Positions 1-64,000 of a stretch of 64,000 nt of DNA are shown here, piece after piece (position 1 is the first letter of the stretch; every line of letters starts with the position of its first letter). The notes below the pieces were generated by a model, which saw only the letters and a list, made by a program, of their open reading frames with translations, had not been told where the DNA came from and did not search any database. Where the stretch lies: positions 341,087 through 405,086 of the forward strand of contig CAWAQA010000004.1 in assembly GCA_963784065.1 (NCBI GenBank). Reading direction: 5' to 3'. Source of the DNA: an uncultured Acidobacteriota bacterium. Its GTDB lineage: Bacteria; Acidobacteriota; Vicinamibacteria; Vicinamibacterales; UBA2999. Both the position numbers and the translations under genes were made by a program.

Positions 1-1673
1 GACGAGCTGCGTCTTGGCCTGCCATGCAAGCTGGAACAGCGTGGGATAAAACGCGAGCGCCGGCACGACGAGGCCGAGCGTCATCATCGTCAGCCGGAAG
101 GCCTGCGAGCCGTGACGATACCGCCCCTTCAGCCGGCCGCCGTACATGGCGAGCACGACGGCCGCCGTCAACGCCAGCATCAGCGGAAGCTGTGCGGGAG
201 CCGGGGTGCCCGCCACCAGCTGCCACGCCACCAGCGGTGACGCCCACAGGACGATAGCGACCGCGCGGAGTTGCCAGTTGCGGCGCGGCACGATCCACGG
301 GATTGCCGCGAGCCGGATGATGAGGACGGCGCAGGCCAGCACCGTCGCATGCCAGACGATGAATCCAACCTGCAGAGCGATGCGAGGCGTGTCCCAGGGA
401 TGCAGGGAGAAGTGCAGCAGGTCGAGCGTCGTGTTGGCGATCGTGTCGCGGACGAGCGCCTGGTGGCCGAGCAGAAGGAGGGCGAGGCTGATGCCGGCGA
501 TCAGCTGCGTTGCAAAGTAGGCGATGACCCGCCCGGCCGTCGTCAGCGGGCGGCGGGCGTGCCAGAGAACCACGCGCGCCCCTTCGACGACGAAAAAGCC
601 GAGCGCGACCAGCCCGCCCGCCGTGACGGCGGTGAGCAGGAAGTCGAATGGCGACGTGAGGAGCGGCCGCAGCAGCGACGAGGCATAGGCCACGCTCGAA
701 AAGAGAGGAGAGCTGGACCAGTCGGCCGGCGAGGCGAGCAGGAGCACGAGACGGGTGCCGATGATAGCGAGCGCCGTCAGGATGACGGCCGTTGCGTAAC
801 GTGGCCGGGCGTCATGACGCCGGGCGGACCGGCTGCCGGCTGCATTGCGCCAGTCGAGAAGCGGTCCGACCATGACCACCAGCGTCAGGGCTATCGCGAC
901 CAGCGTGAGGGAGAGCGTGGCCCGGCGCCAGCGGTCGCGTGCGCGGGCGAGCTCCGCGGGATCCAGACGGGCGCGTCAGCAGCGGCTGGCCGGACGGGGC
1001 CGTGACTTCGAAGGCAGAGGCATCGGGTGTCGTCCGGACCGCCCTCGAACGGCAGGTCGATCGAAACAGGGGCAATGCGGGTGGGAAAGGAGGTCCCAAT
1101 CGCCCGCTCGGCGGCGATCGTACCGACCCGCCGCTCGGCGTCATCGGTGACCGGGGTGACATAGACCAGGCGCAGGCCCAGGGCTCCAGGGGCGAAGAAC
1201 CAGGCCTCGTCCCCGCCCACCCGGTCGGCCGGCAGCTCCGAGGGCCGCCCCGCCCAGGCCAGGGGCGCGCCGTCGGCGGTGTGGGCGGTGACCGCCAGCT
1301 CCCCCTCGTCTTCCCGGGTCAGGACCGCGGCCGCGGCGTCAAAAAGCCGGCGGGCTGCGGCCGAATCGCCCTCGCTGGCCGCGAGCAGCGTCGTGGCGTC
1401 GGCCACGCCTCCTGCGGCGTCACGCAGTTCGCGAGACATCGCATCCAGGTCCCGCCGCACGGCGGCTTCGACGCGTGAGCGTGCGGCGGCGTCGTCCCGG
1501 CCCAGCATCGCCCACTCGAGCACACGGCCGGCCGCGAACACGACGAGGGCGCAGAGCAGCGCCCGCCGCCGCCATTCGCGCCAGCCGGCGGCTCGGGAAA
1601 GTATCGGATCCGCCAGGCGCTCCGGGCAATCGCACGACTTCAAGAATACAATTGCCGTATCCCCATGTCGCAT
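1..1673 (-). pseudogene. polytopic membrane protein of unknown function (possibly sensor-type). This is the 5' part of a gene that runs off the left edge. The frame changes twice, near 1030 and 970.
   Basis: ORF 891..1673 gives a plausible N-terminus: one TM segment (ALLCALVVFAAG) followed by a ~200-aa soluble region. A short stretch in ORF 812..1162 (DASAFEVTAPSGQPLLT) links it to a third frame. My own translation of that frame on the minus strand is stop-free from about 966 to 1. It encodes several hydrophobic helices (LTLVAIALTLVVMVGPLL, AVILTALAIIGTRLVLLL, FLLTAVTAGGLVALGFFVV, IAYFATQLIAGISLALLLLG, VGFIVWHATVLACAVLIIRL). The ORF track omits it because no stop lies inside the window. Confidence 0.5.
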
Positions 1674-2667
1674 CGCGAGCTGCTGAAATCCGCATTGAAG
1701 CGGGGCGCGCTGATTGCCGCCGCCAACTGGCAGGTCACCCTTGTCCAGGCCACCAGCGATTCGCTGTTCAAGGTGCTGGTGGCGGTGCCGATCGTCGGGG
1801 GCGTGTTCCTTGTGGCGCTGGTGCTCGGCACCGAACCCGATGCCCTGATGTCGCTCGAGTGGCGCGACATGGCTGCGACGACTGTGGCCGCGCTGTTCTC
1901 ACACCCCGTGGTGCTCGCTGCCTTCCTCCTCGCCGTCGGCGTGGTCGGCGTCGGGGGCTCCCTGTTCGTCTTTCTCGTGAAGGCGGGCACTGTCGCGGTC
2001 CTCGTCAGGAGCGAGCGCGAAGCCGGGCCCATCGAAGATGCGCCGGTGCACATCGAGAGCCTGATGCGCGCGGCCCGCTTCTCGGTGGACTTCTTCATCG
2101 ACTCGTGCGGACGCTCTCTTCTCGCGATTCGCGCGCCTCGGGCTGATCCTGATGGCCGTGTATGCCGCTTCGGCGACGACGTACCTTGGCCTCGTGATGG
2201 CCAGCCGCTCGGCGGGAGAAAGCTGGGGCGTGACGGCGCTGTTCACAGCCGGTTTCGTGGCGTGGATCACGGTCGTCAACCTGCTGTACCTGCTGACGCA
2301 GATCGTCGTCGCCGCCGAGGATTGCAGCGTGGCCGCCGCGGCGCCGCGCGTCGTCGCGTTCCTTCGGCACGAGCGGGCCATGGTAATTCGCGTGTTCGTC
2401 GTGATTCTGGCGCTCGTGGTCGGCGCGACGGGGGCGTCCGTCGTCGCCGCTGGGCTGCTCAGCCTGATCTCATTCGTGCCGTTCGTGGGCCTGGCCGTCC
2501 TGCCGCTGCAACTGGTGGCGTGGGTGCTGCGCGCGCTGGTGTTCCAGTACATCGGGCTCACGTCGGTCGGCACGTATGTGAAGCTCTATCGTTCGTTTGC
2601 CGGCCAGGTTGTCGAGGGGCGGGTGAAGCCGGCCCCGGCGTACGGAGCGATTGTCAGGGCCGGCTGA
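1665..2667 (+). pseudogene. polytopic membrane protein, function unknown. One frame break near 2105.
   Basis: ORF 1665..2738 is hydrophobic and protein-like up to ...SVDFFIDSC. The sequence then continues in the frame of ORF 2152..2667 (DALFSRFARLGLILMAVYAASATTYLGLV... through four more TM helices). The remainder of the first ORF is Arg/Gly-rich noise. Confidence 0.5.
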
Positions 2668-2688
2668 CGGCTATCCCCGGTAACCACC

Positions 2689-3930
2689 ATGCCCGACTAC
2701 AGCAGTTTTCTCTCGCCCATGGGGCGCCAGCTCCATGAATCCGCCATCCGCCGCATGGGCACCGTCGTGGCGAAGACTCACGATCTCGTGTCGTTCGCGG
2801 CCGGTTACCCCGACTCGAAGGTGTTTCCGTGGGACGACCTGCGGGCAATCGCAAGTGAGCTGCTGACCGGGACGGACGGCACCGTCCTTCAGTACGGGCC
2901 GACGCGCGGCCATCGTCCGCTGCTCGAGGCCATCCTCGGAGTCCTCGATGGGCGCGGGATCAAGGCCGACCTCGATGAATTGATGATCACCAGCGGCTCG
3001 CAGCAGGGGCTGGACCTCGTCGCGCGCGTCCTCATCAGCCCGGGCGACGTCGTGCTCGTGGAGTTGCCAACCTACACTGGCGCGATCGCGGCGTTCAAGA
3101 ACATGCAGGCCAACCTTGTCGGCGTCAAGCAGGACGAGGATGGCATCAACCTCGACGACCTCGACGCCGTGCTGCAGCATCAGCGTGCGGCGGGCCGGAC
3201 GGTGAAGCTGCTGTACCTGGTGCCAAACTTTCAGAACCCCACGGGCCTCCTGCTCAGCCTCGTCAAGCGTCAGCGTCTCATTGAGTGGGCCGAGAAGCGG
3301 GACGTGCTGATCCTCGAAGACGATCCCTACGGCGTTCTGTATTTCGACGACGTGGCGGCCGAGGCGGAGACGCGGCCGATTCGTGCAGACGACGACCGCG
3401 GGCGCGTGATCTACCTGAGCACGTTCTCCAAGACGCTCGCCCCGGGGTTCCGGGTCGGCTGGGTGGCGGCGCCGCCGGCGCTCATCGAGCGGTTCGATAC
3501 GGCCAAGCAGTCGATCGATCTCACGTCGGGCATTCTCGACCAGCGCATCATCCTCGAGGCCGTGCGCCGCGGCGTGCCCGGGCGGATCGCCCCGCAGCTT
3601 CGCGAGCTCTATCGACGGAAGCGCGACGTCATGGAGCAGGCGCTTCGGGCCGAGCTCGGCGATCGCCTCACGTGGCCTGCGCCGAAGGGCGGGTTCTTCC
3701 TCTGGGCGACGCTGCCGGCGGGGCAGGACGACCTGTCGCTGCTCGAGCGCGCTCTGGAGCAGCGGCTGGTGTTCGTGATCGGCAGTGCGTTCTACGTGGA
3801 CGGCTCGGGGCACGACAAGATCCGGCTCTCATTCTCGGCGCCCCCGGCGGAGCGCCTCGTCGAGGGCGCGCGGCGGCTGGCCGCAGTCCTGCAGCCGGCG
3901 GTTGGTGCAGTGGGGGTCAGACCCCGGTGA
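2689..3930 (+). CDS. PLP-dependent aminotransferase, fold type I (class I/II, 2-aminoadipate/aromatic transaminase-like)
   Basis: Intact 413-aa ORF with family hallmarks: ITSGSQQGLDL, LVELPTYTGA, LLYLVPNFQNPTG, DVLILEDDPYG, and YLSTFSKTLAPGFRVGW (PLP-lysine context). Confidence 0.85.
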   Translation: MPDYSSFLSPMGRQLHESAIRRMGTVVAKTHDLVSFAAGYPDSKVFPWDDLRAIASELLTGTDGTVLQYGPTRGHRPLLEAILGVLDGRGIKADLDELMITSGSQQGLDLVARVLISPGDVVLVELPTYTGAIAAFKNMQANLVGVKQDEDGINLDDLDAVLQHQRAAGRTVKLLYLVPNFQNPTGLLLSLVKRQRLIEWAEKRDVLILEDDPYGVLYFDDVAAEAETRPIRADDDRGRVIYLSTFSKTLAPGFRVGWVAAPPALIERFDTAKQSIDLTSGILDQRIILEAVRRGVPGRIAPQLRELYRRKRDVMEQALRAELGDRLTWPAPKGGFFLWATLPAGQDDLSLLERALEQRLVFVIGSAFYVDGSGHDKIRLSFSAPPAERLVEGARRLAAVLQPAVGAVGVRPR

Positions 3931-3959
3931 TGAACGTGGCAATGGGTTGAGTCGCCCCA

Positions 3960-5069
3960 CTACAGGGGCCTGACCCCAAGGATCCCCGCCAGAAGCAGGA
4001 CCGTGGCCAATGCCCCGGCCACCTGCCACGCCAGCTGCGTGCGCTTGCGGAGCGTGAGCGTGCCGAGGCACAGGACCAGGGCGGCGGCCATCAGCGCCCG
4101 GCGATACAGCTCCTCGAAGGTCGCGACTTCTTGTGTGAGGTCCGATCGCCGGGTCACCCGATCGAGAATCCTGAACGCCACAACCCGGTCGGGCTCGGTG
4201 CCGACCTCGAAATACTCGCCTCCGCCCGCTGCGGCGATCCGCGCGAGCGACGGCCGGTCGAGCGCCGAGCGGACGAGCGGCGGCGGACGTGTGCCGTCGG
4301 CGCGCGCCGGCTCCGGGATCATTCCGCCGCTGGTCGTGCCGATGCCCACCACGAAGACGGGGATATTGCGCACGCGCGCGGCCTCGAGCGCCGTCGCCAC
4401 GGTACCGCTCCACGCCTGGCCGTCGGAGATCACGACGAACGCCTTGGGATTGCCGCTGGCGCCGAACAGCTGTTCGTCCTGCTCCACGATCCGGAGTCCC
4501 CAGCGGATCCCTTCCTCGATGTTCGTATCCCACGTCGGCACGCTTTCGAGCGGGAAGGGCGAACGATCGCCGAGGTGATCGAGGAAGAAGAAGAGCGCGT
4601 TGGGATCGGTCGTGAGCCGTACCTGAGGCGCCGCGAGCTGCGCGAACAGGGCGAGCGCCACCCGGTCGCCCTGCCAGCTCAGTGCCTCCGCGAACGTGCG
4701 AAGGAACTGGATCGATCGCCGCCAGCGGTCGGGACGGACATCGGCGACATACATCGACGCCGAGCCATCCTGAAGGATGACGATGTCCGTGTTCGCTTTC
4801 CGCAACGCCGACACGCGCGCCTGCGGCCGCGCGAGCGCCGCGATGCCGAGGCTGGCCGCGACGATCACCGACAACCAGAAGGCGAGGTCGCCTGCGACCG
4901 CATAGCGTTCGCGAACCGGCACGATGCGACGCGCCACGAGGCGGCGGACGTCGGCGCGCCGGCGGAGGAGACGCCAGCCGAGGAGCAGCAGCAACGCTGC
5001 CGGAACCGTCAGCAGCCACAGCCAGACAGGCTCGGCGAAGCGGAAGGTGTCCAATTCGACTCGCGGCAC
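3960..5069 (-). CDS. VWA domain-containing membrane protein (BatA/BatB-like)
   Basis: Two N-terminal TM helices (VWLWLLTVPAALLLLLGW; LAFWLSVIVAASLGIAALA). MIDAS-type start DIVILQDGSASM. FVVISDGQAW and VFVVGIGT. A C-terminal TM helix. Last gene of the MoxR/DUF58 operon. Confidence 0.8.
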   Translation of the reverse strand: MPRVELDTFRFAEPVWLWLLTVPAALLLLLGWRLLRRRADVRRLVARRIVPVRERYAVAGDLAFWLSVIVAASLGIAALARPQARVSALRKANTDIVILQDGSASMYVADVRPDRWRRSIQFLRTFAEALSWQGDRVALALFAQLAAPQVRLTTDPNALFFFLDHLGDRSPFPLESVPTWDTNIEEGIRWGLRIVEQDEQLFGASGNPKAFVVISDGQAWSGTVATALEAARVRNIPVFVVGIGTTSGGMIPEPARADGTRPPPLVRSALDRPSLARIAAAGGGEYFEVGTEPDRVVAFRILDRVTRRSDLTQEVATFEELYRRALMAAALVLCLGTLTLRKRTQLAWQVAGALATVLLLAGILGVRPL

Positions 5070-5078
5070 ATGGACGCC

Positions 5079-5766
5079 TCAGCCCTTGCGCGTACCGGGA
5101 GGGGCCTTTGCCGCGTCGCCGCCGGTCGGCCTGCTGTCCCCGCTGTCCAGCGGGATGTAGAGCTCGAACCGTTCCTTCGTCGCCGCCGTTGGCGCGCCCT
5201 GCTCACCAAGATCGACGTCCGCGCCTTTCTCTGGAACCGCCGCCCGGCGCCCCTTGGCCACGTCATCGCGGAACCTGGCCGTGTACTCGTAGTTGTAAGC
5301 CGCGTCGCGCAGCCACGTGTCGGCCCGGAGGACCGTCCCGTAGCGGGCGACGGCGGCGTCGAGCGCCTGTTGCGTCGCGGCCCGGTCCTTCGCCTGCGCC
5401 AGGCCGGCGCGATACCCGGCGTTCGCCACCACCAGTTGCAGGTCGGCGGGAGGCTCGTCTTCCGCGGCGGCGGCGTCCGCCTGGCCCGGCGCGAGGCTGT
5501 CGAACTCGTCCTGCCAGTACCGGAGGGCGGCCTGCCGGACACGCATCTCGTCCCGGAAAGCCGCTTCCGAGCATCGGCACCCAGTCGGCATACCCCGCGT
5601 AACCGGCGGCCGCATCGAGGCTTTGTTGCGCCCTGTCGAACTGGAGCGTGGCCGTCTGCTCGTGTACGTCTGCGAGATGTCCTTCGATCCGCGAGACGGC
5701 CACGCAGAGGGCGCCCGCCGCGGCAAGGATCAACGCGGCCAGCACGAATGCGGAAAACCTCTTCAT
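5079..5766 (-). pseudogene. small membrane-anchored protein of the Bat-like operon, function unknown. One frame break near 5572.
   Basis: Starts MKRFSAFVLAALILAAAGALCVAV in ORF 5263..5784. It reads sensibly to ...YAGYADWVPM, then continues in ORF 5079..5726 (SEAAFRDEMRVRQAALRYWQDEF...YNYEYTARF...). It sits between the two VWA genes, where BatC-like proteins are found. Confidence 0.45.
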
Positions 5767-5805
5767 ATCGTCACCTCGGCACAATCCCCTGCGAGCTGAG
5801 ACACA

Positions 5806-6903
5806 TCATGGAAACGTTCGAAACGTCCGGACGCCAAGTGTCAGCAGTGCCGCCGACAGCCACAACGCCACCGCGGCAAGGAGGTACGCGGCGAACCGCG
5901 GACGCTCCACGCTGTATTCACGCACCTCAATCCGTCCGGGAGACAACCGATCGATGTCCGCAAGCGCACGCGTGATGGAGGCGTCGTCGTACGCGGCGTA
6001 AAAACGGCCGCCGGTCCGCTCGACCGCGTCCTTCCACAGCTTGTCCTCGCGGATCTCGCCTTCCTTGAGATTGAAGGCGGTGCGAACCATGTAGACCGGA
6101 ATACGGAACGCACGCGCATCCGCGATCAGCCGTTCGAGCGGGCGGCCCTCCTGGTTGAGTTCCGAGTCGCGACCGTCCGTGAAGAGAATCATCAGGTTTC
6201 CCGACGCGTTGACGAAGTCGAACGTCCGGAAGAGCCGCATGCCCTGGTCGATACCTTCGACAATCGTGGTCCCGAAATCATTGAACCGCCCCCATTCGCG
6301 CGGATCGCTGATGAGACGGATGCTCAACCGGACGCTCTGATAGTCGGTCGTGAACGGCGTGACGACGTATGCCTGGTTGCCGAACTGGATGAGGGCCACG
6401 AGATCGCGATAGGGACCGTCGATGCGGCGCTGGATGAAGTACTCGGCCGCGGCGACAGCCGTGAAAAAGGTCGACTCTCCGCGCGTGCGGAGGCTGGTGG
6501 CGCCGTATTTCATCACCATGCTCCCCGATGCATCGACGAGCAGGGCGACGCGGCGACCCGGGTACGACACCTCTTCCTGCGTGAAGCCGGTATGCGGATC
6601 GGCGAGCGCGATGGCGAAGAGCGGCAACCCGGCGAGGAACAGCAGCATCGGCAGGTGCCGCAGCCCGGCGAGCGGCGCCCGGCGAATGACGGGCAGAAGG
6701 GCGGGGAAGACGACGTGCGTGCGGCCTGCGCGGCTCGTCCGCGCCACGCTGACGATGAGCGCCAGCGCCGCAATCGCGAGCAGTATGACGAAGACCAGCA
6801 GCGCCGCGCGCGGTTCGGCGAACCGGAGCTCGCTCCAGCGCGTGCGCAGCCCTTCATCGGCAACGGCGCGGACCGCGATCAGCAGGCTCTGGAGCTGGTC
6901 CAC
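5806..6903 (-). CDS. VWA domain-containing membrane protein (BatA-like)
   Basis: Only the C-terminal 366 codons of ORF 5806..7572 look like protein. The likely GTG start at 6903 lies right after the upstream stop (6905-6907). TM helices LLVFVILLAIAALALIV and LPMLLFLAGLPLFAIAL. MIDAS motif LLVDASGSM. ILFTDGRDSE. C-terminal TM AAYLLAAVALWLSAALL. Confidence 0.8.
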   Translation of the reverse strand: MDQLQSLLIAVRAVADEGLRTRWSELRFAEPRAALLVFVILLAIAALALIVSVARTSRAGRTHVVFPALLPVIRRAPLAGLRHLPMLLFLAGLPLFAIALADPHTGFTQEEVSYPGRRVALLVDASGSMVMKYGATSLRTRGESTFFTAVAAAEYFIQRRIDGPYRDLVALIQFGNQAYVVTPFTTDYQSVRLSIRLISDPREWGRFNDFGTTIVEGIDQGMRLFRTFDFVNASGNLMILFTDGRDSELNQEGRPLERLIADARAFRIPVYMVRTAFNLKEGEIREDKLWKDAVERTGGRFYAAYDDASITRALADIDRLSPGRIEVREYSVERPRFAAYLLAAVALWLSAALLTLGVRTFRTFP

Positions 6904-6904
6904 A

Positions 6905-8077
6905 TCAGAACCCCGTGAACGACCGCGCGATCGACTGCACGGCGCGCATCGGCCAGCGCGTGTACACGCGCAGCCGCCGTACGGCGCTGGAGCCGTCCTC
7001 GAGCGCGGCATCGAGCGCAGCCTTGTCAACGAGCCCATTGCGACTGTAACGAGCCGCACTGAAGGTCTGAAGCGCATCGCCAAGCTGACCGAGCGAGAGG
7101 CGCATGCGCGATCCCGACGTGTAGCCGTGTCCAAGGTGCGCGGCAAGCACCTTCGGCGTGGTCGGCGCCGACAGCACCGCACGCCGGCGGCGGACGAGGC
7201 CGGTGCGGATGACAAGCTGGCCGTCACGCTCCGCCACGTCGCGGGCCACGAAATCCTGCGAGACGCGCCGCCCGGCTGCGACGGCCGCCGCAATCCTGAA
7301 CACAGCCAGCGCCCGCCGGACGAGCGCCGGCGTCCAGCCGCCCCGCGCCTCGGTCCTGACGTCGGACAGGGCCCCCAGACATCCACGCAGCAGCGACGGC
7401 ACCGGGAGCGGCAGCGGCACGTCTTCCTTGCGGCGCAACCGCCGCGCGCCGCGCGCCACGGCCAGGCCGGCGAACAGCGCGGCGAAGGCGAAGCAGATGC
7501 CGGCGGCGACGAGCGCCGCGGATGAGCGGAAGCGGCGTGACGCGCTCGCCGCAAAAGTGTCGGCCGAGGCATCGCGGATGTCAGTCGCGTTGCGCGGGAC
7601 GAGCGAGAGGATGCGCATGGGGAGCGGCGGCAGCACGTATCCCAGATCGCGGCCCTGTGCGCCGCCGCCCGGCGCCTGCACGTTGTACGTGACGGTCAGC
7701 GCGGGAATCGTCACGTCCTGCCCGAAGAACCCTTCGCTGAGCAGGCGGACGTCGTAGGCGAACTGGACGTACCGCCACGGAGCTGCCACCACATCCTCGA
7801 GCCGCTGGCCGCTGACCACCTCGAACGGCGCTATCGACAGCGCGCCGGGCTCGAGCTGGTTGACCGCCGGGACGACGGTGATGCCGTTGGTTTCGATGAC
7901 GCCGCACGTGAGCAGGAGCATGAACCGCTCGCCCACGCCGACCGCGCTGGTATCGGTCTTCCACCAGCAGCGGATTGGATCGGACCGGACGCCGGCCTCA
8001 CCTTGGGCAGACGCGATCGGCGTCCCGATCGCGAGCATCGACGCCACCGCCGCCCCCGTGATCCAGTGTTTGTCCAT
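6905..8077 (-). CDS. BatD-like secreted/membrane protein (hypothetical)
   Basis: Intact 390-aa ORF. Signal peptide MDKHWITGAAVASMLAIGTPIASAQ. Central TM AALVAAGICFAFAALFAGLAV. It lies between the DUF58 and VWA genes. I see no diagnostic motif, so the call rests on context. Confidence 0.5.
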   Translation of the reverse strand: MDKHWITGAAVASMLAIGTPIASAQGEAGVRSDPIRCWWKTDTSAVGVGERFMLLLTCGVIETNGITVVPAVNQLEPGALSIAPFEVVSGQRLEDVVAAPWRYVQFAYDVRLLSEGFFGQDVTIPALTVTYNVQAPGGGAQGRDLGYVLPPLPMRILSLVPRNATDIRDASADTFAASASRRFRSSAALVAAGICFAFAALFAGLAVARGARRLRRKEDVPLPLPVPSLLRGCLGALSDVRTEARGGWTPALVRRALAVFRIAAAVAAGRRVSQDFVARDVAERDGQLVIRTGLVRRRRAVLSAPTTPKVLAAHLGHGYTSGSRMRLSLGQLGDALQTFSAARYSRNGLVDKAALDAALEDGSSAVRRLRVYTRWPMRAVQSIARSFTGF

Positions 8078-8080
8078 CGC

Positions 8081-9052
8081 TCACATCTTCCGAAGGCGCC
8101 GCTCCGCGGCAAACGCCGCCAGCGCCGTTTCCATTTCCCACCGATCGAGCCCGACGCGCACGACGTCCAGGCCGGCGCCGCGCGCCATCCGGATGACGTC
8201 CTCCTGCCAGGCGCCGACCCGATCGCCAAGGCGGTGCAGTTCGCGCCGGGACAGGACGCGCGTTTCCCCGGTCTCCACGTCGAACGCCTCGATCCAGCCG
8301 GCGGACACGTCTGGCAGCTCGTATGCGAACCGCACGTCGGCCATCAGGAGGAACACGTCGTGCACGGCATTCAACGACGAGAGCTCGGCGATGAGCTGCG
8401 CCGCGCCGGAAAAGAGGAAATCGGAGATGACCGGGATCATCGCCGATTTCCGGAGCTGGCTCTCGATGGCGGTCGCGATCGCCGAACTTCCGTGGCCCGG
8501 GCCTTCGGGATGCGCTCCGGCAACGGGCAGGGCGCGCGCCGTGTGTCCATCGTGGCCGATCGTGACGCGGTTCGCAACGGCGTCACGGTAGAGGTCCAGG
8601 CAATACAGCAGGTGCGAGCGCCCGATCCGGGGACGCGCCGCGGCGACCGGCTGCAGCGCGCCATCGAAGGCGACGAAGCCGAACATGTCCTGGAAGAACG
8701 TGGCGGAGAGTCCCACTGCGGCCACGCCGCGTGCGATGGCGGTGGCGATGGTCAGGCCGTCGAGGCCGCAGCGCGTCGAGAGCGACGCGTCGGCGACGGC
8801 GACGATCGTCGCGGTGCTGTCCTGCTCGAGCTCGCGCGTGACGAGCGGACTGAAGTTCGTGATCGACGACTGCGCCCAGTCGATCGACGTCACGCGGTCG
8901 CCGGGCTGCCAGTCGCGCAGGCCGACGAAGTTGAAGCCGCCACCCTTGAACACGCTGGCATGATCGCCGAGCGTGAACTCCTTCATTCGCTTGAGGATGA
9001 ACAGCTCGATCTCGGCGATCTCGCTCAACGTGACGAGCGTGTCTCCGGTCAC
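8081..9052 (-). CDS. DUF58 domain-containing protein (MoxR-associated)
   Basis: Intact 323-aa ORF with the DUF58 core FKGGGFNFVGLRDWQPGDRVTSIDW. It overlaps the moxR stop by 4 nt. Confidence 0.8.
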   Translation of the reverse strand: MTGDTLVTLSEIAEIELFILKRMKEFTLGDHASVFKGGGFNFVGLRDWQPGDRVTSIDWAQSSITNFSPLVTRELEQDSTATIVAVADASLSTRCGLDGLTIATAIARGVAAVGLSATFFQDMFGFVAFDGALQPVAAARPRIGRSHLLYCLDLYRDAVANRVTIGHDGHTARALPVAGAHPEGPGHGSSAIATAIESQLRKSAMIPVISDFLFSGAAQLIAELSSLNAVHDVFLLMADVRFAYELPDVSAGWIEAFDVETGETRVLSRRELHRLGDRVGAWQEDVIRMARGAGLDVVRVGLDRWEMETALAAFAAERRLRKM

Positions 9053-10107
9053 GGCACCGGCACCCTGTCTATGACGTCGTCAATGACCATGTCTACCGTC
9101 ACACCGTGGCTCGCCGCGTGCGGCCCGAGCCAGACGCGGTGGCTGAGCACGTACTTCGCCAGGTCCTGCACGTCCTCCGGATACACTTCCGAGCGGCCAC
9201 CCAGCAGCAGCGCCCACACCTTCACCAGCCGGCCCCAGCAGATCGTGGCGCGCGGCGACGCGCCGAGGTCCACGCACTGTTCGACCAGCGCCGCCGGCGA
9301 TCGATGATGCCATGCGCTCTCGGCGTTGTACGGACGCGTGGCGCCGACCAGCCGCCGGATGTACTTCGCGAGCGCCCCGTGCAGGAACACCTCGCGCGTG
9401 ATGGCGCCGCGCAGCTCGATGATCCGTTCCTTGCGCACGAGCGGGTTGAGGTGCACGCGCTTGAAGTCGAAGCTGACCAGCTTCTCCTCCTCCGCCGGCG
9501 TCAGGTAAGGGATGTTGAGCATGATCGCGAACCGGTCGGTCGCCGCCTCGGACAGGGGAAACGTGCCCTGCCCGAGCTCCACCGGGTTCATCGTGGCGAT
9601 CGCGAAACTGAACGGCTGCAGCTCGTAGGTCGTCTTGCCCACGGTGATGGTGCGGTCCTGCAGCCCCTCGAGGAACGCACTCTGGGACTTCAGCGGGATG
9701 CGGTTGATTTCGTCGAGCAGGATGATTTCGCCCGAGGCAAGCGGACCGAACTCCGTCACGAGCTCCCCGGTCGCCGGATTGATCATCTGGAAGCCGACGA
9801 TCTCGGTCGGCTGCAGGTCCGCCCGGCCCTGCAGGCGTGCGAACTTCGCGTTGCTGATGGCGGCGAGGATGACGCCGAAGAACGTCTTCCCCACGCCCGG
9901 AACCCCGCGCAGCAGCAGGTTCCCGGCGTTGACCTGGCGGTTCTGGTTCTTGTCGTAGGTCGTCGGAATCTCCGAGAGCAGGACCACGTTGGCGAGCGCC
10001 TTCTCGGTCTCGTAGCCAACCAGCGCGTTGCTGGCTTCAGCAAGGATTTGTCTGTGCAGATCGATCGCTTCCTGAAGCTCCGGATGCATGGAGCCCGAAT
10101 CATACAA
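9049..10107 (-). CDS. MoxR-family AAA+ ATPase
   Basis: Intact 352-aa ORF. Walker A LLRGVPGVGKTF. Walker B IILLDEINR. It also carries FSFAIATMNPVELGQGTFPLSEAATDRF, which is typical of MoxR. Confidence 0.9.
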   Translation of the reverse strand: MYDSGSMHPELQEAIDLHRQILAEASNALVGYETEKALANVVLLSEIPTTYDKNQNRQVNAGNLLLRGVPGVGKTFFGVILAAISNAKFARLQGRADLQPTEIVGFQMINPATGELVTEFGPLASGEIILLDEINRIPLKSQSAFLEGLQDRTITVGKTTYELQPFSFAIATMNPVELGQGTFPLSEAATDRFAIMLNIPYLTPAEEEKLVSFDFKRVHLNPLVRKERIIELRGAITREVFLHGALAKYIRRLVGATRPYNAESAWHHRSPAALVEQCVDLGASPRATICWGRLVKVWALLLGGRSEVYPEDVQDLAKYVLSHRVWLGPHAASHGVTVDMVIDDVIDRVPVP

Positions 10108-10121
10108 GAGGGGAGGGCACA

Positions 10122-10139
10122 GGCACGACGGCTCGTGCC
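10122..10139 (-). terminator. hairpin ggcacga-cggc-tcgtgcc downstream of the beta-propeller gene
   Basis: A 7-bp perfect stem seen in the sequence, 47 nt after the stop at 10186. A weak pyrimidine-rich tail follows on the minus strand. No clear U-tract. Confidence 0.35.
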
Positions 10140-10185
10140 GGCGCAGCCGACGGAAACGTCATACCGCGGTCCCGAGTGAGTCAGC

Positions 10186-11427
10186 TCAGGGCTTCAGCGA
10201 GCCGGTCGAACGGGCAGGCGGGAATGTCGGTGCTGGCGGTTCGGCCGTGGACGTCGAAGCTTGGGGCCGGCGAATAGGCGATTGCTCGCGCGGCACGGGT
10301 CGTCCGAGAGGCGTCGTGAACGGCACCAGCGGCTGATCGCGGAGCAGCATCGCGACGGGATACAGGCCCGCCACACGCCCGTCGCGCAGCACGACGGCGG
10401 CGGCGACGCGATATGGCTTCAGCACCGGGTCGATGAGCGGCGGTCCCTGCAAATCGCCGGGCGCGAGGTAGGTGCCGGCCGGCAGGCCGCTGTGCGCCGC
10501 GAACGCCGTGAGCGTATTCGAGATCCCGGTCACGACGGCGACGCCGTTGAACGCGAGCGGCGGCGGCACCGGCCGTGAACCCGTGTCCTTCCTCCAGCGC
10601 TGGTTGCCGTTTCCGCGGTTGACCGCGCGGATGATGTTGTCGAGCGACGTGATGAACACCAGGTCGTCGTCGGTCGAGGCGCCGATCACGTCGCCGCCCG
10701 AACGCCACTTCCAGGCGAGCGCGCCGGTATCGGCACGGAGCGCGTAGAAGAAGTTGTCGGTCGAGCCGACGAACACGCGTTCCTCGGCCCACGACGGTTC
10801 GCTCAACATGCCGGGAAGTTGCTGCTCCCATCGTGTTGAGCCGTCCGGCAGGTTGAGCGACACGACCCGGCCGTTGGCGAGGGTGAAATAGATCGCGTCG
10901 TCCTCGCCGGCGACTGCGGGCGACCGTGGCGGCGCGCCGAGCGATCGGTTCCAGAGGCGTTGCCCGTCGGCGGCGCGAAACGCCACGACCTCCCCAGGCT
11001 CGCTCACCGCGAACAGCCATCCCGTGTCGAAGACGAGCGGAACGGCCAACGTCCCCGGCAGCGGCACCCGCCAGATCGACGTGCCGGTCGCGGCGTCGAG
11101 GGCATGCAGTTCGTCGCTTGCCGCGAGATAGACGACACCGTCGTGAACGACTGGCGGCCACTCGCTCTCGATGCCGCGGACCCAGAGGACCTGGCCGGTC
11201 TGGCGGTCGAGCGCCGTCAATTCCTCGCTCTGCAGCGGGACATAGACGCGCTGATCGTCCATCGCGCCACCCGCCGAGGTCGGTGAGGCGAGGACGACGA
11301 GCCACGCTTGTTCGGCTGGAAGGATCGGCAGCGGATCAGTGGGATTTGGTTGTTGGCCCGAAGCTATGTCTAGCGTCAGAAGGAGGGCCAGGACGCTACA
11401 TATCGTGGCCCGCAGCGTGAACACCAC
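10186..11427 (-). CDS. PQQ-like beta-propeller repeat protein (BamB-like), secreted
   Basis: Intact 413-aa ORF with a signal peptide. It has repeated G-x-x-x-W blades: TGQVLWV, TGTSIWR, DGQRLWN, DGSTRWE, TGALAWKW, GNQRWR. Confidence 0.75.
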   Translation of the reverse strand: MVFTLRATICSVLALLLTLDIASGQQPNPTDPLPILPAEQAWLVVLASPTSAGGAMDDQRVYVPLQSEELTALDRQTGQVLWVRGIESEWPPVVHDGVVYLAASDELHALDAATGTSIWRVPLPGTLAVPLVFDTGWLFAVSEPGEVVAFRAADGQRLWNRSLGAPPRSPAVAGEDDAIYFTLANGRVVSLNLPDGSTRWEQQLPGMLSEPSWAEERVFVGSTDNFFYALRADTGALAWKWRSGGDVIGASTDDDLVFITSLDNIIRAVNRGNGNQRWRKDTGSRPVPPPLAFNGVAVVTGISNTLTAFAAHSGLPAGTYLAPGDLQGPPLIDPVLKPYRVAAAVVLRDGRVAGLYPVAMLLRDQPLVPFTTPLGRPVPREQSPIRRPQASTSTAEPPAPTFPPARSTGSLKP

Positions 11428-11453
11428 AGTATAATAGCGCGTCCTTACGGCCT

Positions 11454-11502
11454 CCTGAGCCTTGTTCCTGAGCCCTGATGCCTGATCCCCGGGCCCTTTG
11501 AT
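11454..11502 (+). repeat. degenerate heptanucleotide array (CTGAGCC-type), 7 units, running into the guaA start
   Basis: Reads cctgagc cttgttc ctgagcc ctgatgc ctgatcc ccgggcc ctttgat when cut every 7 nt. Confidence 0.7.
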
Positions 11503-13051
11503 TGTGGCGCATCAAACCATACTCGTCCTGGATTTCGGCTCGCAGTACACCCAGTTGATTGCCCGGCGTCTGCGCGAGCTGTCGGTCTACTCCGAAATCG
11601 TTCCGTTCAACACACCGCTCAGCGCCCTCCGGGCGAAGAACGCGGTCGGCATCATCCTGTCAGGCGGACCGAAGAGCGTTTCCGAAGCCGGCGCGCCCCG
11701 CTGCGACACGGGCCTGTTCGAGCTCGGCGTGCCCGTCCTCGGCATCTGCTACGGCATGCAGCTGATGACCGACGTGTTGGGCGGTGAGGTCCGGCGGTCG
11801 GGTCACCGGGAGTTCGGCCACGCCCTCGTAAAGGTCAGCCGCAACGGCGACGCGCCGCAGCTGTTTCGCGAGATCCCCGCCGAGCTCCGCGTGTGGGCGA
11901 GCCACGGCGACGACGTGGCGGCCGTGCCGCCTGGATTCGCCGTCGCCGCCACCAGTGCCACGGCGCCGATCGCCGCGATGGAAGCGCCCGACCGCTCGCT
12001 CTACGCGCTGCTGTTCCACCCCGAAGTGGCACACACCGATCATGGCCTCGAGATCCTGAAGAACTTCGCGTTCCACGTGTGCGGTTGCACGGGAGACTGG
12101 ACGATTGCCTCGTTCATCGAAGAAGCCACCGAAGGGATCCGGGCACGGGTGGGCAGCGGCAGGGCCGTGTGCGGGCTGTCGGGCGGAGTGGACTCCACCG
12201 TCGCGGCCATGCTCATTCACCGTGCGATTGGCGATCGTCTGACCTGCATCTTCGTGGACAACGGGCTGCTGCGTCACGAGGAAGCCAGCCAGATCAGGAA
12301 GCGATTCGCGGGGAAGCTGCACCTGCCGCTCGACTTCGTGGACGCCAGCCACCTCTTTCTCGAGCGGCTGGCGGGTGTCACCGATCCCGAGCAGAAGCGG
12401 AAGATCATCGGCGCGACGTTCATCGACGTCTTCGAGACGCGCGCGAAGGAGCTGGGCGGGTTCGACTTCCTCGGGCAGGGCACCCTCTATCCCGATGTGA
12501 TCGAATCGGCCGGCGTCCACGGCCCGGCCGTCGTCATCAAGAGTCATCACAACGTCGGCGGGCTGCCGGAGCGGATGAATTTCAGGCTGGTGGAGCCGCT
12601 GCGCGATCTCTTCAAGGACGAAGTGCGGCGCGTCGGGCGCGACCTCGGGCTCGACAAGGAGTTCGTGGTGCGGCAGCCTTTCCCTGGCCCCGGGCTCGCC
12701 GTGCGGATCCTCGGCGAGCTCACGAAGGAGCGCCTCGAGCTGTTGCGGCTGGCGGACAGGATCGTGGCGGAGGAGATCCGCAAGGCAGGGTGGTACGAGC
12801 GGCTCTGGCAGAGCTTCGCGGTGCTGCTGCCGGTCCAGAGCGTGGGCGTGATGGGCGACGCGCGGACCTACGAGTACACGGCCGCGATCCGGGCGGTGGA
12901 GAGCCTCGACGGCATGACGGCCGACTGGGCGCGCCTGCCGCACGAGCTGCTGGCCACCATGTCGTCGCGCATCGTCAATGAGGTGCGCGGGATTAACCGC
13001 GTGGTGTACGACATCTCGTCGAAGCCGCCGTCGACGATCGAGTGGGAATAG
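11498..13051 (+). CDS. guaA: glutamine-hydrolysing GMP synthase
   Basis: Intact 517-aa ORF. GATase part [17 protein letters not shown] and GICYGMQ. ATP-PPase motif [11 protein letters not shown]-terminal end KPPSTIEWE. The start is TTG 11498 or GTG 11504. Confidence 0.95.
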
Positions 13052-13054
13052 CAA

Positions 13055-13217
13055 TCATTGTTGATTGATGATCTGTGATTGATGATTCTGTGTTGAACGC
13101 GGATTGTCGAATGTTGATTGATATGCGGCGGAGCACGCCATTGCCACTCTCAGACAATCAGCAATCGAGAATCGCCAATCAACAACCAATCATCAATCAT
13201 CAGTCGGCAATCAGGAA
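13055..13217 (+). repeat. inverted pair of heptanucleotide arrays: about 10 units of TGATTGA-type, a 30-nt GC-rich core, then about 9 units of TCAATCA-type ending at the dnaE ATG
   Basis: Left array 13055-13124: tcattgt tgattga tgatctg tgattga tgattct gtgttga acgcgga ttgtcga atgttga ttgatat. Right array 13155-13217: caatcag caatcga gaatcgc caatcaa caaccaa tcatcaa tcatcag tcggcaa tcaggaa. The right word is the reverse complement of the left word. Confidence 0.8.
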
Positions 13218-16200
13218 TGTCTGAGTTCGTCCACCTCCACCTCCACACCGAGTTCTCGCTCCTCGACGGCGCCTGCCGGATCGACGAACTGCTCGACGAG
13301 GCGGTGAAGCTGAAGATGCCGGCGCTCGCGGTGACCGAGCATGGCAACATGTTCTCGTCGGTCGTGTTCCACGATCATGCGCGCGCGCGCGGACTCAAGC
13401 CGATCCTGGGGTGCGAGGTCTACGTCGCGCCAGGCGACCGGTTCGACAAGAGCGGGCCGCAGACCGAGACCAATCACCTCGTGCTGCTCGCGGAGACCGA
13501 CGAAGGCTACAAGAACCTGATCAAGCTGGTGTCCGCCGGCTACACCGAGGGGTTCTACTACCGGCCGCGGATCGACAAGGCGCTGCTCGAGCGGCATGCG
13601 AAGGGCCTCATCGGCCTGAGCAGCTGCCTCAAGGGTGAGGTCGCCAGCGCGCTCAGGATCGAGCAGGCGCGCCCGGCGCTCGAGGCGGCGGCACGGCTGC
13701 GGGACATCCTCGGCCAGGACAACTTCTTTCTCGAGATGCAGTATCAGGGCATCGAGGAGCAGCGGATCGTCAACAAGGGCCTGCTGCCGATCGCCAGTGA
13801 CCTCAACCTGCCGATCGTCGCGACCAACGACGTGCACTATCTGCGGCAGGGCGACCACCAGCCGCACGACATCCTGCTCTGCATCGGCACCGGCAAGACG
13901 GTCAACGACGCCCAGCGCCTCCGCTACACCGGCGACCAGTTTTTCCTCAAGACCGCCGCGCAGATGGCGGAGGTGTTCAAGGACCACCTCGACGCGCTGA
14001 AGAACACACTGGTCGTCGCCGAGCGCTGCAACGTCACGATCCCGACGGGGGCGAACCACCTGCCGTCCTTTGGCGTGCCCGAGGGCTATACGCTCGATCA
14101 GTACTTCGAGCACGTGGTGCGTGAAGGGTTCACCCAGCGGCTGACGCGCCTCCGGCAACTCGCCGCGACGGGCCACCTCCGCCACAGCGTCGACGAGTAC
14201 GAGCGTCGTCTCGAGTACGAGATCGAGATGATCAAGAAGATGGGGTACGTCGGGTACTTCCTCATCGTCTGGGACTTCATCCGCTACGCGCGCGAAGAAG
14301 GCATCCCCGTGGGCCCGGGCCGCGGCTCGGCGGCCGGGTCGCTGGTGGCGTGGTGCATGCGCATCACGGACGTGGATCCGATTGACTTCGGCCTCATCTT
14401 CGAGCGCTTTCTCAACCCCGAGCGCGTGTCGCTGCCCGACATCGATGTCGATTTCTGCGAACGCCGCCGCGGCGAGGTGATCGACTACGTCACGCGGAAA
14501 TACGGCCGCGAGAACGTCGCCCAGATCATCACGTTCGGCACGATGAAGGCGAAGGCGGTGGTGCGTGACGTCGGTCGCGCCCTCGACATGCCCTACGCCG
14601 ACGTCAACAACATCGCGAAGCAGATCCCGCCCGCGCTCGACATGACGCTGGACAAGGCGCTGGCGGAGAATCCGATCCTCAAGGACATGGCGGCGAAGGA
14701 CCCCCGGGTCAAGGAGGTGCTCGACATCGGGCGCCGTCTCGAAGGGATGTCACGCCACGCGTCGGTACACGCGGCCGGCGTGGTCATCGCGCCCGGACCG
14801 ATCACCGACTACGCGCCGCTCTACAAGGGGCAGCGCGACGAAATCACGACGCAGTGGAACATGAAGGAGGTGGAGCGCGTCGGCCTCCTGAAGATGGACT
14901 TCCTGGGGCTGAGCACGCTCACGCTCATCCAGGACTGTCTCGCCGAGATCAAGCGCACCGAGGGCGTCGAGCTCGACATCGACACGGTGCCGCTCGACGA
15001 TCCGAAGACCTACAAGGTGTTCGGCGACGGAGCGGCCTATGGCATCTTCCAGTTCGAGAGCTCCGGCATGCGCGAGCTGCTGCGGAAGGCGAAGCCGGAG
15101 CGGCTCGACGACCTGATCGCGCTCAACGCCCTGTACCGGCCGGGACCGCTCAAGTCGGGCATGGTGGACGACTTCATCGCGCGCAAGCAGGGCCTCAAGG
15201 AGATCAAGTACGAGCTCCCGCAGCTCGAGCCGATCCTGTCCGACACCTACGGGGTCATCGCGTATCAGGAGCAGGTCATGCGCATCGCGCAGTCGCTGGC
15301 CGGCTTCAGCCTCGGGCAGGCGGACGTGCTGCGCAAGGCCATGGGCAAGAAGGATCCCAAGGTCATGGCCATGCAGCGCGAGGCGTTCATGGCGGGCGCC
15401 AGGACGCTCAACGTCAACGAGAAGAAGGCGACCAAGATTTTCGACCTGATGGAGTACTTCGCCGGCTACGGCTTCAACAAGTCGCATTCCACGGCGTATG
15501 CCTTCCTCGCGTACCAGACCGCCTACCTCAAGGCGAACTATCCATGGCACTTCGCGGCGGCGCTGCTGACCATCGAGGCGCAGAACACGGACAAGCTGGC
15601 GATGTACCTGGCCGAATGCCGGGACCGCGGCATTCCGGTGCTGGCGCCCGATGTCAACGAGAGCCAGCTCAATTTCTCGGTGGAGCCCGGGCGCGGGGTG
15701 CGCTTCGGGCTGACGGCGATCAAGGGCCTCGGCGAAGGGGCGATCCGGTCGATTCTCGACGCCCGAACGCGGCTTGGCGGGCGCATCGCGTCGCTGCACG
15801 CGCTCTGCGAGATTCTCGACATGCGCCTGGCGAACAAGCGCGTGTTCGAAGCGCTCGTGAAGGCCGGCGCCTGCGATTCGCTGGCGCACGGCGCGGCCGA
15901 CATCGCCGCGCTGATGTCGACGCGGGCGCGGCTGTTCGCCGCGATCGAAGGCGCGTGCGAGCAGGGGGCCCGCACGCAGCGCGACAAGGAGCTGGGTCAG
16001 ACGGATCTGTTCGGCGGGAGCGACGAGCATGCGCCAGCCTCGGTCCAGCTGCCCGGCGTCCCGGCCTGGACCGAGGTCGAGCTGCTCAACTACGAACGCG
16101 ACACGCTCGGCCTGTTCCTCACCGGCCACCCGATCGATCGATGGGCCGATGATCTTCGCGAGTACGGCGCCAGGTCGATCGCCGACCTCGGCCTCAAGAA

Positions 16201-16789
16201 GGAGCCCGAGGCGGCCGCCGACGCGCCGGCCGATGAGGAGGCTGCAGCGGCCGGGTTCGCCCGGCCCGAAGCCGGTAACGGCCGCGTTGCCGACGACATC
16301 AGCATCGGCGGGATCGTCTCCGGCCTGCGGCCGCTGAAGACACGCAAGGGCGATCGCATGTGCGTCTTCATGCTCGACGACAAGGACGGTGGCCTCGAGG
16401 TCATCGTCTTTCCGGAGGCGTTCAAGCAGTACGGCCACCTCGGCGAGAACGGCAACGTCGTTGTCGTCAAGGGAAAGTTCGAGAAGGACGAGGAGTCGGC
16501 GCGCCTCATCGCGTCCGAGATCATGCCGATCGAGCTCGTGCGCGAAAAGCTGGCGAAGTCAGTGGCAATCCGGTTGACGACGCCGCCGCACGACCGCGCG
16601 ACGTTCGAGCGGCTCTGGGACCTGTTCGCGCAGCACAAGGGCGACCGCCGCGTGGCGTTCGTCATCGAGGAACGCGATCGGAAGGTCCGCGTCACGGCCG
16701 ACGTGAGCGGGATTCGCGTGCGTCCCTCGGAACGGCTCGTCTCGGAGGTCGAAAAAATCTGTGGTGCCGGTTCGGTGAGCCTGAGATGA
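13217..16789 (+). CDS. dnaE: DNA polymerase III subunit alpha
   Basis: The PHP N-terminus MSEFVHLHLHTEFSLLDGA starts at ATG 13217. The 33 upstream codons of ORF 13118 merely translate the heptad array. The sequence is conserved throughout (GRGSAAGSLVAWC, PDIDVDF, YGIFQFES, LYRPGP, FNKSHS). No frame break in 3.6 kb. Confidence 0.95.
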   Translation: MSEFVHLHLHTEFSLLDGACRIDELLDEAVKLKMPALAVTEHGNMFSSVVFHDHARARGLKPILGCEVYVAPGDRFDKSGPQTETNHLVLLAETDEGYKNLIKLVSAGYTEGFYYRPRIDKALLERHAKGLIGLSSCLKGEVASALRIEQARPALEAAARLRDILGQDNFFLEMQYQGIEEQRIVNKGLLPIASDLNLPIVATNDVHYLRQGDHQPHDILLCIGTGKTVNDAQRLRYTGDQFFLKTAAQMAEVFKDHLDALKNTLVVAERCNVTIPTGANHLPSFGVPEGYTLDQYFEHVVREGFTQRLTRLRQLAATGHLRHSVDEYERRLEYEIEMIKKMGYVGYFLIVWDFIRYAREEGIPVGPGRGSAAGSLVAWCMRITDVDPIDFGLIFERFLNPERVSLPDIDVDFCERRRGEVIDYVTRKYGRENVAQIITFGTMKAKAVVRDVGRALDMPYADVNNIAKQIPPALDMTLDKALAENPILKDMAAKDPRVKEVLDIGRRLEGMSRHASVHAAGVVIAPGPITDYAPLYKGQRDEITTQWNMKEVERVGLLKMDFLGLSTLTLIQDCLAEIKRTEGVELDIDTVPLDDPKTYKVFGDGAAYGIFQFESSGMRELLRKAKPERLDDLIALNALYRPGPLKSGMVDDFIARKQGLKEIKYELPQLEPILSDTYGVIAYQEQVMRIAQSLAGFSLGQADVLRKAMGKKDPKVMAMQREAFMAGARTLNVNEKKATKIFDLMEYFAGYGFNKSHSTAYAFLAYQTAYLKANYPWHFAAALLTIEAQNTDKLAMYLAECRDRGIPVLAPDVNESQLNFSVEPGRGVRFGLTAIKGLGEGAIRSILDARTRLGGRIASLHALCEILDMRLANKRVFEALVKAGACDSLAHGAADIAALMSTRARLFAAIEGACEQGARTQRDKELGQTDLFGGSDEHAPASVQLPGVPAWTEVELLNYERDTLGLFLTGHPIDRWADDLREYGARSIADLGLKKEPEAAADAPADEEAAAAGFARPEAGNGRVADDISIGGIVSGLRPLKTRKGDRMCVFMLDDKDGGLEVIVFPEAFKQYGHLGENGNVVVVKGKFEKDEESARLIASEIMPIELVREKLAKSVAIRLTTPPHDRATFERLWDLFAQHKGDRRVAFVIEERDRKVRVTADVSGIRVRPSERLVSEVEKICGAGSVSLR

Positions 16790-16797
16790 CCGGCTTC

Positions 16798-16909
16798 AAC
16801 TCCGATATGTTCCGGCGCCGACATCCAGCTTCCAGAGAGGTGGCGCCGGGACGGGAGTTGGAGCACGCATCAGATTGGAGTTGGGCGTTGAGTGTGACCT
16901 ACCCTGTCC
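16798..16909 (+). repeat. dnaE-accA spacer: imperfect hairpin (caactcc..ccggcgcc / ggcgccgg..ggagttg) plus heptad words running into the accA ATG
   Basis: ccggcgcc (16812-16819) pairs with ggcgccgg (16842-16849). caactcc (16798-16804) pairs with ggagttg (16854-16860). Cut every 7 nt back from ATG 16910, the sequence reads ggagttg gagcacg catcaga ttggagt tgggcgt tgagtgt gacctac cctgtcc. Confidence 0.55.
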
Positions 16910-17875
16910 ATGCCTGCTGACACACTGGAATTCGAAGAGCCGGTAGCGGTCCTGCTGAAGGAGATCGAGGCGCTCTCGATGCTCCCGCAGACACCCGAGC
17001 GCCAGCGATCGATTGAGAGCCTGCGTCGCCGCGTCGAGGAGGTCCGGGCGGATATCTACTCACGGTTGACGCCGTGGCAGCGCGTTCTGGTGGCACGGCA
17101 CAGCAACCGGCCGACGGTGCTGGACTACGTGAACCGCCTGTTCACGGAGTTCACCGAGCTCAGCGGGGACCGCCGGTTCGCGGACGACCACGCGATCGTC
17201 ACCGGGTTCGCGCGATACAAGGACGAGCCCGTGCTGGTGGTGGGCCACCACAAGGGGAGCGGCGGGGACACGAAGGATCGCGTCTACCGGAACTTCGGCT
17301 ACGCGAAGCCGGAAGGCTACCGGAAGGCGTTGCGCGCGATGAAGCTGGCGGAAAAGTTCCAGCGGCCGGTGATCGCGTTCATCGACACGCCGGCGGCGTA
17401 CCCGGGGGTGGAGTCGGAGGAGCGCGGGATCTCGGAAGCCATCGCGCTCAATCTGCGCGAGATGGCGGCGCTCGATACGCCGATCATCGTGCTGGTCCAC
17501 GGCGAGGGCGGCAGCGGCGGCGCGCTCGGCATCGCGGTGGGGGACCGGATCCTGATGCACGAGTTCGCGATCTACAGCGTGATTCCGCCGGAAGGCTGCG
17601 CGGCGATCCTGTGGCGCGACTCGAACCGGAAGGTCGAGGCGGCCGACGCGTTGAAGCTGACGGCGCCCGACCTGCTCGGGTTCGGTGTCATCGACGAGAT
17701 CGTGCGGGAGCCGACAGGCGGGGCACACACCGACCATGAGCTCGCGGCGTCGCTGCTCGATTCCGCGCTCGAACGGTCCCTCAATGCCGTGTCGGCGATG
17801 GATTCGCAAACCCGGCTCGATGCGCGCTACGACAAGTTCCGCGCCATGGGCAACGTCGGAATAACCGAAGCATGA
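16910..17875 (+). CDS. accA: acetyl-CoA carboxylase carboxyltransferase subunit alpha
   Basis: Intact 321-aa ORF with the typical AccA sequence: RPTVLDYV, FIDTPAAYPGVESEERG, VHGEGGSGGALGIAVGD, YSVIPPEGCAAILWRD. Confidence 0.95.
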   Translation: MPADTLEFEEPVAVLLKEIEALSMLPQTPERQRSIESLRRRVEEVRADIYSRLTPWQRVLVARHSNRPTVLDYVNRLFTEFTELSGDRRFADDHAIVTGFARYKDEPVLVVGHHKGSGGDTKDRVYRNFGYAKPEGYRKALRAMKLAEKFQRPVIAFIDTPAAYPGVESEERGISEAIALNLREMAALDTPIIVLVHGEGGSGGALGIAVGDRILMHEFAIYSVIPPEGCAAILWRDSNRKVEAADALKLTAPDLLGFGVIDEIVREPTGGAHTDHELAASLLDSALERSLNAVSAMDSQTRLDARYDKFRAMGNVGITEA

Positions 17876-19599
17876 AGGCGCCATTGATCTGGGCGGAGAA
17901 GCCATGTGACGACCACGCGGTGGCGCGGCTCGCGGCCGAGCTGCAGGTGTCGCCCGTCACGGCGCGTCTCCTGTGCATCCGCGGACTCGGCGACATCGAT
18001 CAGGCGCGGCGGTTCCTTGCGCCATCGCTCGACGACCTGCACGATCCGTTCGGCCTGGCCGACATGTCCGTGGCGGTGGATCGCATCCTCGGCGCGATCG
18101 CGCGCAAGGAGCGCATCGCCATCCACGGCGACTACGACGTGGACGGCGTCACCTCCACCGTGATCCTGCGCCGCGCTCTCGAGCTGCTCGGCGCCGACGT
18201 CATCCACTTCCTTCCCGAGCGCTTCCGCGACGGTTACGGGCTTCAGCCGGCCGCACTCGACCGGCTGCACGCCGACGGTGTGCTCCTCGTCATCTCAGTG
18301 GACTGCGGGATCCGCGCCGCCGACGCGGCGCTGCGGGCGCGCGCGCTTGGCCTCGACCTGATCATCACGGATCACCACGAGCCTGATACGGAGCTGCCGA
18401 AGGCGCTGGCGGTGATCAACCCGAAGCGTCACGACTGCACGTACGCCGACAAGAACCTCGCCGGTGTTGGCGTCGCCCTGAAGCTCGTGCAGGCGCTGTG
18501 CATGAAGACGGGCCGCACCGGCTGGATTCCCGCGTTCGTCAAGATCGCGGCGATCGGCACGCTGGCCGACGTGGTGCCCCTCCGGGGCGAGAACCGCGTC
18601 ATCGCCAAGCTTGGCCTGGGGATGCTTTCCGCCGGGCCGCACAAGGTCGGCGTCCGATCACTGCTCGACGCCTGTGGACTCACAGGCAGGGAGATTGACA
18701 GCTATCACATCGGCTTCGTGGTGGCGCCACGGATCAACGCCGCCGGACGCATGAGCACGCCGGACATCGCCGCGCGTCTGCTGCTGGCGTCGGACGAAGG
18801 GATGGCCGCCGAAGCGCGCGAGCTTGCCGGGCAGCTCAACGCCGAGAACATCCGGCGCCAGCAGGAAGAGGCCGAGATTGTCACGCAGGCGAAGACGGCC
18901 GTCGAGACAGACCTCGAGATCGGCTCCCGCACCGTCATCGTGGTCGCCGGCGAGGGATGGCACCGCGGCGTGATTGGCATCGTGGCCTCCAAGCTGGTCG
19001 ACGCATTCCACCGGCCGGCGATCGTGCTGTCGGTGGACGGTGACGTCGCGCACGGATCGTGCCGAAGCATCCCTTCGTTCAACATGCTCGGCGCCCTCGA
19101 GTCGTGCGGCGAGTTGATGACGAAGTTCGGCGGCCACAAGCAGGCCGCGGGCCTCACGATTGCCGCGTCGCGAATCCGGGATCTGCGCGCCGGGGTCAAC
19201 GCCTACGCGGATGCGTGTCTCGGCCCCGACGACCTGCGCCCGCGCCTGTGGATCGACGGCGCGCTGGCATTCCGATCCATCAGCGCGCAGGTCGCGTCGG
19301 AACTGGTCTCGCTGGCCCCGTTCGGAGCGGGCAATCCCAGCCCGATGTTTGGTACGAGTGGCGTGGAGATCGTGGATGGGCCACGCCTGATCAAGGACCG
19401 TCATCTCAAGATGGCGTTCAAGCAGGACGGCCGGATCCTGCGCGGCATCGCCTGGCGCGCCTCGGAACGCGAAGGGTTCGTCACCGAGCACCGCGCCGCC
19501 ATCGACCTCGCCTTTTCGCTCGAGCAGGACACCTGGAACGGGGAACGGTACCTGCAGCTCTCGGTGGCGGACTTCAGGGCGCCAACATCTTCCGGCTGA
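17872..19599 (+). CDS. recJ: single-stranded-DNA-specific exonuclease RecJ
   Basis: Intact 575-aa ORF with DHH motifs: IAIHGDYDVDGVTS, VDCGI, LIITDHHEP, and the DHHA1-like GGHKQAAG. The start overlaps the accA stop by 4 nt. Confidence 0.9.
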   Translation: MKAPLIWAEKPCDDHAVARLAAELQVSPVTARLLCIRGLGDIDQARRFLAPSLDDLHDPFGLADMSVAVDRILGAIARKERIAIHGDYDVDGVTSTVILRRALELLGADVIHFLPERFRDGYGLQPAALDRLHADGVLLVISVDCGIRAADAALRARALGLDLIITDHHEPDTELPKALAVINPKRHDCTYADKNLAGVGVALKLVQALCMKTGRTGWIPAFVKIAAIGTLADVVPLRGENRVIAKLGLGMLSAGPHKVGVRSLLDACGLTGREIDSYHIGFVVAPRINAAGRMSTPDIAARLLLASDEGMAAEARELAGQLNAENIRRQQEEAEIVTQAKTAVETDLEIGSRTVIVVAGEGWHRGVIGIVASKLVDAFHRPAIVLSVDGDVAHGSCRSIPSFNMLGALESCGELMTKFGGHKQAAGLTIAASRIRDLRAGVNAYADACLGPDDLRPRLWIDGALAFRSISAQVASELVSLAPFGAGNPSPMFGTSGVEIVDGPRLIKDRHLKMAFKQDGRILRGIAWRASEREGFVTEHRAAIDLAFSLEQDTWNGERYLQLSVADFRAPTSSG

Positions 19600-19663
19600 A
19601 GCAGCGACCCGCACCTCCGGTCGATGGTCCTCGATTGAGGTTCTTCAACCGAATGCACCTGTC

Positions 19664-19770
19664 GCAGGGGCCGGCTTCAGCACGGAACAGAGCTCTCGTA
19701 GGGGCCGGCTTCAGCCGGCCCTTGGCGCAACCGATCGAGACGCAGGTCGGGCGCTAAAGCCGGCCCTCCG
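19664..19770. repeat. cluster of three REP-like hairpin units (GGGCCGGC-TTCA-GCCGGCCC type)
   Basis: 19698-19721 is gtag gggccggc ttca gccggccc, a perfect 8-bp stem with a GTAG head. 19664-19685 is a degenerate forward copy (gcag gggccggc ttca gcacgg). 19747-19770 is a degenerate inverted copy (reverse complement ggagggccggc ttta gcgcccg). Confidence 0.7.
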
Positions 19771-20105
19771 ATCGATTGACTGCGGGAGACAGTAGACTGG
19801 AGGCAGGATCGGGGGGAGAACAGATGAGCGCACAGAAGGACCTGGAGGGCCTGGGCAGTTACGAGGCTTCGTGCAGGTTCCGCGAGATCGCCGAAGCGCT
19901 CGATCGTGCCCGACGCCACGATCGCACGGGAGGCGGAGGCGAAGGACACGTCTCGGGATTCGTTGCAGCGTGAGCGCACGCGAGAAGCCGGCGACGCCGA
20001 CCCGGGCGATTCGTAATTCGCGATGGTGATCGCCGGATTCAGGCCTCTAAATCGCGCTTCGCGAACCGCAGATCACGATCCTCCCTGTTATCCTGTAACT
20101 CACCG

Positions 20106-22433
20106 ATGAGATGGCAGAAAAGGGCTCGCTTCGGCGTGGCGGTCTTCGGGATCGCGTGCGCGATTGCCGTATACGCGGCCATCGGCGAGCGTGCGGCCGG
20201 GACACCCCCGGCCGCGCCTGCGCGCATCGATCCGAAGGCCATCATCGAGAGCGAGGGCGCACAGCTCCAGCAGGAACGCGGCGCCGAGCGTGACTTCGAC
20301 ATCAAGTCCGACCGCCAGCTCGCCTACGAGGACGGCTCCACCAAGCTCATCGGAGTCGAGATCCACGTCCGCGGCCGCCGCGGGCGTGATTTCGTCCTCA
20401 CCGGACGTGAAGCGCAGGCTGGCCAGAACCAGGACGACCTGCAGCTCGCCGGCGCCGTCAAGCTCGCGGCGAGCGACGGCTTCGTGCTCACCGCCGAAAG
20501 TGCGTCCTTCAGCCGCGGCGACGGCATCGTGCGCGCTCCGGGACCGATCGCGTTCGAGAAGGGACGGATGTCCGGCTCTGGCGTCGGGATGTCCTACGAC
20601 CAGGAGAACGACGTCGTGTCGCTGCTCGAGCAGGCGCGGGTGAAGACGGCAAACGAGAACGGCACCACCCAGATGGAGTTCACAGCCGGCTCCGCGGTGT
20701 TGAATCGTCTCCAGGACTACCTGACGCTCGAGGGCAGCGTGCACGCCCTGCGCGGGGAACAGGTGTTCGACGCTGACCGCGGCACGGCGCGTCTGACAAC
20801 GGGCGAAGACGCCGTCACCTTCATCGAGCTCCGCGGCAACGCCCGCGTGGCCGGGGGAAGCGGGACGCTCGATGCGATGAGTGCCCGCGACATCGATCTC
20901 GACTACACCGACGACGGCCAGACGCTCGAGCGCGTGCTGCTGACCGGCAGTGCGGCGCTGGCGATGACCGGGCAGAACGGCGGCAGCGGCCGCCAGATGA
21001 TCGGCGAGACGCTCGACGTCGTGCTCGCCCCCGACGGTGCGGTGACGAAAGCCACGGGCCGCGAGAAGGTGCAGCTCGACATGCCGGCCTCCGATGGCGT
21101 CGCCGCTCGAACGGTCAAGTCGAGGTTGCTCGATGCCGACGGCGAGCCGGGCAAGGGCCTGACGGCGGCACGCTTCACCGACAACGTGGAGTATCGGGAG
21201 GAAGCGCGTCAGGGGGCGGCGCCGCGCGCGGCGCGCTCGAACGCGCTGCAGGTGACCTTCGAGGACGATGCGATCGACAGCGCCGTGTTCACCGGCAGCG
21301 TGCGATTCGCCGAGGAGGGGCTGCAGGCGTCCGGCGCCGAGGCTCGCTACGACCCGAACGAGGGTCGCCTGCGTATCACCGGCATCGATGCGGGGGGGCC
21401 GCCGCGCGTCGCGGATGAGCAGATCACGATCGAGGCGCAGAAGAGCATCGACGTGACGCTCGAGGATCGCGGCATGAGCGCCGTCGGCGTCGTGAAGACA
21501 TCGCTGCGCTCAGGTGGCCGCACACTTGCGGGACGCGGCCGCGGCGCCGGCTCGGCCCGCGCGTCGCGCCTCCCGGGCCTGCTCAAGAACGAGGAGCCCG
21601 CCAACGTCTGGGCCGACGCCCTCCAGTACGAAGGTGGCGCCGGCAAGGCGGTCTACAGCGGCGACGCGAGGCTCTGGCAGGGCGAAACGGCCATCCGGGC
21701 AGACGTCATCACCATCGACCAGAACAACGGCGACCTCGCCGCGGTCGGCTCGGCGCGCTCGACCCTCGTGTTCGATAACGGCATCTCGCAGGGCCGCGCC
21801 GCTGAAATCCGCTACGACGACGCGAAGCGCGTCATCGGTTATTCGAACCCCATCCTGTCCTCGCTGCCGGCAGCGGCTGGCGGACGAGGAGCCGCACCGG
21901 CAAGCCCGTCTCCCGCAGCGCCGGCAATTCCGCCCACCGGTGCACCGGCTCTCCCGCCGACCGCGTTACCGGCAAGCCCGCCCACCGTTGCACCGGCAAG
22001 CCCGCCCACCGTTGCACCGGCAGGCCCGTCCACCGTTGCACCGGCAGGCCCGCCCGGCGTCGCACCGGTTGTCCCGCTCGTCACCTCGGCCCTGTTGAGT
22101 GGACCGCAGGGCGATCTGCGCGCGAATCGGATCGAGGTGATCCTCGCGCGGAACGGCAGCCGCGTGGAGCGGCTCGAGGCGTACACCGATGTCAGCGCCC
22201 GCGTCGATACGCGGCTCGCCACCGGCGGGCGCCTCACGTACTACGCCGAGGACGAGCGTTACGTGCTGGTCGGCGCGTCGCCGGTGCCGGTGAAGGTCGT
22301 GGACATCTGCCGCTCGACGAGCGGCAAGACGGTGACGTTCTTCAAGACGGCCGATCGGATCATCGTCGACGGCAACGAGGAGATTCGCACGCAGACGAAG
22401 AGCGGCGGACCGTGCTCCGCGCCCGCGCGCTGA
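20106..22433 (+). CDS. large LptC/LptA-like (OstA-family) periplasmic LPS-transport protein with an N-terminal membrane anchor and a Pro-rich repeat insert
   Basis: Intact 775-aa ORF immediately upstream of lptB. TM anchor [19 protein letters not shown]. It carries several LptA-like beta-jellyroll segments ([46 protein letters not shown]; [26 protein letters not shown]; [19 protein letters not shown]). The call rests on pattern and synteny, not on a search. Confidence 0.6.
21893..22078 (+). repeat. 24-nt (8-codon) tandem repeat, about 7.5 degenerate units, encoding PPTVAPAS-type Pro-rich linker
   Basis: Best units are caccgttgcaccggcaagcccgcc (21983-22006), caccgttgcaccggcaggcccgtc (22007-22030) and caccgttgcaccggcaggcccgcc (22031-22054). 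Flanking units are progressively more degenerate. Confidence 0.8.
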
Positions 22434-23172
22434 ATGTCCACCCACACGTCGACGCTCTGCACCCAGGCGCTCACGAAGTCGTACAGCGGACGCACCGTCT
22501 GTACGGGGCGTGAGCCTGGACGTGGCATCCGGGGAGGTGGTCGGCCTGCTCGGGCCGAATGGCGCGGGCAAGACCACGACGTTCTACATGACGGTCGGGC
22601 TCACGGTGCCCGATTCGGGACGCGTGATCCTCGACGGCGAGGATGTCACCGATGACCCGATGTATGTGCGCGCGCGAAAGGGTATCGGCTACCTGCCGCA
22701 GGAGCCGTCGATCTTCCGTGGCCTCTCCGTGGAACAGAACATCATGGCCATCCTCGAGACCCTCGATCTCGACGCCGCCGGACGGCGCGAGCGGCTGCGC
22801 GAGCTGCTCGCCGAGCTGAACCTGACGCCTCTCGCCAAGGCACCGGCTTACACACTCTCGGGTGGCGAACGCCGGCGCGCCGAGATCACGCGCGCGCTCG
22901 TCATCTCGCCGCGGTTCATCCTGCTCGACGAGCCGTTCGCGGGCATCGATCCGATCGCCGTGACGGATATCCAGAAGATCATCTTCCACCTGAAGGAGCG
23001 CGGGATCGGCGTGCTGATCACCGATCACAACGTCCGCGAGACGCTCCGCATCACGGACCGGGCATACATCGTGCACGACGGCGTAATCTTTCGGAGCGGC
23101 ACGCCCGATTCACTCGCCGCTGACGAAGAAGTGCGCCGGATTTATTTGGGAGCCGACTTCCGGCTGGACTAA
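22434..23172 (+). pseudogene. lptB: LPS export ABC transporter ATP-binding protein LptB. The frame is broken by one extra base at 22500.
   Basis: The N-terminus ...[10 protein letters not shown] lies in the frame of ORF 22434. It continues [30 protein letters not shown] in the frame of ORF 22510. Deleting t22500 joins them. Signature [15 protein letters not shown] and Walker [13 protein letters not shown] are present. Confidence 0.9.
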
Positions 23173-23199
23173 GATGACCTCTGGTAGACGACGCTAGAC

Positions 23200-24621
23200 A
23201 TGGCGATTTCGCAGAAACTGCACACAAAGCTCGTCCAGAAGCTGATTCTGACGCCGTCGCTTCAGCAGGCGATCAAGCTCCTTCCGATGTCCACGCTCGA
23301 GCTCTCCGAACTTCTCAACCAGGAGATGGTCGAGAACCCGATGCTCGAGGAAGTTCCCACGGAAGAGCTTCAGCCGGTCGAAGCGGCGCAGGAAAAACAG
23401 GAAGAGAAGAAACCCGAGAACAAGGACACCTGGGACGATCAGGATTACGAGTACTTCTTCGGCGACTATCTCGACGACGGCTACCGCCCGCGCACGCCGA
23501 CCGAGGTCAAGGAGCTGCCGCCGATCGAGAACACGCTCTCGAGTACCGCCTCGCTCTCGGACCACCTCCTCTGGCAGCTCTCGATGCAGACCGACGATGC
23601 GGCCATGCGCGAAATCGGCGAGGCGATCATCGGCAACCTCGATGACGACGGTTATCTCGTCGCCACGGTCGACGAGCTCGCGGGCATGGGCCCGTGGCCG
23701 ACCGAAGTGGTCGAGCGCGCGCTCAAGCTGGTTCAGGGCTTCGACCCGATCGGCGTCGCCAGCCGCGACCTGCAGGAATGCCTGCTGCTCCAATTACGTC
23801 ATCTCGGCATGTCCGGTACGCCGTCCGAGCGGATCGTCACGGAGCACATGCGGCTCCTGCAGAACCACCAGGTGCCCGAGCTCGCGCGCAAGCTCGGGAT
23901 GTCGATCGACGATCTCAAACAGCACATCGAGCTGATCCGCCACCTCGATCCGAAACCCGGCAGCCGGCTGAACCCGTCGCAGTCCCAGTACGTGATCCCC
24001 GACGTCTACATCGTGAAGGTCGAGGATCAGTACGTGGCCGTGCTCAACGAGGAAGGCCTGCCGCAGCTCAGGATCAGTCCGGTGTACCGGCGCCTGCTCG
24101 ACAAGAGCGCGGTGGAGAACACGGACGAGACACGCGCCTACGTGAAGGACAAGTTCCGCTCGGCGCTGTGGCTGATCAAGTCGGTGGAGCAGCGGCAGAA
24201 GACGATTCACAAGGTCGCCAGCAGCATCATCAACTTCCAGCGCGACTTCCTCGACCACGGCATCGAGTATCTGCGTCCGCTCGTCCTGCGCGACGTCGCC
24301 AACGACATCGGGATGCACGAGTCCACGGTGAGCCGCGTCGTCACCAACAAGTACATGCACACGCCGCAAGGCGTGTTCGAGATGAAGTACTTCTTCCACA
24401 GCGGCATTGCCAGCTCGTACGGCGAGGCGGTCTCGTCCGTGACGATCAAGCAGCGCATCCGGAAGATCATCGAACAGGAGGATCCGCGCAAGCCGCTGAG
24501 CGACTCGAAGATCGTCAGCATCCTCCAGCGCGAGGGCCTCGAGCTGGCGCGGCGCACGATCGCCAAGTACCGGGAGGAACTGAAGATCCCCACCTCCAAC
24601 CAGCGCAAAGTCCTCTATTAG
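23200..24621 (+). CDS. rpoN: RNA polymerase sigma-54 factor
   Basis: Intact 473-aa ORF. The N-terminus MAISQKLHTKLVQKLILTPSLQQAIKLL is region I. HTH region RDVANDIGMHESTVSRV. RpoN box ARRTIAKYREELKIP. Confidence 0.95.
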   Translation: MAISQKLHTKLVQKLILTPSLQQAIKLLPMSTLELSELLNQEMVENPMLEEVPTEELQPVEAAQEKQEEKKPENKDTWDDQDYEYFFGDYLDDGYRPRTPTEVKELPPIENTLSSTASLSDHLLWQLSMQTDDAAMREIGEAIIGNLDDDGYLVATVDELAGMGPWPTEVVERALKLVQGFDPIGVASRDLQECLLLQLRHLGMSGTPSERIVTEHMRLLQNHQVPELARKLGMSIDDLKQHIELIRHLDPKPGSRLNPSQSQYVIPDVYIVKVEDQYVAVLNEEGLPQLRISPVYRRLLDKSAVENTDETRAYVKDKFRSALWLIKSVEQRQKTIHKVASSIINFQRDFLDHGIEYLRPLVLRDVANDIGMHESTVSRVVTNKYMHTPQGVFEMKYFFHSGIASSYGEAVSSVTIKQRIRKIIEQEDPRKPLSDSKIVSILQREGLELARRTIAKYREELKIPTSNQRKVLY

Positions 24622-24662
24622 CCGTGAGCCGTGGGCCTTGTGCCCTTGATTCCGATTGACTC
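24621..24662 (+). repeat. degenerate heptanucleotide array (GCCGTGN-type), 6 units, between rpoN stop and hpf start
   Basis: Reads gccgtga gccgtgg gccttgt gcccttg attccga ttgactc, then gcc ATG (24666). Confidence 0.7.
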
Positions 24663-24665
24663 GCC

Positions 24666-25233
24666 ATGCGTCTCGAACTGACTGGACGACACGTCACCAT
24701 CACCCCCAACATCCGTAAGCTGGTCGATCAGCAGCTGAAGCACGTGCAGCGCCTGCTCAACGATCACGCGGTCTCGGGGCAGATCGTGCTCACCAAGGAG
24801 AAATCGCGCGTGCACTGCGACGCGACCATCCACGCCCGCGGCGACAAGTTCCTGCACGGGGAGGCCTCGGGCAAGGACGTCGAGTCGGCCGTCGCCGGGG
24901 CGGTCGACAAGATCGATCGCCAGGCGCAGAAGATCAAGGGGAAATGGACCGAGAGCAAGCGCCGCGGCATCTCGGCGGCCAAGGCGGCGTCCGCCGCCCC
25001 CCGTCCCGAACGCGGCGGCAGGGCGTTTGGCGATCAGCCTCGCAGGCGGCGGAGAGGACGAGCTGCGGATCATCCGCGCCCGTCGCGCCGTGAAGCCGAT
25101 GACCATCGACGAAGCCGCCATGGAAGTAGGGGACGACAACAACGCGTTCGTCGTCTTCCGCAACGCGGACAACGACGAGATCACGGTGCTGTTCCGCCGG
25201 GCCGATGGCAACCTCGGGATAATCGAACCGTAA
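24666..25233 (+). pseudogene. hpf: ribosome hibernation-promoting factor, long form. One frame break near 25000.
   Basis: The N-terminal S30AE domain (MRLELTGRHVTITPNIRKLVDQQL...ARGDKFLHGEASGKDVESAVAGAVDKIDRQ) lies in ORF 24666. The C-terminal dimerisation domain (ELRIIRARRAVKPMTIDEAAMEVGDDNNAFVVFRNADNDEITVLFRRADGNLGIIEP) lies in ORF 25027..25233. The junction is in the Pro/Ala-rich linker around the C-run at 24997-25002. Confidence 0.85.
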
Positions 25234-25246
25234 GCGTAGCGGCCTG

Positions 25247-25324
25247 ATGCAAGTGCGAAATGCACGATGACAAACCGGACGTTTGGCATTCGGCATGGGG
25301 CATTTGGCATTGAGCATTGACATG
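25247..25324 (+). repeat. inverted heptanucleotide arrays: ATGCNNN-type (4 units) then NNGGCAT-type (6 units), ending on the hprK ATG
   Basis: Left array 25247-25274: atgcaag tgcgaaa tgcacga tgacaaa. Right array 25283-25324: ttggcat tcggcat ggggcat ttggcat tgagcat tgacatg. Confidence 0.75.
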
Positions 25325-26320
25325 GTCCCAGTCGTCACCGTCGCCGGCCTGCTGCACAGCCGGCCCGAAGCGATCGGCCTGCCGCTCGAACTGCTCAGCG
25401 GCGAGGGTGGCCTCGAGCGCGGAATCGCCAGCCCCCATATCCAGAAGACCGGTCTCGCGCTGACCGGTTTCGACGAGTATCTCCGTCCGGCCCGCATCCT
25501 CGTCTTCGGCGAGAGCGAGGTGCGGTATCTGGAAAGCCTGCCCGCCGAGCGACGGCTCAACACGCTCGCGTCGGTGTTCAGCCACGACATCCCGTGCGTG
25601 CTCATCACGGGCGGGTGGGTTCCCCCGATCGAGTTGCTCCTGGCGGCGGGGCGCTATCACGTGCCGTTGCTGCGGACCAACGTGGCGACGCCGCTCGCGA
25701 TCGCCAAGATCACGGCGCTGCTCGACGACCGGCTGGCGGTCCGCGAGGTGATCCATGGCGTGCTGATGGACATCCTCGGGCTCGGCGTGCTGATCGTGGG
25801 CGAGAGCGGCATCGGGAAGAGCGAGTGCGCCCTCGACCTCGTCGTGCGCGGACACCGGCTGGTCGCGGACGACACGGTGGAGGTCCGCCGGCGCGGTGAG
25901 ACCGTCGTCGTCGGCACATGTCCAGAGCTGACGCGGCATCACATGGAGGTCCGCGGCCTCGGCGTCATCAACATCCGCGACCTGTTCGGCGTCGCTTCGA
26001 CGCGCACGACGAAGCGCGTGGAGCTCGTGGTGCAGCTCGAACGGTGGGATCCGGCTCGTGAGTACGACCGCCTGGGCCTCGACGAGAACGTCTACGACCT
26101 CCTCGGCTTGAAGGTCCCGCTCATCCGCATGCCTGTCGCCCCGGGCCGCAGCCTGGCCATCCTGGTCGAGGTCGCGGCGCGGAACCAGCTGCTGCGGACG
26201 CGCGGCCTGAACGCCGCGAAGGAGCTCGTGTCGCGCCTCGAGCAGCAGTTGCGTGACGAGGACAGCGACCCGGACGCGGACGCGGATGCGGACGAGCTGG
26301 ACCCGGGGGACCGGCTGTGA
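25322..26320 (+). CDS. hprK: HPr kinase/phosphorylase
   Basis: Walker A GESGIGKSECALDLV. RGHRLVADD. HMEVRGLGVINIRDLFG. PGRSLAILVEVAARN. I prefer ATG 25322 (MVPVVTVAGLL) because the codons from 25283 only translate the heptad array. Confidence 0.9.
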   Translation: MVPVVTVAGLLHSRPEAIGLPLELLSGEGGLERGIASPHIQKTGLALTGFDEYLRPARILVFGESEVRYLESLPAERRLNTLASVFSHDIPCVLITGGWVPPIELLLAAGRYHVPLLRTNVATPLAIAKITALLDDRLAVREVIHGVLMDILGLGVLIVGESGIGKSECALDLVVRGHRLVADDTVEVRRRGETVVVGTCPELTRHHMEVRGLGVINIRDLFGVASTRTTKRVELVVQLERWDPAREYDRLGLDENVYDLLGLKVPLIRMPVAPGRSLAILVEVAARNQLLRTRGLNAAKELVSRLEQQLRDEDSDPDADADADELDPGDRL

Positions 26321-26403
26321 CGAAAGCGCGAACGTCGGTGTCAAATCGGACGCCACAACAGAAGGGCATCGTGAGGTCCGGCCTGGCCCGGAAAACGTCG
26401 GCC

Positions 26404-27315
26404 ATGCGCCGGAAGACGGCGAGCCTCAGCTGGAAGTCGCCGGCGCGCCGGGGAACGAGGCGCTTCGTCATCCTGACCGGGTTGTCGGGGTCGGGCAAGA
26501 CACACGCGGTGCGCGCGCTCGAGGACCTCGGCTACTTCTGCGTCGACAACCTGCCGACGCAGCTCATTCCGACGATGGCGGAGCTGACGAAGCGGGAGGA
26601 TGCCGGCCTCGACAAGGTGGCGATCGTCGTCGACGTGCGGGAGCGCGAGTTCTCGGCCAGGTTTCCCCGGATGTACCGGCGGCTGCGGGCGACGCCGGGC
26701 GTGGAGCCGATGCTGATCTTCCTCGAGGCGAGCGACGCGGCGCTGATGCGCCGCTTCAGCGAGACGCGCCGGCCGCATCCGCTCGCGCCCGATCGATCGG
26801 TGAGCGAAGGCATCGCCGAGGAGCGCGAGCACCTGAAGGCGATCCGCAAGATGGCGGATCTCATCCTCGACACGTCGAACCTGACCGTGCACGAGCTGCG
26901 CGACATCTTCATGCGCATGTCCCGCGAAAGCGGCGGCGCACGCGCCGAGATGGTCGTCAACCTGGTGAGCTTCGGCTATAAACAGGGCGTGCCGATGGAT
27001 GCGGACCTCGTGTTCGACGTGCGCTGCCTGCCGAATCCGCATTTCGTGGACAACCTGCGCAAGCTCACCGGGCGGGATGCCGCTGTCGTCCGCTACATGC
27101 GGACGCACGAGGCGACGCAGGATTTCATCGAGAGGCTGACATCGTTCCTGAAGTTCGCGTTGCCGCACTACGTGCGCGAGGGGAAGAGTTACTTGACGGT
27201 GGCGATCGGCTGCACCGGCGGGCAGCACCGCTCGGTGATGATTGCCGAGGCGCTGAAGAACGCGCTGGCGGACGTCAAGGGCGTGCGCCTCCGGGTGAAG
27301 CACCGCGACAGCTGA
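26404..27315 (+). CDS. rapZ: RNase adapter / nucleotide-binding protein RapZ (YvcJ family)
   Basis: FVILTGLSGSGKTHAVRALEDLGYFCVDNLP, RFSETRRPHPL, FGYKQGVPMDADLVFDVRCLPNPH, and VAIGCTGGQHRSV. The start is uncertain: the ORF opens at 26317, and ATG 26404 gives a family-typical length. Confidence 0.85.
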   Translation: MRRKTASLSWKSPARRGTRRFVILTGLSGSGKTHAVRALEDLGYFCVDNLPTQLIPTMAELTKREDAGLDKVAIVVDVREREFSARFPRMYRRLRATPGVEPMLIFLEASDAALMRRFSETRRPHPLAPDRSVSEGIAEEREHLKAIRKMADLILDTSNLTVHELRDIFMRMSRESGGARAEMVVNLVSFGYKQGVPMDADLVFDVRCLPNPHFVDNLRKLTGRDAAVVRYMRTHEATQDFIERLTSFLKFALPHYVREGKSYLTVAIGCTGGQHRSVMIAEALKNALADVKGVRLRVKHRDS

Positions 27316-27374
27316 GGAACCATGTCTCGAGGCTTGTCGCGGCAAGGTGGAGAGGGCCGGAAGACCCGGCAACG

Positions 27375-27785
27375 ATGATCGGGATCGTCGTCGTCACCCA
27401 TGGACAGCTGGCGACCGAGCTGCTGAATGCCGCCGAGACGATCGTCGGCGACCTGCCGCGCTTCACGGCCGTGTCGATCGGCTGGCACGAGGATACGCAG
27501 GATGCGCGCGACGAGATCGCGGCGGCCATCGGCCGCGTGCAGCAGGGTCAGGGCGTGGTGATCCTGACCGACATGTTTGGCGGGACGCCGTCGAACCTGG
27601 CGATGTCGTTTCTCGGGCAGCAGGACGTTGAAGTGATCACCGGCGTGAACCTGCCGATGTTGATCAAGCTGGCCGGCCTGAAGGAGCAGGACAGCCTGCT
27701 GACGGTCGCGCGCGAGATGCGCGAACATGGACGCAACGCGATCTGGGTGGCATCGGACCTGTTGCGGGGCGAGAAGGCTCAATGA
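27375..27785 (+). CDS. PTS EIIA component, mannose/fructose family
   Basis: Intact 136-aa ORF. MIGIVVVTHGQLATELL carries the phospho-His context. ILTDMFGGTPSN. No EIIB, EIIC or EIID gene lies nearby. Confidence 0.85.
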   Translation: MIGIVVVTHGQLATELLNAAETIVGDLPRFTAVSIGWHEDTQDARDEIAAAIGRVQQGQGVVILTDMFGGTPSNLAMSFLGQQDVEVITGVNLPMLIKLAGLKEQDSLLTVAREMREHGRNAIWVASDLLRGEKAQ

Positions 27786-27801
27786 TGGTCGGTGTGCGAG
27801 C

Positions 27802-27890
27802 CTGCCGCCTGTATTGCAGTCTGTACGCAGCCGTCTGCAGTGTTTCGATCGACGGTCACGGTGAAGATCGAGGATTGTAGATAGAGATGA
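27802..27890 (+). repeat. EIIA-ptsH spacer built of heptad words (CTGCNGN/GCAGTNT-type, then GAGGATN-type ending on the ptsH ATG)
   Basis: 27802-27843 reads ctgccgc ctgtatt gcagtct gtacgca gccgtct gcagtgt. 27863-27890 reads gaagatc gaggatt gtagata gagatga, with the ATG at 27887. Confidence 0.65.
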
Positions 27891-28165
27891 CCAGCAAAGC
27901 GGTCGTCGTGAGCAACCCGCTCGGGCTCCATGCCCGCGCGGCGGCGCGGTTCGTGCACCTGGCGACGCGGTTCGCGTCGCAGATTCGCGTCGCGCGGGAG
28001 TCGAAGGTGATGGACGGGAAGAGCATCATGGGTATCCTGCTGCTGGCCGCCGCGCGCGGCACGACCATCACGATTAGCGCCGAGGGCCTCGACGAGGCTG
28101 ATGCCGTCGCGGCGCTGGTGCGGCTGGTCGAATCCGGCTTTGGTGAGGAGTCGTGGAACGCCTGA
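27887..28165 (+). CDS. ptsH: phosphocarrier protein HPr
   Basis: Intact 92-aa ORF. His-15 context NPLGLHARAAARFV. Ser-46 context DGKSIMGILLL. Confidence 0.85.
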   Translation: MTSKAVVVSNPLGLHARAAARFVHLATRFASQIRVARESKVMDGKSIMGILLLAAARGTTITISAEGLDEADAVAALVRLVESGFGEESWNA

Positions 28166-29944
28166 AGGGAATCGGAGTCTCGGGCGGCCTGGCCGCCGGC
28201 CCCGCACTGGTCGCTATCCAGCGGACGCAGGTCATCCGCTTTCCGATCGCGCCGGACCGCGTCGCGCGCGAGCTGTCGGCGCTCGAGCGGGCGCGCCTGC
28301 GTTCGCACGACCAGCTGAAGCAGATCCGCGGGAGGATCGCCGAGTTGCAGGGCACGGATCTCGCGGCGATCTTCGACGCGCAGCTGCTGATGCTCGACGA
28401 CCCGATGCTCGTCGGCCGCGCGGCGACCATCGTCCTCGAGGAGCGCGTCAACGCCGAGTGGGCGGTGCAGCGCGCGCTCGACGAGCTCGCGGCGGTCTTC
28501 AACGACGTCGAGGATCCCGTACCTGCGCGAACGCAAGGGCGACCTGCACGACGTCGCCGGACGCCTGCGCATGAACATGCGGAGCGAGAAGGGCGGCCCG
28601 CGCGATCTGCTGCAGGATCTCGACACACCCTGCGTCCTCGTCGCCGACGAGCTCACGCCGTCGGTGGTCGCGCAGCTCGACTGGACGCGCATCCGCGGCT
28701 TCGTCACCGACGCCGGCAGCCGCACCTACCACACGGCCATCCTCGCCCGATCGCTCGGCGTCCCGGCCGTCGTCGGCCTGCACGACGTCACGACGCGAAT
28801 TCCGCCCGGCGCCTCGGTCATCGTCGACGGCGATACCGGCGACGTCATCATCAGCCCGTCACCGCAGATGCGACAGGAGGCGGAGGCGCGTACACGGCTC
28901 GCCAGGCTGCAGGTGACGCCGCCGCGTCATTGGGAGGGGCCGACCGAAACGCGCGACGGTGTCCGCATCCAGCTCCAGGCCAACATCGAGCGGTCCGACG
29001 ACGTGTCGTCGGCGCTGGCGTCGGGCGCAGAGGGAATCGGCCTCTACCGATCCGAGTTCCTGCTGGTCGGCGGGCCGCCGGACATGGCGGCCGAGGAGGA
29101 GCAATACCACGTCTACCGCCAGGTCGTGGAGCGCATGGCGCCGAGGCCGGTGACGATCCGGACGTTCGACATCGACGAGCGGCAGCTCGCGCGGCCGCTC
29201 GTGGACGCGGCGCTCGACGCGCGATGGTTCCCCGATGCCGAGCGCGCGGAGCGCGCGGGCCATGGCGGTCTGCGCGGCATCCGCTTCGGCCTGGCGCAGC
29301 CGGCCATCTTCAAGACGCAGCTGCGCGCGCTGCTGCGCGCGGCGGCCTACGGGCCGCTGCGGATCATGTTCCCGTTCGTGTCGTCGGTGCAGGAGGTGCG
29401 CGCGGCGCGGGCCCTGCTCGCGGAGGCGCGGGCCGAGCTCGGTGAGCGCGGGACCACGACGCCCGACGTCTCGGTCGGGATCATGATCGAGGTGCCGTCG
29501 GCCGCGTTCACCGCGTCGCTGCTGGCGCGCGAGGTGGACTTCTTCACCATCGGCACGAACGATCTGATTCAGTACACGCTGGCGGTGGATCGCACCGACG
29601 AGCGCGTGTCCGATCGCTACGAGCCGCTGCATCCAGCCGTGCTGCGGCTGCTGCGCCAGGTGCGGCGCGGCGCGGTGCGGCGCGGCATTCCGGTGTCGGT
29701 GTGCGGTGAGATGGCGTCGGACCCGCTGCTGCTGCGGCTGCTGATCGGCTGCGGGCTGACCGAGTTCAGCATGACGCCCGGCGCGATTGAGATGGCGCGG
29801 CGCGTCGTCCAGGAGACCAGCGCCGGGGAGATGGCGCGCATCGCCGCCCGCGTGCTCACGCTCGGGACTGTGGACGAGATCGAGCAGTTCCTGCGGGATT
29901 CCTTCAAGCATCCGGGTCAGCGCGAAAAGGTGAACACCGAATGA
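28153..29944 (+). pseudogene. ptsI: phosphoenolpyruvate-protein phosphotransferase (PTS enzyme I). The frame is broken by one extra base at 28519.
   Basis: The N-terminus MERLKGIGVSGGLAAGPA...FNDVEDP lies in ORF 28153. It continues YLRERKGDLHDVAGRLRMNMR... in ORF 28571..29944. Deleting g28519 joins them. Active-site His context GSRTYHTAILARSLGVPAVVG. TIM-barrel part FFTIGTNDLIQY and CGEMASDP. Confidence 0.9.
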
Positions 29945-30309
29945 GCAACGGCATCGAGAACGTCGTCACGCGCGTGGACAAGCCCTGGGGGCACGAGCTG
30001 CACTGGGCGAAAACGGATCGGTACGTCGGGAAGGTGCTGCACGTGAAGGCCGGCCATGCGCTCAGCCTCCAGTACCACAACCGGAAAGACGAGACGATGT
30101 ACCTGTACTCGGGAAAAATGGTGTTGGAGACGGAGCAGCAGGGCCAGCTCGTGAAGCGCGAAATGCGGCCCGGCGATTCGGTGCACATCACGCCGAAGAC
30201 GGTCCACCGCATCACGGCAGTGGAGGACTGCGACGTCCTCGAAGTATCGACGCCCGAACTGGATGACGTGGTGAGGCTGGAAGATCGGTACGGAAGGAAA
30301 GGGACGTAG
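29941..30309 (+). CDS. cupin domain protein (type II mannose-6-phosphate isomerase C-terminal-like)
   Basis: Intact 122-aa ORF with cupin motifs: KPWGHELHW, HALSLQYHNRKDETMY, and GDSVHITPKTVHRI. Confidence 0.7.
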   Translation: MSNGIENVVTRVDKPWGHELHWAKTDRYVGKVLHVKAGHALSLQYHNRKDETMYLYSGKMVLETEQQGQLVKREMRPGDSVHITPKTVHRITAVEDCDVLEVSTPELDDVVRLEDRYGRKGT

Positions 30310-30348
30310 CGTAGCAGGCAGCCGGCAGCGTGCAGTCCGCGGGCAGGC
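30306..30348 (+). repeat. heptad-word array (GCNGGCA-type) directly after the cupin stop
   Basis: A gtagc gtagc duplication is followed by gcaggca gccggca gcgtgca gtccgcg ggcaggc when cut every 7 nt. Confidence 0.55.
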
Positions 30349-30412
30349 GAAGCCCGCCTCGACGAACGCGATTGTCTGTTCAGCGTCGTCGAGGCGGACC
30401 TTCAGGTCCGCC
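30341..30412. repeat. head-to-head pair of REP-like hairpins (REPIN-like doublet)
   Basis: 30388-30412 is gtcga ggcggacc ttca ggtccgcc, a perfect 8-bp stem. 30341-30363 is gggcaggc gaa gcccgcct cgac, an imperfect stem in inverted orientation with head GTCG. The two are separated by 24 nt. Confidence 0.7.
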
Positions 30413-30419
30413 TGTCACT

Positions 30420-30436
30420 GCCAGCTGCCGGCTGGC
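30420..30436 (-). terminator. hairpin gccagc-tgccg-gctggc one nt downstream of the ssb stop
   Basis: A 6-bp perfect stem seen in the sequence. No clear U-tract. Confidence 0.35.
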
Positions 30437-30437
30437 C

Positions 30438-30878
30438 TTAGAACGGAATATCGTCGTCGGTGATCGGCTCCATCGGCGGCTCGTCCATCCCGCCGCCTGT
30501 GCACCTGCGAGCTGCCGCCGGCTCGACGCCGCGGCCGCCCCCGCCACCACCGCCGCCGAGCAGCGTGATGCGGTCGGCCTTGATCTCCGTCGTGTAGCGC
30601 TTGTTGCCGTCCTTGTCGTCCCACTGGCGGGTCTGCAGACGCCCTTCGACGTAGATCTGCTTGCCCTTCGTCAGGTACTCCTGCAGGCTTTCGGCCTGCT
30701 TGCCCCAGAGCACCACGCGGTGCCATTCGGTCTTTTCCTGGCGCTGCTGCTGCTTGTCGTTCCACACCTCGGTGGTCGCGAGGTTGAGGGTGGCCACGGC
30801 GGCGCCGCCGGGCGTGTAGCGAAGCTCCGCGTCGCGCCCGAGGTTGCCGACCAGAATGACCTTGTTCACACTGCCCAT
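30438..30878 (-). CDS. ssb: single-stranded DNA-binding protein
   Basis: Intact 146-aa [53 protein letters not shown] Gly-rich tail and the acidic tip DDDIPF. Confidence 0.95.
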
Positions 30879-30890
30879 CGAGATCCTTTC

Positions 30891-30989
30891 GGCGGACCTT
30901 CAGGTCCCCCTCTACGCATTCGCCCGCAGGCGGACTGGCGGTCCACCTCTACGCATCCGCTTCAGGCGGACCTGTGAGTCCGCCGCTAC
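30891..30989 (-). repeat. three tandem REP-like hairpin units (GTAG-head, GGCGGACC stem) between ssb and cpoB
   Basis: Plus strand: ggcggacc ttca ggtccccc tctac (30891-30915); ggcggac tggcg gtccacc tctac (30929-30952); ggcggacc tgtga gtccgcc gctac (30965-30989). Read on the minus strand, each starts GTAG(A/C). The linker ctctacgcat(t/c)cgc is also repeated. Confidence 0.75.
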
Positions 30990-31036
30990 CTGTTCACATG
31001 GACACTACCGTGGTGGTGTGACAGACGAGGTCACGA

Positions 31037-31932
31037 CTACGGCGTCGGCGGGCGCTGCTGGCGCGCGAGGCGGTCGAGGCCCTGCTTGGCGAGCCGGGCG
31101 CCGTCGCTCTCCGGGAAGGTCTTGACCACGGTTTCCCACGACGCGCGTGCCGCATCGATCTGCCCCATTCGCTCCTGCGCGATGCCGCGCTTGTAGTACG
31201 TCTCGGGGACGATGCTCGACATCGGGTAGTTCTGAATCACCGCATTGTATGCGGCAACGGCGTCTTCGAAGCGGCTTCTGTGACGCGTACGACTCGCCGA
31301 TCAGGTGTTGCGCCTCGCCGGCCGACTCCGATCGCGGAAAGGCCTTGAGGAACGCGTCGAACCCGTTGATCGCCAGCGAATACTGCCCGGCGAAGTAGTC
31401 GCCGCGCGCGGTTTCGAACATCCGCGTCGGCGAGAGCCCGAGGGTCGAGGGCAGCGGGGCCGGGACGGGCGGCGGCACCGCCGCCGGCGCGTTCGGATCG
31501 ATCGGCGCGTTGGGATCGACGACGGGCGGCAGGCGCCAGCGTTGTCTGCTGTTGCTGCTGCATGGCGAGCATCGAGCTGCGCAGCGCCTCGAGCTCCTCA
31601 CGCAGCGTCGCGATCCGCAGGTTGGTGTCGTCGGTCCGCTCGCGGATCACGCGCACGTCGTTCGCCATGTTGTCGATGATCAGCTTCTGATCGGCGAAGC
31701 CCTTGCGGTTGGCGTTGTTCGTGTCGTCGATGCGCGTGTTGATCGCCTTGACCGCCTGGTCGAGGTTTCGCTGAGCGCGGCCACCGCGATCGCGAGCTGC
31801 TGCGTCTGCTCCTGCAGCATGCGCACCTCGGCGGCCAGCTGCTGGTGCTCGCGGTTCTGCGCCGCGGCCGGCGACGCCACGGCGCGTCCAACCGGCAGCG
31901 CCACCGCGCCGCATCGAACAAAGCTTCTTCAT
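31037..31932 (-). pseudogene. cpoB: Tol-Pal system protein CpoB/YbgF. About four frame breaks.
   Basis: The sequence is assembled from four ORF fragments. MKKL... lies in ORF 31237..31932. ALPVGRAVASPAAAQNREHQQLAAEVRMLQEQTQQLAIAV lies in ORF 31680..31904. NLDQAVKAINTRIDDTNNANRKGFADQKLIIDNMANDVRVIRERTDDTNLRIATLREELEALR is back in ORF 31237..31932. TRMFETARGDYFAGQYSLAINGFDAFLKAFPRSESAGEAQHLIGESY lies in ORF 31005..31601. FEDAVAAYNAVIQNYPMSSIVPETYYKRGIAQERMGQIDAARASWETVVKTFPES lies in ORF 31037..31240. The coiled-coil plus TPR architecture and the position after pal support the call. Confidence 0.75.
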
Positions 31933-31942
31933 AGTCAGAGCC

Positions 31943-32533
31943 TCATTTCGACGTGATCACGAAGTGCGCGCGCCGGTTCTTCGCCCACGCGTCCTCATTG
32001 TGACCCGGATCGAAGGGGAACTCCTTCCCGTAGCTCACCGTGCGGATGCGGTCGGGCGGGATGCCGAGCGACACGAGGTAGGTCTTCACCGCCACCGCCC
32101 GGCGCTCGCCGAGCGCCAGGTTGTATTCGGCGGTGCCGCGCTCGTCGCAGTGGCCCTCGAGGGTGACGACCCACGTCGGGTACTTCTTCAGCAGCTCCGC
32201 GTTCGACTGCGCGATCGCCGCGGCCGGCGTCGTCGAGGTCCGCGCTGTCGAGCGCGAAGAACACCGGCCGGAACGGGGAGTCGCGGTTGAGATCGTCGAG
32301 CGAGCGATTGGCGATCGGAGTCCTCGCGCCAGCGGCTGCGGCGGCACCGGCAACGACTCTTCCACGCGCTGCGGCGGGGGCGGGGGCGGGGCGGTCGTCA
32401 CGGCCGGCGGCGTGGCGACCGGCGGCGGCGGCGGCGCCGCGACGGCGGCTGCCGGCGCGAGCACGACGCGGCGAGCGACGCCGATCAGGATGAGGAGCAC
32501 TCCGACTGCACTGAACCTGCGCATCTCTTGCAT
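31943..32533 (-). pseudogene. pal: peptidoglycan-associated lipoprotein Pal (OmpA family). Two frame breaks.
   Basis: The N-terminus and Pro-rich linker, and the C-terminus [56 protein letters not shown], lie in ORF 31943..32533. The middle part [28 protein letters not shown] is found only in the frame of ORF 31995..33716. Confidence 0.85.
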
Positions 32534-32569
32534 CGGTCCTCGTCGGACGATTCAGACAGGTACATGCTA

Positions 32570-33928
32570 CTAGTTCGACCACGCCGGCGTCTGGTTGTTG
32601 CCGTCCCGCGTGACCTGCTTCACGCCGCGCCCGTCGCGGCCGATCGTGAAAATCTGGATGCGGCCCGCGCGCGTGGACGTGAACGCGATGTGCCGGCCGT
32701 TCGGCGAATAGGCCGGGCTCTCGTTCGAGCCTTCGCCGAATGTGATCTGTCGCGTCATGCCCGTCGCCAGGTCGTAGACCTTGATGTCGTAGCCGGGCCC
32801 GGTACGCGCCGCATAGGCGATCTCGTTGAACGGCGCCGGCGACCAGGTCGGCCGGTCCGCGTACGACTCGGTCGTCGTGATCCGCCGGAGGTTCAGGCCG
32901 TCGGCGCCGGCGACGTAGATCTGCGGCGTGCCGGCGCGGTCGGACGTGAACGCGATCTGCGTGCCGGTCGGCGACCAGGTCGGCGTCACGTCGATCGCCG
33001 GATGGTTGGTGAGGCGCCGCACGGCCGAGCCGTCGCGGTTCATCACGTAGATCTCGGGGTTGCCGTCGCGATTCGACATGAAGGCGATCCGCGTCCCGTC
33101 CGGCGAGAACACCGGCAGGAAGTTCTGCGTCCCGCGCGGCGTCGGCTCCTCCTGCACGCCCTGGTAGATCTGCGCCATGAAGATGTCCGGATAGCCGCGG
33201 CGGTACGACGTGTAGGCCATCGTCCGCGCGTCCGGCGACCACGACGGCGTGATGTTCAGCTGCCGGTTGGTCGTGATGCGCCGCTGGTTGGCGCCGTCGT
33301 AGTCGGAGATGTAGATCTCCTTCACGTCGCGGTTCTCGATCGGTCCGGCCACGCGCTCGCGGTTGCGATCCGAGGCGAACGCCAGCTTCGTGCGCGCCAC
33401 GCCGCGCAGCGCGCGCTGCTGCTGGTGGATCTCGTCGGCGATGGTGTGCGCGTAGAGGCGCGGATTGGTGATCGTCCCGGTGTATTCCTTGGCGAACACC
33501 GACTGGCGCGTGCGCACGTTGAACAGCCGCACCTGCGACGCGTGACGTTGTTCGCCGATGCGCTGCACGCGTGCCGAAGACCACGGCGTCGGCGCCGAGC
33601 TCGCGCCACGCGCTGAACGGCACGTCCTCGGGCGTGCGCGCCGGCGGCACGGTGGCGTAGGTGTCGCGCGGGATCAGGTAGAACTCGCGCTCGAACTCCA
33701 GGTCGTCCCACAGCACCTGGCCATTGTCTTGGCGACCTCGGCGGCGTCGGGCGTGAGCGCCACGAAGTCGGGCACCGCATAACGCGGCGGCGTGCCGGGA
33801 TCGCCGCTGATCACCAGCTCGATCTCCGAGGCTGCTGGCTGCTGCGGCGGCGGCCTGCGCCGACGAGCACGAGCGCGACGGCCGCGACGAACGGCAAGAA
33901 CACGGCGGCAGAGAATCGGTCTTTTCAT
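32570..33928 (-). pseudogene. tolB: Tol-Pal system beta-propeller protein TolB. At least two to four frame breaks.
   Basis: ATG 33928 (MKRPIL...) overlaps the upstream stop as TGATG. EIELVISGDPGTPPRYAVPDFVALTPDAAEVAKT lies in frame 1. VLWDDLEFEREFYLIPRDTY...DAVVFGT lies in ORF 31995..33716. The propeller lies in ORF 32570..33568 (repeated SPDG/SPNG blades: WSPDARTMAY, FSPDGTRIAF, WSPTGTQIAF, YSPNGRHIAF). The signal peptide is unreadable in any single frame. Confidence 0.9.
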
Positions 33929-34701
33929 CACCGGGAATACTCGAATCTCATATGAACGGTGAGCGTCGGGTTGGAGAACTGCGCCGGCAACTCGGGCAGC
34001 CGCGTCAGCAGCAGCGCCCGCTGCGCCGCGAGGTCGAGCGCGTAGAAGCCGCTCGGCAGCTCGACCTGCACCTGTTCGATCGCGCCGCCGCGCGTGATCG
34101 TGAACTTCATCGTCGTGGTGCCGGCCACGCCGTGCTTGGACTGCCAGTTCCGCTGGATGAGCGCCATCATCTGCTCGAGGTACTCCGGGCAGCAGAAGTT
34201 GCCGACGTCGAGCTGCACGCCGGTGCCGCCGCCACCTCCGGTCGTCAGGCCGAACCCCTGGCCGCGCGCGCCGGTCTCGGCCCGCGCGGTGCCTTCCTGC
34301 GGCTCGGGCCCCGTCGTCGGCGTGCGGCCGGTCGCGTCGGCGGGGCTCGTTCGCGGGCGCGGGCGCGGCCGCACGTTTGGCGAGGGCAGCGCCATCTCCG
34401 GCGGCTTCGCCGCCGGCGGCGTTTCGGCGCGACGCACCGGTTCGGGCGGCGTCGGCGCCTGCACCGCGCGTCCGCCCATCGGCGTCATCCCGCCGGCGCG
34501 CGGCCCGGGCGCGCCGCCGAGGCTGATCGTCATGACGGTCCGTGGCGACTCGTTGACCTGCCCGCGCCAGCTGTCCGGCATTAGAGGACGAACAGCACGA
34601 TCGCCCACGTGCGCGGCGATCGACCACGCCACCATCTTCCTGAGCCCCTCGGGCTCGCGGTGGCGCGCGATCAACAGATGACTCGATGGCTGCTCGTTCA
34701 T
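33928..34701 (-). CDS. TolA/TonB-like energy-transducer protein (TonB C-terminal domain). It probably carries a compensated indel pair in its TM segment.
   Basis: ATG 34701 overlaps the tolR stop as ATGA. A Pro-rich spacer (PTPPEPVRRAETPPAAKPPEMALPSP) is followed by a TonB-C-like end (CPEYLEQMMALIQRNW...FTITRGGAIEQVQVELPSG...). The expected membrane anchor reads MVAWSIAAHVGDRAVRPLMP in frame, but WSIAAHVG-IVLFVLLMP if one base is removed and one is added about 22 nt apart. Confidence 0.7.
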   Translation of the reverse strand: MNEQPSSHLLIARHREPEGLRKMVAWSIAAHVGDRAVRPLMPDSWRGQVNESPRTVMTISLGGAPGPRAGGMTPMGGRAVQAPTPPEPVRRAETPPAAKPPEMALPSPNVRPRPRPRTSPADATGRTPTTGPEPQEGTARAETGARGQGFGLTTGGGGGTGVQLDVGNFCCPEYLEQMMALIQRNWQSKHGVAGTTTMKFTITRGGAIEQVQVELPSGFYALDLAAQRALLLTRLPELPAQFSNPTLTVHMRFEYSR

Positions 34702-35166
34702 TGCTCGCCGGGCAGCTTCGATACGATGCCGACGTTCTGCGACGCCGCCTTCCTTGAGGCGGTCGAGCATGTCCATCAGCTCCTGCAGGTTCACGGCGCC
34801 GTCGCCGCGGAGGAAGACCTGCTTGTCCGTCTCGCGTGAGCAGCATCTGCCGCACGCGCTCGGCGAGGACGTCGATCCGGATCGGCTCCTTGCCGAGGAA
34901 GACGCGTCGATCCTCACGGAACTCGAGCGGCACGTCCACGAACAGGCGCTCGCTCGCGATCTCCTGCGAACGGCTGGCCACCGGCAGGTTCACCTCGATC
35001 GCCGCGCTGCAGCATCGGCGCCGCGACCATGAAGATGATGAGCAGCACGAGCATCACGTCCACGAGCGGGATGATGTTGATCTCCGCCAGCGTAGGACGG
35101 CACGCGGCGGCCGCGTCCGGCGCGGCCGCCGTGGGCCGAGGTCGAAGGAATGACCTTGCACGGCAT
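34698..35166 (-). pseudogene. tolR: biopolymer transport protein TolR/ExbD. About four frame breaks.
   Basis: The ATG at 35166 lies 1 nt after the tolQ stop. The TM part [28 protein letters not shown] lies in ORF 34914..36017. [12 protein letters not shown]...RVFLGKEPIRIDVLAERV lies in ORF 33674..34993. TDKQVFLRGDGAVNLQELMDMLDRLKEGGV lies in ORF 33928..34917. The end QNVGIVSKLPGEQ-stop lies in a further frame, and removing the base at 34740 joins it. Confidence 0.85.
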
Positions 35167-35167
35167 C

Positions 35168-35862
35168 CTACGTGAAGTTCCGCTCCGCGATGTTCAGGAA
35201 CTCGAGCGAGAAGTCGTCCATCTCCGTCGCGAAGCTCTTCACCTTCGTGGTGAGGTGGTTGTAGAAGTACACCGCCGGGATGGCGGCGAACAGCCCGGCC
35301 GCGGTGGCGATGAGCGCTTCGGAGATGCCGGCGCCGACGATGGCCAGGTTCGTCGATCCGGTGGCGCCGATCCGGTTGAACGCGATGATGATGCCCCACG
35401 ACCGTGCCGAAGAGCCCGATGAACGGCGTGATGCTCGCGGTCGTCGCGAGAAACGTGATCCGGTGCTCGAGCTTGTTGACTTCGGCCGTGGCCGCGCGCA
35501 GCAGCGCGCGATCGACCGCCGCCAGGCTCTTGAGAGTTGGACGTCCGGCGGACGCTGGCTGGATGGGCCGTTTCTGCCGCGGGATGACCGTAGCCGGAAC
35601 TGCGCGTTGATCTCGGCGTAGCCGGCCTGGAACACCCCGACGAGCGGACTGGCGGGCAGCGACGGGCAGACGGCCTGCACTTCCGAGAACTTGCTGCTCC
35701 GGCGGAAGACGTCGAGGAAGCGTGCGTGTCCTGACCGTCAGCGGTGCGGAACGTCCAGGCTTTGTAGAGGATGATCGCCCACGACGCGATCGAGAACAGC
35801 ACCAGTACCGCGAGGACGGCCTGGTTGATCGGTCCGGTTTCCCTGAGAAGGTCGAACTACAT
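35168..35862 (-). pseudogene. tolQ: Tol-Pal system protein TolQ (MotA/TolQ/ExbB family). At least three frame breaks, and an in-frame TAG as codon 2.
   Basis: ATG 35862 is preceded by gggacga. It is followed by TAG and then [74 protein letters not shown] lies in a second frame. [45 protein letters not shown] lies in a third. [12 protein letters not shown]...[17 protein letters not shown]...NFT lies in ORF 35168..35680. Confidence 0.85.
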
Positions 35863-36046
35863 CTGTCGTCCCAGCCACTGGGGCAGCACCGTCCTGCACC
35901 TGCAGTGCAAGGACGAGAGAGCCAAGCGTGTGCAACGAAGCCTCCGATGCATCGGCAAACGCGCCGCTGGGACAGCGCAGACAGCGGCAGGGTAGCACGC
36001 GACCAAAGGGCTGTCAAACATCTGATACGATGGGAGTTCCGCCCAC

Positions 36047-37758
36047 ATGCTGCGCTTCCTCCGCATCCGCAACCTTGCGGTGATCGAGGCCGTCGAGGTC
36101 GAATTCGAGCCCGGCTTCAACGTCCTGACCGGCGAGACCGGCGCGGGGAAGTCGATCCTCGTCGAGGCCGTCGGCCTGCTGCTCGGCGCCCGCGCCTCGT
36201 CCGACCTGGTGCGCACCGGCGAGGCCCAGGCGGCCATCGAGGCGATCTTCGAAGAACCGGGCGGCCGCGAGCTGATCGTGCGGCGCGAGATCACCAGCCA
36301 GGGCCGCAGCCGCTCGTTCATCAACGGCGCGCTCGCCACCGCGGCGGCGCTGCGCGACATCTCGGCGCGCCTCGTCGAACTGCACGGCCAGCACGAGCAC
36401 CAGGCGCTGCTCGATCCGCTCACGCACCTGCCGCTGCTCGATCACTACGCCAGTCTCGAGGAGCTGTCGGGGCGCGTGGGGGCCGCCTGGGGCGAGGTGC
36501 GGACGCTGCGCGAGCAGCTCGAGCGATCGCGCATGGACGCCCGCGAGAAGGCGGCGCGCCTCGACCTGATTGCGTTCCAGCTCGGCGAGATCGAGAAGGC
36601 GGCCCCGAAGCCCGGCGAGGACGAGGAGCTCGCAGCCACGAAGCAGGTGCTGGCCAGCGCCGAGCGCATCCAGCGGCTCTGCGAGGAAGGCTACGCCGCG
36701 CTCTACGAGCGAGACGACGCGGTGCTCGCCGGACTGGGCGGCGTCTGGAAGCGGGTCGGCGAGCTGGCGTCGATCGAGCCGCAGTTCGCGCCGTACCTCG
36801 ACGCGCGCGACGGCATCAAGTCGCAGCTCGAGGATCTCGCCTTCTTCCTGCGCAGCTACGCGGAGGGCGTCGACGCGTCGCCGGCGCGCCTGCAGCAGGT
36901 CGAGGACCGGCTGGCGCTGCTCGAGCGGCTGAAGCGCAAGTATGGACCGACGCTCCAGGACGTGATCGACGCGGGTGACACGCTCGCGCGCGAGCGCGCG
37001 CTGCTTGCCGGGGGAGGAGAGCGAGCCGAGGATCTGCAGCAGGCGCTCGCTGCCGCCAGCGATCGGTATCTCGCGGCGGCGCGCGCGCTCTCAGGCCAGC
37101 GGCGGAAGGCGGCCGTCCGCGGTTTGCGCGCCAGCTCGAAGCCCTGCTCGCGGAACTGGCGATGGCGCGCACCCGCTTCGAGGTCCGTTTCAACGAGGGC
37201 GAGCTGTCCGAGGCGTCGTGGAGCGAGCGCGGGATCGACCAGGCCGAGTTCTTCGTCTCGCCCAATCCGGGCGAGGACCTGCGCCCGCTCGCACGCATCG
37301 TCTCGGGCGGCGAGCTGTCGCGCGTGATGCTGGCGTTGAAGACGCTGGCGGCGTCCGACGCGGCGGGGAAGACGCTGATCTTCGACGAGGTGGATGCGGG
37401 CATCGGCGGCCGGGTGGCTGACGTCGTCGGGGCGAAGCTGCGGACGCTCGGAGGCCGCTTTCAGGTGCTGTGCATCACCCACCTCCCGCAGATTGCCGCG
37501 CGGGGCACGACCCAGTTCCTGATCGAGAAGCGCGTCCGCGGCAATCGCACGGTGACCTCGGTCGAGCGCCTCGACCATGCCGGGCGGGTGGAGGAGATTG
37601 CGCGCATGATCGGCGGCGCCGCCGTCACGGAGCCGTGCGCGCCAGCGCCCGGGAATTGCTGGGCGCGGCGGCCGGAGGCGAAAGCGAAAGTGCCGAAAGG
37701 CGAAAGCGAAAGTCCCAAAGGGCCCGCTCTGAAAGCGCGACGCTCAGACCGTCGATGA
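36047..37758 (+). pseudogene. recN: DNA repair protein RecN. Two frame breaks (about 37120 and about 37640). The 3' end is uncertain.
   Basis: [47 protein letters not shown] carries the Walker A. ELHGQHEHQ. After ...RRKAAVR the sequence continues FARQLEALLAELAMARTRFEV...SGGELSRVMLALK...LIFDEVDAGIGG...CITHLPQIAA in ORF 37162. The family-typical tail VRASARELL is in a third frame. Stops are available at 37732, 37758 or 37814, depending on the frame. Confidence 0.88.
37677..37720 (+). repeat. 22-nt direct tandem repeat (2 units) built from CGAAAG hexamers
   Basis: ggcgaaagcgaaagtgccgaaa (37677-37698) is followed by ggcgaaagcgaaagtcccaaag (37699-37720). Confidence 0.8.
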
Positions 37759-37795
37759 CGGCGCAGGCACGGCCCCGCAGGCCTTTGGATATGTT

Positions 37796-39199
37796 GTGGC
37801 GAAGAAATACCTGATCGAGACGTTCGGCTGCCAGATGAACGTCCACGACTCGGAGCGTATGGCGGGCCTGCTGGACCAGGCCGGCTACGAGCCGACCGCC
37901 GACGACGCTGACGCCGACGTCATCGTCATCAACACCTGCAGCGTGCGCGAGCACGCCGAGGAGAAGCTCTATACGCGTCTCGGCGAACTGCGCGTGCTTC
38001 ACGAAGAGACCGGGCGCAAGCCGCTCGTCGCGGTCGCCGGCTGCGTCGCGCAGCAGGAAGGCGGCCTGCTGCTGAAGCGGACGCAACGGCCACGTGATCG
38101 ACGTCGTCATCGGCACGCAGCGGCTGAAGATGCTGCCGGTCCTGGTCGAGAAGGCGGCGCGGTCGGCGTTCGGCCGAGGTCGACATCAACCCGTGGGACG
38201 ACGTGACGTTTCCGCTCGGGATCACGCGGCGCGGCGATCCGGTCAAGGCCTACGTGACGATCATCGAGGGGTGCAACGACTACTGCGCGTTCTGCGTCGT
38301 ACCGTATACGCGCGGGCACGAGCGGATGCGCGCGAAGGCCGACATCCTCGCCGACGTGCGCGAGGCGGTGGCCTCAGGCCGCAGGGAGGTCCAGCTTCTC
38401 GGGCAGATCGTGAATCACTACCAGGCGCCCGACGATCCGGCCTGCGACTTCGCGCAGCTGCTCGCCGAGGTCAACGATGTCCCGGGGGTGGAGCGGATCC
38501 GGTTCGCGAGCCCGCATCCGCGGCACACCGGCGCACGTCTGATCGAGGCGGTCCGCGATCTGCCGAAGGTGTGCAAGCACCTGCACCTGCCGGTGCAGTC
38601 CGGATCGTCGCGGGTGCTGGCGGCGATGCGGCGCCGGCACACGCGCGAGGAGTATCTGGATCTCGTGGGGCGCATCCGCGAGGCGATCCCGGGCGTGACG
38701 CTCTCGACCGACATGATTGTCGGCTTCCCCGGAGAGACGCGCGGAAGACTTCGGGGAGACGCTGTCGCTCACCGCCGCCGCGCAATACCACAGCATGTTC
38801 TCGTTCAAGTACTCGGTGCGGCCGAACACGCTCGCGTCGAAGCGGATGCCGGACGACGTGCCCGAGGACGAGAAGACGGCGCGCATCGTCGCGCTGCAAT
38901 CGCTGCAGCGGGACATACAGACGCGGCTGCACGAGGCGGCGGTCGGCACGATGGTCGACGTCCTGGTCGATCAGGCGAGCCGGCGGCGCGACGGCGAGAT
39001 ATCGGGCAGGACGTCGGGGAACACCGTGGTGAGTTTCCCGGTCCCCGCCGATGGCCGGGACAGCAAGCCCGCCGACTGGATCGGGCGGACGGTGCCGGTG
39101 ATGATTACGCGGGCCGGCCCTCACAGCCTGACGGGGAAGGCAGCCATTGACGCGGGCAGGCATCGTTCCTGCAACGCCGAGCACGCCCATGCTGATTGA
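37796..39199 (+). pseudogene. miaB: tRNA (N6-isopentenyl adenosine(37)-C2)-methylthiotransferase MiaB. Three frame breaks.
   Basis: MAKKYLIETFGCQMNVHDSERM...VIVINTCSVRE...AVAGCVAQQEG lies in ORF 37796. IDVVIGTQRLKMLPVLVEKAA lies in ORF 38094. The radical-SAM part VTIIEGCNDYCAFCVVPYTRGHERMR...LHLPVQSGSSRVL...TDMIVGFPGET lies in ORF 38203. The TRAM end FGETLSL...MFSFKYSVRPNT...GRTSGNTVVSF...VMITRAGPHSLTG lies in ORF 38717..39199. Confidence 0.9.
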
Positions 39200-39674
39200 G
39201 ATGACGATCAAAGGGTTGATGGTGGATCCGATCACCAACATGCCCATCGTGATCCTGAAGGACAAGGAGGGCGAGCGCGTCCTCCCGATCTGGGTCGGCA
39301 TCTTCGAGGCGAACGCCATCGCGCTGCAGATCGAGAACATCGCGACGCCGCGGCCGATGACGCACGACCTGCTGCGCAACGTCATCACCGATCTCGACGG
39401 TCAGGTCGATCGCGTCGTCGTCTGCGACCTCAAGGACAACACCTTCTACGCCATCATTCACCTGACCGTCCGGGGCGAGCGCGTGGCCGTCGACGCGCGG
39501 CCGAGCGACGCGATCGCCCTGGCGCTGCGCACGCGGTCGCCCATCCTGGTGGAGGAGACGGTCATCGACAACGCCAAGACCGTCGACTTCGCATCCGAAC
39601 GGGCGGACAGCGATCGCCTCCAGAAGTGGCTCGAGAGCCTCGACCCCGACGAGCTCGGCAAGTACAAGATGTAA
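39189..39674 (+). CDS. bifunctional nuclease family protein (BFN/DUF151)
   Basis: MLIEMTIKGLMVDPITNMPIVILKDKEGERVLPIWVGIFEANAIA...RPMTHDLL...VVVCDLKDNTFYAIIHL...DARPSDAIALALR. ATG 39189 overlaps the miaB end by 11 nt. The ORF opens at 39147. Confidence 0.8.
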   Translation: MLIEMTIKGLMVDPITNMPIVILKDKEGERVLPIWVGIFEANAIALQIENIATPRPMTHDLLRNVITDLDGQVDRVVVCDLKDNTFYAIIHLTVRGERVAVDARPSDAIALALRTRSPILVEETVIDNAKTVDFASERADSDRLQKWLESLDPDELGKYKM

Positions 39675-39686
39675 GGACACGCGCGA

Positions 39687-39706
39687 ATTGTCGGCCGGCC
39701 GACAAT
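39687..39706 (+). terminator. perfect 20-nt palindrome attgtcggcc/ggccgacaat, 13 nt after the nuclease stop
   Basis: Seen in the sequence. It would form an 8-bp stem with a ccgg loop. No U-tract follows, so its terminator function is inferred only. Confidence 0.4.
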
Positions 39707-39830
39707 GGAACATGGCGTTCCCCAGCCGCCCGTTCTCGTCCGTCATTCTCCAACTCTTCAATCACCACGGCGCTGCCTTCAATGTCTTGGGGGTGCCGCT
39801 TTGGGACATGGCCTATTTGGTGGTTTGCAG

Positions 39831-39859
39831 TTGACGCCCGCATGGCTCGTCCCTACAAT
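39831..39859 (+). promoter_or_regulatory. sigma-70-type promoter upstream of parA
   Basis: TTGACG (39831-39836), a 17-nt spacer, then TACAAT (39854-39859), 37 nt upstream of the parA ATG. Confidence 0.6.
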
Positions 39860-39895
39860 GGCCACCAACCCTCCTGCACAGTTTTTCAATACCTG

Positions 39896-40663
39896 ATGAT
39901 CGTTGCCATCGCGAACCAGAAAGGCGGAGTCGGCAAGACCACAACAGCCGTGAACCTTGCCGCCGCCTTGGCGATGCGCGGCAAGAAGACGCTGCTCATC
40001 GATCTCGATCCTCAGGCCAACAGCAGCATCTCGTTCCTCGACCTCGCCCTGGTCGCGCGCAGCACCTACGATGCGATGGGCGACCGCACGCGGCTGGCGG
40101 AGATCATTCTGCCGACGCCGCTCCCGAACCTGTTCATCGCTCCGGCGCGCATCGCGCTCGCGAAGCTCGAGGCGCGCCTGGTGGGTGAGCTCGACGCGCA
40201 CTTCAAACTGAAGGACAAGATCGCGGAGCTCGATGGGCAGTATCCGCACATCGTGATCGACTGCCCGCCGGCGCTCGGCCTGCTGACGGTCAACGCGCTG
40301 GTCGCGGCGACACACCTGCTCATCCCGATCCAGTCGTCGTACTTCGCGCTCGAGGGCACGGACGACCTGCTCGAGACGATCGAGAAGGTTCGCCAGCGGC
40401 CGAACCCGGGGCTCCGCATCCTCGGCGTCGTCATCACGATGCACGACAAGCGGACGGCGCTGGCGCGCGACATCCGCGAACAGATCCAGAAGGTCTTCGG
40501 CGGCAAGGTCTTCAAGACGGTGATCAGCAAGAGCGTCCGGCTCGAGGAAAGCCCTGCCTACAAGGAATCGATCTTCACCTTCGCGCCGGAGTCCAGCGGC
40601 GCCACCGACTACTACAGTCTTTGCGAGGAGGTCATCGAACGTGCCGAAGCGCGGACTGCCTGA
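39896..40663 (+). CDS. parA: chromosome partitioning ATPase ParA (Soj)
   Basis: MIVAIANQKGGVGKTTTAVNLAAALA carries the deviant Walker A. LLIDLDPQANSS. VIDCPPALGLLTVNAL. The ORF opens at 39626, but the protein-like sequence starts at ATG 39896, downstream of the promoter. Confidence 0.9.
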   Translation: MIVAIANQKGGVGKTTTAVNLAAALAMRGKKTLLIDLDPQANSSISFLDLALVARSTYDAMGDRTRLAEIILPTPLPNLFIAPARIALAKLEARLVGELDAHFKLKDKIAELDGQYPHIVIDCPPALGLLTVNALVAATHLLIPIQSSYFALEGTDDLLETIEKVRQRPNPGLRILGVVITMHDKRTALARDIREQIQKVFGGKVFKTVISKSVRLEESPAYKESIFTFAPESSGATDYYSLCEEVIERAEARTA

Positions 40664-41462
40664 GACGCTGCGGATGCGACACGACGAGCACTACGTCGAG
40701 GCGCTCGCCGCGTCCGCGGGGTCGCCGGTCGGCCGGCTCGTCCCGATCGACATGCTGGACCCGAACCCGGGGCAGCCGCGGCAGGTGATGGGCGACCTGT
40801 CGGAGCTCATGGCGTCGGTCGCCGAGAAAGGCGTCATCGAGCCGCTCGTCGTGCGCCAGCGCGGCGGCCGCTATCAGATCATCGCTGGCGAGCGGCGCTA
40901 TCACGCCGCGGTCCAGGTCGGGCTTCGCGAGCTCCCGGTCGTCATCCGCGAGGCCGACGACGTGGAGGTCATGGAGCTGGCGCTGGTCGAGAACCTCCAG
41001 CGGAAGGACCTCACGGCGTTCGAGGAAGCGGAGGCGCTTGCAGCAGCTCGCGCAACGTGCCGCTATACGCACGAGGACATGGCGCGGAAGCTGGGCAAGT
41101 CGCGGACGACGATCACCGAATCGCTGTCGTTGAACAACATGCCGGAGGAGGTCCGCAACCTTTGTCGGCTGGCCGACATTTCGTCGAAGTCGACCTTGCT
41201 TCAGATCGTGCGGCAGTCGGATCCGGCGAAGATGCTCGCGCTCGTCGAGAAGCTCGCCGGCCAGGGCGTGGCGACCCGCGAGCAGGTCCGCAAAGAGACG
41301 GCCAAGCCGACGCCCGGCCGCCCGAAGTCGTTCGTCTTTGCGTTCCGCCCGCCGACGAAGACCTTCAACCTGCGTATGAGTTTCAACAAGGGGAAGGTCG
41401 ACAAGTCGGAGATCATCGCCGCGCTGGAGAACATCATCAAGGAACTGCGGACGGGGCAGTAA
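40641..41462 (+). CDS. parB: chromosome partitioning protein ParB (Spo0J)
   Basis: Intact 273-aa ORF. LDPNPGQPRQ. GVIEPLVVRQRGGRYQIIAGERRYHAA carries the ParB box. LVENLQRKDL. HTH region MARKLGKSRTTITESLSL. Confidence 0.9.
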   Translation: MPKRGLPETLRMRHDEHYVEALAASAGSPVGRLVPIDMLDPNPGQPRQVMGDLSELMASVAEKGVIEPLVVRQRGGRYQIIAGERRYHAAVQVGLRELPVVIREADDVEVMELALVENLQRKDLTAFEEAEALAAARATCRYTHEDMARKLGKSRTTITESLSLNNMPEEVRNLCRLADISSKSTLLQIVRQSDPAKMLALVEKLAGQGVATREQVRKETAKPTPGRPKSFVFAFRPPTKTFNLRMSFNKGKVDKSEIIAALENIIKELRTGQ

Positions 41463-41657
41463 GCCAGAGGAAGTCCGGGCCCGCCGCCGCTATCCTCCTG
41501 CGGCGTTAGTTAACATAACGCCTATTATGCGACCTTAGGGAAACGGCCCGGAAAAGGGGCCTGTGGATGAATTGTGGATGGTCCGGGCCCGCCGTTCCGC
41601 GCCGAAGGACTCGGCGCCTCCCGGCTTCCACCGAAGATCCGGCTGACTCGATGCCGT

Positions 41658-43865
41658 TCAGGCGGTCCAGTTCAGCGCCGCGAAATGCCGGTCCGGAACG
41701 TCCAGCTCAATCGGCCGATGCCGCGGATGATGCTCGATTTCGGTGCCGTTGCTGTTGAGCGCGACGAGGAAGGCCACCGGATCGTGCGTCTGGACCTGGA
41801 GGCACTGGAACGGCACGGCGAGCTCCACCACCGATCGAACGGCCACCTCGAGTCCGGCGCATTCGCCGTCGGCCCAGCTCCCGCCCTTGCTCCGCTCCAT
41901 CAGCCGCGCTGACGCCTTGCCGTCGGACCCGATCGAGACCAGGACCCGTACGCCCGACGGCTTCAGGAAGTTGATGGTCAGCTCCAGGCCGTGGCCGACG
42001 ACATCGCGCATCGGCCGCGGGCCATCCACTCGAATGAACAGGCGCTCGAGGTCGAACCCGAACTCGATCAACGCGACACTGGCCTCGCGCGCCGCCACCT
42101 GGTGCATCGCGCCGGCCGCGCCGCCGTCGTCCACGCAGCCGGCGCCGACCCATTCGAAGTAGCTGGTGACCTCGCCGTCGATCGACGGCGCAATGAAGCC
42201 CGTGGGCCGCTGGATCTCGACGCCTGCCGCCTGCGTCGTGATGTTGGTGACGAACAGCTCCTCGGGAATCGGCTTGTCCAGCGCGCGATAGACGTTGCGC
42301 ACGTGGCGGCGGAAGAGCTCGTCGAACTCCAGGTCGTGGTCGGAGGAATGGTCGTCGCCGTACCACCAGAACCAGTCGCTGCCTTCGGCGATGAGCATCT
42401 CCTCACGCGCCTGGGCCAGCGATTCCTGCGGCAGACCCGGAGCGGGGGCATCGAGCGCGCGCCGCGCATCGGCCAGCTGCGCCCAGGCACGGTGGTCGTC
42501 GGCGTGGCCGATCCAGATGTAGAAGTCGCTGTTGATCCACGAGCCTGGGAAGATCGACGGCAGGAACTCGTGGCGCATCGGCGCACGCCTCGGCCATCGT
42601 CACGGTGTGCAGCTCGGGATGCGAGGCGAGCCGCTGATAGAGCGCCCGCAGGAACGGCCGCCCCTGCCGGTCGTAGTGCTCCCAGGCGTTCTCGCCGTCG
42701 AGGATGACGAAGATGGTGGCGTCTTCCCCGCCAGGTTTGCTGGGAAAGCGGCGGCCCGCCTCGACAAGGCGGCGCACGAAGTCGTCCGCGGCCCCATCCG
42801 CGGACCATGACGCGTAGGTGAACCCGATGAGATCGGACAGCGTGTGGTCGCGAAACCCGACGGCGACCGACTGCGCCGACTCCGACGCGGTACGGCGCGA
42901 TAGAGCAACTCCGGCAGATCGACGTGGCCGTCCGCGGTCCGCGTGAACGCGCGGCCGAGGGTCCGCGACAGGATCTCTTCGTCCGTCGCCATCCACCGGA
43001 ACCCGGCCTTGGCGACGAGCGGCACCATCGCGTCCGAGACCGACCCTTCGGACGGCCACAGCCCATCGGGCCTGCGGCCGAACAGCCGCTCGTGCAGGGC
43101 GACCGCGCGGGCGAGTTGTTCGGCGGCGTCTTCGGGATGCCGGAAGCGCTCGCGCGGCATTCGCGAATGCGGGTGGGTCCGCAGGTAGATGTCGGTGTCG
43201 CACAGCAACGGCAGGATCGGGTGGTAGAACGGCGAGGTCGACAGCTCCACCTGGCCGCGGTCCGAGGCGGCCGCGGTACTCGGGCACGACCTGCCGGAGG
43301 ATTTCGAGCTCGACGCCCGCAGGACGAGCTTGTCCTCCTCGGTGAAGCCGCGCCCCTTGGCGACCAGCGCGCGCACCCGGTCGTCGCGCTCGAAGTAGAA
43401 CGGGTCGATCCACACGAGCTTGTGCCAGACCTGCAGGTCGCGCAGGTCGTCGGCGGTGAACTGCGGCGGACTGCGCCCGCGCGCTCAACCCGACGCCGTT
43501 GCGGCCTCGCTTCGCCAGCAGCTCCGCGTATCGCGGGTACGGGTCGATCATGTGGTGCCGGTGGGCGTGGAAGAAGTTCTCGACGCAGAAGGCGCGCTCC
43601 TCCTCCGTCAGCGCGGCGGCCGGCTTGAGCCCGAGCTCGAGGTGCCGGTCCCGGCGCGCCCCGCCGCAAACGCCTCGAGCTGCACGAGCAGCGACGGCAC
43701 CAGGTTGAACGTCATCTTGACCGAGGGGAACTCGCGCAGCAGCGCCACCATGCCCCAGTAGTCCTTCAGGGCGTGCAGGCGGACCCAGGGGAGGATGTGC
43801 TCGCCGGTCACCAGGTCCTGGTAGAACGGCTGATGCATGTGCCAGAGCAGCGCGACGCGCGTCAT
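41658..43865 (-). pseudogene. glycoside hydrolase family 57 protein (alpha-glucan-active, about 735 aa). About seven frame breaks.
   Basis: GH57 hallmarks are spread over four ORF fragments. [17 protein letters not shown] lies in ORF 43608..43928. ELSTSPFYHPILPLLCD and GLWPSEGSVS lie in ORF 42600..43415. IFVILDGENAWEHY lies in ORF 42403..43938. INSDFYIWIGH and IAEGSDWFWWYGDDH lie in ORF 41658..42578. Confidence 0.85.
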
Positions 43866-43927
43866 AATCAACACCAGGCTTCGAGGCCCGGGGCCCGGCA
43901 CCCGGGCAGCTCGAGGCCGCAGCAGCA

Positions 43928-45157
43928 ATGCGAATCATCGACCGCTACGTGATCCGTGAAGTGCTGTGGCCGTTCTGTCATCGGCCTGCTCGTGTTCACG
44001 TTCCTCTTCATTATTCCCTACCTGATCAAGCTTGCCGAAGACCTGATCGCGAAGGGGGTGTCGGCCACGGTCATCGCTGCAGCTGATGATCATGCTGCTG
44101 CCGTCCGGCGCTCGCGCTGACCATCCCGATGTCGCTGCTGCTCGGGCTGCTGGTCGCCTTCGGCCGGCTCTCCGCTGACCGCGAGTTCGTGGCGATGCAG
44201 GCGTGCGGCGTCAGCCTGACGCGGCTGCTGCGGCCGGTCGGCCTGCTGTCGATGACCGGCTGCGCGGCCACGATCGTACGTCCTGATCGTCGCGCTGCCC
44301 AACACCAATCAGGCGTTCCGCGAGATCATGTTCGACGTCGTCGCCGCGCGCGCCGAAGGCGAGGTCAGGCCGCGCGTCTTCTTCGAGGACTTCCCCGACC
44401 TCATGCTCTACGTCCGCGAGGTGTCGCCCTCCGGCGGCGGCTGGAACGACGTGTTCATGGCCGACACCCGCAACGGGTCGCACGGCCGTCTACCTGGCCC
44501 GGCACGGGCGCGTGCTCATCGACCGCGAGAAGGCGACGGTCGAAATGGTGCTCGAAGACGGCTCGCGCCACACCGCGGATACGGACGGGAAGTACGAGGT
44601 GTTCACGTTCGATCGCATGCTGCCTCAGCCTGAACCCGGAGTCGGTGTTCCCGAGCAGGGCGCCGCCGAGAGGCGACAACGAGATGACCATCGCCGAGCT
44701 GCGGGCGCGGGCGGCGGAGCTCGCAGGGAGGGACTGTCGACGCACAACCAGCTGATGGCGATCCACCAGAAGTTCTCGATCCCGGTGGCGTGCCTGGTGT
44801 TCGGCCTGATCGGCCTGGCGCTCGGCGCCACCAACCGCCGCGACGGCAAGCTGGCCAGCTTCGTCATCGGCATCGGCGTCATCTTCGTCTACTACGTCGT
44901 GCTCTGGTGGGCCAGGCGATGGCCAAGGGCCACATCTGCCGCCGTGGCTCGCCGTCTGGCTGCCGAACATCGTTCTCGGCGCGCTCGGCGTGCTGCTGTT
45001 CGTCTGGCGCAAGCGCGCCGCGGACCAGCCGCTGCGGCTCGCCCTGCCGGCGCGCTGGCGGCGTCCGGCGACTCCATCAACCGCCGAGGCGGCGCCGGTC
45101 GGGCACGGTGAGCCGCATGGCGCCCCGGGTTCGCGTCGCGGCTGTCCGCGGCGCTGA
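43928..45157 (+). pseudogene. lptF: LPS export ABC transporter permease LptF. About six frame breaks.
   Basis: ATG 43928 opens [16 protein letters not shown], too short to appear in the ORF track. IGLLVFTFLFIIPYLIKLAEDLIAKGV. MSLLLGLLVAFGRLSADREFVAMQACGVSLTRLL lies in ORF 44129. FDVVAARAEGEVRPRVFFEDFPDLMLYVREV lies in ORF 44328. MAIHQKFSIPVACLVFGLIGLALG lies in ORF 44512. LAVWLPNIVLGALGVLLFVW is from my own translation. The stop at 45155-45157 overlaps the lptG ATG. Confidence 0.8.
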
Positions 45158-46274
45158 TGCCGATGCCGGGCATCCTCGATCGCTACGTGGCCACGAGCTA
45201 CCTGCGCGTGCTCGGCGCTGGCGGCGCTCGGCATGGCCGGCATCTTCTACATCTCGACCTTCCTCGACCTCGCGGACGAAGTGTTCAAGGGACAGGCGAC
45301 GTGGGCCATGCTCGGCGAGTACTTCTGGTACACGACGCCGCAGTACATCTACTACATCCTGCCGCTGGCCGTGCTGCTCGCCACGCTGGTCACCATCGGC
45401 CTGCTGACCAAGAACAGCGAGCTGATCGTGATGAAGGCGTGCGGCATCAGCCTGTATCGCGTGGCGCTGCCGATGCTCGTCGGCGGGCTGCTCGCGGGCG
45501 GCGTCCTGTTCCTCCTCGAGGAGAGCGTGCTCGGGCCGTCCAATCGCCGCGCCGAAGCGATCCGCCACGTCATGCGCGGCGGGTCGCCGCAGACCTTCGA
45601 TGTCCTCAACCGTCGCTGGATCGTCGGCAGCGACGGCGAAATCTACAACTACAACTATTTCGATCCGCGCGTCACGCCAGCTCGCAGGGCTGTCGATTTA
45701 CGAGTTCGATCGCGGCATGAACACGCTGCGGCGCCGCGTCTACGCCGAGCGTGCCGTCGTACGTCGGCGGCGGCGACGGCGAAGAACGCGCCGACGTCTG
45801 GCACGCGGAGCAGGGCTGGATGCGCGAATTCGACGAAGCGGGCGAGCCGAGCCGCTTCAACGCGTTCGCGGAATCACGCGCTGACGATCGAACCGGCGAG
45901 CTACTTCGCCACGCAGCAGCCGGATCCGCGGCTACATGAGCTATTCGCAGCTGCGCGGCTACATCGTGCGGCTGCGCGAAAGCGGCTTCGACGTGATCGC
46001 GCAGCAGGTCGCGCTCGAGCGGAAGATTTCGTTCCCGTTCGTCACGCTGATCATGACGCTGATCGCCGTTCCGTTCGCCGTGACCACGGGGCGGCGGGGC
46101 GCGATGTACGGCATCGGCATCGGCATCGTGCTCGCGATCTGGTACTGGGTTACATTCAGCGTGTTCGCCGCGCTCGGCACGGGCGGGTTGCTGACGCCGC
46201 TGCTGGCGGCATGGGCGCCGAACCTGCTCTTCGGCGCGGGCGCCGCGTATCTCCTCTTGACGGTTCGCACCTGA
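45157..46274 (+). pseudogene. lptG: LPS export ABC transporter permease LptG. About four frame breaks.
   Basis: MPMPGILDRYVATSYLRVL lies in ORF 45157. MAGIFYISTFLDLADEVF...TKNSELIVMKACGISLYRVALPML lies in ORF 45233. The C-terminus YIVRLRESGFDVIAQQVALERKISFPFVTLIMTLIAVPFAV...LLLTVRT lies in ORF 45936..46274. Confidence 0.8.
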
Positions 46275-46303
46275 TGCTGCGGGATCGTTCGTTAATGTCG
46301 CAG

Positions 46304-46325
46304 GCCGGGTCCTTCCGGACCCGGC
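46304..46325 (+). terminator. hairpin gccgggtcc-ttcc-ggacccggc after lptG
   Basis: A perfect 9-bp GC-rich stem with a 4-nt loop, 30 nt after the lptG stop. No U-tract. Confidence 0.45.
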
Positions 46326-46339
46326 GCATGGAGGCGTTC

Positions 46340-47541
46340 ATGCGCCGCATCCTGTTCGCGGTTCTCGCGTTGTCCGTGGTGGCGTCCGGCGTCGGCCGCG
46401 AGGACCAGGCCAGCGCGCAATCCACTCCCTACTACCCTGCCGCGTCCGAGTGGCAGCGGCGGACTGCCGATCAGGCTGGCATGGATGCCGCGAAGATCGA
46501 CGCCGCCATCAAGTACGCCGTCGCCAACGAGAATCCCGGCTTCAAGGACCTCGCCCTCGATCAGGCGACGACCTTCGGCGCGCGCGAACCGTTCGATACG
46601 ATCATCGGGCCGATGAAGGAACGGGGCGCGTTGAACGGGTTGATCGTAAGAACGGCTACATCGTCGCCGAATGGGGCGAGACCGTCTCGCGTTGACGTCA
46701 CGCACAGCGTGACGAAGACGTTCCTCACGACGGTCGCCGGGCTCGCCGTGCAGAAGGGCCTCATCCGCAGCGTCGACGACTATCCGCGCGACTACATGCC
46801 GGCCGGCATCGATCTGTTCGAAGCGCCAAAGAACCAGACCGATCACGTGGGATCACCTGCTGCGCCAGACGAGCGACTGGCAGGGCACGCTGTGGGGCAA
46901 GCCCGACTGGGCGGACCGGCCCGAGGGCGAGCCGGCCACCTGGCCGAACCGCAAGGTGTACGAGCCGGGCACGCGCTGGAAGTACAACGACGTCCGCGTG
47001 AACGTGCTCGGCGCTCGCGCTGCTGCACGTCTGGCGCCGGCCGCTGCCCGATGTCCTGCGTGAGGAGATCATGGAGCCAATCGGCGCCTCGTCGACATGG
47101 CGATGGCACGGCTACGAGAACTCGTGGATCGACCTCGACGGCCGGCGAGTGCAGTCGGTCGCCGGCGGCGGCCACTGGGGCGGCGGCATGTTCATCAACG
47201 CGCACGACATGGCGCGCTTCGGGTATCTGTTCCTGCGCAACGGCCGGTGGAACGGCCGGCAAATCGTCTCCGAGCAGTGGATCAAGCAGGCGCGCACGCC
47301 GACGCAGCCCAATCCCGAGTACGGCTACGCGAACTGGTACCTGAATACCGGGCGGAAGCCGCTGCCCGCCGCGCCCGAGTCGAGCGTCACCTTCCGTGGC
47401 AATGGCGCGAACATCATCTACATCGACTGGGAGAACGACCTGGTCGTCGTGGTGCGCTGGATCCGCGGAGGCGAGGCGCTCAACGAGTTCCTGAAGGGCG
47501 TCCTGGAGTCGATCAAGCCGACGGCCACGGCGCGCAATTGA
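46340..47541 (+). pseudogene. secreted serine hydrolase, beta-lactamase (class C/esterase) family. About four frame breaks.
   Basis: Signal peptide MRRILFAVLALSVVASG. SxxK motif THSVTKTFLTTVAGLAV. Then WDHLLRQTSDWQGTLWGKPDW (my own translation). MEPIGASSTWRWHGYENSW...GGGMFINAHDMARFGYLFLRNGRWNG lies in ORF 47071..47541. Confidence 0.7.
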
Positions 47542-47544
47542 TCG

Positions 47545-47598
47545 TCCGGCTGAAGCCGGAAGCCGCAAGGCCTGGCCGATCTGAAGGCCGGCCTCTAC
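47545..47598. repeat. two REP-like hairpins with TGAA loops
   Basis: tccggc tgaa gccgga (47545-47560) is a perfect 6-bp stem. cctggccgat ctgaa ggccggcc tctac (47571-47598) has the reverse complement GTAG AGGCCGGCC TTCAG ATCGGCCAGG. Confidence 0.65.
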
Positions 47599-47608
47599 CG
47601 ACACCGTT

Positions 47609-49283
47609 CTACCTCGCGTACCTGACGTCATCGATCATGAATTGCCCGTTCGTGCCGACGTCCGCGTTCGCCGTATCGATCACGAAAAGGACGGACTGCA
47701 CCGCGGCAAGGACGGGACGACGCGCCGTGGTGACGCCGCGCGGGACGCATGTCGTCGAAGAAAATCGTGATCTCCCGCGGCGCTGGATCGAGGACGACCG
47801 AGCGGTGCCATCGCTCCCCCGCGGCCCCGCCCGGCGCGCGGAGCTGCACCGACACGCGCATCGGCCGGCTCGCGCGCGCGGTGAAGATGAGGCGATCGTA
47901 GTTGGCGATGTCGGGGCCGGCCGGCATCACCATGCGCCGCGAAACGGGCTGTCCGATCGCGCGCCGCCCACCGCGAAGCGGAAGCCGAGCTGGCTTCCGC
48001 CTCCGGCGGCCGGCAGCCTGTCGATGACGCCGGCCGACTGCCCGCCCTGCTCTACGACCCAGTCCGCCGCCGCCGCCGTTGTCGTACTGGACCTTGAACT
48101 CCTTCGGCGTGCCGCGGTGGATCGCGGCGGCACGTCCGTCGTGGCGGAACGCCCGACGTACATCGCATTCGTGATGATCCAGGGCACGGGCGGCTGTCCG
48201 GGAGCGCCCGGCAGTCGCACCTCGACGCGATAGACGCCGGGCTCCCCCGCCGTGTCGTGCTCGAGCACGCCGCCGCCGGCCGATGCTCCCGGTCGCAGGC
48301 CGATCGTGTTTCAGCGAGCACCAGTCACGGCATCCGGAGGCACCTGCGCCACGACTCGAAGCGTCTTGCCATCGCCGGCCGTGAACGACAGGGCGGCCGG
48401 GCCGGCGAGGGCATCGACGGTGGAGTACACGCGTCCCTGTTCGATGGCATCGAGCACCGCGTTCGCGTCGGCGGACGCGCTGCCGGTCAGCGTCACGTCC
48501 GGTAGCGCGATGGAGAACGTGCGAAACAGGTCCTCATACGACGGCAGCGGGAGCAACGCCCTGCTGTCGTATGGCTCTCCCAGACTCCGCAAGCCGATGC
48601 GCGCGTGGGCATCGGCCCCGGCGACGGCGACGACGCGCCGGCGGGCGCTGAGGGCATCCCAGCGTTCCATGAGCTCTTCGGGCTGGTCGAGCAGCGTTGC
48701 CAGCGACTCCGGCGATCGCGCCGGATACGCGAAGAGCGCGCGGGTCAGCGCGAACGCGGATTCATCGCGCCACTCGCTGTCGCCGTTGAGCCATTCGAGC
48801 CCGCCGACCGGCACCGACCAGTCGGTCCATCGCAGTTCCGGCTTTGCGGACGCGGGATGGGCGGCAATCGCAAACCCTCCGAAGCGGCTGATGTCGTCGA
48901 CGACGTCGCGCGCCTCGCCGCCGAGCGGGATACGGGGTGGCGGCCGGCAGGCCGAGCGCCAGGACGTGACCGCCGTCGGTGCTGATCTCGACGGCATCGA
49001 TGCAGAGCACGCGACCGTGATACGCCGGCGGCTCGGGCGGCACGTGTCCCGTCGCCATGGTCGGTGAGGACGACGAAGCTGAGGCCGGCGCGTGCGGCCG
49101 CGGCGGCGACCTCGTCGACCGTGCCGGTGCCGTCGGATCGGCTGCGTGTGAATGTGGATCGGCGCCGCGGACGGGTGGTGTTGACACCTGCAGGCAGCGC
49201 CGGCAACGGGCGCGGCCGGCGCGGCAGCGCAAGAGACCAGGCCGACGGCAAGCGCGAACGAGGACGAAGACGAGGCGCTTCAC
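47609..49283 (-). pseudogene. PHP-domain (CehA/McbA-like) metallohydrolase with a C-terminal beta-sandwich-like domain, secreted. About five frame breaks.
   Basis: MKRLVFVLV... opens ORF 48762..49283. SDGTGTVDEVAAAAARAGLSFVVLTDHGDGT lies in ORF 48745..49251. YHGRVLCIDAVEISTDGGHVLALGL lies in ORF 48762..49283. GGEARDVVDDISRFGGFAIAAHPAS lies in ORF 48311..48997. GVYRVEVRLPGAPGQPPVPWIITNAMYVG lies in ORF 47927..48268. The end GVTTARRPVLAAVQSVLFVIDTANADVGTNGQFMIDDVRYAR-stop is from my own translation, with TAG at 47609-47611. Confidence 0.6.
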
Positions 49284-49295
49284 GAGCTGAACGAA

Positions 49296-50205
49296 CTACT
49301 GCCGCGGGTGGAACTGGTCATAGATCGTGCGCATCCGCTGCTCGAGCACGTGCGTGTAGATCTGCGTCGTCGAGAGATCGGCGTGGCCGAGCATCATCTG
49401 GATCGCGCGCAGGTCGGCGCCGCGCTCGAGCAGGTGCGTCGCGAACGAATGCCGCAGCATGTGCGGGCTGAGTGAGGCCGTAAGACCGGCCTGCCGCGCG
49501 TAGCCCTTCAGGATCTTCCAGAAGCCGACGCGCGTGAGCCCGGGTCCGCCGCCGCGCGCGTTGACGAACAGCCGCGGGCTCGTTCCGCTTGCCGAGCAGC
49601 GCCGGCCGCGCCTCGCGCAGATATGCGCCGCACCCATCGCGTGGCCTCGTCGCCAATCGGCACGACCCGCTGCTTGTCGCCCTTTCCGGTGCACGTCAGG
49701 TACGACGCCTCGAGGTTGACGTCGGCCGGGCGCAGCCCGATGAGCTCGGAGACGCGCATCCCGGTGGCGTATAGCAGCTCAATCAGCGCGCGATCGCGCA
49801 AGCCCGCGCGGCGTGGCGACATCCGGCTGCGCCATCAGCCGGTCGACCTCCTCGACCGACGAGGTAGCGCGGCAGCGCCTTCCATGCCCGCGGTGGCCGG
49901 AGATCGTCCGCCGGGCTGGCCGTGAGGTGGCCGTCGACGACGAGGAAGCGGTAGAAGCCGCGGTAACAGGCGATGGCGCGCGCGACAGAGCGAGGTGAGC
50001 GCCCTTCCGACATCAGCGTGCGCACCAGCTCCTCCAGGTCGGGACGCGCCAGCGCGTCAGGGAGCGCGTCCCGCCCGGCCGCGAATTGCGCCAGCAGCAC
50101 GAGGTCGCGGGCGTAGCTCTCGACCGAGTTCGCCGCCAGACGGCGCTCGACCGTCAGATGCGTGAGGTAGGCGTCTACCGCGGAAGCGGCTCTGGAGGAC
50201 ACCAC
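49296..50205 (-). pseudogene. xerD: site-specific tyrosine recombinase XerD/XerC. Three frame breaks.
   Basis: VDAYLTHLTVERRLAANSVESYARDL lies in ORF 49783..50205. [31 protein letters not shown] lies in ORF 49508..49822. The catalytic end [39 protein letters not shown] lies in ORF 49296..49694. No phage or IS genes flank it. Confidence 0.8.
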
Positions 50206-50401
50206 TGGACGTACTAGTCTAGTGGAACGTATCGACTGATTGAGTAGTCGTCACAACAAGCCTTGAAGCGCGGTTTCCGCGGGCGCCGGCAACACCGCGA
50301 CCCCGCCGCGCACGCTTGCGCGGTGGATTGGAACGGTGCGCCCCGCTACCGACTTGGGTGATACCTGCCAGTAGTAGGTAGAATTGTAGCGAGGATCCCG
50401 A

Positions 50402-51374
50402 ATGCCCGTTCGTTCGAAGTGGCAGTCTCTCCCGACCGAAGCGATCAATCCTTCGACGCTCGACATCGACAAGCTGGCCGCCGACGACATTGTCGAGCTC
50501 ATGATCAGCGAGGACCGCAAGATGCTGGCGGCCGTTCAACGCGAGCGCGAGCGGATCGCCCTCGGCGTCGAAATGATCTCCGTCGCGCTGCGCAAGGGCG
50601 GACGCGTCGTCTTCGTCGGCGCCGGCACCAGCGGCCGGCTCGGGGTGCTCGAGTCGGCGGAGATGCCGCCGACCTTCAGCACCGACCCGGAGCTGGTGCA
50701 GGCGGTGATGGCCGGCGGCCGCGAAGCGATCTTCGCCGCGAAGGAAGGCGTCGAGGACGACTACGAGGAAGGCGCGCGCACGATGACGCGGCTGAAGACG
50801 GGCAAGAAGGACGTCGTCATCGGCGTCTCGGCGAGCGGCATGACACAGTTCGTCCGCGGCGCACTGACCCGCGCGCGCAAGGCCGGCTCGCGCATCATCT
50901 TCGTCACCTGCGACCCGGGCACCGAGCTGCAGACGTTCGTCGATCTCACGATCGCGCCGGGCGTAGGCGCCGAAGTGATCGCGGGATCGACGCGGTTGAA
51001 GGCGGGCACGGCGACGAAGCTCGTGCTCAACATGCTGACGACCGGCGCGATGATCCGGATCGGCAAGACCTACGGCAACCTGATGGTCGACGTGCAGACG
51101 GGATCGGAAAAGCTGAAGGACCGCGCCCGCCGCATCGTCAACATCGTCACCGGCCTGGAGTACGACGAGGCCGACAAGCTGCTGAAGAAGGCGCACTGGA
51201 ACGTCAAAGCCGCCATCGTCATGCAGAAGACCGGCCTCGCGTATCCCAAGGCGTTGTCGCGGCTGCGCAAGGCGCACGACTCGATGCGCGAAGCGCTCAA
51301 CGAGGACATCGAGCCGCGGCTGCGCGGCATGCTGCAGGGCGCCGCCGAGGCCGGCACGCGCGACGGGCATGTAA
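50402..51374 (+). CDS. murQ: N-acetylmuramic acid 6-phosphate etherase MurQ. The 3' end is uncertain, because the ORF reads on to 51778, antisense to nagB.
   Basis: SIS-domain sequence: TEAINPSTLDIDKL, VVFVGAGTSGRLGVLESAEMPPTF, VIGVSASGMT, EVIAGSTRLKAGTATKLVLNMLTTG and KTYGNLMVDVQ. The family-like end ...AHDSMREALNE comes at about codon 300. Everything after about 51370 is Arg/Ser-rich noise. Confidence 0.8.
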
Positions 51375-51375
51375 G

Positions 51376-52176
51376 TCAGCGCACTGACCGCGTCGTCAGC
51401 ACCGAAGCCGCATCGCGATCGAGGTACAACTCGGCGCGGCGGTGCAGCTGCAGGAACGACGCAGGCAGGTGCGGCGTCAACGGGCCATTGATCGTCCGCT
51501 CGATGCAGCGCGCCTTCCGTTCTCCCATCGCGACGAGAATGAGCGTCGCCGCTTTCAGGATCGTTCCCATCCCCATCGACAGCGCCTCGCGCGGCACTCG
51601 GGACGGATCGCCGCCGAACAGCGCCGCGTTGTCGCGGCGCGTCGTTTCCGCCAGGGTCACGCGGTGCGTGCGCGACACGAGCTCGTCGCCAGGCTCGTTG
51701 AAGCCGATGTGTCCGTTCGCTCCGATGCCGAGAATCTGGAGGTCGATCCCGCCCGTCGCTTCGATCTCCTGCTCGTAGCGTCGTGCACTCCGCGTCGAGG
51801 TCGGCGGCAGCGCCGTTGAGAAAATGAATGCGCTGCGGCGCCAGATTGACGGCTGCGAACAGATGCTGTCTCCATGAACCGGCGGAAGCTGCCGGCATGC
51901 GACGGCGTCCACGCCGGCGAACTCGTCGAGGTTGAACGTCACCGCGCGCCCGAAGTCGGCTTCTCCCGCGGCATGGAGGCGCCGCAACTCCGCATACATC
52001 GCCACGGGCGTACGGCCGGTGGGCAGGCCGAGGACGACGTCGGGCTTCTCGCGTAACGCATCGGCGACACGCCGCGCGAGCGCGGCGGCGACCTGGGCGG
52101 GAGTGTCGAAGATCTTGACGTTCACCAGAGTCGATGCAGCCGGCAGCTGGGAGCAGGCAGCCAGCAGCGAATGCAC
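51376..52176 (-). pseudogene. nagB: glucosamine-6-phosphate deaminase NagB. Two frame breaks in the middle.
   Basis: VNVKIFDTPAQVAAALARRVADALREKPDVVLGLPTGRTPVAMY and GGIDLQILGIGANGHIGFNEPG lie in ORF 51376..52176. The intervening HLFAAVNLAPQRIHFLNGAAADLDAEC is found only in the frame of ORF 50219..51898. The start is ATG 52176 or GTG 52125. Confidence 0.85.
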
Positions 52177-52249
52177 TTACGGCTCAATGAGGTGAACGAT
52201 ACGGCCTTCAGCATCTTGTTGCGCGGAAGGTCACTGCCGGCTGCCGGCC

Positions 52250-53185
52250 TCATATGTACGACGGCACCGTGGCCCGTCCCTGTGCGGTCGCGATGGCGAG
52301 GCGCACGGCACCGATCGCAGGTTCGACGTCCAGGAGGCGAACCTCGCTTCGCGGAGCGACCTCGGAGATCCTTCTGGTCACGTCGGCCGCGAGCCACGGC
52401 ACACCGCGGAAGATGCCACCGGCCAGGATGGTCGGGAAGACATCGCCGCGCATTTCCAGCCGCGAGATGACCGACGACGCGGCGGAGGCCAGTTCGGTGC
52501 CGGCGCGCGTGAGAATGTCGGCCGCGACCGCGTCGCGCCGTTCCATCGCGGTCTGCACCAGCGAGGCCAGCGCCGTGATGGTGCGCCGGTGCACATCGCG
52601 GTCGTAGATCTCGCGGATGAGCGCGGTTGGGCTGGCGAGGTTCAAATGGTCCAGTACGAGCTCGGTCAGCAGCGTCGCAGGGCCGCGGCCGTCGTACTGC
52701 CGAACGACCGCCGACAGCGCCGCGCGGCCGATCCAGTAGCCGCCGCCTTCGTCGCCGAGCAGATAACCCCAGCCGCCGGCGCGCGCCGCGTGTCCGCTCG
52801 CGTCCTTCCCGTACGCGATCGATCCGGTGCCGGCGACGAGGACTACGCCCGGGTTCTCGCCGGCGCCGGCGACGAGGGCGACCAGCGCGTCGTTCACGAC
52901 AAGGGTGGGCGTCTTGAAGCCGATGCGCCGCATGATGCCGCGAACGGCGTCGGCGTCTCCAGGCCGATCGACGCCCGCAATGCCGAGGCAGATCGCCGCC
53001 GGCAGCCCCTCGCGCTCCGCAAGCACGGCCTCCATGACGTGGTGGAGCACCTTCTCGACTTCCAGCTCCCCCGCGGCCTGCAGGTTCGCACCGCTGCCGC
53101 GCGCCTCGGCAATGACGCGGCCCTCCGCGTCCGCGAGGATGCACACCGTCTTGGTGCCGCCGGCGTCGATGCCGAGAACGTGCAT
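52250..53185 (-). CDS. N-acetylglucosamine kinase, BadF/BadG/BcrA/BcrD ATPase family
   Basis: MHVLGIDAGGTKTVCILAD carries the phosphate-1 motif. GIAGVD. LVAGTGSIAYG. GWGYLLGDEGGGYWIG. The start is ATG 53185; the ORF opens at 53269. Confidence 0.8.
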   Translation of the reverse strand: MHVLGIDAGGTKTVCILADAEGRVIAEARGSGANLQAAGELEVEKVLHHVMEAVLAEREGLPAAICLGIAGVDRPGDADAVRGIMRRIGFKTPTLVVNDALVALVAGAGENPGVVLVAGTGSIAYGKDASGHAARAGGWGYLLGDEGGGYWIGRAALSAVVRQYDGRGPATLLTELVLDHLNLASPTALIREIYDRDVHRRTITALASLVQTAMERRDAVAADILTRAGTELASAASSVISRLEMRGDVFPTILAGGIFRGVPWLAADVTRRISEVAPRSEVRLLDVEPAIGAVRLAIATAQGRATVPSYI

Positions 53186-53213
53186 GGCAAATATGGTACA
53201 TTGCGCCGACTCC

Positions 53214-54210
53214 ATGACACTCCGCCTCTCTGCCGCGTTCGTCGTGTGCGCGGTGATCCTCGGTTTCACGGCGTCTGCTCAGGAGGTCGAGGTACGCGCG
53301 CAGTGGATCCAGGCGACCACCCTGCAGTCGCCAGAGTCGATCAGGCGGATGGTCGCCACGGCGGCCAGCAACGGCATCAACACGCTGTTCGTTCCCGTGA
53401 GACCGCAGAGTTCTGGCTTCGACTCGCTGGCCGAGACGATTGCGGCGGCGCAGCGTCCGCGGGATGCGCGTGCACGCGTGGCTCGACGTGAACCGTGCCG
53501 CGAGTGCCAGTGAACTGCCTCCGTCCCGCGACCACCTCATCTACCAGCATCCTGAATGGTTGATGGTCCCGCGGGAGCTGGCTCCGGACCTGCTGGCCGT
53601 TGACGTCAGAAGTCCCGAGTACCTCGGCCGCCTCGCGCGTTGGACGCGCGCCAATGCGGCGCGCCTCGAGGGGTTGTACGTGTCGCCCCTGCACACCGGG
53701 GCGCACCTGCAGATCGCCGCAACGGTCAAGGACCTCGTCACGCGTTATGCGATAGACGGGCTCCACCTCGATCACATTCGCTTCCCAGGCCCCGACTTCG
53801 ACTACAGCCGTGCGGCGATCGATGCGTTCCGCACCGAAATCCGCGGGCGCCTCACGGCGGCCGAGCGTGCGCGCATCGACAGCGTCGAGGCGATCGACCC
53901 CTTCGCCTACCCCGAGGAGCTGTCGGAGGCATGGCGGTTGTTCCGCCAGACCCAGCTCACCGCGCTCGTCACGCGGCTTCGAAGCACGGCGAAAGCCATC
54001 CGTGCCAGCGTCGTGGTCAGCGCCGCCGTCGTGGCGGACCCGTTGCTCGCCGCCCGTGACGGCTTCCAGGATTGGCGGACCTGGCTGGACAACGGGTTCA
54101 TCGACGCGTTGTGCCCGGTGCCGGACAACTCGCCGCATGCGCCGTCGGAGGCGATCATCGCGGACGTCCGGGCCCTCGCCGGCTCCAAGCCGGTCTGGAT
54201 CCGCAACTAG
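53214..54210 (+). pseudogene. secreted glycosyl-hydrolase-like family 10 (GHL10/DUF187-type) protein. One frame break near 53455.
   Basis: The signal peptide MTLRLSAAFVVCAVILGFTASAQ and RAQWIQATTL...NGINTLFVPVR lie in ORF 52827..53513. GMRVHAWLDVN...HPEWLMV...YVSP...VKDLVTRYAIDGLHLDHIRFP lies in ORF 53440..54210. The family call is from memory of the motif pattern and is unverified. Confidence 0.55.
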
Positions 54211-54213
54211 GGA

Positions 54214-55266
54214 GTGAGCCGATTCGCGAGCGCGCGTGAGATCCTCCGAAACGCGGTCGCCCGCCACGCGTTTCCCGCCGCCGTTGTCGAGGCCGGCGAC
54301 GCCACTGCTCCGCTCTGGCGCGAGCCGTTCGGCAGCCTGACCTTTGACGCCGGTGCGGCCCCGGCGTCGAACGACACCATCTTCGATCTCGCCTCGCTGA
54401 CGAAGGTCCTTTCGACCACGCCGCTGGCGATGCAGCAGATCGAGCGCGGCGCGATGGCCCTGGACGACCCGGTGTCACAGTACCTGGACACGTGGCAAGG
54501 CGCCGATCGCGCCGGGGTGACCGTCCGCGATCTGCTGGCGCACGCCTCGGGCCTGCCCGCGTGGCTTCCGTTCTTCCGCGATCACCGCGGCCGCGACGCG
54601 TTCGAGCGCGCGATTGCTGCCACGGCACTCGAGTACCCGCCGCGGTCGCAATCGATCTACAGCGACCTCGGCTTCATGCTCCTAGGGTTCATCCTGGAAG
54701 GCGGGGTATCACTCGCGACACGCTTCGACACGATGTTCGCGCAGATGGGCATCGTGCAGGAAGTGCAGTTCAACCCGCCGGCCCTGTGGCACCGGCGGAC
54801 GGCGCCCACCGAACAGGATCCGTGGCGCGGCCGACTGCTCGTCGGCGAGGTTCACGACGAGAACGCACACGCGCTCGGCGGCGCCGCCGGTCACGCCGGC
54901 CTCTTCGGCACGGCCGCAGCCGTTGGCGACTACGCCCGCCACCTGCTCCAGATTCTGGACGGACGCACCGGCGCGTTCCGGCGCGAGACGCTCGAGACGT
55001 TCGTGACGCGCCGGCCCGATGTGCCCGGCAGCTCCCGTGCACTGGGCTGGGACACGATGCTGCGCACCTCGTCCTGCGGCACGCGGATGTCCCCGCGCGC
55101 CTTCGGGCACACGGGATTCACGGGCACATCGTTGTGGATCGATCCTGACGCGGGCGTGTACGTCGTCCTGCTGACGAACCGGGTGCATCCGACACGCGAG
55201 AATGACGCGATGAAACTGGTGCGGCCGGCCGTCCACGACGCCGTGATGGAGGACCTGAGGGTGTAG
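54214..55266 (+). CDS. serine hydrolase, beta-lactamase family
   Basis: Intact 350-aa ORF. SxxK motif FDLASLTKVLSTTPLAM. YSDLGFMLLG. A HTGFTGTSLWIDP end that is typical of the family. Confidence 0.8.
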   Translation: MSRFASAREILRNAVARHAFPAAVVEAGDATAPLWREPFGSLTFDAGAAPASNDTIFDLASLTKVLSTTPLAMQQIERGAMALDDPVSQYLDTWQGADRAGVTVRDLLAHASGLPAWLPFFRDHRGRDAFERAIAATALEYPPRSQSIYSDLGFMLLGFILEGGVSLATRFDTMFAQMGIVQEVQFNPPALWHRRTAPTEQDPWRGRLLVGEVHDENAHALGGAAGHAGLFGTAAAVGDYARHLLQILDGRTGAFRRETLETFVTRRPDVPGSSRALGWDTMLRTSSCGTRMSPRAFGHTGFTGTSLWIDPDAGVYVVLLTNRVHPTRENDAMKLVRPAVHDAVMEDLRV

Positions 55267-55328
55267 TGGGCAGTGGGCACGACCCACGCGAGGCGCTGCC
55301 AACTGCTGACTGCGGAGTGCCGACTACT
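55266..55328. repeat. convergent-gene spacer made of 9 heptad words (GTGGGCA-type then NACTGCN-type)
   Basis: Reads gtgggca gtgggca cgaccca cgcgagg cgctgcc aactgct gactgcg gagtgcc gactact. The spacer lies exactly between the two stop codons (55264-55266 and 55328-55330). Confidence 0.7.
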
Positions 55329-56278
55329 TACGGGACCGTGAACGGGGAACCGCCGCGGCCGCGGCCGCCTGGCAATTGGAGCGGTGATGCGCCGCTGCCC
55401 TGCGGCAATCCGCGTCCGCCGCCACCCAGGCCAGGCGTCGGCAGACCTCTCCCTCGTCCTTCCATGCCTGGCAACTGCGTGCCCCGTCCGCCCGGCGTCG
55501 CCGTGCCGGGGACGCCGCCGCCCGCCTGCTGGTTGGCTTCGGTCGCGACGAACGCCCACTCGTTGTATTTGTTGCGGCCGTTGAAGAGGCGCAGTGAGGT
55601 CTGCTCGCTCTTGCTGACGACACCCAGGACAGGTCCCGTTGTCCCCCCGGTACCTGGGCGCGTCACGCGATTGAAGCCAGACGCGGCCGGGCCCGTTCCG
55701 CCGCCGGCGCCCAATCCGAGGGTCGCGCCCGTGCCACGCCCACCGGTCGGATCCGTGCCCTGGCCGGTGCCAAGTCCCGTCCCGCGGCCTGCGCCGGCCC
55801 CCAATCCCCCGCCGCTCCCCAATCCCCCGCCGCTCCCCAATCCTCCGCCGCCCCCCAATCCTGCTCCTGCCCCTAACCCCGCGCCGCCCCCTAACCCTGC
55901 TCCTGCTCCGCGGCCGGGGACCACCGGCGCAGTCATCTGGCCTGGCACTGGCGTGCCGACCGAGATGATCTGGAACTCGCCGTCCGCCGTCATCGGGTCC
56001 TTGTACTTTTTCCGGAGGAACTTCTCGTTGACGAGGACGTCAACGCTCGGCGGGAACGCGCCGCGACTGCGCTGGTAGAGCGCGACGGCGCGCGAGTACT
56101 GCAGTCCGCGGAATACGAGCTCTTCTTCGCGCTCGCGCCGGGCGAGCGTCCCCCACGCGGGCAGCAGCATGCTGAGCGCGATGGACATCACGCTCAGCAT
56201 GATGAGCAGCGCAGCCATCGCGAAGCCGCGCTCGCTACTAGAGAACGATCGTCGTGGTGCCGGTTCCCGTGCGCCCAT
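55328..56278 (-). CDS. Gly-rich pseudopilin-like protein with a hydrophobic N-terminal helix (last gene of the pilus/T2SS-like operon)
   Basis: Intact 316-aa ORF. ...SSERGFAMAALLIMLSVMSIALSMLLPAW resembles a prepilin leader plus helix, but has Ala where the conserved Glu5 would be. Then LVFRGLQYSRAVALYQ and FLRKKYKDPMT, and long GLGxGG and GGRG tracts. The start at 56278 overlaps the upstream gene by 41 nt. Confidence 0.55.
   Translation of the reverse strand: MGAREPAPRRSFSSSERGFAMAALLIMLSVMSIALSMLLPAWGTLARREREEELVFRGLQYSRAVALYQRSRGAFPPSVDVLVNEKFLRKKYKDPMTADGEFQIISVGTPVPGQMTAPVVPGRGAGAGLGGGAGLGAGAGLGGGGGLGSGGGLGSGGGLGAGAGRGTGLGTGQGTDPTGGRGTGATLGLGAGGGTGPAASGFNRVTRPGTGGTTGPVLGVVSKSEQTSLRLFNGRNKYNEWAFVATEANQQAGGGVPGTATPGGRGTQLPGMEGRGRGLPTPGLGGGGRGLPQGSGASPLQLPGGRGRGGSPFTVP
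55799..55906 (-). repeat. 18-nt tandem repeat, 6 units, encoding (G-A/G-G-L-G-x) hexapeptides
   Basis: Plus-strand units: ccccaatcccccgccgct (twice), ccccaatcctccgccgcc, ccccaatcctgctcctgc, ccctaaccccgcgccgcc, ccctaaccctgctcctgc. Confidence 0.85.
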
Positions 56279-57552
56279 CCCGCAGTATCACTCTCACCGA
56301 GACAGTCTTTGAGCCGGTGCTCGAATAGGTGAAGGTCGCCGAGTTCGTGCTGGTGACCACGTTCGGGCTAGTGCCCTCGAACGTCCACTCATAACTGATC
56401 ACATCGCCGGACGCGGCGCCGCTGACCGATGCCGTCGCGGTGACGGTGAGTCCCGAACCGTTCGCCGTGACGGCGACTCCGACCACGCCGCGAACCTGGA
56501 CAAGCTGATCCGCCGTCGTCGTCTCGCCGTTGATGTCTGTTGCGACGAGGCGCGCCGAGAAGGTTCCCGTTGTGCCATACGCGTGCGTCACCGTGGCGGC
56601 GCTGGACAGGTTCCCGAGGTTGATGGTTTCGCCGTCACCGAAGTCGAGGCGCGCCGACGTCAGATTGCTGCCCGTGGCGACCCGGGTTGCCGTGAACGTC
56701 ACCAGTTGGCCGATACCAACATTGGAGCAGGCGGCGGTTCCCACGGCACACGTCAGCGTTACCGACGGGCCTGTACCGCACGGTGACCGTGAATGTGCCC
56801 GTAATCGCACCGACACGCGCCGTCACCTCGCTCTGGGCGGTCGTCGCCAGCGTCGTCCGCGCCTCACCAATGTCGCTCGTAATGGCGGTCGTGGCGCCGA
56901 GTGTGCCCTGGGTTGCGCTGAACACAACGGGAATGCCGGGCAACGCCCGGCCGCCTTCGCCGATCACCGTGGCCAACAGTTCCACGGTCCCCCCGGTAGA
57001 CGGCACGCTTGCCGGCGTGGCGCGGAGCGCGACGACGCCCGTCGTGCCGATCGCGGCCGTGCCGACGGCGATCGTGACGACATTCGTTCCCGTCGCAGGA
57101 GCGGGCGTGCCGTTCGGCGGAGGCGTCGTCGTGCCGCCAGCTCCGGTGGTACCCGATGTGGCGCGGATTTCCGCGGTCCCGGATGTGGTTCCGGTGAACA
57201 TCGTGACGGCCACGCCGTTCCGGGTCTGGGTCTCGACCGGGTTGACGGTACCGAGGTTCGTCGAGAAGCGAACCGTCGTACCGTTCTGCACCGGCGTGCC
57301 GCTCGACTCGGCGACAAATGCCTGGATCTCCGTCGAACCGCCGATGGGCAGGACGCTGATCGGCGCGCTCACCGAAATCGTGGAGCTTGTCGGGGCAAGC
57401 AACGGCACCGAGTCGCACGCGCCGGCCGCGATCGCCGAAGACACGACTGCGACGAGCACTGCGGCACGCCGCTTCCATGCGCCGGCCCGGCGAACACCGT
57501 CGGTCATGACCATCGAGGTACCTGCGATCACCACACTACCCTTGAGTTTCAT
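56238..57552 (-). pseudogene. surface lipoprotein with bacterial Ig-like (Big) and PKD-like domains. One frame break near 56790.
   Basis: The lipobox ...VAVVSSAIAAGAC and Ig-like repeats (TEIQAFVAESSGTPVQNGTTVRFSTNLGTV; TVELLATVIGEGGRALPGIPVVFSATQGTLG) lie in ORF 56635..57552. ...GTFTVTV continues as TGPSVTLTC..., followed by PKD-like repeats (FDFGDGE-type LDFGDGETINLG...THAYGTTGTF; YEWTFEG...TFTYSSTGSKTVSVRV) in ORF 56238..56816. Confidence 0.7.
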
Positions 57553-57555
57553 CTC

Positions 57556-57960
57556 TTACCAATCCGCGTATCGCGATCCGTCAATCGCCGTGTCCTCCGC
57601 ACCGCTCTTCACGTCGAAGATCCCCGACTCGGCAAGCGCATTCCCAGGCTGGGGATCCGACATCGTCGTCTGCCAGGTTTCGGCGGAGTTGGTAATCGGG
57701 TCAACAGGGACCGCACGGAGGTACTTCTCCGACACCAGCGACTCGAGCGATGGCGGGTACTTGTTCTTGTCGGCGTAGTACTGGTCGATCGCGTCGCGCA
57801 TCCGGAAGAGATCGGATTTCAGCACCGCCTCTTTCGATCGCTGGATGCTGTTGACGTACAGCGCCGTGGCGATGCCGGCGAGGATGACGATGATGGCCAT
57901 CACGATCATCAACTCGATGAGCGTGAACCCATCGGCTCGCGTTCGGCGCATCCTGACCAT
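57556..57960 (-). CDS. GspG-like type II secretion pseudopilin / type IV pilin-like protein
   Basis: Prepilin N-terminus RADGFTLIELMIVMAIIVILAGIATALY. GspG-like body LFRMRDAIDQYYADKNKYPPSLESLVSEKYLRAVPVDPIT. ATG 57960 overlaps the upstream stop as TGATG; the ORF opens at 58083. Confidence 0.8.
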   Translation of the reverse strand: MVRMRRTRADGFTLIELMIVMAIIVILAGIATALYVNSIQRSKEAVLKSDLFRMRDAIDQYYADKNKYPPSLESLVSEKYLRAVPVDPITNSAETWQTTMSDPQPGNALAESGIFDVKSGAEDTAIDGSRYADW

Positions 57961-58460
57961 CACCATTCGTTGTACTTGGTTCCGTCGAGAGCCGTACCCG
58001 TGTTCGTCGTGTAGATGTCGAACACGTTCTGTCCTCCCCAGGACGACGAGTCGGGCCGATCCTGATAGGACCGCATGCCCCACTCCATGCTGTTGGTCAT
58101 CGGGTCGAGCGGCACGCGCCGCAGGTACTTCAGCTTCCGCCCTGACGCGTCGCCGGCGGCACTGACGCCCTCCACGAGCGTCTCGAGGTCCGGCGGATAC
58201 CCCTCGCTGCCGGGCTCGAGCTCGGTCTGCGGAATCTGGCCGGCGTCCACGGCATCCTTGAACTTGTCGATCGCGTTCCGCACCTCGCGCAGCGTCCGGC
58301 GCAGCTCCGCTTCGCGCTGGCGCTGCGATGTCACCTGGGCCAGCGGCATCACCGCCGACGCGAGGATCATCAGGATGGCGGTGACGATCACGAGCTCGAC
58401 GAAGGTGTAGCCGCGTTCGCCGCCGGGCAAGGTCCGCGCCGCAGCTATCAGGCGTCTCAT
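57960..58460 (-). CDS. GspG-like type II secretion pseudopilin / type IV pilin-like protein (second copy)
   Basis: Intact 166-aa ORF. GERGYTFVELVIVTAILMILASAVMPLA. LREVRNAIDKFKD. YPPDLETLVEG. YLRRVPLDPMT. Confidence 0.8.
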   Translation of the reverse strand: MRRLIAAARTLPGGERGYTFVELVIVTAILMILASAVMPLAQVTSQRQREAELRRTLREVRNAIDKFKDAVDAGQIPQTELEPGSEGYPPDLETLVEGVSAAGDASGRKLKYLRRVPLDPMTNSMEWGMRSYQDRPDSSSWGGQNVFDIYTTNTGTALDGTKYNEW

Positions 58461-60943
58461 CGGACCACGACCATCGGAACAGGCGCGAACACGAGCGGGA
58501 CCGGTGTGCCGCGCGGCCCGGTGCCGGCGCCGGTCAGCGTCAGATTGCCGGAGCCACCACCCACTGCGTCGAACAGGATGGCGGCCAGCAAGCCGGTCCC
58601 GGACACACCCGTGGCATCCCCCGCACGCACGATGGCGATGTCGATCCGTCCCGCTGCCGCGTCCACCTGCTGCGTGAATGTGGCGTTCACGCCGCCGGAG
58701 CGCATGAAGCTGCCCTCCTGGATGGCGCGCACGCGCAGCGCCGACGGATTGAACGTGATCGTCAGCGTCGCTCCGGACACCATCGATGCGCCGGTGATCG
58801 AGACGGGTACCGTGTATGGACCGCCGCCGACGCGGAAGTCGGTGCCCGGCGGCGAGAGGAAGATCTGGCCCCCTCCGGCCGCGGTCGCACCAACGTTCGA
58901 TGCGGGCGTCCCTGCGGCCTGGGGCGTCGAGCCTGGCGGTGTCAGCGCAGAACCTGGCTGCTCAGTGGGCGCCGGCACCGGCGGAACGGTTGGTGTCGGC
59001 GTACCCTGCCCAGGGGTGGCGGGAGCAGTCGTCGTGCCGGGAATGGGCGAGCTGCCCGGCGGAACCTGCGGGACGGGGCCACTTCCCGTGGGCAGCACAG
59101 GCTGACCGGCTACCGGCGCGGCGCGGTGCGCCAGCCGCAGGAGCCGGAGGAGAAGCCGGCGGAGGAGCGATGTCAGGCTGCGCGGCGATCAGCGGCGGCG
59201 GACCCCCGAGGCCCAGCGCCTGCTGTGTGCCGATAAAGATCGGGCTCACATCGGTCTGGGTCAGCTCGTGCGTCCGTACGATCCGCGGCGTGAGCAGCAT
59301 GATGATATCAGTCTGATCAACCTCCGTGATCTCCGTACCAAACAGCGAGCGCAGGATCGGGATGCGCATGAGACCCGGAAATCCCCGCATCGTTTTTCGC
59401 TCGTTGTCGTCCAGCAGTCCTGCCATCAGGTTGGACTCGCCGTCACGCAGCCGCAGCCGCGTGTTCACGCGTCGGGCGTTGAATGACGGTAACGCTTGAC
59501 CGCCGACCGTGGTGTTAGGACCGAGCGAACTGCTCTCGACCAGGACGTCGAGGATGATCTCGTTCTCGAACGTCACACGCGGTGTCATCTCGATGATCAC
59601 GCCCACGGTCCGGTAGTTGAACGAGGTCAGCGGGTTGAAGCTTGCCCCGCCCTGGGCCACCGGTGTGAAGACCGTCGAAGGGACCGGGACTTCCCGCCCG
59701 AGATTGAGCGTGATCTTCTGCCCTTCGGCGCCTCGAAGTTGCGGCTTGGCGATCTGCCTGGTGCCGATATCGGTCTCGAGGAAACGCAGAACGGCGGACG
59801 GCACCGCCATGTAGAAGTCGGCGGTCGAGACGCCGCGGGTGATGGTATTCAGGTTGAACGGCGTCGACGTCACACCCGCGGCGGTGGGGGGATCGGTGTC
59901 GTTGCCGGGCGTGGCGCCCGTGATCCCTCGCTGCTCGGGCGAGAACGCGAGGTTGACGGCGTACTCCGACAGGTTGATGCCGAATTCCTTGACCCTGCCC
60001 CGGTTCACCTCGAGGATCTGGACGTCGATGATGATTTCCGAGCGCGGATTGTCGTTCGCCTCGATCATCTTTTCGATGATCGACACGACGTTCGCGGTCC
60101 CGCGCACGGTGATCGTGTTCGCCGTCTTGTTCGCGGCCAGCACCGGCTGCACGGCGATCGCCGGGATGCGGATGACCTGGTTGAGCGTCTGCACCAGCTC
60201 CGTCGCGTCGGCGTGCGAGATGAAGAAGGTGCGGATCACCTGCTCCTCGTACGCCGCGCGCTTCTGCGCGTTGTCCGGGATGATCATGATGGTGCGCGGG
60301 TTGATCACCTTGTAGAACAGCGTGTTCGCGCCCAGGATCTGCGTCAGCGCTTCCTCGAACGTGACGCCGCGCAGGTTCACCGTGTACATCCGGTCCTGGA
60401 AGTCGCGCTCGTAGCTGATGTTGATCCCGGCCGCCATGCCGATGGAGTTGAGGATGTCGCGCAGGCTGGAATTGTTGAAGATGACGTCGATCGGCTCGCG
60501 CGACGCCGGGTTCAGCAGCGGCTGCGACTGTCTCGCGACGTCGCGCATCTGCTGGATCGACGGTTGCGGCCGCGAGGCTTCCACCAGGTCGCGGATGCGC
60601 CGCTCCATCTCCAGTACCTTCGCCGACACGAGGCGGTTCGACGGGTCGAACTCGCTGGCGCGGCGGTATTCGCGCAGCGCCTCCTCGAGCTGCCCGCGCG
60701 CCTCGAGGACACGCGCCTGATCCAGGTGCAGGTTGGCGGCATTGATCATCGCGCGCTCGAGCGCGATCTGGTAGTCGGCGCGTTCGGGGTCTTCCTGGAC
60801 GGCACGGCGATAGAAATCCACTGCCGTGTCCCAGTCACCCGCGCGCGCCGCGCTCTCGCCGCTGCCGAACGCGCGGCTCGCCGCGCACCCTGCCCCCAAG
60901 GCGGCATCACGATCACGATCACAATGGCTAGTCGATGCATCAT
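58457..60943 (-). pseudogene. secretin (GspD/PilQ family) with N-terminal TPR region and C-terminal cohesin-like domain. Two frame breaks (about 60895 and about 59100).
   Basis: The lipoprotein-like start MMHRLAIVIVIV lies in ORF 60746..60943. ORF 58962..60899 carries the rest of the N-terminus and the core. It has a TPR-like part (DWDTAVDFYRRAVQEDPERADYQIALE...) and N-domains (IDVIFNNSSLRDILNSIG; VIRTFFISHADATELVQTLNQV). Its secretin core is IIIDVQILEVNR, SFNYRTVGVIIEMTPRV, ESNLMAGLL and GFPGLMRIPILRSLFG. After a Pro-rich linker there is an about 150-aa domain (PYTVPVSITGASMVSGATLTITFNPSALRV...GRIDIAIVRAGDATGVSGTGLLAAILFDAVGGGSGNLTL) in ORF 58457..59098. Confidence 0.85.
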
Positions 60944-61520
60944 TGCCCTGAGAGCCGGATCACCTGCCGTCCGCGGCCGTCGGTGTAGGCCATCTCGACG
61001 TTGTCTGCGCCAATCCTCAACAGACGATATCGGCCTTCGATGATATCGCCTTCCCTTCCCGTCAAGACGGTCCCGCGGCCGTCACTCAGGATGGCGACGC
61101 GGCCCGCCTGAGCCGGAGCGTTCAGCAGGCCGATGAACCGCAGCGGGATCGGCGGCGGCGGCGGCGGCCCCTGCGGCACCGGCGGTCCCGTGGGGACGAC
61201 CCGCGGGGCGGGCGCGGCGCCGGCGCCGGGGCCCGGAGGCGCGGGGGGCGGCGCCTTCACCTCGAAGCGGAACAGGTTGCGCTCCGCCACGGGAGCGTCT
61301 TTCGCGGGCCGCGTTCAGCGCCTCGAGCTGGATGTCCGTCACCGGCGCCTGGCCGCCCCTTCCCGGCTGCTGCCGGGTTCCGGTCGTGCCGGATACTGGA
61401 TTGGACGGTGCGGCCGAGGTTCCGGCCGGGGTGTCGCCTCCCCGCAGCGTGATGACGAGAACCAGGCCGCACCACGAGCGCGCCGAGGACGGCGAGCTGC
61501 TTCTGCGTCTTCGACGCCAT
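60940..61520 (-). pseudogene. PilP-like / GspC-like pilus assembly protein. Two frame breaks.
   Basis: MASKTQKQLAVLGALVV is the membrane anchor in ORF 61257..61520. APVTDIQLEALNAA lies in ORF 61082..61342. ERNLFRFEVKAPPP...IPLRFIGLLNAPAQAGRVAILSDGRGTVLTGREGDIIEGRYRLLRIGADNVEM lies in ORF 60940..61290. Its position between pilO and the secretin supports the call. Confidence 0.5.
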
Positions 61521-62104
61521 CAGGCCGCGTCCCGGAAGTAGGTGGACATCTCCAGCGTCACCACTTGGGCGCCGGTGTTCTCCGCGCCCGCCGCGAGCTC
61601 GACGTTGTCGATGACCACGAACTCCGGGGACGCTTCGAGCTGGTGGATGAAGGTGCGCATGTCCTCGTAGGCGCCGCTCAGAACCATCCTGATTCTCAGA
61701 CGGCGGAGCGTGCTCTCGCGGATTTCGACTTCCTCGTACTGATCGCGATCGAACGTGAGGTCCGATTCGCGGGCGAGCTGCCGCAGCCGCAGCTGCGTCA
61801 GCCGCCGCGCCCCCGACAGGTCCGGCGGCAGCACGTCCTTGTAAAAGGTAGCGAGCTCGGTGGAGGCGCGGTCTTTACCGGTCAGCGTGCCATTGGCCTG
61901 CGCGAAATCCGCCTGCGCCGCCGTCAGTGCCTGCCCCGCAGCGTCGTTGCGTTGCTCGACGTTGGCGACGCGCTGCGCCAGCGGATACACGAACAACGCG
62001 TACACCAGCGCGTTCGCCACGAGAGCGACGACCAGCGGCACCACGACCCGCCGGTGCTCGGCGAGCACGCGCCGCCCCAGAGACGTGCCGTGAGGGCTGC
62101 TCAT
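61520..62104 (-). CDS. pilO: type IV pilus/T2SS inner-membrane assembly protein PilO-like
   Basis: Intact 194-aa ORF. One TM (VVVPLVVALVANALVYALFVY), a coiled-coil region, then the ferredoxin-like end LRIRMVLSGAYEDMRTFIHQLEASPEFVVIDNVEL. The gene is start/stop-coupled on both sides. Confidence 0.65.
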   Translation of the reverse strand: MSSPHGTSLGRRVLAEHRRVVVPLVVALVANALVYALFVYPLAQRVANVEQRNDAAGQALTAAQADFAQANGTLTGKDRASTELATFYKDVLPPDLSGARRLTQLRLRQLARESDLTFDRDQYEEVEIRESTLRRLRIRMVLSGAYEDMRTFIHQLEASPEFVVIDNVELAAGAENTGAQVVTLEMSTYFRDAA

Positions 62105-62685
62105 GGCTGGGGTGCCTCCTGCTGGGCTGTGCGCGACGGCGGCTGGTAGACGCCTTCGATGATCGCCTCGAGCAGCCCCTCCTCGTTGGTCTGCGTCTCG
62201 GTGGCGAGCACGTTGTGGAACGCGCCGGTCGTCTCGAGCGCGTCGATGAACGCCTCGAGGTCCTCGGCGCGCCGCGCGTCCACGGCGATGCCGATGATGA
62301 ACACGCCCTTCTCGAGGCGCGGCTGCACCGCCGTGATGCGGACGTCGTCCGGGAGCGTCGCCTCGAACTGCGTGAAGAGCTCCGTCCAGGAGAAGGAGCG
62401 CTGATCGATGAGGTCGTTCGCCTCGCGCGCCGCGCTCGCCACCGTCTCCAGCTCCGTCGGGTTGATCTGCGCGCGAATGCGTGACGCTTCCGACCGCAGC
62501 CGCGCCGCCTCGCGCTCGGCTTCATCCGCGTTGGCGCCCAGCGTCTGCTGACTGGTCATCAGCGTGAGGATCCTGATGCCGTTGAACAGCGTGATCCCGA
62601 TGACGACGGCGGCGAGCGTGGACAGCGCGACCTGGACGGCGCGGACGTTGTAGAACGGCTTCGTCGCGAGATTGGTCCGGATCAT
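62101..62685 (-). CDS. pilN: PilN-like (fimbrial assembly) protein
   Basis: MIRTNLATKPFYN is the typical PilN N-terminus. TM ALSTLAAVVIGITLFNGI. WTELFTQFEATLPDDVRITAVQP. ATG 62685 overlaps the pilM stop. Confidence 0.75.
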   Translation of the reverse strand: MIRTNLATKPFYNVRAVQVALSTLAAVVIGITLFNGIRILTLMTSQQTLGANADEAEREAARLRSEASRIRAQINPTELETVASAAREANDLIDQRSFSWTELFTQFEATLPDDVRITAVQPRLEKGVFIIGIAVDARRAEDLEAFIDALETTGAFHNVLATETQTNEEGLLEAIIEGVYQPPSRTAQQEAPQP

Positions 62686-63651
62686 CAGGCCGCCACCGCC
62701 TCCCGGCGCGTCCGCAGCAGCATGCCGACGAGCGGCGCGAGCAGATCCATCAGCTCCGGCGTGACGCCGATGCGGTCGCGCAGCGACGCGGCGCGCGTCG
62801 GATCGATCGGTTCCACGCGTCACGCCGAGGCGCTCCTCGAGGCTGCGCCGCGCCGCGTCGACGACGCCCGGCACACGGCCGGTGCCGCCGAGCAGCACGC
62901 GCGTGAACCCCTGTCCCGTCAAGCCGGTCCTGGTAGTACATCGCCGTCTGGTGCACGAGGTCGGCGAGGATGTCGTCGCCTCGCCCTGCGGCCGGCTGCG
63001 GAAGAAGATGACGTGCTCGCCGCGCATGATGGCGAGCGAGGTGTACTCGGGCTGCATGTGGACGACGAGCCAGTCGCCCGCGGGGGCGTCTGTCGAGGCC
63101 AGGAACAGGTTGATGACGCTGAGCGTCGCGAGGTCCACGAGCCCGGCATAGGCGCCGGCTTCGTCGCAGACGCCTTCGTACTCGCGCACGACGTCGCGGC
63201 GGGCCATGGCGACGACGAACTCGGCGCCGGCGGCGCCGCGCGCGCCCGGGCTATACGTCACGCACGCATCGTCGATCGGGAACGGCGCCGACTTCTTCAG
63301 CTGCCAGCGTACGAGCTGGTCGAGGTCCTCGCGGCGGGCGGGAACCTGGTCGAACCGCAACAACGAGACGCGGGCGGCGACGTCGGGGATGACCAGCGCG
63401 ACGCGGCGCGGCCGGCTGCCCAGGCGCTCGAACACCGCCTGCAGCGCCGCCACGACACGCGGCCGATCGGCGAGGTTGTGCGCGGTGAGCGACGGTACCA
63501 CCGCCCCGGCGGGGAGCGGCTCGCTCGCATAGCCCTGCACGACGAGGTCGCGCCCGCGCGCGCTCATCGTGGCCACGGCGACGCGCTCGGGCGAGATCTC
63601 GACCGCCGCGTCAGGAGGCGGACTGGCGAGCCAGGAGGCGAGCAGGCTCAT
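62685..63651 (-). pseudogene. pilM: PilM-like actin-fold pilus assembly ATPase. Three frame breaks.
   Basis: MSLLASWLASPPPDAAVEISPERVAVATM...VALVIPDVAARVSLLRFDQVPARREDLDQLVRWQLKK...LVDLATLSVINLF...YTSLAIMRGEHVIFFRSRP lies in the main frame. LVHQTAMYYQDRL lies in ORF 62750..62956. GFTRVLLGGTG is back in the main frame. The end VEPIDPTRAASLRDRIGVTPELMDLLAPLVGMLLR lies in a third frame (my own translation). Confidence 0.8.
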
Positions 63652-64000
63652 TCGACGAAGGTCACCTTGTTGATTTCGCGCAGGGTCGATCTGGCCCAGC
63701 AGCACCTTCTCGACCGCGGACTCGCGGAGGAACCGCATGCCTTCTTCGTGTGCCGCCTTCTTGATTTCGGACGCCGGGCGGCGATCGAGGATCATCTCAC
63801 GGATGCGATCGGAGAGATCCAGGAGCTCGCAGATGGCCGTGCGTCCCTTGAAGCCGGTGCCGCCGCATTCGATGCAGCCCGCGCCCTCGTAGAACGGTGT
63901 GCGACTGGGCCAGCGACGGCTCGAGCGCGGACTCCTCCAGCAGCTTCGGATCGACGCGGACCGCGCGCTTGCAGTGCGAGCAGATCAGGCGCACGAGCCG
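63648..64000 (-). pseudogene. GspE/PilB-family secretion ATPase, C-terminal end only (the gene continues beyond the right edge). Two frame breaks.
   Basis: VRLICSHCKRAVRVDPKLLEE lies in ORF 63797..63994. FYEGAGCIECGGTGFKGRTAICELLDLSDRIREMILDRRPASEIKKAAHEEGMRFLRESAVEKVLLGQ lies in the frame of ORF 62101..63795 and carries the tetracysteine Zn motif. The end STLREINKVTFVE-stop lies in a third frame, overlapping the pilM ATG as ATGA. Confidence 0.8.

Follow-up and report, generated by a model that had tools for sequence, protein, structure and literature searches.

Frame breaks across conserved genes of a Vicinamibacterales genomic window are best explained as uncorrected consensus errors

Decaying genomes, such as those of Mycobacterium leprae and Sodalis, owe a sizeable share of their inactivating lesions to nonsense mutations, and their indels are accompanied by roughly tenfold more substitutions; spontaneous mutation in bacteria favors deletions and homopolymers or simple repeats. 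In programmed +1/-1 frameshifting, known from prfB, dnaX, and Euplotes, and in transcriptional slippage in endosymbionts, the sites keep conserved positions and are marked by a conserved shifty motif or a long homopolymer. Long-read assemblies, for their part, are known for indels that fragment genes, and the published error signature of both ONT and HiFi data is homopolymer-associated, with ONT errors being rich in deletions (PMC12007338). The metagenome-assembled genomes (MAGs) of Microflora Danica were assembled exclusively from Nanopore reads with Flye and one round of Medaka, and their authors checked the low-coverage MAGs for Nanopore-associated errors and note an error-related loss of coding density (PMC12313526).

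Here, we analyzed a window of 64,000 nucleotides of Vicinamibacterales (Acidobacteriota) sequence from a soil bacterium, with a GC content of 68%, for which a first-pass annotation had reported 60 to 70 reading-frame breaks in about 28 conserved genes. Breaks were called by frameshift-aware protein-to-DNA alignment against the called proteins of two syntenic relatives with intact genes, L081 and L084, and additional sites were taken from the alignments of further relatives. The resulting curated catalog contains 94 indels in ~27 of the ~55 genes of the window (Table 1). Thus, the number of affected genes had been estimated correctly and that of events about one third too low, because compensating events lying close together bring the reading back into frame and do not show in the ORF track, as in parB, the tolA-like gene, and nagB, whose ORF looks intact because its three +1 insertions jointly restore the frame. 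As a control of the aligner, 36 of 37 DnaE alignments (1,189 codons, 70-88% identity) yielded no frameshift, the sole exception being one close +1/-1 pair in L080.

Two further lines of evidence, independent of these alignments, agree with them that recognizable protein sequence jumps between frames within single genes, as originally proposed. Viterbi segmentation by codon usage divided the window into 156 segments, with same-strand frame switches crowding in 27.8-50 kb and 56-64 kb, and the proteins obtained by stitching translations across them fit NCBIfam profiles from one end to the other: LptB (profile positions 19-239 of 239), PtsI (PTS_I, 1-564 of 565), Pal (2-103 of 104), TolB (6-418 of 418), RecN (1-558 of 563), MiaB (1-435 of 437), XerD (3-286 of 290), LptF (1-347 of 347), and LptG (1-348 of 351). 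Several thousand intact TolB proteins are covered to 100% by stitched TolB, the 120 best-listed of them at 79-90% identity; among the 120 best-listed intact LptFG fusions, 119 are covered to 98-99% by stitched LptFG. Similarly, YbgF aligns to its L081 ortholog over amino acids 1-295 of 295 (82% identity), the glycoside hydrolase of family 57 to that of L084 over amino acids 1-734 of 734 (83%), and the beta-lactamase-family protein is 93% identical to its L084 counterpart. The tblastn matches of the large membrane protein at the left end fall in frames -2/-3/-2, and the gene for the Big_1/PKD-domain protein contains a codon-usage frame switch at 56722. The essential-type genes previously named as broken (lptB, lptF, lptG, tolB, pal, ptsI, miaB, and xerD) all show breaks in the alignments.

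Table 1. Interrupted genes and the event-free stretch of the window, with the breaks in each gene and the alignments supporting them
Feature	Coordinates	Strand	Breaks and support, or content
Large membrane protein, N-terminal part (~1,300 aa in L002)	1..1640	-	+1 at ~973, 1040, 1557; 3/3 relatives
Membrane protein (378 aa in L002)	1593..2640	+	+1 at ~2106; 5/5 relatives
Event-free stretch	2107..22500		Aminotransferase, VWA/DUF58/MoxR genes, guaA, dnaE, accA, recJ, LptC-LptA-like 775-aa gene
lptB	22435..23172	+	+1 (t) at ~22500; 4/4 relatives, 10/12 flanking identities
Ribosome hibernation factor (HPF)	24668..25230	+	One insertion at ~24978-25040; alignment
ptsI	28155..29944	+	+1 (G) at 28516; alignment
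ybgF/cpoB	31040..31930	-	31277 (+1), 31530 (+1), 31765 (-1), 31884 (+1)
pal	31946..32530	-	+1 at 32219, 32316, 32326; -1 at 32441; alignment
tolB	32573..34000	-	33539 (+2), 33559 (+1), 33569 (+1), 33723 (-1); 33845, 33879 possible
tolA-like gene	33931..34700	-	Compensating 34582 (-1) / 34602 (+1); both L081 and L084
tolR	34701..35164	-	+1 at 34740, 34831, 35000, 35094; alignment
tolQ	35171..35933	-	+1 at 35399, 35559, 35593, 35851; +2 at 35726; L081 and L084 agree
recN	36049..37740	+	37116 (+2), 37634 (-1); 37692 possible
miaB	37798..39196	+	+1 at 38084, ~38170, 38740; alignment
parB	40643..41462	+	Compensating 41037 (+1) / 41057 (-1); 4/4 relatives
Glycoside hydrolase family 57 (734 aa)	41661..43863	-	Eight events: 42573, 42871, 42879, 42893, 43272, 43315, 43464, 43651; alignment
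Fused lptF-lptG (~770 aa)	43930..46271	+	Sixteen events: 13 +1, 3 -1; alignment
Beta-lactamase-family protein (399 aa)	46342..47541	+	46647 (-1); +1 at 46684, 46835, 47010
CehA/McbA-like metallohydrolase-domain protein (547 aa)	47612..49281	-	Eleven events; profile and alignment
xerD	49302..50200	-	+1 at 49581, 49630, 49805, 49860; alignment
nagB	51397..52123	-	+1 at 51781, 51869, 51906; 3/3 relatives
GHL10-family glycosidase	53216..54210	+	+1 at ~53457; alignment
Big_1/PKD-domain protein	56238..57552	-	+1 at ~56775; more distant relatives, 46% identity
pilQ-type secretin with C-terminal extension	58466..60945	-	~59123 (+1; in Pro-rich linker, position approximate), 60906 (-1); 5 relatives
pilP-like gene	60943..61524	-	+1 at ~61304 (C), ~61470 (G); relatives' alignment
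pilM	62690..63640	-	62817 (+1), 62923 (+1), 62969 (+2); 5-6 relatives
pilB, C-terminal end, cut by window end	63651..64000	-	+1 at 63693, 63898; 5 relatives, 83-86% identity

The lesions are almost purely of one nucleotide: 73 of them add one base, 15 remove one, and 6 add two. One-base insertions make up 78% of the events and all insertions together 84%, outnumbering deletions about 5:1 (79 vs. 15; p = 1e-11). Base-level resolution was reached for 36 insertions: 29 of them have no identical neighbor, 7 create a doublet, and runs of three or more contain none, in line with the first-pass observation that the breaks are not in long homopolymers. Adjacency to an identical base (7 of 36) is well below the 50% expected (p = 6e-4), indicating that homopolymers are avoided. 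The inserted bases roughly follow genomic composition (12 C, 11 G, 8 T, and 5 A; n = 36), the insertions are distributed uniformly over the three codon phases (15/12/10), and the break sites share no common motif, their contexts being heterogeneous and random-looking. The three example sites given earlier proved correct: accgtc[t]gtacgg at 22494-22506, gatccc[G]tacctg at 28516, and ggcgtc[G]cagaac at 34740 on the minus strand.

The events are very unevenly spread, with an index of dispersion of 5.6 in 2-kb bins (chi-square p = 7e-22). The longest event-free run extends over 20.4 kb (2,106-22,501), which has a probability of ~2e-16 under a uniform rate and is wider than the clean stretch of 5.8-22.4 kb including dnaE that had been described. 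Within it, the aligner found no frameshift in guaA, dnaE, or the aminotransferase gene against close relatives and none in the accA-recJ alignment; for 3.9-10.2 kb, where there is no ortholog to align, integrity was judged from long ORFs and Pfam matches. One candidate break in this stretch, at ~5569, is suggested solely by codon usage. At the other extreme, break density reaches 4-6 per kb, or ~0.4-0.6% of bases, in 31-39 kb and 41-50 kb. Raw-read indel rates are close to this peak value.

Apart from the frame breaks, the genes resemble those of the relatives in order and length. In ~10,500 codons aligned to relatives by the frameshift-aware procedure, there are no premature stops, large deletions, or IS elements. 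The repaired proteins are 75-98% identical to their orthologs, the level observed between the orthologs themselves: TolQ is 91% identical both between window and relative and between relatives, and for RecN the respective values are 88% and 82-84%. Raised amino acid divergence, as a mark of relaxed selection, is absent even in LptFG, which despite 16 breaks in a 2.3-kb gene is 85% identical to the L084 protein, compared to 84% between the independent relative L085 and L084. Judging by these sequence comparisons, the underlying genes appear to be intact and under normal purifying selection.

Independent sequences lack the lesions. The L081 and L084 orthologs are intact at every syntenic break site, and no break site of the window is shared with any relative compared. 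L108 is an independent contig from a JGI short-read metagenome with 96% nucleotide identity to positions 60463-61884, and all three lesions covered by this 1.4-kb alignment (60906, ~61304, and ~61470; 3 of the 94 sites) are absent from it; its pilP-like ORF is intact (194 codons), and it otherwise differs in length from the window by a single in-frame 6-nt change. Among other assemblies of the same order, Nanopore-only MAGs contain 79 +1, 20 -1, and 2 +2 events at 0.29 per kb, with rates ranging from 0 to ~1 per kb between MAGs. Short-read assemblies, with 10 +1, 6 -1, and 1 +2 events, have a balanced spectrum and an about fivefold lower rate (0.057 per kb). Even near-identical contigs differ: L082, labeled 2x, contains 3 frameshifts and L083 none.

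If the indels were the organism's own, the lineage would have to be in very recent mass pseudogenization, having truly acquired ~94 frameshifts, including those in lptB, lptFG, tol-pal, miaB, and xerD. The many broken genes, several of them hit repeatedly, and the regional clustering of the lesions agree with such a history, and with relatives at 83-98% protein identity, except for the one 1.4-kb contig, the lesions could be strain-private at 91 of the 94 sites. Nevertheless, genuine decay is very unlikely: stops, large deletions, IS elements, and excess divergence are all missing, even in the gene with 16 breaks; an 84% share of insertions outside homopolymers is the opposite of the bacterial mutation bias; L108 lacks the lesions that it covers; and joint loss of LPS transport and Tol-Pal would probably be lethal in a free-living diderm. 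The protein sequence flanking each break is conserved and, once the frames are joined, would be functional, which could alternatively be read as programmed recoding, with the sites bridged by ribosomal frameshifting, transcriptional slippage, or RNA editing. This reading is effectively refuted, as there is neither a motif nor positional conservation in any relative; the slippery homopolymers needed for transcriptional slippage are absent, events are of both the +1 and the -1 type with up to 16 per gene, and a 20-kb stretch is free of them.

Among artifactual origins, one alternative to low depth is that co-occurring strains were collapsed: where they differ by a SNP, the consensus would keep both alleles side by side, yielding a +1 event whose base differs from its neighbor. 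This mechanism would account for both the excess of insertions and their scarcity in homopolymers. The two alternative bases that adjoin in the window at 34740 and 35000 are those carried by the two relatives (GTC/GTG and GGC/GGG), and these soil assemblies are reported to suffer from microdiversity (PMC12313526). However, because SNPs between strains concentrate at third positions, insertions would be expected beside codon position 3, whereas the observed phases are 73% compatible with this placement vs. 67% by chance, and the 15 deletions are left unaccounted for, so that strain collapse seems a possible but rather unlikely source. Introduction of the indels in silico, through simulated reads or deliberate noise rather than by a sequencer, fits the random base context and codon phase and the missing homopolymer signature. 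It is nonetheless highly improbable, given that simple uniform noise would not be expected to give the strong regional heterogeneity or the 5:1 insertion bias, and that the spectrum recurs in real Nanopore MAGs of the order.

Overall, the breaks are almost certainly uncorrected consensus errors of a (meta)genome assembly from noisy single-molecule reads and not mutations of the organism. This explanation, already favored in the first-pass annotation, is supported by the lesion type, the lack of decay, the random codon phase, the intact relatives including L108, and the spectrum of the Nanopore MAGs. Counting against it, insertions dominate, whereas published ONT errors are deletion-rich, and the concentration in homopolymers typical of ONT and HiFi is not seen among the insertions. 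Mechanistically, the consensus would gain or lose single bases at a rate set by local consensus quality, which would be essentially zero over 2.1-22.5 kb and ~0.4-0.6% of bases in 31-39 and 41-50 kb. We infer that the source assembly was long-read based and that local differences in read depth or in the success of polishing underlie the mosaic of clean and dirty regions. The original observation was therefore real, if somewhat understated, and matters only as a caveat for annotation: the apparent gene breaks are a warning to annotators, not gene loss.

Compared with known systems, the window resembles programmed frameshifting and slippage in that a functional protein is spread over two frames, but differs in the absence of motif and conservation and in having up to 16 sites per gene. 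As in M. leprae and recently decaying insect symbionts, a large fraction of genes is disrupted, some repeatedly, but the nonsense mutations, deletions, IS insertions, and relaxed substitution of such decay are not seen. The window also resembles indel artifacts of long-read assemblies, in which short indels frameshift conserved genes and create apparent "pseudogenes" in the annotation, and relatives assembled from short reads or at better coverage have the same genes intact. The ONT and HiFi artifacts described in the literature are homopolymer-linked and, for ONT, deletion-rich, whereas 84% of the events here are insertions, and these avoid homopolymers. The same lesion spectrum is found in same-order relatives among the Microflora Danica Nanopore MAGs (PMC12313526), whose error rate varies strongly by MAG; their loci average 0.29 events per kb, and the window, with locally up to 5-6 per kb, lies well above this value.

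Segmentation of the window with a codon-usage model trained on seven of its long ORFs (a seven-state Viterbi path comprising six frames and non-coding) yielded long single-frame segments at 2.7-22.4 kb and rapid series of same-strand frame switches at 27.8-50 kb and 56-64 kb. No stops were found in the translations stitched along the Viterbi path, and the stitched TolQ, TolR, TolB, Pal, YbgF, RecN, MiaB, LptF, LptG, XerD, LptB and PtsI matched NCBIfam models from the first to the last position across the switches. At 79-90% identity, stitched TolB covers 100% (99% in three cases) of the best 120 listed intact TolB proteins; among the best 120 listed intact LptFG fusions, which have 750-810 aa, stitched LptF plus LptG covers 98-99% of 119. 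The switches and these end-to-end matches bear out the observation of the first-pass annotation that recognizable protein sequence jumps between frames inside single genes.

The lesions were catalogued by frameshift-aware alignment, as the first-pass annotation had recommended, with a purpose-written protein-to-DNA aligner tolerating shifts of one or two bases. As a control, DnaE gave zero frameshifts in 36 of 37 alignments (1,189 codons, 70-88% identity), the exception being a single nearby +1/-1 pair in the related locus L080. Stop-to-stop ORFs of relatives were rejected as references, since gene boundaries (for example, accA/recJ) and antisense shadow ORFs gave rise to false stop and frameshift calls; they were therefore replaced by the called genes of two fully syntenic scaffolds in which every gene is intact, L081 (ENA, forest soil; ~22.5-38 kb of the window) and L084 (farmland soil; ~34.4-56.7 kb). 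With these references, 79-80 events were located in 18 genes at 22.4-56.7 kb, and zero in RpoN, HprK, RapZ, EIIA, HPr, cupin, SSB, BFN, ParA, MurQ, NagK, the second beta-lactamase-like gene and a 270-aa gene. Other relatives added events at both window ends and in lptB, for a curated total of 94 events in ~27 genes, namely, 73 insertions and 15 deletions of a single base plus 6 insertions of two bases, with ~5 further uncertain candidates (5569, 1638/1661, 33845, 33879 and 37692). A double filter requiring both a codon-usage frame call and homology on both sides of the event retained 52, a lower bound only, because closely spaced pairs are dropped. The example sites of the first-pass annotation at 22500, 28519 and 34740 proved exact by sequence inspection and nucleotide alignment; its estimate of 60-70 breaks was too low, mainly because some close events restore the frame.

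Such restoration was found in nagB, where three +1 events lie within 125 nt (51781-51906, minus strand) and the frame is regained after 42 wrong codons, and at 41037-41057 in parB (plus strand) and 34582-34602 in tolA (minus strand); across these clusters, 7-42 codons are out of frame and the ORFs look intact. Close frame-restoring events also occur in GH57. Checks based on ORF length, such as coding density and length ratios, would miss them.

The events are distributed very unevenly, as had been noticed initially, with 0 to 15 per 2-kb bin (index of dispersion 5.6, chi-square p = 7e-22) and an event-free stretch between 2,106 and 22,501 that includes the interval of 5.8-22.4 kb first described as clean; the uncertain candidate at ~5569 sits just outside that interval. 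Density is ~4 events per kb at 31-38.8 kb, zero at 38.8-41.0 kb, 5-6 at 41-50 kb and ~1 or less elsewhere. GC content, which is 64-71% throughout the window, was considered as a driver of this pattern and was not supported (Spearman rho 0.27, p = 0.14).

Two origins of the frame breaks have to be weighed, namely, uncorrected indel errors and real mutations. Real decay of bacterial genomes adds nonsense mutations, deletions and relaxed substitutions, and favors deletions and simple repeats; none of these signs was seen in the window. There are zero premature stops in ~10,500 aligned codons, the sole stop call (in the second beta-lactamase-like gene) being the natural terminator at 55264-55266. 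The repaired proteins are 75-98% identical to those of L084 or L081, matching the identity between relatives for the same genes (repaired versus relative-to-relative: LptFG, 85% and 84%; TolQ, 91% and 91%; MiaB, 86% and 83-87%; XerD, 87% and 82%). The most direct test is comparison with an independent sequence, as proposed in the first-pass annotation; such a sequence was available for 1.4 kb in the form of a JGI metagenome contig (L108, 1,427 nt) with 96% nucleotide identity to 60463-61884. Within this span, lesions had been predicted from the proteins at 60906 (-1), ~61304 (+1) and ~61470 (+1); the alignment contains exactly those three single-base differences, with all three lesions absent from the JGI contig, and, beyond them, length differs only by 6 nt, in frame, in a Pro/Ala-rich stretch. 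This contig has an intact pilP-like ORF of 194 codons, which shares the usual ATGA overlap with the start of pilQ. Were the indels real, a free-living Vicinamibacterales lineage would very recently have experienced a burst of single-base insertions, regionally clustered and outside homopolymers, through an unusual insertion-prone mutational process; envelope-essential genes would be among those hit, with the lesions tolerated or read through by a mechanism not known, a scenario that we regard as extremely improbable.

Other assemblies of the order were examined with the same aligner, comprising 19 related loci classed as long-read (mostly Microflora Danica MAGs, some labeled only "uncultured Acidobacteriota" or similar, the rest being contigs named "contig_N" or "ctg") and 16 short-read loci with MEGAHIT or SPAdes names. 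In the long-read loci, 101 events were called (0.29 per kb on the whole, with individual loci between 0 and ~1 per kb), with a spectrum of 79 +1, 20 -1 and 2 +2, so that one-base insertions account for 78%, the same share as in the window. In the short-read loci, 17 events were called (0.057 per kb); their spectrum is balanced, and most are boundary effects of stop-to-stop references. Other contigs of this lineage from public long-read assemblies are frameshifted as well: the syntenic L085 (ENA ERZ25039469 contig_61172) has 16 (13 of them +1) in 6,462 codons, at positions that differ from those of the window, and L082, a contig labeled "2x", has three, with zero in the near-identical L083 (a 1.47-Mb contig). 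The independent contig, the lack of stops, the unchanged identity and the long-read spectrum together support the initial interpretation of uncorrected indel errors from a noisy-read assembly; the frame breaks are an assembly artefact and no biological feature. The error-rich stretches probably reflect low depth or poor polishing, because the rate at its peak (0.4-0.6% per base) comes near that of indels in raw reads and because the Nanopore relatives vary greatly between MAGs. Only Nanopore data underlie the Microflora Danica MAGs, whose authors checked those of lower coverage for Nanopore-associated errors (PMC12313526).

The finding has value solely as a caution when the window is annotated or used for pseudogene or gene-loss statistics. 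ORF-based annotation would fragment about half of the genes and would suggest false loss of LPS transport (lptB, lptFG), Tol-Pal, miaB, xerD and type IV pilus genes; such artefacts are passed on to pseudogene counts, coding-density statistics, metabolic reconstructions and protein clusters from such MAGs. A mechanical list of the ORFs on both strands with 100 aa or more contains 240 entries versus ~55 real genes, and the first-pass annotation was therefore right that many are gene pieces or GC-driven shadows. The DnaE ORF (13118-16789, 1,223 aa) has its best matches in MAGs of Vicinamibacterales (Acidobacteriota), at 86% identity; exact-protein look-up returned no identical second copy of the DnaE or RpoN protein, no identical genome is on record, and a scan of the window for tRNA and Rfam families gave zero matches.

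In the best-studied systems, LptF and LptG are two separate genes. In this order, the two are encoded as a single fused protein; over 100 intact homologues exist, 750-810 aa in length, many of them named "LptF/LptG" by JGI. A 775-aa protein encoded just upstream of lptB combines an LptC domain (aa 62-180) with an LptA/LptD_N domain (aa 501-577), which suggests a fused LptC-LptA-like bridge component; its equivalent in L082 and L083 has 689 aa. In the PilQ-type secretin, a Pro/Ala-rich linker is followed by a conserved ~130-aa C-terminal domain ("QIFLSPPGTDFRVGGGPYTVPVSIT..."), an extension that is found in five relatives too.

Features located in the window and the basis of each assignment
Feature	Position	Strand	Basis
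Fused LptF-LptG, ~770 aa	43930-46271	+	Homologue comparison
LptC plus LptA-like protein, 775 aa, just upstream of lptB	20106-22433	+	Domain matches
PilQ-type secretin	58466-60945	-	Comparison with five relatives
Candidate frame switch, ~5569	Gene 5079-5784	-	Codon usage only; gene without database match

Nucleotide alignment to L081 or L084 fixed the exact site of the extra base for 36 insertions, located between 28516 and 53457. Their bases (C12, G11, T8, A5) roughly follow genomic composition, none of the 36 falls within a run of three or longer, in agreement with the original description of lesions outside long homopolymers, and an identical neighboring base is present at only seven, versus ~50% expected (p = 6e-4). 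Deletions, too, are mostly outside homopolymers. In L085, about half of ~9 resolvable insertions adjoin an identical base, a sample too small to decide. Doubling of strain SNPs, whereby two alleles at wobble positions would both be kept as neighbors in the consensus, agrees with individual sites (34740 and 35000, for example) and is unsupported overall, the codon phases being uniform (15/12/10). Assignment of the spectrum to PacBio continuous long reads was dropped, because deletions are reported to outnumber insertions in raw data of this type (PMC5964698); the spectrum supports no platform claim. Being insertion-rich and homopolymer-avoiding, it differs from the usual polishing target and may interest builders of polishing tools. 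Errors of ONT and HiFi reads have a published signature that is tied to homopolymers (PMC12007338); the insertions in the window avoid homopolymers, the opposite of that usual signature.

Follow-up and report, generated by a model that had tools for sequence, protein, structure and literature searches.

Inverted arrays of degenerate heptanucleotides form a predicted hairpin in the guaA-dnaE spacer of an uncultured Vicinamibacterales bacterium

The guaA-dnaE locus

The window, that is, the whole stretch of 64,000 nucleotides that was analysed, belongs to an uncultured member of Vicinamibacterales (Acidobacteriota). On its plus strand, guaA (GMP synthase; 11498–13051; Pfam GMP_synt_C, 4.6e-45, and GATase, 1.5e-42) is followed by dnaE (DNA polymerase III alpha; 13217–16789; Pfam PHP, DNA_pol3_alpha, finger, HHH_6 and OB domains). 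Pfam matches and the DnaE N-terminus MSEFVHLH, which is conserved among orthologues, agree with the flanking genes and coordinates of the initial annotation; guaA ends at 13051 and dnaE starts at ATG 13217. The C-terminal motif ...IEWE* of guaA is kept in 143 orthologous loci. The spacer between the two genes, 13052–13216, is 165 bases long and consists of three parts, all read on the plus strand. The left arm (13055–13124) lies 3 nt downstream of the guaA stop codon TAG (13049–13051) and holds about ten degenerate, G+T-rich heptamers of the TGATTGA type (lag-7 identity 0.54, z 3.5). The core (13125–13150) is non-repetitive and more GC-rich, and forms the tip of the hairpin, with the apical loop in the MFE structure. 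The right arm (13151–13216) has about nine degenerate, A+C-rich heptamers of the TCAATCA type (lag-7 identity 0.64, z 5.0) and runs up to the dnaE start codon. A search for promoter and terminator consensus sequences in the spacer found none on the plus strand. We also considered a coding extension of DnaE from the in-frame ATG at 13124 (ORF 13124–13216) and rejected it; its GC3 is ~0.58 by hand count versus 0.90 in the gene, it has no Pfam match and it is missing in orthologues.

As first noticed, the spacer is richer in AT than its surroundings (GC 0.44 against 0.68 for the window) and has a period of 7 nt. Its lag-7 identity is 0.49, compared with 0.25 ± 0.04 in dinucleotide shuffles (z 6.5). 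Of all lags, 7 gives the highest identity, with 14 and 21 raised as well, and both arms are within the top four 70-nt tiles of the whole window by lag-7 identity. The ten left and nine right units that were originally counted are present, although they are degenerate and only three are exact. The left units agree with TGATTGA at a mean of 4.4 of 7 positions (shuffles, 2.8) and the right units with TCAATCA at 4.7 of 7 (shuffles, 2.6; p < 0.001 for both). TRF detected arrays of period 7/14 at 13057–13096 in the left arm, where a 14-nt block is repeated 2.5 times at 90% identity. Tandem 7-nt units and a non-coding location are features of heptameric SSR and STRR sequences, and the spacer has both.

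The two arms are complementary to each other. A match of 70–75% had been estimated by eye, and the calculation gave 72% complementarity over 65 nt (13056–13120 against 13155–13219), with 34 nt (about 59% GC) in between. TGATTGATGATT is indeed exact in both arms, occurring at 13076–13087 and as the reverse complement of 13188–13199. Folding of 13040–13230 predicted the long imperfect hairpin that the initial annotation had proposed: its energy is -71.9 kcal/mol, compared with -53.5 ± 4.3 for shuffles (z -4.25), and 0 of 200 shuffles folded as well. The spacer carries terminal inverted repeats that make a stem around an insertion. This confirms that the hairpin of two inverted, degenerate 7-base arrays in the guaA-dnaE spacer is real.

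Orthologous guaA-dnaE spacers

We compared 143 orthologous guaA-dnaE spacers. The shortest has 0 nt and the longest 448 nt; 53 do not exceed 10 nt and 66 reach at least 40 nt. Of these 66, 34 have their strongest period at 7 nt and 20 at 8 nt, and most of these 54 form predicted hairpins. The fold z is below -3 in 39 of the 66, and in 36 of the 47 spacers of at least 100 nt. Long insertions in this junction are nearly always self-complementary across the 143 orthologous junctions. Repeat units differ from genome to genome, and neighbours in the DnaE tree differ in the presence, length and repeat unit of the element. The orthologous hairpins have GC-rich cores of 30–50 nt, which are unrelated to one another. 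The spacers of the nearest relatives are 77 nt and 249 nt long; the 77-nt spacer, from the nearest one (GuaA 92% identical), reads (NNNGATT)4/(AATCNNN)5 and folds at -41.4 kcal/mol (z -5.3). Such variation of length and sequence at the same locus between related genomes is a further feature of heptameric SSRs. Relatives of the same species were sought for micro-variation and none was found (best DnaE 88%, best GuaA 92%, AccA without an exact match).

Eight spacers of the TGATT type can be aligned in register; the alignment has 41 consensus pairs, and in 9 of them both sides have changed. We searched for the TGATT-type module AATCAACAACGAATCA at dispersed sites and found it only in orthologous guaA-dnaE spacers. 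Vertical inheritance suffices for this module and mobility is not needed. Across 37 hairpin spacers, the predicted stem is closed right at the stop and start codons, and a median of -15 nt is left unpaired; the negative value means that pairing extends into the flanking coding ends. Contact of an array with the stop codon on one side and the start codon on the other is for the most part trivial, since repeats that expand within an ancestral spacer of 0–15 nt will reach both.

Heptamer arrays across Vicinamibacterales

The window contains at least five heptamer-type arrays, with the units TGATTGA, CCTGAKC, AACTCC, TTTGGCA and TGGGCAG. A second array of the TGATTGA type was sought in the 64 kb and none was found, and four exact TGATTGA words elsewhere in the window, inside or near genes, were set aside as isolated chance matches. 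Within these 64 kb, TGATTGA occupies one site and the four other arrays have other units; in relatives, the GTTC/GAAC family is found at multiple loci.

In ~1.03 Mb of Vicinamibacterales DNA, we found 39 lag-7 regions, compared with 0–5 at lags 5, 8, 10, 11 and 13. In the same DNA, TRF reported 36 arrays of at least 3.5 copies with period 7, compared with 14 for period 6 and 5 for period 8. The 47 arrays with a strong period of 7 in about 1 Mb all lie outside coding sequence, in co-directional, convergent and divergent spacers. Inverted pairs are present, as judged by eye, in about 22 of 37 array-bearing spacers; an automated hairpin census was too noisy, since the flanks always pair. Conservation over the seven unit positions is mildly uneven (variance 0.0285 versus 0.0221 expected; 6 of 60 arrays individually significant), and a core-versus-linker constraint within units was rejected on this weak overall excess. 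The guaA-dnaE spacer belongs to a class of repeats that occupies gene junctions throughout Vicinamibacterales, an order of soil bacteria.

PF05635 genes between heptamer arms

PF05635 is the '23S rRNA intervening-sequence protein' or S23p family, an Avd-like four-helix bundle. An HMM search of all loci revealed that every PF05635 gene found sits between inverted heptamer arms. Two phyla are represented, with six loci from Vicinamibacterales and, from Xanthomonas, Rhodanobacter and Lysobacter, the junction of accB and accC. At one locus (L063) the gene lies within the guaA-dnaE spacer itself, between GGTCC/GGACC arms (Pfam E 1.2e-10), and this copy is frameshifted. L043 is a gene-less orthologue of L063, and their left arms are 91% identical over 43 nt. 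A possible PF05635 remnant in the core of L043 was unconvincing (a 10-nt match only, E 0.06). L048 has a 66-aa PF05635 remnant within a 279-nt element, and L163 and L164-173 have a PF05635 gene between inverted heptamer arms. In L013 and L041 the gene lies between GTTC/GAAC arms. Hairpins of this family have common terminal inverted repeats of ~40 nt (…GGTTCGTGTTCA / TGAACACGAAC…GAGAAGCGTGAAC), which recur in different spacers, at no fewer than 15 sites. The GTTC/GAAC elements measure 56–280 nt when gene-less and 550–725 nt when gene-carrying. Neither the window nor any of the TGATT-type hairpins contained a PF05635 gene or remnant in the HMM search.

In Xanthomonas, Rhodanobacter and Lysobacter (L174-179), the PF05635 gene (XCC0516, PDB 2GSC) lies between accB and accC and is flanked by inverted arrays of the GGGAATC or GGGATTC type. 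The right arm ends on the accC ATG in Xanthomonas and Rhodanobacter, and ~12 nt short of it in Lysobacter. The unit of these arms varies by genus and their complementarity is kept.

Comparison with known repeats and intervening sequences

The initial annotation regarded heptamer arrays in GC-rich genomes, their inverted pairing and their contact with start codons as new; all three had already been published (PMC4679880, PMC4692102). As summarised in PMC4679880, Mrazek 2007 found heptameric long SSRs to be the most abundant class of long SSRs in many genomes, and reported them also in GC-rich Burkholderia, Actinobacteria and Xanthomonas. X. campestris has 186 arrays of the GGGAATC type, with 70 cases of two closely spaced inverted arrays (Rehm 2015, PMC4692102), and TAACTGA arrays have been described only a few nt from start codons (MacGregor 2015, PMC4679880). 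A search of the available literature for heptamer repeats in Acidobacteria or Vicinamibacter found none. Acidobacteriota (Vicinamibacterales) can now be added to the bacterial groups with known intergenic heptamers.

The Vicinamibacterales arrays resemble the STRR sequences of cyanobacteria and the arrays of GGGAATC and GGGGA(C/T)T in Xanthomonas and Nostoc in several respects (Mazel 1990, Mrazek 2007, Rehm 2015). Both consist of tandem degenerate 7-nt units, are almost exclusively intergenic, frequently form closely spaced inverted pairs, often begin straight after the upstream stop codon, and vary in length and sequence between related genomes, here again in a GC-rich genome. Unlike the GGGAATC-type arrays, ours have no dominant unit, as there are at least five in the 64-kb window and many in the orthologous spacer; they also lack G-tracts and therefore have no quadruplex potential. 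They further differ in their octamer variants, in hairpins of up to 430 nt that span whole operon junctions and in the phylum. The link to PF05635 is not described in the papers on STRR and GGGAATC arrays. The TAACTGA repeats of marine Beggiatoaceae (MacGregor, PMC4679880) likewise lie near start codons, in leaders without a canonical Shine-Dalgarno site, and essential genes are among those downstream. However, those are short direct arrays (2–6 copies) of one fixed unit with 1 of 170 inverted, whereas units here are degenerate and variable and the arrays are mostly inverted pairs.

Like the 23S rRNA intervening sequences (IVS) of Leptospira, Coxiella and Brucella (PMC4990558), the spacer has terminal inverted repeats and a predicted long stem, which would loop out an insertion in a putatively transcribed essential region, and sister elements here carry the same gene family, PF05635, in the loop. 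In Coxiella, the IVS combines a terminal stem, which RNase III cleaves, with an S23p ORF and 2–3 tandem heptamers, variable in number between strains, and RNase III excision has been shown for the IVS of Coxiella, Salmonella and Leptospira (PMC4990558). ORF decay is also common to both, as reductive evolution in Coxiella and as the frameshifted L063 and the remnant in L048 here. Unlike the 23S rRNA IVS, the present element occupies an mRNA operon junction and not helix 25 or 45 of 23S rRNA; its stems are long arrays and not a 28-bp stem, and the guaA-dnaE copy has no ORF, unlike the IVS that carry S23p. Because the spacer lies between two protein-coding genes, it is IVS-like and not an IVS in the strict sense.

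REP/BIME/REPIN sequences and MITEs of proteobacteria are also palindromic, intergenic, found within operons and variable in presence between relatives, and they are transcribed, as the spacer presumably is. The spacer was rejected as REP/BIME/REPIN, since its arms are degenerate, internally periodic heptamer arrays without a conserved 20-40-nt REP unit, and no such palindromic unit recurs in the window. It was also rejected as a MITE, as it has no target-site duplication and no second copy in the window. The GTTC/GAAC family, with its terminal inverted repeats and its gene-less and gene-carrying forms, does resemble a MITE and its parent. Hairpins between the cistrons of phage T7 early mRNA are processed by RNase III, and hairpins in phage T4 genes 25 and 38 bring a distant Shine-Dalgarno site beside the start codon. 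These are functional analogies only, in which a stable intercistronic stem is cleaved, parting the cistrons, or loops out RNA to join distant signals; unlike the guaA-dnaE element, the phage sites are short, sequence-conserved and experimentally defined.

A proposed IVS-like hairpin element

The explanation that we consider best, and to which we give an even chance, is that the spacer is a hairpin element without cargo, whose arms are two inverted arrays of degenerate units of 7 nt or sometimes 8 nt, and that such elements colonise intergenic spacers, tight operon junctions above all, throughout Vicinamibacterales. The observations behind it are the anatomy, periodicity and predicted fold of the spacer, the distribution of the arrays across the lineage, the association with PF05635 and the conserved terminal repeats of the GTTC/GAAC family. 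By analogy, the architecture of the full-length relatives with a gene in the loop is that of 23S rRNA IVS, and the TGATT-type copy may descend from an element that carried the gene. PF05635 genes might also simply have inserted into pre-existing hairpin loops, which would count against this explanation. The lack of a PF05635 gene or remnant in the window and in the TGATT-type hairpins, the confinement of the TGATT module to orthologous guaA-dnaE spacers and the single TGATTGA-type array in the window speak against it too. No RAYT or other transposase is associated with these hairpin elements, a target-site duplication sought at the spacer ends was not found (a direct repeat flanking 13052 and 13216 is absent), and we know of no mobility mechanism for IVS.

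The element would be transcribed within a guaA-dnaE mRNA, assuming that both genes are co-transcribed. The arms would then zip into an imperfect stem of about 65 positions per arm and loop out the 165 nt. This would set the guaA stop codon beside the dnaE start codon, as in the genomes in which these codons overlap, and could couple translation of the two genes. The stem is a plausible substrate of RNase III and, by analogy with rRNA IVS, might be cleaved. The dnaE start would be freed by cutting, or by unwinding through a ribosome terminating on guaA. Over time, slippage or the duplication of blocks would alter the length of the arrays, and complementarity between the arms would be kept. The element may be tolerated because it is looped out and probably cut by RNase III.

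A broader reading, which we put forward tentatively, is that hairpins of inverted heptamer arrays are the stems of a widespread and unrecognised class of IVS-type selfish elements. This class may include both the copy in the window and the long-known pairs of heptamer repeats in Xanthomonas, and may occupy operon junctions in mRNA as well as rRNA. Its loop, or that of its ancestors, may carry a PF05635 (S23p / Avd-like) gene, and, in the RNA, looping out and cleavage by RNase III may render the elements harmless. If true, this links three orphan subjects, namely heptameric long SSRs, the intervening sequences of rRNA and what PF05635 proteins do outside diversity-generating retroelements (non-DGR); these proteins may act on the hairpins. 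The single guaA-dnaE locus is ordinary for its lineage and is outweighed by the comparative set, which offers 143 orthologous junctions with presence and absence, many unit types and graded lengths. If the PF05635 link is general, heptamer repeats, which have lacked an explanation since 1990 and 2007, gain a testable origin and a mechanism at the level of RNA, and a large protein family that lacks an assigned function becomes easier to approach.

Alternative explanations

A purely local SSR is possible, though rather unlikely. Here the heptamer would be seeded from native junction sequence and expanded by replication slippage, neutral and unrelated to the PF05635 elements, and the second arm would be made and kept complementary by intrastrand template switching (quasi-palindrome correction). 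Heptamers are the favoured period of long SSRs in many bacteria, with a rationale in polymerase slippage, according to Mrazek 2007 as cited in PMC4679880 and PMC4692102. The wide range of orthologue lengths with unlike tree neighbours, the mildly uneven conservation of unit positions and the restriction of the TGATT module to one orthologous spacer also favour local slippage. Furthermore, higher-order block repeats of 14 and 21/22 nt in L002, L044 and L008 indicate recent duplication, and the 14-nt block in the left arm of the window points the same way. However, slippage alone does not make inverted pairs, and the majority of long arrays are inverted pairs. GTTC/GAAC arrays hold a specific unit order over ~40 nt at scattered sites, a pattern that suggests that the element dispersed as a whole. 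Every sampled PF05635 gene lies between such arms, in two phyla, and the TGATT-type arrays stay in register across species whose DnaE is about 83–88% identical to that of the window.

It is improbable that the hairpin is a dedicated dnaE riboregulator, in which the ribosome-binding site would be hidden until temperature, a protein or upstream translation opens it, tuning polymerase synthesis. The initial annotation had proposed that the fold sequesters this site with its Shine-Dalgarno-like agga. In the predicted fold, the dnaE ATG (13217–13219) is indeed paired with 13056–13059 at the base of the hairpin. The predicted ensemble gives a probability of being unpaired of 0.01–0.02 for the AUG and about 0.01–0.03 for the AUG with the preceding 20 nt, and predicted removal of the left arm raises the mean from 0.29 to 0.54. 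The start codon is also predicted to be paired in 25 of 37 orthologous hairpin spacers, and the G+T-rich arm is 5' in 16 guaA-dnaE spacers versus 1. Yet this bias fails elsewhere (4 versus 2), and in the dnaE-accA family it is the A+C-rich arm that lies 5', so a 5' position of the G+T-rich arm was rejected as a general rule. AGGA is present at 13213–13216 and touches the ATG, but with zero spacing it is too close to be a canonical Shine-Dalgarno site. The element is missing from about half of the orthologues, including close relatives (0-nt spacers in L001 and L086), neither repeat units nor lengths are conserved, and the same repeat class lies between convergent, divergent and other co-directional genes. 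No Rfam family matches; at a permissive E-value, the best match in Rfam 15 was snoZ163 at chance level (19.1 bits, E 0.21; the gathering score is 39). Thus, the pairing part of the proposal stands as a prediction, whereas a conserved regulator of dnaE is not supported, as it does not fit the comparative data.

It is very improbable that the spacer is an array of sites for a protein with a 7-nt footprint, either a cold-shock protein (CSD/OB-fold) on single-stranded RNA or the PF05635 pentamer, whose coating would compete with the hairpin; cold-shock binding is kept as a rival at this low level only. Five different units in one genome, all from the window, argue against a sequence-specific binder, and octamer arrays occur too. 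One array, L029 3072–3108, reads (GTCTTTG)5, the heptamer preferred by CspB, as Morgan et al. reportedly found in 2007. One CspB molecule binds per heptamer, a Csp has already been proposed to bind TAACTGA arrays (PMC4679880), the units have a slight core-plus-variable structure, and their period is constant while their sequence varies.

Annotation of heptamer arrays

Public PF05635 proteins of this group have C-terminal tails with a 7-aa period, which are the translated right arm. Gene callers run PF05635 proteins, and sometimes neighbouring genes, through the stop-free arrays. In addition, assemblies break or are masked inside heptamer arrays.

Structure of the guaA-dnaE spacer

The 165-nt spacer (13052-13216) between guaA (11498-13051, + strand) and dnaE (ATG 13217-16789, + strand, with accA and recJ downstream) is AT-rich, as the initial annotation had described it, with a GC content of 0.44 vs 0.68 in the window. 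Cut in 7-nt steps, it consists of a left arm of ten TGATTGA-type units, a core of about 26-34 nt (about 59% GC) that lacks the period, and a right arm of nine TCAATCA-type units, which is the inverted arrangement previously read by eye. The units are degenerate; the mean consensus match is 4.4/7 in the left arm and 4.7/7 in the right, against 2.6-2.8 in shuffled arms (p < 0.001), and exact consensus units in both arms number only three. The expected excess of period 7 over shuffles was found: lag-7 identity is 0.49 vs 0.25 +/- 0.04 in dinucleotide shuffles (z 6.5), with raised values also at lags 14 and 21, and the two arms rank 1 and 3 among 1,827 window tiles.

The segments 13056-13120 and 13155-13219 are 72% complementary across 65 nt, within the 70-75% estimated by eye, and RNA from 13040-13230 is predicted to fold into one long imperfect hairpin of -71.9 kcal/mol, compared with -53.5 +/- 4.3 kcal/mol for shuffles (z -4.25; equally good folds 0/200), in agreement with the hairpin proposed earlier. 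In the predicted ensemble, the dnaE AUG and the 20 nt before it are nearly all paired, with P(unpaired) of about 0.01-0.03, and deletion of the left arm in silico raised the mean accessibility of -20 to +12 from 0.29 to 0.54. AGGA (13213-13216) lies directly against the ATG with zero spacing and is therefore not a normally spaced Shine-Dalgarno site. A scan of the + strand of the spacer revealed no sigma-70-like promoter and no intrinsic terminator, and an Rfam search of the spacer gave no match. The right arm (13118-13216) is free of stops and in frame with dnaE, with possible starts at TTG 13118 and ATG 13124, and gene callers might produce a spurious DnaE extension of 31-33 residues (MRRSTPLPLSDNQQSRIANQQPIINHQSAIRN); GC3 of this frame is about 0.58 (hand count) vs 0.90 in dnaE.

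Repeats of this kind have been described before. Mrazek 2007, as represented in PMC4679880 and PMC4692102, identified heptanucleotides as the commonest class of long SSR in most genomes, with GC-rich Burkholderia, Actinobacteria and Xanthomonas among the richest, and proposed polymerase slippage as the cause. Rehm 2015 (PMC4692102) reported 186 GGGAATC-type arrays in X. campestris, 89% of them intergenic and near the upstream stop codon, and 70 cases in which two arrays lie close together, inverted relative to each other; the arrays vary by species and are transcribed, and no function was identified. MacGregor 2015 (PMC4679880) reported TAACTGA arrays that lie a few nt before start codons and named S1, Csp or CsrA as possible binding proteins. 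Since these reports exist, the claim that heptamer arrays were new for GC-rich genomes, whether inverted or next to start codons, fails, whereas the observation itself is confirmed and the structural part of its interpretation is supported. Our literature search found no account of such repeats in Acidobacteria; the guaA-dnaE array is a known kind of repeat in a new phylum.

Variation among orthologous spacers

The DnaE relatives in species-representative genomes are all Vicinamibacterales (Acidobacteriota) MAGs, with a top identity of 86% (88% in metagenome contigs); the top identity of GuaA is 92%, and searches of the genome and metagenome collections yielded no same-species sequence. The guaA-dnaE synteny is kept in 143 loci, in which the spacer ranges from 0 to 448 nt: 24 spacers are 0 nt or overlapping, 53 are at most 10 nt, 66 at least 40 nt and 47 at least 100 nt. 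Autocorrelation in the 66 spacers of at least 40 nt peaks at lag 7 in 34 and at lag 8 in 20, and 39 of them (36 of the 47 of at least 100 nt) have a fold z under -3. The repeat unit varies from genome to genome: TGATTG/CAATCA in the window and in comparison loci L006, L009, L018, L039, L083, L089, L099, L161 and others; GTTC/GAAC in L002, L007, L008, L021, L026, L040, L091, L092, L109, L121 and L124; GGTCC/GGACC in L043 and L063; and elsewhere TGCGATT/AATCACA, GGTTGGT, GGCACCA or several octamers (e.g., CACAGAGA/CTCCGTG, TGAGGAT). Neighbours in a clustering of DnaE N-termini are unlike in array presence and type, as in L083 vs L086 (186 nt vs 0 nt) and L009 vs L092 (TGATT-type vs GTTCG-type). 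L161, the nearest relative, carries a core-less hairpin of 77 nt, (NNNGATT)4/(AATCNNN)5, of -41.4 kcal/mol (z -5.3); in L162, the next nearest, the spacer is 249 nt long and its stems are made of octamers. Because presence, length and unit all vary, the guaA-dnaE hairpin is not a conserved dnaE leader.

Orthologous hairpins close on the stop and start codons, with a median unpaired remainder of -15 nt in 37 hairpins, and the start codon is predicted to be paired in 25 of them. That the window array abuts the dnaE ATG is true, but since the left arm likewise touches the guaA stop codon, this contact is largely a trivial outcome of expansion within an ancestral 0-15-nt spacer. In 16/17 biased guaA-dnaE pairs, the G+T-rich arm lies on the 5' side; this order is ruled out as a general rule, because it holds in only 4/6 pairs elsewhere and the arms run the other way round in the dnaE-accA family. 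In one MAG, a run of N lies inside a GGTCGGT-type guaA-dnaE heptamer array (L013 2813-2912); such arrays can break or get masked in assemblies.

A dispersed hairpin family

The GTTC/GAAC hairpins have common terminal inverted repeats of about 40 nt, the left being …CGTTCACnCTTC…GGTTCTC…CTCGGTTCGTGTTCA and the right TGAACACGAACyGAGAA…GAGAAGCGTGAACG; across non-orthologous sites, the shared ends read …GGTTCGTGTTCA / TGAACACGAAC…GAGAAGCGTGAAC. These termini occur in the guaA-dnaE spacers of L002 (5757-5990), L007, L026 (5827-5995), L091, L092 and L124, and in unrelated spacers of L021 (10689-10930), L026 (10909-11100), L032 (12551-12850), L033 (6923-7260), L048 and L057 (10650-10800). Common termini at non-orthologous sites indicate a dispersed, MITE-like element family; thus, the GTTC/GAAC hairpins are not anonymous SSRs. 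The elements measure 56-280 nt without a gene and 550-725 nt with one. In the guaA-dnaE copies, the right terminus …GCGTGAAC runs into the dnaE start GTG AAC GAG.

PF05635 genes between the arms

The gene belongs to PF05635, the 23S-rRNA-IVS (intervening-sequence)/S23p/Avd-like four-helix-bundle family. An HMM built from 240 PF05635 proteins was used to search the window and every locus as six-frame ORFs, and matches were found only within inverted heptamer arms, with none in the window. In L063 (4483-4943), the 448-nt guaA-dnaE spacer contains a frameshifted gene (23S_rRNA_IVP, E 1.2e-10) between GGTCC and GGACC arms, and its left arm is 91% identical across 43 nt to that of the gene-less orthologue L043. 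Downstream of recJ, L013 (9384-9999) carries a full gene on the + strand between GTTC and GAAC arms, and L041 (12256-12990) carries one on the - strand in the same spacer and arm orientation, which implies inversion of the loop. In L048 (12512-12850), only a remnant (C-terminal 66 aa) lies in a 279-nt element, and further genes lie between heptamer arms at other genomic sites (L163 1272-2052; L164-173, e.g., L164 1363-2067). Public PF05635 proteins of this group (P0122-P0240) are called at 142-230 aa for a domain of about 125 aa, an excess of 20-100 aa. They have C-terminal tails that repeat every 7 or 5 aa (e.g., …PEPGTENPEPGTEN…EPEHEPGSENPEG*) and are read-through translations of stop-free right-arm arrays; the over-long annotation is likely a gene-calling artefact.

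The same arrangement is found in another phylum, in Xanthomonadales. In X. campestris, the gene for the crystallised S23p protein XCC0516 (PDB 2GSC) is flanked by accB and accC; accB-TGA is followed by GGGAATC GGGAGTG GAGAATC GGGAATC, and the gene by CCCATTC CCCATTC TCGACTC CCTATTC CC and the accC ATG. These are the heptamers described by Rehm 2015 (PMC4692102), who did not mention the PF05635 gene and found the arrays generally not associated with mobile elements. The locus is present in Xanthomonas (L174 921-1375; L176 921-1373), in Rhodanobacter (L178 684-1139), where GGGATTC arrays form the left arm and four AATCCCG units the right, and in Lysobacter (L179 684-1140) with GGGAATN and GATTCCC arrays. 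The arms are complementary throughout although the unit differs by genus, and the right arm runs up to the accC ATG itself in Xanthomonas and Rhodanobacter and stops about 12 nt short of it in Lysobacter. Whole gene-carrying elements are predicted to fold with arms paired (L178 z -3.2; L013 z -3.1). In Coxiella, RNase III cuts the terminal stem of the 23S rRNA IVS, whose loop carries an S23p ORF; the IVS also contains 2-3 tandem GACAGAT heptamers, strain-dependent in number, and the 5' cut falls at the first of them (PMC4990558). Our literature search found no general account linking PF05635 genes to inverted heptamer arms, and this association is the part that deserves a further look.

Origin of the hairpins

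The guaA-dnaE spacer of the window is one of a class of hairpins built from inverted heptamer arrays, and it lacks a gene. We prefer to read this class as IVS-like, and give that reading about an even chance. Such elements would insert into, or expand within, transcribed spacers, would carry a PF05635 gene that is often lost, and would change in array length by slippage; RNase III would probably process the hairpins. They may be tolerated in tight junctions because the arms would loop the insertion out and bring stop and start together again. The TGATT-type copy would belong here only by analogy: it holds no PF05635 gene remnant in the window, and the conserved TGATT-type module is confined to orthologous guaA-dnaE spacers. 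For these two reasons, pure local slippage with quasi-palindrome correction stays a serious rival, although we think it the less probable origin. A dedicated dnaE riboregulator is improbable, since the distribution is patchy, and a protein-binding array is very improbable.

Arrays across the lineage and in the window

In 1.03 Mb (the window and 80 loci), TRF arrays of at least 3.5 copies have period 7 in 36 cases, 6 in 14, 8 in 5 and 5 in 3. Windows with lag-k identity of at least 0.65 number 39 at lag 7, 5 at lag 8, 2 at lag 11 and 0 each at lags 5, 10 and 13. Of the 47 strong period-7 regions, none is deep in coding sequence; each is intergenic or in the 5' stop-to-stop extension of a gene. 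Arrays occur in co-directional, convergent (L027, L029, L032) and divergent (L027, L006/L009) spacers, with inverted pairs in about 22 of 37 array-bearing spacers (by eye). The seven positions of the unit differ only mildly in conservation, and higher-order blocks of 14 and 21/22 nt in L002, L044 and L008 point to recent block duplications. The divergent promoter regions L006 665-765 and L009 690-775 have TGATTG-type and then GGGAGTT-type direct arrays on the same strand.

The window has at least five arrays, including the guaA-dnaE spacer. A CCTGAKC array (CCTGAGC CTTGTTC CTGAGCC CTGATGC CTGATCC …) in the guaA leader (11446-11497) lies shortly before GTG 11507, the likely guaA start; a lone TATAAT (11432-11437) precedes it, and a consensus scan found no full promoter. 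The dnaE-accA spacer holds a decayed CAACTCC/GGAGTTG hairpin (16795-16893; CAACTCC … GGAGTTGG; fold z -3.46), in which, in contrast to the guaA-dnaE hairpin, the A+C-rich arm leads. Next to it, right at the accA start, comes a Shine-Dalgarno-less leader conserved in many genomes, GTGACCTmCCCTGTCC-ATG (16894-16912); the corresponding regions in relatives are L162 15440-15620 and, near 9600-9730, those of L002, L007, L023, L038 and L048. A direct TTTGGCA array (25281-25312; TTTGGCA TTCGGCA TGGGGCA TTTGGCA TTGAGCA TTGAC), downstream of a ribosome-hibernation-factor (S30AE) gene, runs onto the hprK (HPr kinase) ATG 25313 and forms no significant hairpin (z -1.75). A short inverted pair, TGGGCAG/CTGCCNA (55267-55330; TGGGCAG TGGGCAC … CTGCCAA CTGCTGA CTGCGGA GTGCCGA; fold z only -1.9), lies between convergent genes, a beta-lactamase-family gene (+) and an unassigned ORF (-). 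The - strand ORF 55328-56278 has no Pfam match, contains repeats with lengths of 18 nt and 54 nt at 55761-55900 (CGCCGCCCCCCAATCCCC), and probably encodes a Gly-rich repeat protein.

Follow-up and report, generated by a model that had tools for sequence, protein, structure and literature searches.

A predicted single-chain LptC-LptA-type protein with a length-variable Pro-rich loop, encoded directly upstream of lptB in an uncultured Acidobacteriota bacterium

The window analysed here, a stretch of 64,000 nt from the genome of an uncultured soil bacterium of the Acidobacteriota, carries on its forward strand (20106..22433) a gene for a fused LptC-LptA-type protein of 775 aa (P0001). The frame, taken from the list of open reading frames and its translation, starts with ATG, is open throughout and aligns end to end with full-length homologs (100% coverage); its start is conserved, the homolog consensus opening with MRWQKRAR. 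Gene order is accA, recJ, a gap of about 500 nt, the 775-aa frame, lptB, rpoN and hpf. The lptB gene (22434..23172, forward strand; TIGR04406, 340 bits), which encodes the ABC ATPase of the same machine, lies in two frames owing to one extra T at 22500; rpoN (23200-24621) and hpf (24666-25247), both on the forward strand, are the canonical downstream neighbours of lptCAB. Because lptB, rpoN and hpf follow directly, the 775-aa frame occupies the canonical slot of lptC and lptA, which places it in an lptC-lptA-lptB(-rpoN-hpf) cluster and bears out the preliminary description, in which one large frame had been noticed where two small genes are normally found. The same gene order is found in relatives, with an intact lptB immediately after the fused gene. 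The permease pair of the machine, lptF and lptG, is encoded further along the window (44108..46259, forward strand; G000:C4:385194-387345; PF03739 matches), both genes being split across frames.

Other parts of the pathway were located in the same genome. A single lptB ortholog is present, the one adjoining the fused gene. LpxC is present, its gene being frame-split, so lipid A is made. The LptD candidate is fragmented on contig 1, with barrel candidates at G000:C1 around 126-127.5 kb; its counterpart in the relative G073 is a protein of 1229 aa with an LptD_2 match at residues 639-808.

The assembly consists of 10 contigs and has an estimated completeness of 81%. In lptB, the N-terminal 22 aa are in another frame, and DNA alignment with the loci of two relatives (L019 and L037) puts the extra T inside the codons of the conserved GRTVVRGVS; lptF, lptG and lpxC are likewise split across frames, and many ABC ATPase matches genome-wide fall in adjacent pieces. 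The simplest reading of these frame splits is that they are indel errors of a long-read assembly and not pseudogenes.

A model of the whole protein was built with AlphaFold2 (AF2) on a 43-sequence alignment (mean pLDDT 84, pTM 0.71). It comprises one transmembrane helix and 47 meander strands, laid out as a helix at aa 2-27, an uninterrupted beta-meander at aa 47-467, six strands at aa 499-580 and eleven short strands at aa 662-759. The N-terminal helix (20109..20186; hydrophobic core aa 9-27), conserved in homologs and included from aa 14 in the TIGR04409 alignment, corresponds to the membrane anchor proposed in the preliminary description and would hold the protein in the inner membrane. It is the only such helix and is followed, from the first strand at aa 47, by a predicted periplasmic beta-jellyroll, as expected of LptC. 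The LptC-type jellyroll (aa 44-188; 20235..20669) is recognized by PF06835 at aa 62-180 (36.4 bits; cut-off 21) and by TIGR04409 at aa 14-179 (45.1 bits; cut-off 38), and superposes on the solved LptC 6mit_C with Z 17.9 and an rmsd of 3.0 Å over 143 residues. LptC is otherwise a small protein in its own right, about 190 aa long, with LptA as a separate binding partner; here the chain runs to 775 aa and carries LptA-type modules of its own. A Foldseek search with the whole 775-aa model returned mainly uninformative long alignments (LptD barrels, Rhs, teneurin; rmsd >30 Å), and searches at the level of domains were used instead.

The middle region (aa 189-467; 20670..21506) is predicted as a continuous Lpt-type jellyroll of about 19 strands, roughly two LptA equivalents. 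In a Pfam scan of the whole protein, no match was found between aa 181 and 500; with the middle part scanned alone, PF03968 matched at aa 193-292 (20.4 bits), as it did in 38 of 43 homologs (species), and aa 320-470, scanned alone in 10 species, gave nothing significant in Pfam. Modelled alone on 43 species-level sequences, aa 186-470 reached a pLDDT of 94.9 and a pTM of 0.91. This model was searched against 48,161 PDB representative chains without the Foldseek prefilter. Its best match was LptH 4uu4, the Pseudomonas LptA (Z 13.3; rmsd 2.3 Å; 132 of 143 residues; aa 293-439), followed by the N-domain of LptD 5iv9 (Z 12.9; aa 187-394), with LptA 2r19 (Z 11.8) and LptC also among the top matches; MORN-repeat sheets come close in score (Z 11-12), with fewer residues covered per strand. 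Structure prediction, one of the checks proposed for this protein, thus returned the folds of LptC and LptA/LptH as top PDB matches. Residues 320-470 are assigned to the Lpt type by their predicted fold only. The length of the middle region is strongly conserved (278-295 aa among homologs).

Between the middle region and the next module lies a Gly/Arg/Ala-rich variable linker (aa 468-498; 21507..21599), modelled with pLDDT of about 50-70, falling below 50 at aa 474-483. Its length in homologs varies between 25 and 59 aa, and it closes with a conserved (R/K)LPGLL motif, immediately ahead of the stretch aligned with the N-terminus of mature LptA (model position 6). The LptA-type module that follows (aa 499-580, six strands; 21600..21845) gives the strongest sequence match of the protein: PF03968 at aa 501-577 with 67.5 bits (cut-off 20.4), and TIGR03002 at aa 495-577 with 72.0 bits, which barely passes the cut-off of 71.7 and spans only model positions 6-94 of 142. 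A profile search of the PDB with this module matched LptH and LptA.

The C-terminal LptA/LptD_N-type segment (aa 662-760, eleven short strands; 22089..22385) is assigned from its PF03968 match and from invariant columns. Scanned separately, the C-terminal part matched PF03968 at aa 671-746 with 19 bits, and the C-terminal 115 aa did so in 42 of 43 homologs; PDB sequences searched with a profile of the same 115 aa gave no match. The segment contains two conserved cysteines, C735 and C770, and is among the best conserved parts of the protein, with higher identity than the N-terminal part in the relatives compared. The preliminary description had counted at least three LptA-like segments by eye, and the three PF03968 matches (aa 193-292, 501-577 and 671-746) agree with that count; the profile searches that it had called for place both the LptC and the LptA family above curated cut-offs. 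The Lpt-type jellyroll is seen in the model of aa 186-470, and for aa 499-760 it is indicated by predicted all-beta structure together with the profile matches. That the jellyroll is continuous across the disordered stretches at aa 468-498 and 581-661 is a prediction of the AF2 model.

The LptA-type parts are internal to a membrane-anchored chain in which no internal hydrophobic signal sequence is present; the arrangement therefore differs from that of a free periplasmic LptA with its own cleavable signal peptide. P0001 also has no PF04453 or PF19838 match, and so no C-terminal outer-membrane beta-barrel of the LptD kind. Profile-profile alignment (hhalign) among the four segments detected no significant internal repeat (probabilities ≤12.5%), which argues that the modules are old and rules them out as recent duplicates.

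The two last segments are separated by a disordered Pro/Ala-rich loop (aa 581-661; 21846..22088; pLDDT <50 over aa 586-652) that holds a 24-nt tandem array. Tandem Repeats Finder reports a period of 24 with 7.3 copies at 21894-22068 and 79% matches. Read in frame, the units are APASPSPA, APAIPPTG, APALPPTA, LPASPPTV, APASPPTV, APAGPSTV and APAGPPGV; only the two central ones are near-identical (with the register moved by 3 nt, their 24 nt agree completely), and the units further out are degenerate. The preliminary description had spoken of a linker of about 7.5 copies interrupting the LptA-like segments, made of perfect units and recently expanded. The array does stand between two jellyroll segments, with the copy number corrected to 7.3; the units are not perfect; and a recent expansion is plausible, since in an alignment of the gene from 46 species and the window, 47 in all, the window has the longest loop (81 residues). 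Between the strand ending at aa 580 and the one starting at aa 662, the loop ranges from 3 to 81 residues in these species (median about 15). The closest relatives that cover it (73-78% identity) have 51-69 residues over a stretch that is 103 residues long in the window, consistent with a lineage-specific expansion by about five units. Two metagenome scans for contigs of the same strain, which would have given repeat copy numbers, returned no matches, and a homolog fragment of 95% identity (P0149) spans aa 258-399 only, outside the loop.

Many lineages carry a Pro/Ala/Thr-rich low-complexity sequence of their own at the loop site, and period-24 arrays are found there in three other species (L029, L021, L077). 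Because several species have a turn of only 3 residues, the strands on either side must lie next to each other in the fold, and the long versions are loop-outs and not spacers between two halves of a bridge. A loop that splits one canonical LptA domain was considered and rejected: in the short-loop homologs scanned, the match to the LptA model still ends at model position 95, so the loop separates two LptA-type segments. The 24-nt unit is divisible by 3 and is part of the coding sequence; slippage would therefore alter the length of the loop and keep the frame, and the array differs from phase-variable (contingency) loci, in which a change in copy number switches a frame or a promoter.

Homologs of 680-850 aa with both Pfam domains number at least 665 in the protein database, from Acidobacteria and Vicinamibacterales; some sources call them LptA and others LptC. 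When each species was represented by one genome, a scan recovered 61 loci; most are full length, and almost all come from MAGs labelled Vicinamibacterales or Acidobacteriota. PF06835 was matched in 77 of 120 good-quality Acidobacteriota genomes, almost always in open frames of 600-1100 aa; the tally includes one genome flagged as unpublished (G024) and is independent of it. A further 67 homologs are shorter; they come from contigs some 1-2 kb long, or from long-read contigs with several fragments of the same gene, and are truncations (contig-end or frameshift fragments), not split genes.

Separate lptA and lptC genes elsewhere in the genome, which would have spoken against a fused protein, were looked for with PF03968 and PF06835. 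In this genome (81% complete) only the 775-aa frame was matched, and in the single-contig relatives G073 and G110 PF03968 matches only the fused frame; the sole PF03968 match reported for another relative, G044, is a different open frame of 879 aa. A covalently fused bridge had been thought unusual in the preliminary description. Judged by the homologs and loci counted above, that view is not upheld: in Vicinamibacterales the fused form is the standard and ancestral one, and it is widespread in Acidobacteriota, apparently phylum-wide.

From domain content, predicted fold, gene order and conservation we infer, with a probability of about 0.8, that the periplasmic, inner-membrane-anchored portion of the LPS export bridge is made from this gene as a single LptC-LptA-type polypeptide. 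By analogy with the Lpt model of E. coli, the transmembrane helix and the LptC jellyroll would dock on LptB2FG. The LptC module would be continued covalently by about 36 LptA-type strands; with 47 strands in all, the chain would amount to roughly LptC plus 2-3 LptA equivalents. E. coli LptA has 16 strands. LptB2FG would push LPS into one hydrophobic groove, along which it would slide through the continuous jellyroll, and the conserved C-terminal end, probably stapled by a disulfide, would dock, edge to edge, on the outer-membrane LptD. Soluble LptA would not be needed, so that the composition and length of the bridge would be fixed by the gene. The Pro-rich repeat region would loop out from between two neighbouring strands in the last part of the jellyroll and would grow or shrink in frame by slippage. 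We read it as an ordinary hypervariable loop, slippage-prone, tolerated and presumably neutral, and most likely dispensable for transport.

In vitro, an engineered E. coli fusion of LptC and LptA associates stably with LptB2FG and supports ATP-dependent transfer of LPS to LptD (PMC12065857), which indicates that covalent linkage is compatible with function. The same result weighs against an alternative in which the chain would be cleaved after export, at the linker of aa 468-498 and/or the loop of aa 581-661, leaving a long LptC in the membrane and releasing LptA-like pieces to associate non-covalently as in E. coli. Two disordered, length-variable stretches stand exactly at module borders, and the conserved (R/K)LPGLL precedes sequence aligning with the mature LptA N-terminus, both of which speak for such a cut; but neither a protease site nor a hydrophobic stretch resembling a signal peptide is present, the second stretch is reduced in several species to 3 residues, too few there for a linker that could be cut, and the uncleaved E. 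coli fusion works in vitro. We regard cleavage as unlikely. The chance that small lptC and lptA genes were joined into one frame by long-read indel errors is negligible: errors of this kind are present in the neighbouring essential genes lptB, lptF and lptG and also in lpxC, but the uninterrupted architecture of 680-850 aa recurs, at 100% coverage, in at least 665 independent protein clusters and in 61 genomes of numerous projects, some of them assembled from short reads, and the middle region is conserved in length and folds with a pLDDT of 95. Transport of another lipid cargo, or a structural tether between the membranes built from the Lpt fold, has precedent in the proposed movement of lipoproteins by the Lpt machinery in Borrelia and in the expanded Lpt pathway reported in Bacteroides. 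Against it stand the position of the gene in the lptC/lptA slot beside the only lptB ortholog, the presence of LpxC, and the failure to find, in the genome searched, a second LptC or LptA candidate that could serve LPS; it is accordingly considered very unlikely.

The loop might alternatively be functional, as an extended polyproline-type arm reaching the peptidoglycan or a partner in the outer membrane or as a device that tunes the reach of the last module, with copy number under selection. Pro-rich sequence recurs at the site in many lineages, arrays of period 24 are found at the same place in three other species, and a unit divisible by 3 always keeps the reading frame. Many homologs nevertheless have only 3-16 residues there, with no bias towards Pro, the sequence of the loop is not conserved, and slippage in a high-GC genome yields Pro/Ala-rich low-complexity sequence by itself. 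A function of its own for the loop is therefore judged improbable, with somewhat more to be said for it than for cleavage, and the bridge protein with a tolerated, variable loop is the reading retained here.

As a further suggestion, to which we give a little less than an even chance, the whole span from the inner membrane to LptD in Acidobacteriota may be covered by one gene product whose length is fixed, at 47 strands or about three LptA equivalents, and which acts as a built-in ruler of periplasm width; the Pro-rich loop could also be an arm facing the peptidoglycan. [quoted passage not shown] In E. coli, the number of LptA copies per bridge and the way in which the bridge is assembled and dissolved are still debated; if the ruler reading is true, Acidobacteriota would provide a natural system in which bridge stoichiometry is set genetically. 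A natural one-chain LptC-(LptA-like)n, conserved in a major soil phylum, would offer structural studies of a complete bridge a well-defined target, and would imply that a soluble pool of LptA is not universal in LPS export. The mixed naming of the homologs means that pathway surveys may score LptC or LptA as missing in Acidobacteriota. Acidobacteriota are not among the phyla covered by a survey of LptC anchoring (PMC9544173), and the literature searched in full text, with partial coverage, yielded no account of a naturally fused LptC-LptA or of the Lpt proteins of this phylum. The fusion is already labelled in databases, if inconsistently. Its interest is moderate and lies in its being a natural single-chain bridge; the repeat is a minor feature.

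Among known systems, LptC of E. coli and Enterobacter (PDB 3MY2; 6MIT chain C) shares with the protein described here the single N-terminal transmembrane helix, the jellyroll that follows and the position of its gene upstream of lptB; it ends at about 190 aa, whereas the jellyroll here is predicted to continue covalently for about 580 aa more. LptA and LptH (PDB 2R19, 4UU4) have the same fold, and their family is matched in sequence at aa 193-292, 501-577 and 671-746; they are free in the periplasm, in contrast to the several LptA-type stretches, with two disordered inserts, that are united here on one chain. The N-terminal jellyroll of LptD (PDB 5IV9, 4Q35) belongs to the same PF03968 family and has the same fold (Z 12.9), but P0001 lacks an outer-membrane barrel and a separate large LptD candidate exists. 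The engineered E. coli fusion (PMC12065857) likewise joins LptC and LptA on one chain; it is man-made and contains one LptA, whereas the protein described here is natural, conserved in its phylum and equivalent to about 2-3 LptA.

The fused LptC-LptA-type protein (775 aa; window 20106-22433, + strand) contains a second length-variable linker, rich in Gly, Arg and Ala, at aa 468-498 (window 21507-21599). Its length ranges from 25 to 59 aa among homologs, and a conserved (R/K)LPGLL motif forms its end, immediately before the LptA-type module; the linker could be a relic of the old lptC-lptA junction. In the C-terminal segment, C735 and C770 (window 22308-22310 and 22413-22415) show little or no variation across the family, which suggests that a periplasmic disulfide between them may staple the C-terminal tail. 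Upstream, about 500 nt of non-coding DNA (window 19600-20105) lie between recJ and the fused gene.

Downstream, lptB (window 22434-23172) carries one inserted T at 22500, which shifts the frame within the conserved GRTVVRGVS codons; lptB is intact at the equivalent position in relatives, and the extra T is probably an assembly error. Such indel errors seem to be numerous in the assembly of the window's own genome, which comprises 10 contigs and is 81% "complete": lptF and lptG (window 44108-46259) and lpxC (G000:C3:1265263-1266071) are each broken into pieces that lie in two or three different frames, and numerous ABC ATPase matches throughout the genome appear as neighbouring fragments. Calls of "pseudogene" in this assembly therefore require read-level support.

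In the relative G044, the sole reported match to PF03968 (LptA/LptD_N, OstA-like) lies at G044:C1:733062-733286, inside an 879-aa open frame distant from the fused gene of that genome (2080282-2082354); this frame could represent an LptD N-domain or another OstA-like protein. This order has an LptD candidate of very large size, 1229 aa in the complete, single-contig relative G073 (locus L080, G073:C1:989000-996000; ORF 2880-6569, - strand), and the candidate of the window's own genome is located at about 126-127.5 kb of G000:C1. In the G073 protein the family match is confined to residues 639-808 (LptD_2, PF19838), the N-terminal part of roughly 640 aa being without a Pfam match. This part could hold a further jellyroll, in which case the bridge would be longer again.

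Follow-up and report, generated by a model that had tools for sequence, protein, structure and literature searches.

A putative slippage-born heptanucleotide repeat palindrome in the hpf-hprK spacer of a Vicinamibacterales genome

Background

Heptanucleotide repeats have since 2007 headed the over-represented long simple repeats of many bacterial genomes, with neither a cause nor a function generally accepted. According to Mrazek, Guo & Shah (2007), as that work is recounted in PMC4679880 and PMC4692102, heptanucleotides outnumber all other classes of LSSR in many bacteria, and polymerase slippage was proposed to account for the excess. The element described here lies between hpf and hprK in a contiguous 64-kb stretch of a Vicinamibacterales genome (64,000 nucleotides, hereafter the window). 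As far as those two accounts describe LSSRs, it shares with them the excess of 7-nt units, a mostly intergenic location, a sporadic distribution among lineages and the proposed origin by slippage. It differs from the LSSRs so described in that the units are imperfect, consisting of a core word plus variable bases, with dozens of words per lineage, and in that the arrays are usually paired as inverted arms across a whole spacer.

The (GGGAATC)n and (GGGANTN)n repeats of Xanthomonas and the GGGGA(C/T)T repeats of Nostoc resemble our elements in being heterogeneous heptads with conserved and variable positions, and in having lengths that vary between related species; about 90% of them are intergenic, mostly between co-directional genes, and about 40% of the Xanthomonas (GGGANTN)n arrays are in convergent inverted pairs able to form stem-loops (PMC4692102). 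Each of these families uses one G-rich word genome-wide, with G-quadruplex potential, whereas we observe many words without it; they also lie nearer to the upstream ORF (28 nt vs 160 nt), whereas the present elements extend to some 8 nt from the downstream start codon (PMC4692102). The window spacer conforms to the inverted pairing of the Xanthomonas type, with arms that are 76% complementary and 24 of 28 pairs formed; its own fold is not significant.

The TAACTGA repeats of marine Beggiatoaceae, like the arrays here, adjoin start codons and overlap the expected ribosome-binding site, and canonical Shine-Dalgarno (SD) motifs are rare in both cases (PMC4679880). They consist of a single word in perfect units, nearly all direct with one inverted case, whereas the elements here have diverse words, mostly in inverted pairs that form hairpins (PMC4679880). 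Unlike TAACTGA, moreover, they have no shared, regulon-like word, GGCAT pairs being found at one spacer in 64 kb. The operators and parS sites of the omega RHH protein of plasmid pSM19035 contain 7-10 contiguous 7-bp units, direct and inverted, with a conserved 5-bp core; that system comprises one word, one cognate protein and plasmid promoters, whereas here many words occupy intra-operon chromosomal spacers (PMC9499535, PMC2441792). Unlike the omega operators, the hpf-hprK element has no promoter detected around it (24500-25600), and its word is not reused within the 64 kb.

Enterobacterial REP/BIME sequences are intercistronic or 3' hairpins that can stabilise the upstream mRNA and, where they are close to a stop codon, can affect translation termination. 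REPs form families of near-identical copies of about 35 nt, are associated with RAYT transposases and are not known to have an internal 7-nt periodicity; we see no such family of near-identical copies in the 64 kb of the source genome. In the cyanobacterial STRR, several tandem heptanucleotide words of low GC content are found per genome in intergenic DNA, and we know of no description of a stop-to-start hairpin geometry for them. The possession of several intergenic heptanucleotide words is thus common to the STRR and to our elements, which differ in phylum and in that the words of the STRR are low in GC. The STRR of Calothrix/Anabaena are among the heptanucleotide repeats cited in PMC4692102, and the heptanucleotide elements of Geobacter belong to the same kind (PMC2700814).

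The kind is therefore known, and what differs here is the phylum, the many words per genome or lineage, the predominance of mirror-image arms and the span from stop to start codon. The literature that we searched contained no report of heptamer or tandem repeats in Acidobacteria or Vicinamibacter. To our knowledge, no heptameric repeat kind, whether LSSR, STRR, or those of Geobacter, Xanthomonas or the TAACTGA type, has an established function. The lineage offers an unusually clean case, in which the signal dominates the autocorrelation of intercistronic DNA and "period 7" can be separated from "a particular motif".

Results and discussion

Gene context of the spacer

The window has a GC content of about 68%. 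It includes a conserved row of genes, namely lptB, rpoN, hpf, hprK, rapZ, the PTS EIIA gene, the HPr gene and ptsI (Table 1), and the identities of HPF, HprK, RapZ, GuaA and DnaE are backed by Pfam. The closest relatives of its HprK are 74-80% identical and come exclusively from Vicinamibacterales/Acidobacteriota MAGs or soil metagenome contigs. In relatives, hpf is a single ORF with the end ...EPEA*. In the window, the two Pfam matches of hpf, Ribosomal_S30AE (1.7e-17) and Ribosom_S30AE_C (5e-14), are in two different frames, the N-domain in that of 24666 and the C-domain in that of 25027-25233, and the TAA at 25231 takes the place of the relatives' GAA/GAG codon, two codons before their stop. 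Given that the hpf stop of the relatives corresponds to the TAG at 25237, the left arm of the element begins 1 nt past the ancestral stop codon.

Table 1. Positions of genes and repeat features in the window
Feature	Position	Strand	Remarks
Direct-only heptad array, guaA 5' leader	11443-11497		
Sister element, guaA-dnaE spacer, GATTG arrays facing CAATC arrays	13052-13216	+	flanking genes by Pfam
lptB	22510-23172		
rpoN	23200-24621		
hpf (long HPF)	24666-25233	+	TAA stop 25231-25233; Pfam
TAG, counterpart of relatives' hpf stop codon	25237-25239	+	window reads gaaccgTAAgcgTAG; relatives gaacc(t/c)ga(a/g)gcgTAG/TGA
Left (5') arm, degenerate ATGC-type heptads	25240-25274	+	four originally predicted units at 25247-25274
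Left units	atgcaag 25247-25253, tgcgaaa 25254-25260, tgcacga 25261-25267, tgacaaa 25268-25274	+	
Central non-repeat segment ccggacgt, loop region	25275-25282	+	apex of MFE fold, short local pairs only
Right (3') arm, nnGGCAT x5 then TGAC, adjoining start codon	25283-25321	+	lag-7 match, TRF
Right units 1-3	ttggcat 25283-25289, tcggcat 25290-25296, ggggcat 25297-25303	+	
Right units 4-6	ttggcat 25304-25310, tgagcat 25311-25317, tgacATG 25318-25324	+	
hprK (HPr kinase/phosphorylase)	25322-26320	+	true start ATG 25322-25324; Pfam Hpr_kinase_N and Hpr_kinase_C
rapZ	ends 27315		Pfam
PTS EIIA gene	27375-27785		
HPr gene	27887-28165		
Heptad-armed hairpin, convergent stop-to-stop spacer	30310-30437		-84 kcal/mol, z -6.2

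Facing heptad arrays between hpf and hprK

On re-reading the sequence, we found the letters and coordinates of the original prediction to be exact. It had held that two facing arrays of heptads carry complementary words and that the right one reaches the hprK ATG, and this is borne out by the sequence itself, by the inverted arms returned by a repeat search (21 nt, 76% complementary) and by the lag-7 score. The right array, of 5.5 units, matches itself at lag 7 in 26 of 35 positions, a score that was reached by none of 5000 shuffles of the spacer, also when any lag from 4 to 11 was allowed. Over the whole 64 kb, a lag-7 match of at least 24/35 is seen only in this array and in the dnaE leader (13155-13219), and no period other than 7 that is not a multiple of 3 exceeds 23/35. 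TRF calls the right array with period 7 and 4.3 copies. Three exact consecutive GGCATNNGGCAT matches, as well as pairs of GGCAT heptads, occur in the 64 kb at this spacer only.

The predicted periodicity is thus far above chance on the right; the left array taken alone is within chance. Its lag-7 match is 11/21, with p = 0.025 at lag 7 alone and p = 0.19 when lags 4-11 are considered, and it is not significant. We nevertheless regard it as real because five relatives (L001, L083, L084, L088 and L090) have clear arrays of (C)AATGC heptads in the aligned position.

Scans of positions 24500-25600 detected neither a sigma-70-like promoter nor an intrinsic terminator, and what comes after the hairpin is the ATG. 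The window has no Rfam match at gathering score, the best matches at permissive thresholds being 13-16 bits against cut-offs of 35-59. We also considered by eye a sigma-54 -24/-12 reading of TGGCAT..., and the GG-N10-GC spacing is unmet in every register.

Orthologous elements and the hairpin

The same five relatives have a two-array element in the same hpf-hprK spacer. Their left array consists of (C)AATGC-type heptads directly after the hpf stop, and their right array of GGCAT(T)/TGCAT-type heptads that end 0-17 nt before the hprK ATG; their spacers fold strongly, with z scores against mononucleotide shuffles of -8.7 (L001, for which a separate folding gave -6.6), -3.8 (L083), -2.6 (L084), -8.9 (L088) and -7.9 (L090). 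Alignment of these five with the window yields a consensus hairpin of 28 pairs. Paired cells make up 84.5% of this alignment, as opposed to 78.9 +/- 1.8% in shuffles (1 of 500 reaches the observed value) and to about 34% in a control in which the partner column was slid. There are 11 compensatory cells where 5.4 are expected from shuffles (0 of 500 reach this number), and the compensatory changes are mostly at variable heptad positions.

The window sequence forms 24 of the 28 consensus pairs. Its own hairpin, with a predicted energy of -32.5 kcal/mol, has a z of -0.36 against dinucleotide shuffles, and the exact spacer hairpin has a z of -1.9 against mononucleotide shuffles. The inverted arrangement is borne out by the complementarity of the arms (76%) and by the consensus pairs, but the fold is no stabler than shuffles. 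The window hairpin is thermodynamically marginal: an intact right arm is combined in this copy with a decayed left arm, and the hairpin is weak. The window copy is thus a genuine, if weakened, representative of an element that is old and inherited vertically, and any function that it has would be modest and dispensable.

The ATGC/GCAT word is common to the six genomes, across 74-80% HprK identity, and the number of units differs between orthologous copies in the more distant genomes. In four strain pairs that are 98.7-99.9% identical, the unit number is unchanged, and the units are imperfect. Presence and type of element turn over rapidly at intermediate distances: among genomes with about 89-90% nucleotide identity, L086 has a 167-nt GGTTC hairpin where L087 has 31 nt and L092 has 0 nt, and L011 and L107 have a GATTGCT hairpin where L101 has an unrelated period-9 array. 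As a separate observation, L110 and L123 have an identical spacer in loci that are otherwise 89% identical; this pair is a mosaic (100% and then about 70%) and is uninformative.

A period of 7 across the lineage

The period-7 signal is specific to the lineage. In 378 kb of Vicinamibacterales loci we count 22 real period-7 arrays (at least 24/35), and in 194 kb from other phyla (Chlamydiota, Verrucomicrobiota, Myxococcota and others) none. When metagenome loci are included (667 kb), there are 50 such arrays, or 7.5 per 100 kb, whereas periods 4, 5, 8, 10 and 11 are each present at about 0-1 per 100 kb; the comparative loci all belong to a single operon and share phylogenetic history, which means that these are not counts of independent events. 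Curated spacers of the operon were used in the analyses that follow, since a GC3-based split into intergenic and coding DNA was dropped when its "non-coding" part proved to be still 3-periodic. Four intercistronic spacers (rpoN-hpf, hpf-hprK, rapZ-EIIA and EIIA-HPr) were delimited by tblastn. In 130 distinct spacers of 40-300 nt, the pooled autocorrelation peaks at lags 7, 14 and 21, with values of 0.407, 0.376 and 0.332, respectively, over a background of about 0.27. The best period among the 60 strongly periodic spacers is 7 in 42 cases, 9 in 11 and 8 in 4.

The words themselves are diverse, with more than 25 core words among 44 arrays, including GGCAT, CAATC, GACTG, GGTTC, GGTGCT, CAGCTNC, GACCA and GGGAGAA. 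They tend to belong to one spacer and to be retained within clades; CAGCTG-type words, for instance, are found in the rpoN-hpf spacers of many genomes. A unit is usually a conserved word of 4-5 nt plus 2-3 variable bases. A strict unit of five conserved and two variable positions holds only as a modest trend: the fraction of unit mismatches clustered in two adjacent phases is 0.545, compared with 0.512 under random decay (z 3.2). Stop codons in all three frames were considered as a reason for period 7; they are inconsistent among arrays, and GGCAT has none.

With increasing spacer length, heptad periodicity and hairpin formation become commoner, and 46 of the 130 spacers have folds with z < -3 (mononucleotide shuffles). 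Intact elements are long, near-perfect hairpins in which the heptad arrays of the two arms mirror each other even at the variable positions, as in L005 (-165.8 kcal/mol, z -16), L010 (z -9.3) and L014 (z -9); the hairpin of L009 has a z of -6.4. In the 46 hairpins, the stem starts a median of 3 nt (IQR 0-5) past the upstream stop codon and ends a median of 8 nt (IQR 5-13) before the downstream start codon. The main stem fills 88% of spacers that are 54-251 nt long and leaves about 11 nt unpaired, which is as long as an ordinary short spacer. Complementarity of the arms persists through changes of word, and the geometry that hugs stop and start is constant.

The element is dispensable. Most relatives are without one and have spacers that are typically -4 to 30 nt long. 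An SD-like motif precedes hprK in 0 of 14 hairpin spacers and in 5 of 38 short ones; hprK of the window has none, the array ending at 25321 and the ATG following at 25322. GC content is 0.59 in heptad spacers, 0.66 in other spacers and 0.70 in the hprK coding sequence. The heptad hairpins have no asymmetry of stability between sense and antisense (13 vs 13), and G-U counts are similar.

Other heptad elements in the window

The original prediction likened the hpf-hprK spacer to the guaA-dnaE spacer, with the same architecture and a different word. We agree: GATTG arrays there face CAATC arrays, the dnaE ATG (13217-13219) is part of the final unit, AGGAATG, and the hairpin has -69 kcal/mol with a z of -4.6. 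The same architecture recurs with many other words in related genomes. Pairs of CAATC heptads are found in the guaA-dnaE spacer only, and a search of the 64 kb gave no second GGCAT or CAATC element. The window also contains two heptad elements of other geometry, the hairpin of a convergent spacer and the direct-only array of the guaA leader (Table 1).

Proposed origin and role

We consider it probable, at roughly 0.6, that the element is a heptanucleotide repeat palindrome born of slippage and is at most a dispensable intercistronic hairpin. In this explanation, slipped-strand replication would duplicate 7-nt units, and the complementarity of the arms would be kept either by template switching from one arm of the quasipalindrome to the other or by selection for pairing. 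Template switching is known to render imperfect inverted repeats (quasipalindromes) more perfect (PMC7202029). The word of a spacer would be inherited vertically for long periods, and whole elements would be gained, lost or replaced fast. The four strain pairs have no difference in copy number that would attest to ongoing slippage.

In the polycistronic mRNA, the arms would pair into a hairpin whose base lies just past the hpf stop and just before the SD-less hprK start, so that the insertion would be folded away and the two codons would be effectively adjacent. The 3' arm would then cover the region where ribosomes land and could occlude the hprK start, and a ribosome that finishes hpf 0-5 nt ahead of the 5' arm might open the base of the stem and expose the start, which would amount to translational coupling or damping. 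A site for mRNA processing or stability, similar to REPs, is an equally possible role, and coupling is the least secure step of the explanation. As there is no asymmetry between sense and antisense, nothing points specifically to selection at the RNA level. Moreover, a heptad hairpin in a stop-to-stop spacer and a direct-only array in a leader imply that bridging from stop to start is not the general reason for these elements. The lack of asymmetry, the convergent and leader arrays, the many relatives that are free of the element and the marginal hairpin of the window all speak against a strong functional claim. The clustering of mismatches by phase is modest and leaves room for a constraint at the level of the unit. 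The hypotheses of slippage, template switching and coupling are testable in cultured relatives, e.g. Vicinamibacter and Luteitalea.

Alternative explanations

A more far-reaching reading, which we think rather unlikely, is that a system specific to the Vicinamibacterales builds and maintains heptad palindromes, the hairpins of which have been co-opted as bridges from stop to start codons. The cause could be a property of the replication or repair machinery, or a factor that reads nucleic acid in 7-nt steps. If this were true, terminating ribosomes would reinitiate on the next SD-less gene across an insert of 50-250 nt, which would be a bacterial analogue of hairpin shunting, and the lineage would be a tractable model for the favoured unit of 7 in bacteria.

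It is improbable that the arrays are sites for a protein that reads 7-nt units and regulates the transcription or translation of hprK, for which the omega RHH repressor of pSM19035 would be a model on DNA and a multi-OB-fold binder, S1 or Csp, on the mRNA leader. The 5-nt core with two variable bases in both orientations is reminiscent of omega operators (PMC9499535, PMC2441792), the array lies over the ribosome-binding region of an SD-less gene as the TAACTGA repeats do (PMC4679880), and mismatches are slightly clustered in particular phases. However, words vary by spacer and lineage (more than 25 in 44 arrays), which argues against a single sequence-specific binding protein: specific recognition would take dozens of proteins. 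The GGCAT and CAATC pairs are, furthermore, each confined to their own spacer within the 64 kb, no sigma-70-like promoter was found in the spacer, and the complementarity of intact arms even at variable positions fits a hairpin and not independent sites.

We give equally little credit to a decayed small mobile element, i.e. a MITE- or REP-like palindrome that was inserted between hpf and hprK. Such an insertion would agree with the presence and absence of elements among genomes that are diverged by about 10% (L086 vs L087 vs L092), with the perfect terminal inverted 11-mers of L086, and with the occurrence of similar words (CAATC, GGTTC) at different spacers of different genomes. It would agree as well with the recurrence in the window of the word GGCAGCCGGCAG (GGCAGCC), which has 11 matches, at two intergenic loci and at further, probably coding, sites, where 1.25 are expected. 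On the other hand, L086 has no visible target-site duplication, six genomes have the ATGC/GCAT element by orthologous, vertical descent with divergence at the level of units, the words are largely specific to a spacer and the 64-kb window has no second GGCAT or CAATC element. An internal 7-nt periodicity is, besides, not known as a property of REP or MITE families.

Nor do we think it likely that the element is neutral junk without effect, or that chance produced the left array and the hairpin, with the short microsatellite on the right as the sole real feature. The left array by itself and the z of the window hairpin are indeed not significant, and most relatives have spacers of -4 to 30 nt without any element. 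Against this stand the homologous two-armed elements of five relatives, with fold z from -2.6 to -8.9, the compensatory changes in excess of shuffles and the stop/start geometry that is conserved over 46 hairpins.

The start of HprK

In the list of open reading frames, hprK extends upstream through the array (AFGMGHLALSID). The original prediction took this extension to be a translation of the repeat and not protein, and the starts of relatives, in-frame stop codons and Pfam all agree with it. The ATG at 25322 aligns, within one codon, with an ATG, GTG or TTG start of hprK in 20 relatives; alignment and proximity served to place the start codons of relatives. In several of them, in-frame stops lie 0-14 codons upstream of the hprK start, and this is so even where the same repeat is present, as in L001 ('wafgpgh*algid|M'), in L083 and L084 ('...h*a..|M') and, similarly, in L088. 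Conservation of AFGMGHLALSID as protein in relatives, which would have spoken against the prediction, is not seen: relatives have in-frame stops and unrelated sequence. The likeness of the pseudo-peptides among genomes that share the repeat arises because they have the GGCAT DNA in common. The match to the Hpr_kinase_N profile sets in at residue 22 of the 332-aa HprK, which corresponds to profile position 12, and, as this match is obtained without the extension, an extra N-terminus is unneeded.

A coding role of the array, as an N-terminal extension of HprK (MAFGMGHLALSID..., or MGHLALSID from the ATG at 25295), is hence hardly credible. The frame is open from the TTG at 25283 and contains that in-frame ATG, but it is interrupted by stop codons in relatives, where the spacers are non-homologous; the conserved start is the codon that aligns with 25322, and the N-domain of Pfam is complete without the extension. 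The sole remaining doubt about the start of hprK concerns the ATG at 25295 inside the array, which formally might still act as a minor start. Together with the TTG at 25283, it is one of two spurious in-frame starts within the right arm, and hprK is a case in point of how heptad arrays lead gene callers to overextend ORFs.

Heptad repeats elsewhere in the window

The strongest heptad palindrome of the window lies in the guaA-dnaE spacer (13052-13216), where GATTG arrays stand opposite CAATC arrays and extend from 1 nt past the guaA stop codon to the dnaE ATG. The spacer folds at -69 kcal/mol, with a z-score against shuffled sequence of -4.6. Weaker heptad elements, two of them in the same operon as hpf and hprK, are listed in the table below together with longer-period tandem repeats, and GGCAGCCGGCAG, allowing at most one mismatch, occurs 11 times in the window against 1.25 expected.

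Weak heptad elements and longer-period tandem repeats in the window
Feature	Position	Strand	Description	z
Weak inverted heptad element	52117-52250	-	GCCGGCA x2 directly ahead of TGA; CTGCnnn x5, ending 8 nt 5' of GTG start	-1.3
Weak inverted heptad element	55267-55331		TGGGCAG TGGGCAC directly past TAG, opposite CTGCCAA CTGCTGA CTGCGGA GTGCCGA	-1.6
Weak heptads, hpf-hprK operon, past rpoN stop	24625-24652		CCGTGAG CCGTGGG CCTTGTG CCCTTGA	
Weak heptads, hpf-hprK operon, ending on HPr start	27863-27889		GAAGATC GAGGATT GTAGATA GAG|ATG	
Tandem repeat, 24 nt x7.3	21894-22068		Within large LptA-like ORF; encodes proline-rich repeat	
Tandem repeat, 18 nt x5.6	55788-55898			
Tandem repeat, 22-nt unit x2.1	37676-37721		AGGCGAAAGCGAAAGTCCCAA, 92% match (TRF)	

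A convergent, stop-to-stop spacer (30310-30437) also folds into a hairpin (-84 kcal/mol, z -6.2), whose outer arms are the heptads GCAGGCA GCCGGCA and CTGCCAG CTGCCGG; heptad-armed hairpins are thus not confined to stop-to-start spacers. The guaA leader (11443-11497) carries heptads in direct orientation only (CCTGAGC CTTGTTC CTGAGCC CTGATGC CTGATCC and onwards), in an array that lies 3' of a TATAAT hexamer (11428-11433) and reaches the start codon. This leader array forms no hairpin (fold z 0.24), and the consensus scan called no full promoter. The 18-nt repeat looks like a putative proline-rich coding repeat, and both it and the 24-nt repeat appear to bear no relation to the heptads.

Hairpins of other unit lengths in related loci

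Among the comparison loci, hairpins of like design are built from units of 8 or 9 nt, in the rapZ-EIIA spacers of L012, L041, L102, L103, L108 and L114 and also in L143, L010 and L146. The 9-nt units (GGCAGGANN / NNTCCTGCC) are exemplified by L103 (z -8.9) and the 8-nt units by L143 (z -13.8). Members of the period-9 group share a conserved motif, TA(C/G)GATAGA, which lies 3' of the hairpin and ahead of the EIIA start.

Two metagenome contigs, L110 and L123, are 100% identical over approximately 1 kb that includes the hpf-hprK heptad hairpin, and their identity then falls to approximately 70% within hprK. Either recombination has occurred at this point or the assembly is chimeric.

The hpf reading frame

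The hpf gene (24666-25233) is seemingly frameshifted in its linker (24990-25060): the S30AE N-domain is read in the frame of 24666 and the C-terminal domain in the +1 frame (25027-25233), with the change of frame located at approximately 25033-25044. In relatives, hpf is a single uninterrupted ORF of approximately 190-200 amino acids. The gene in the window also has a TAA at 25231 where relatives have a GAA or GAG codon (...EPEA*), two codons ahead of the relatives' stop (25231-25239 region). Either the sequence is wrong here, through an error of sequencing or of assembly, or the gene is in decay.
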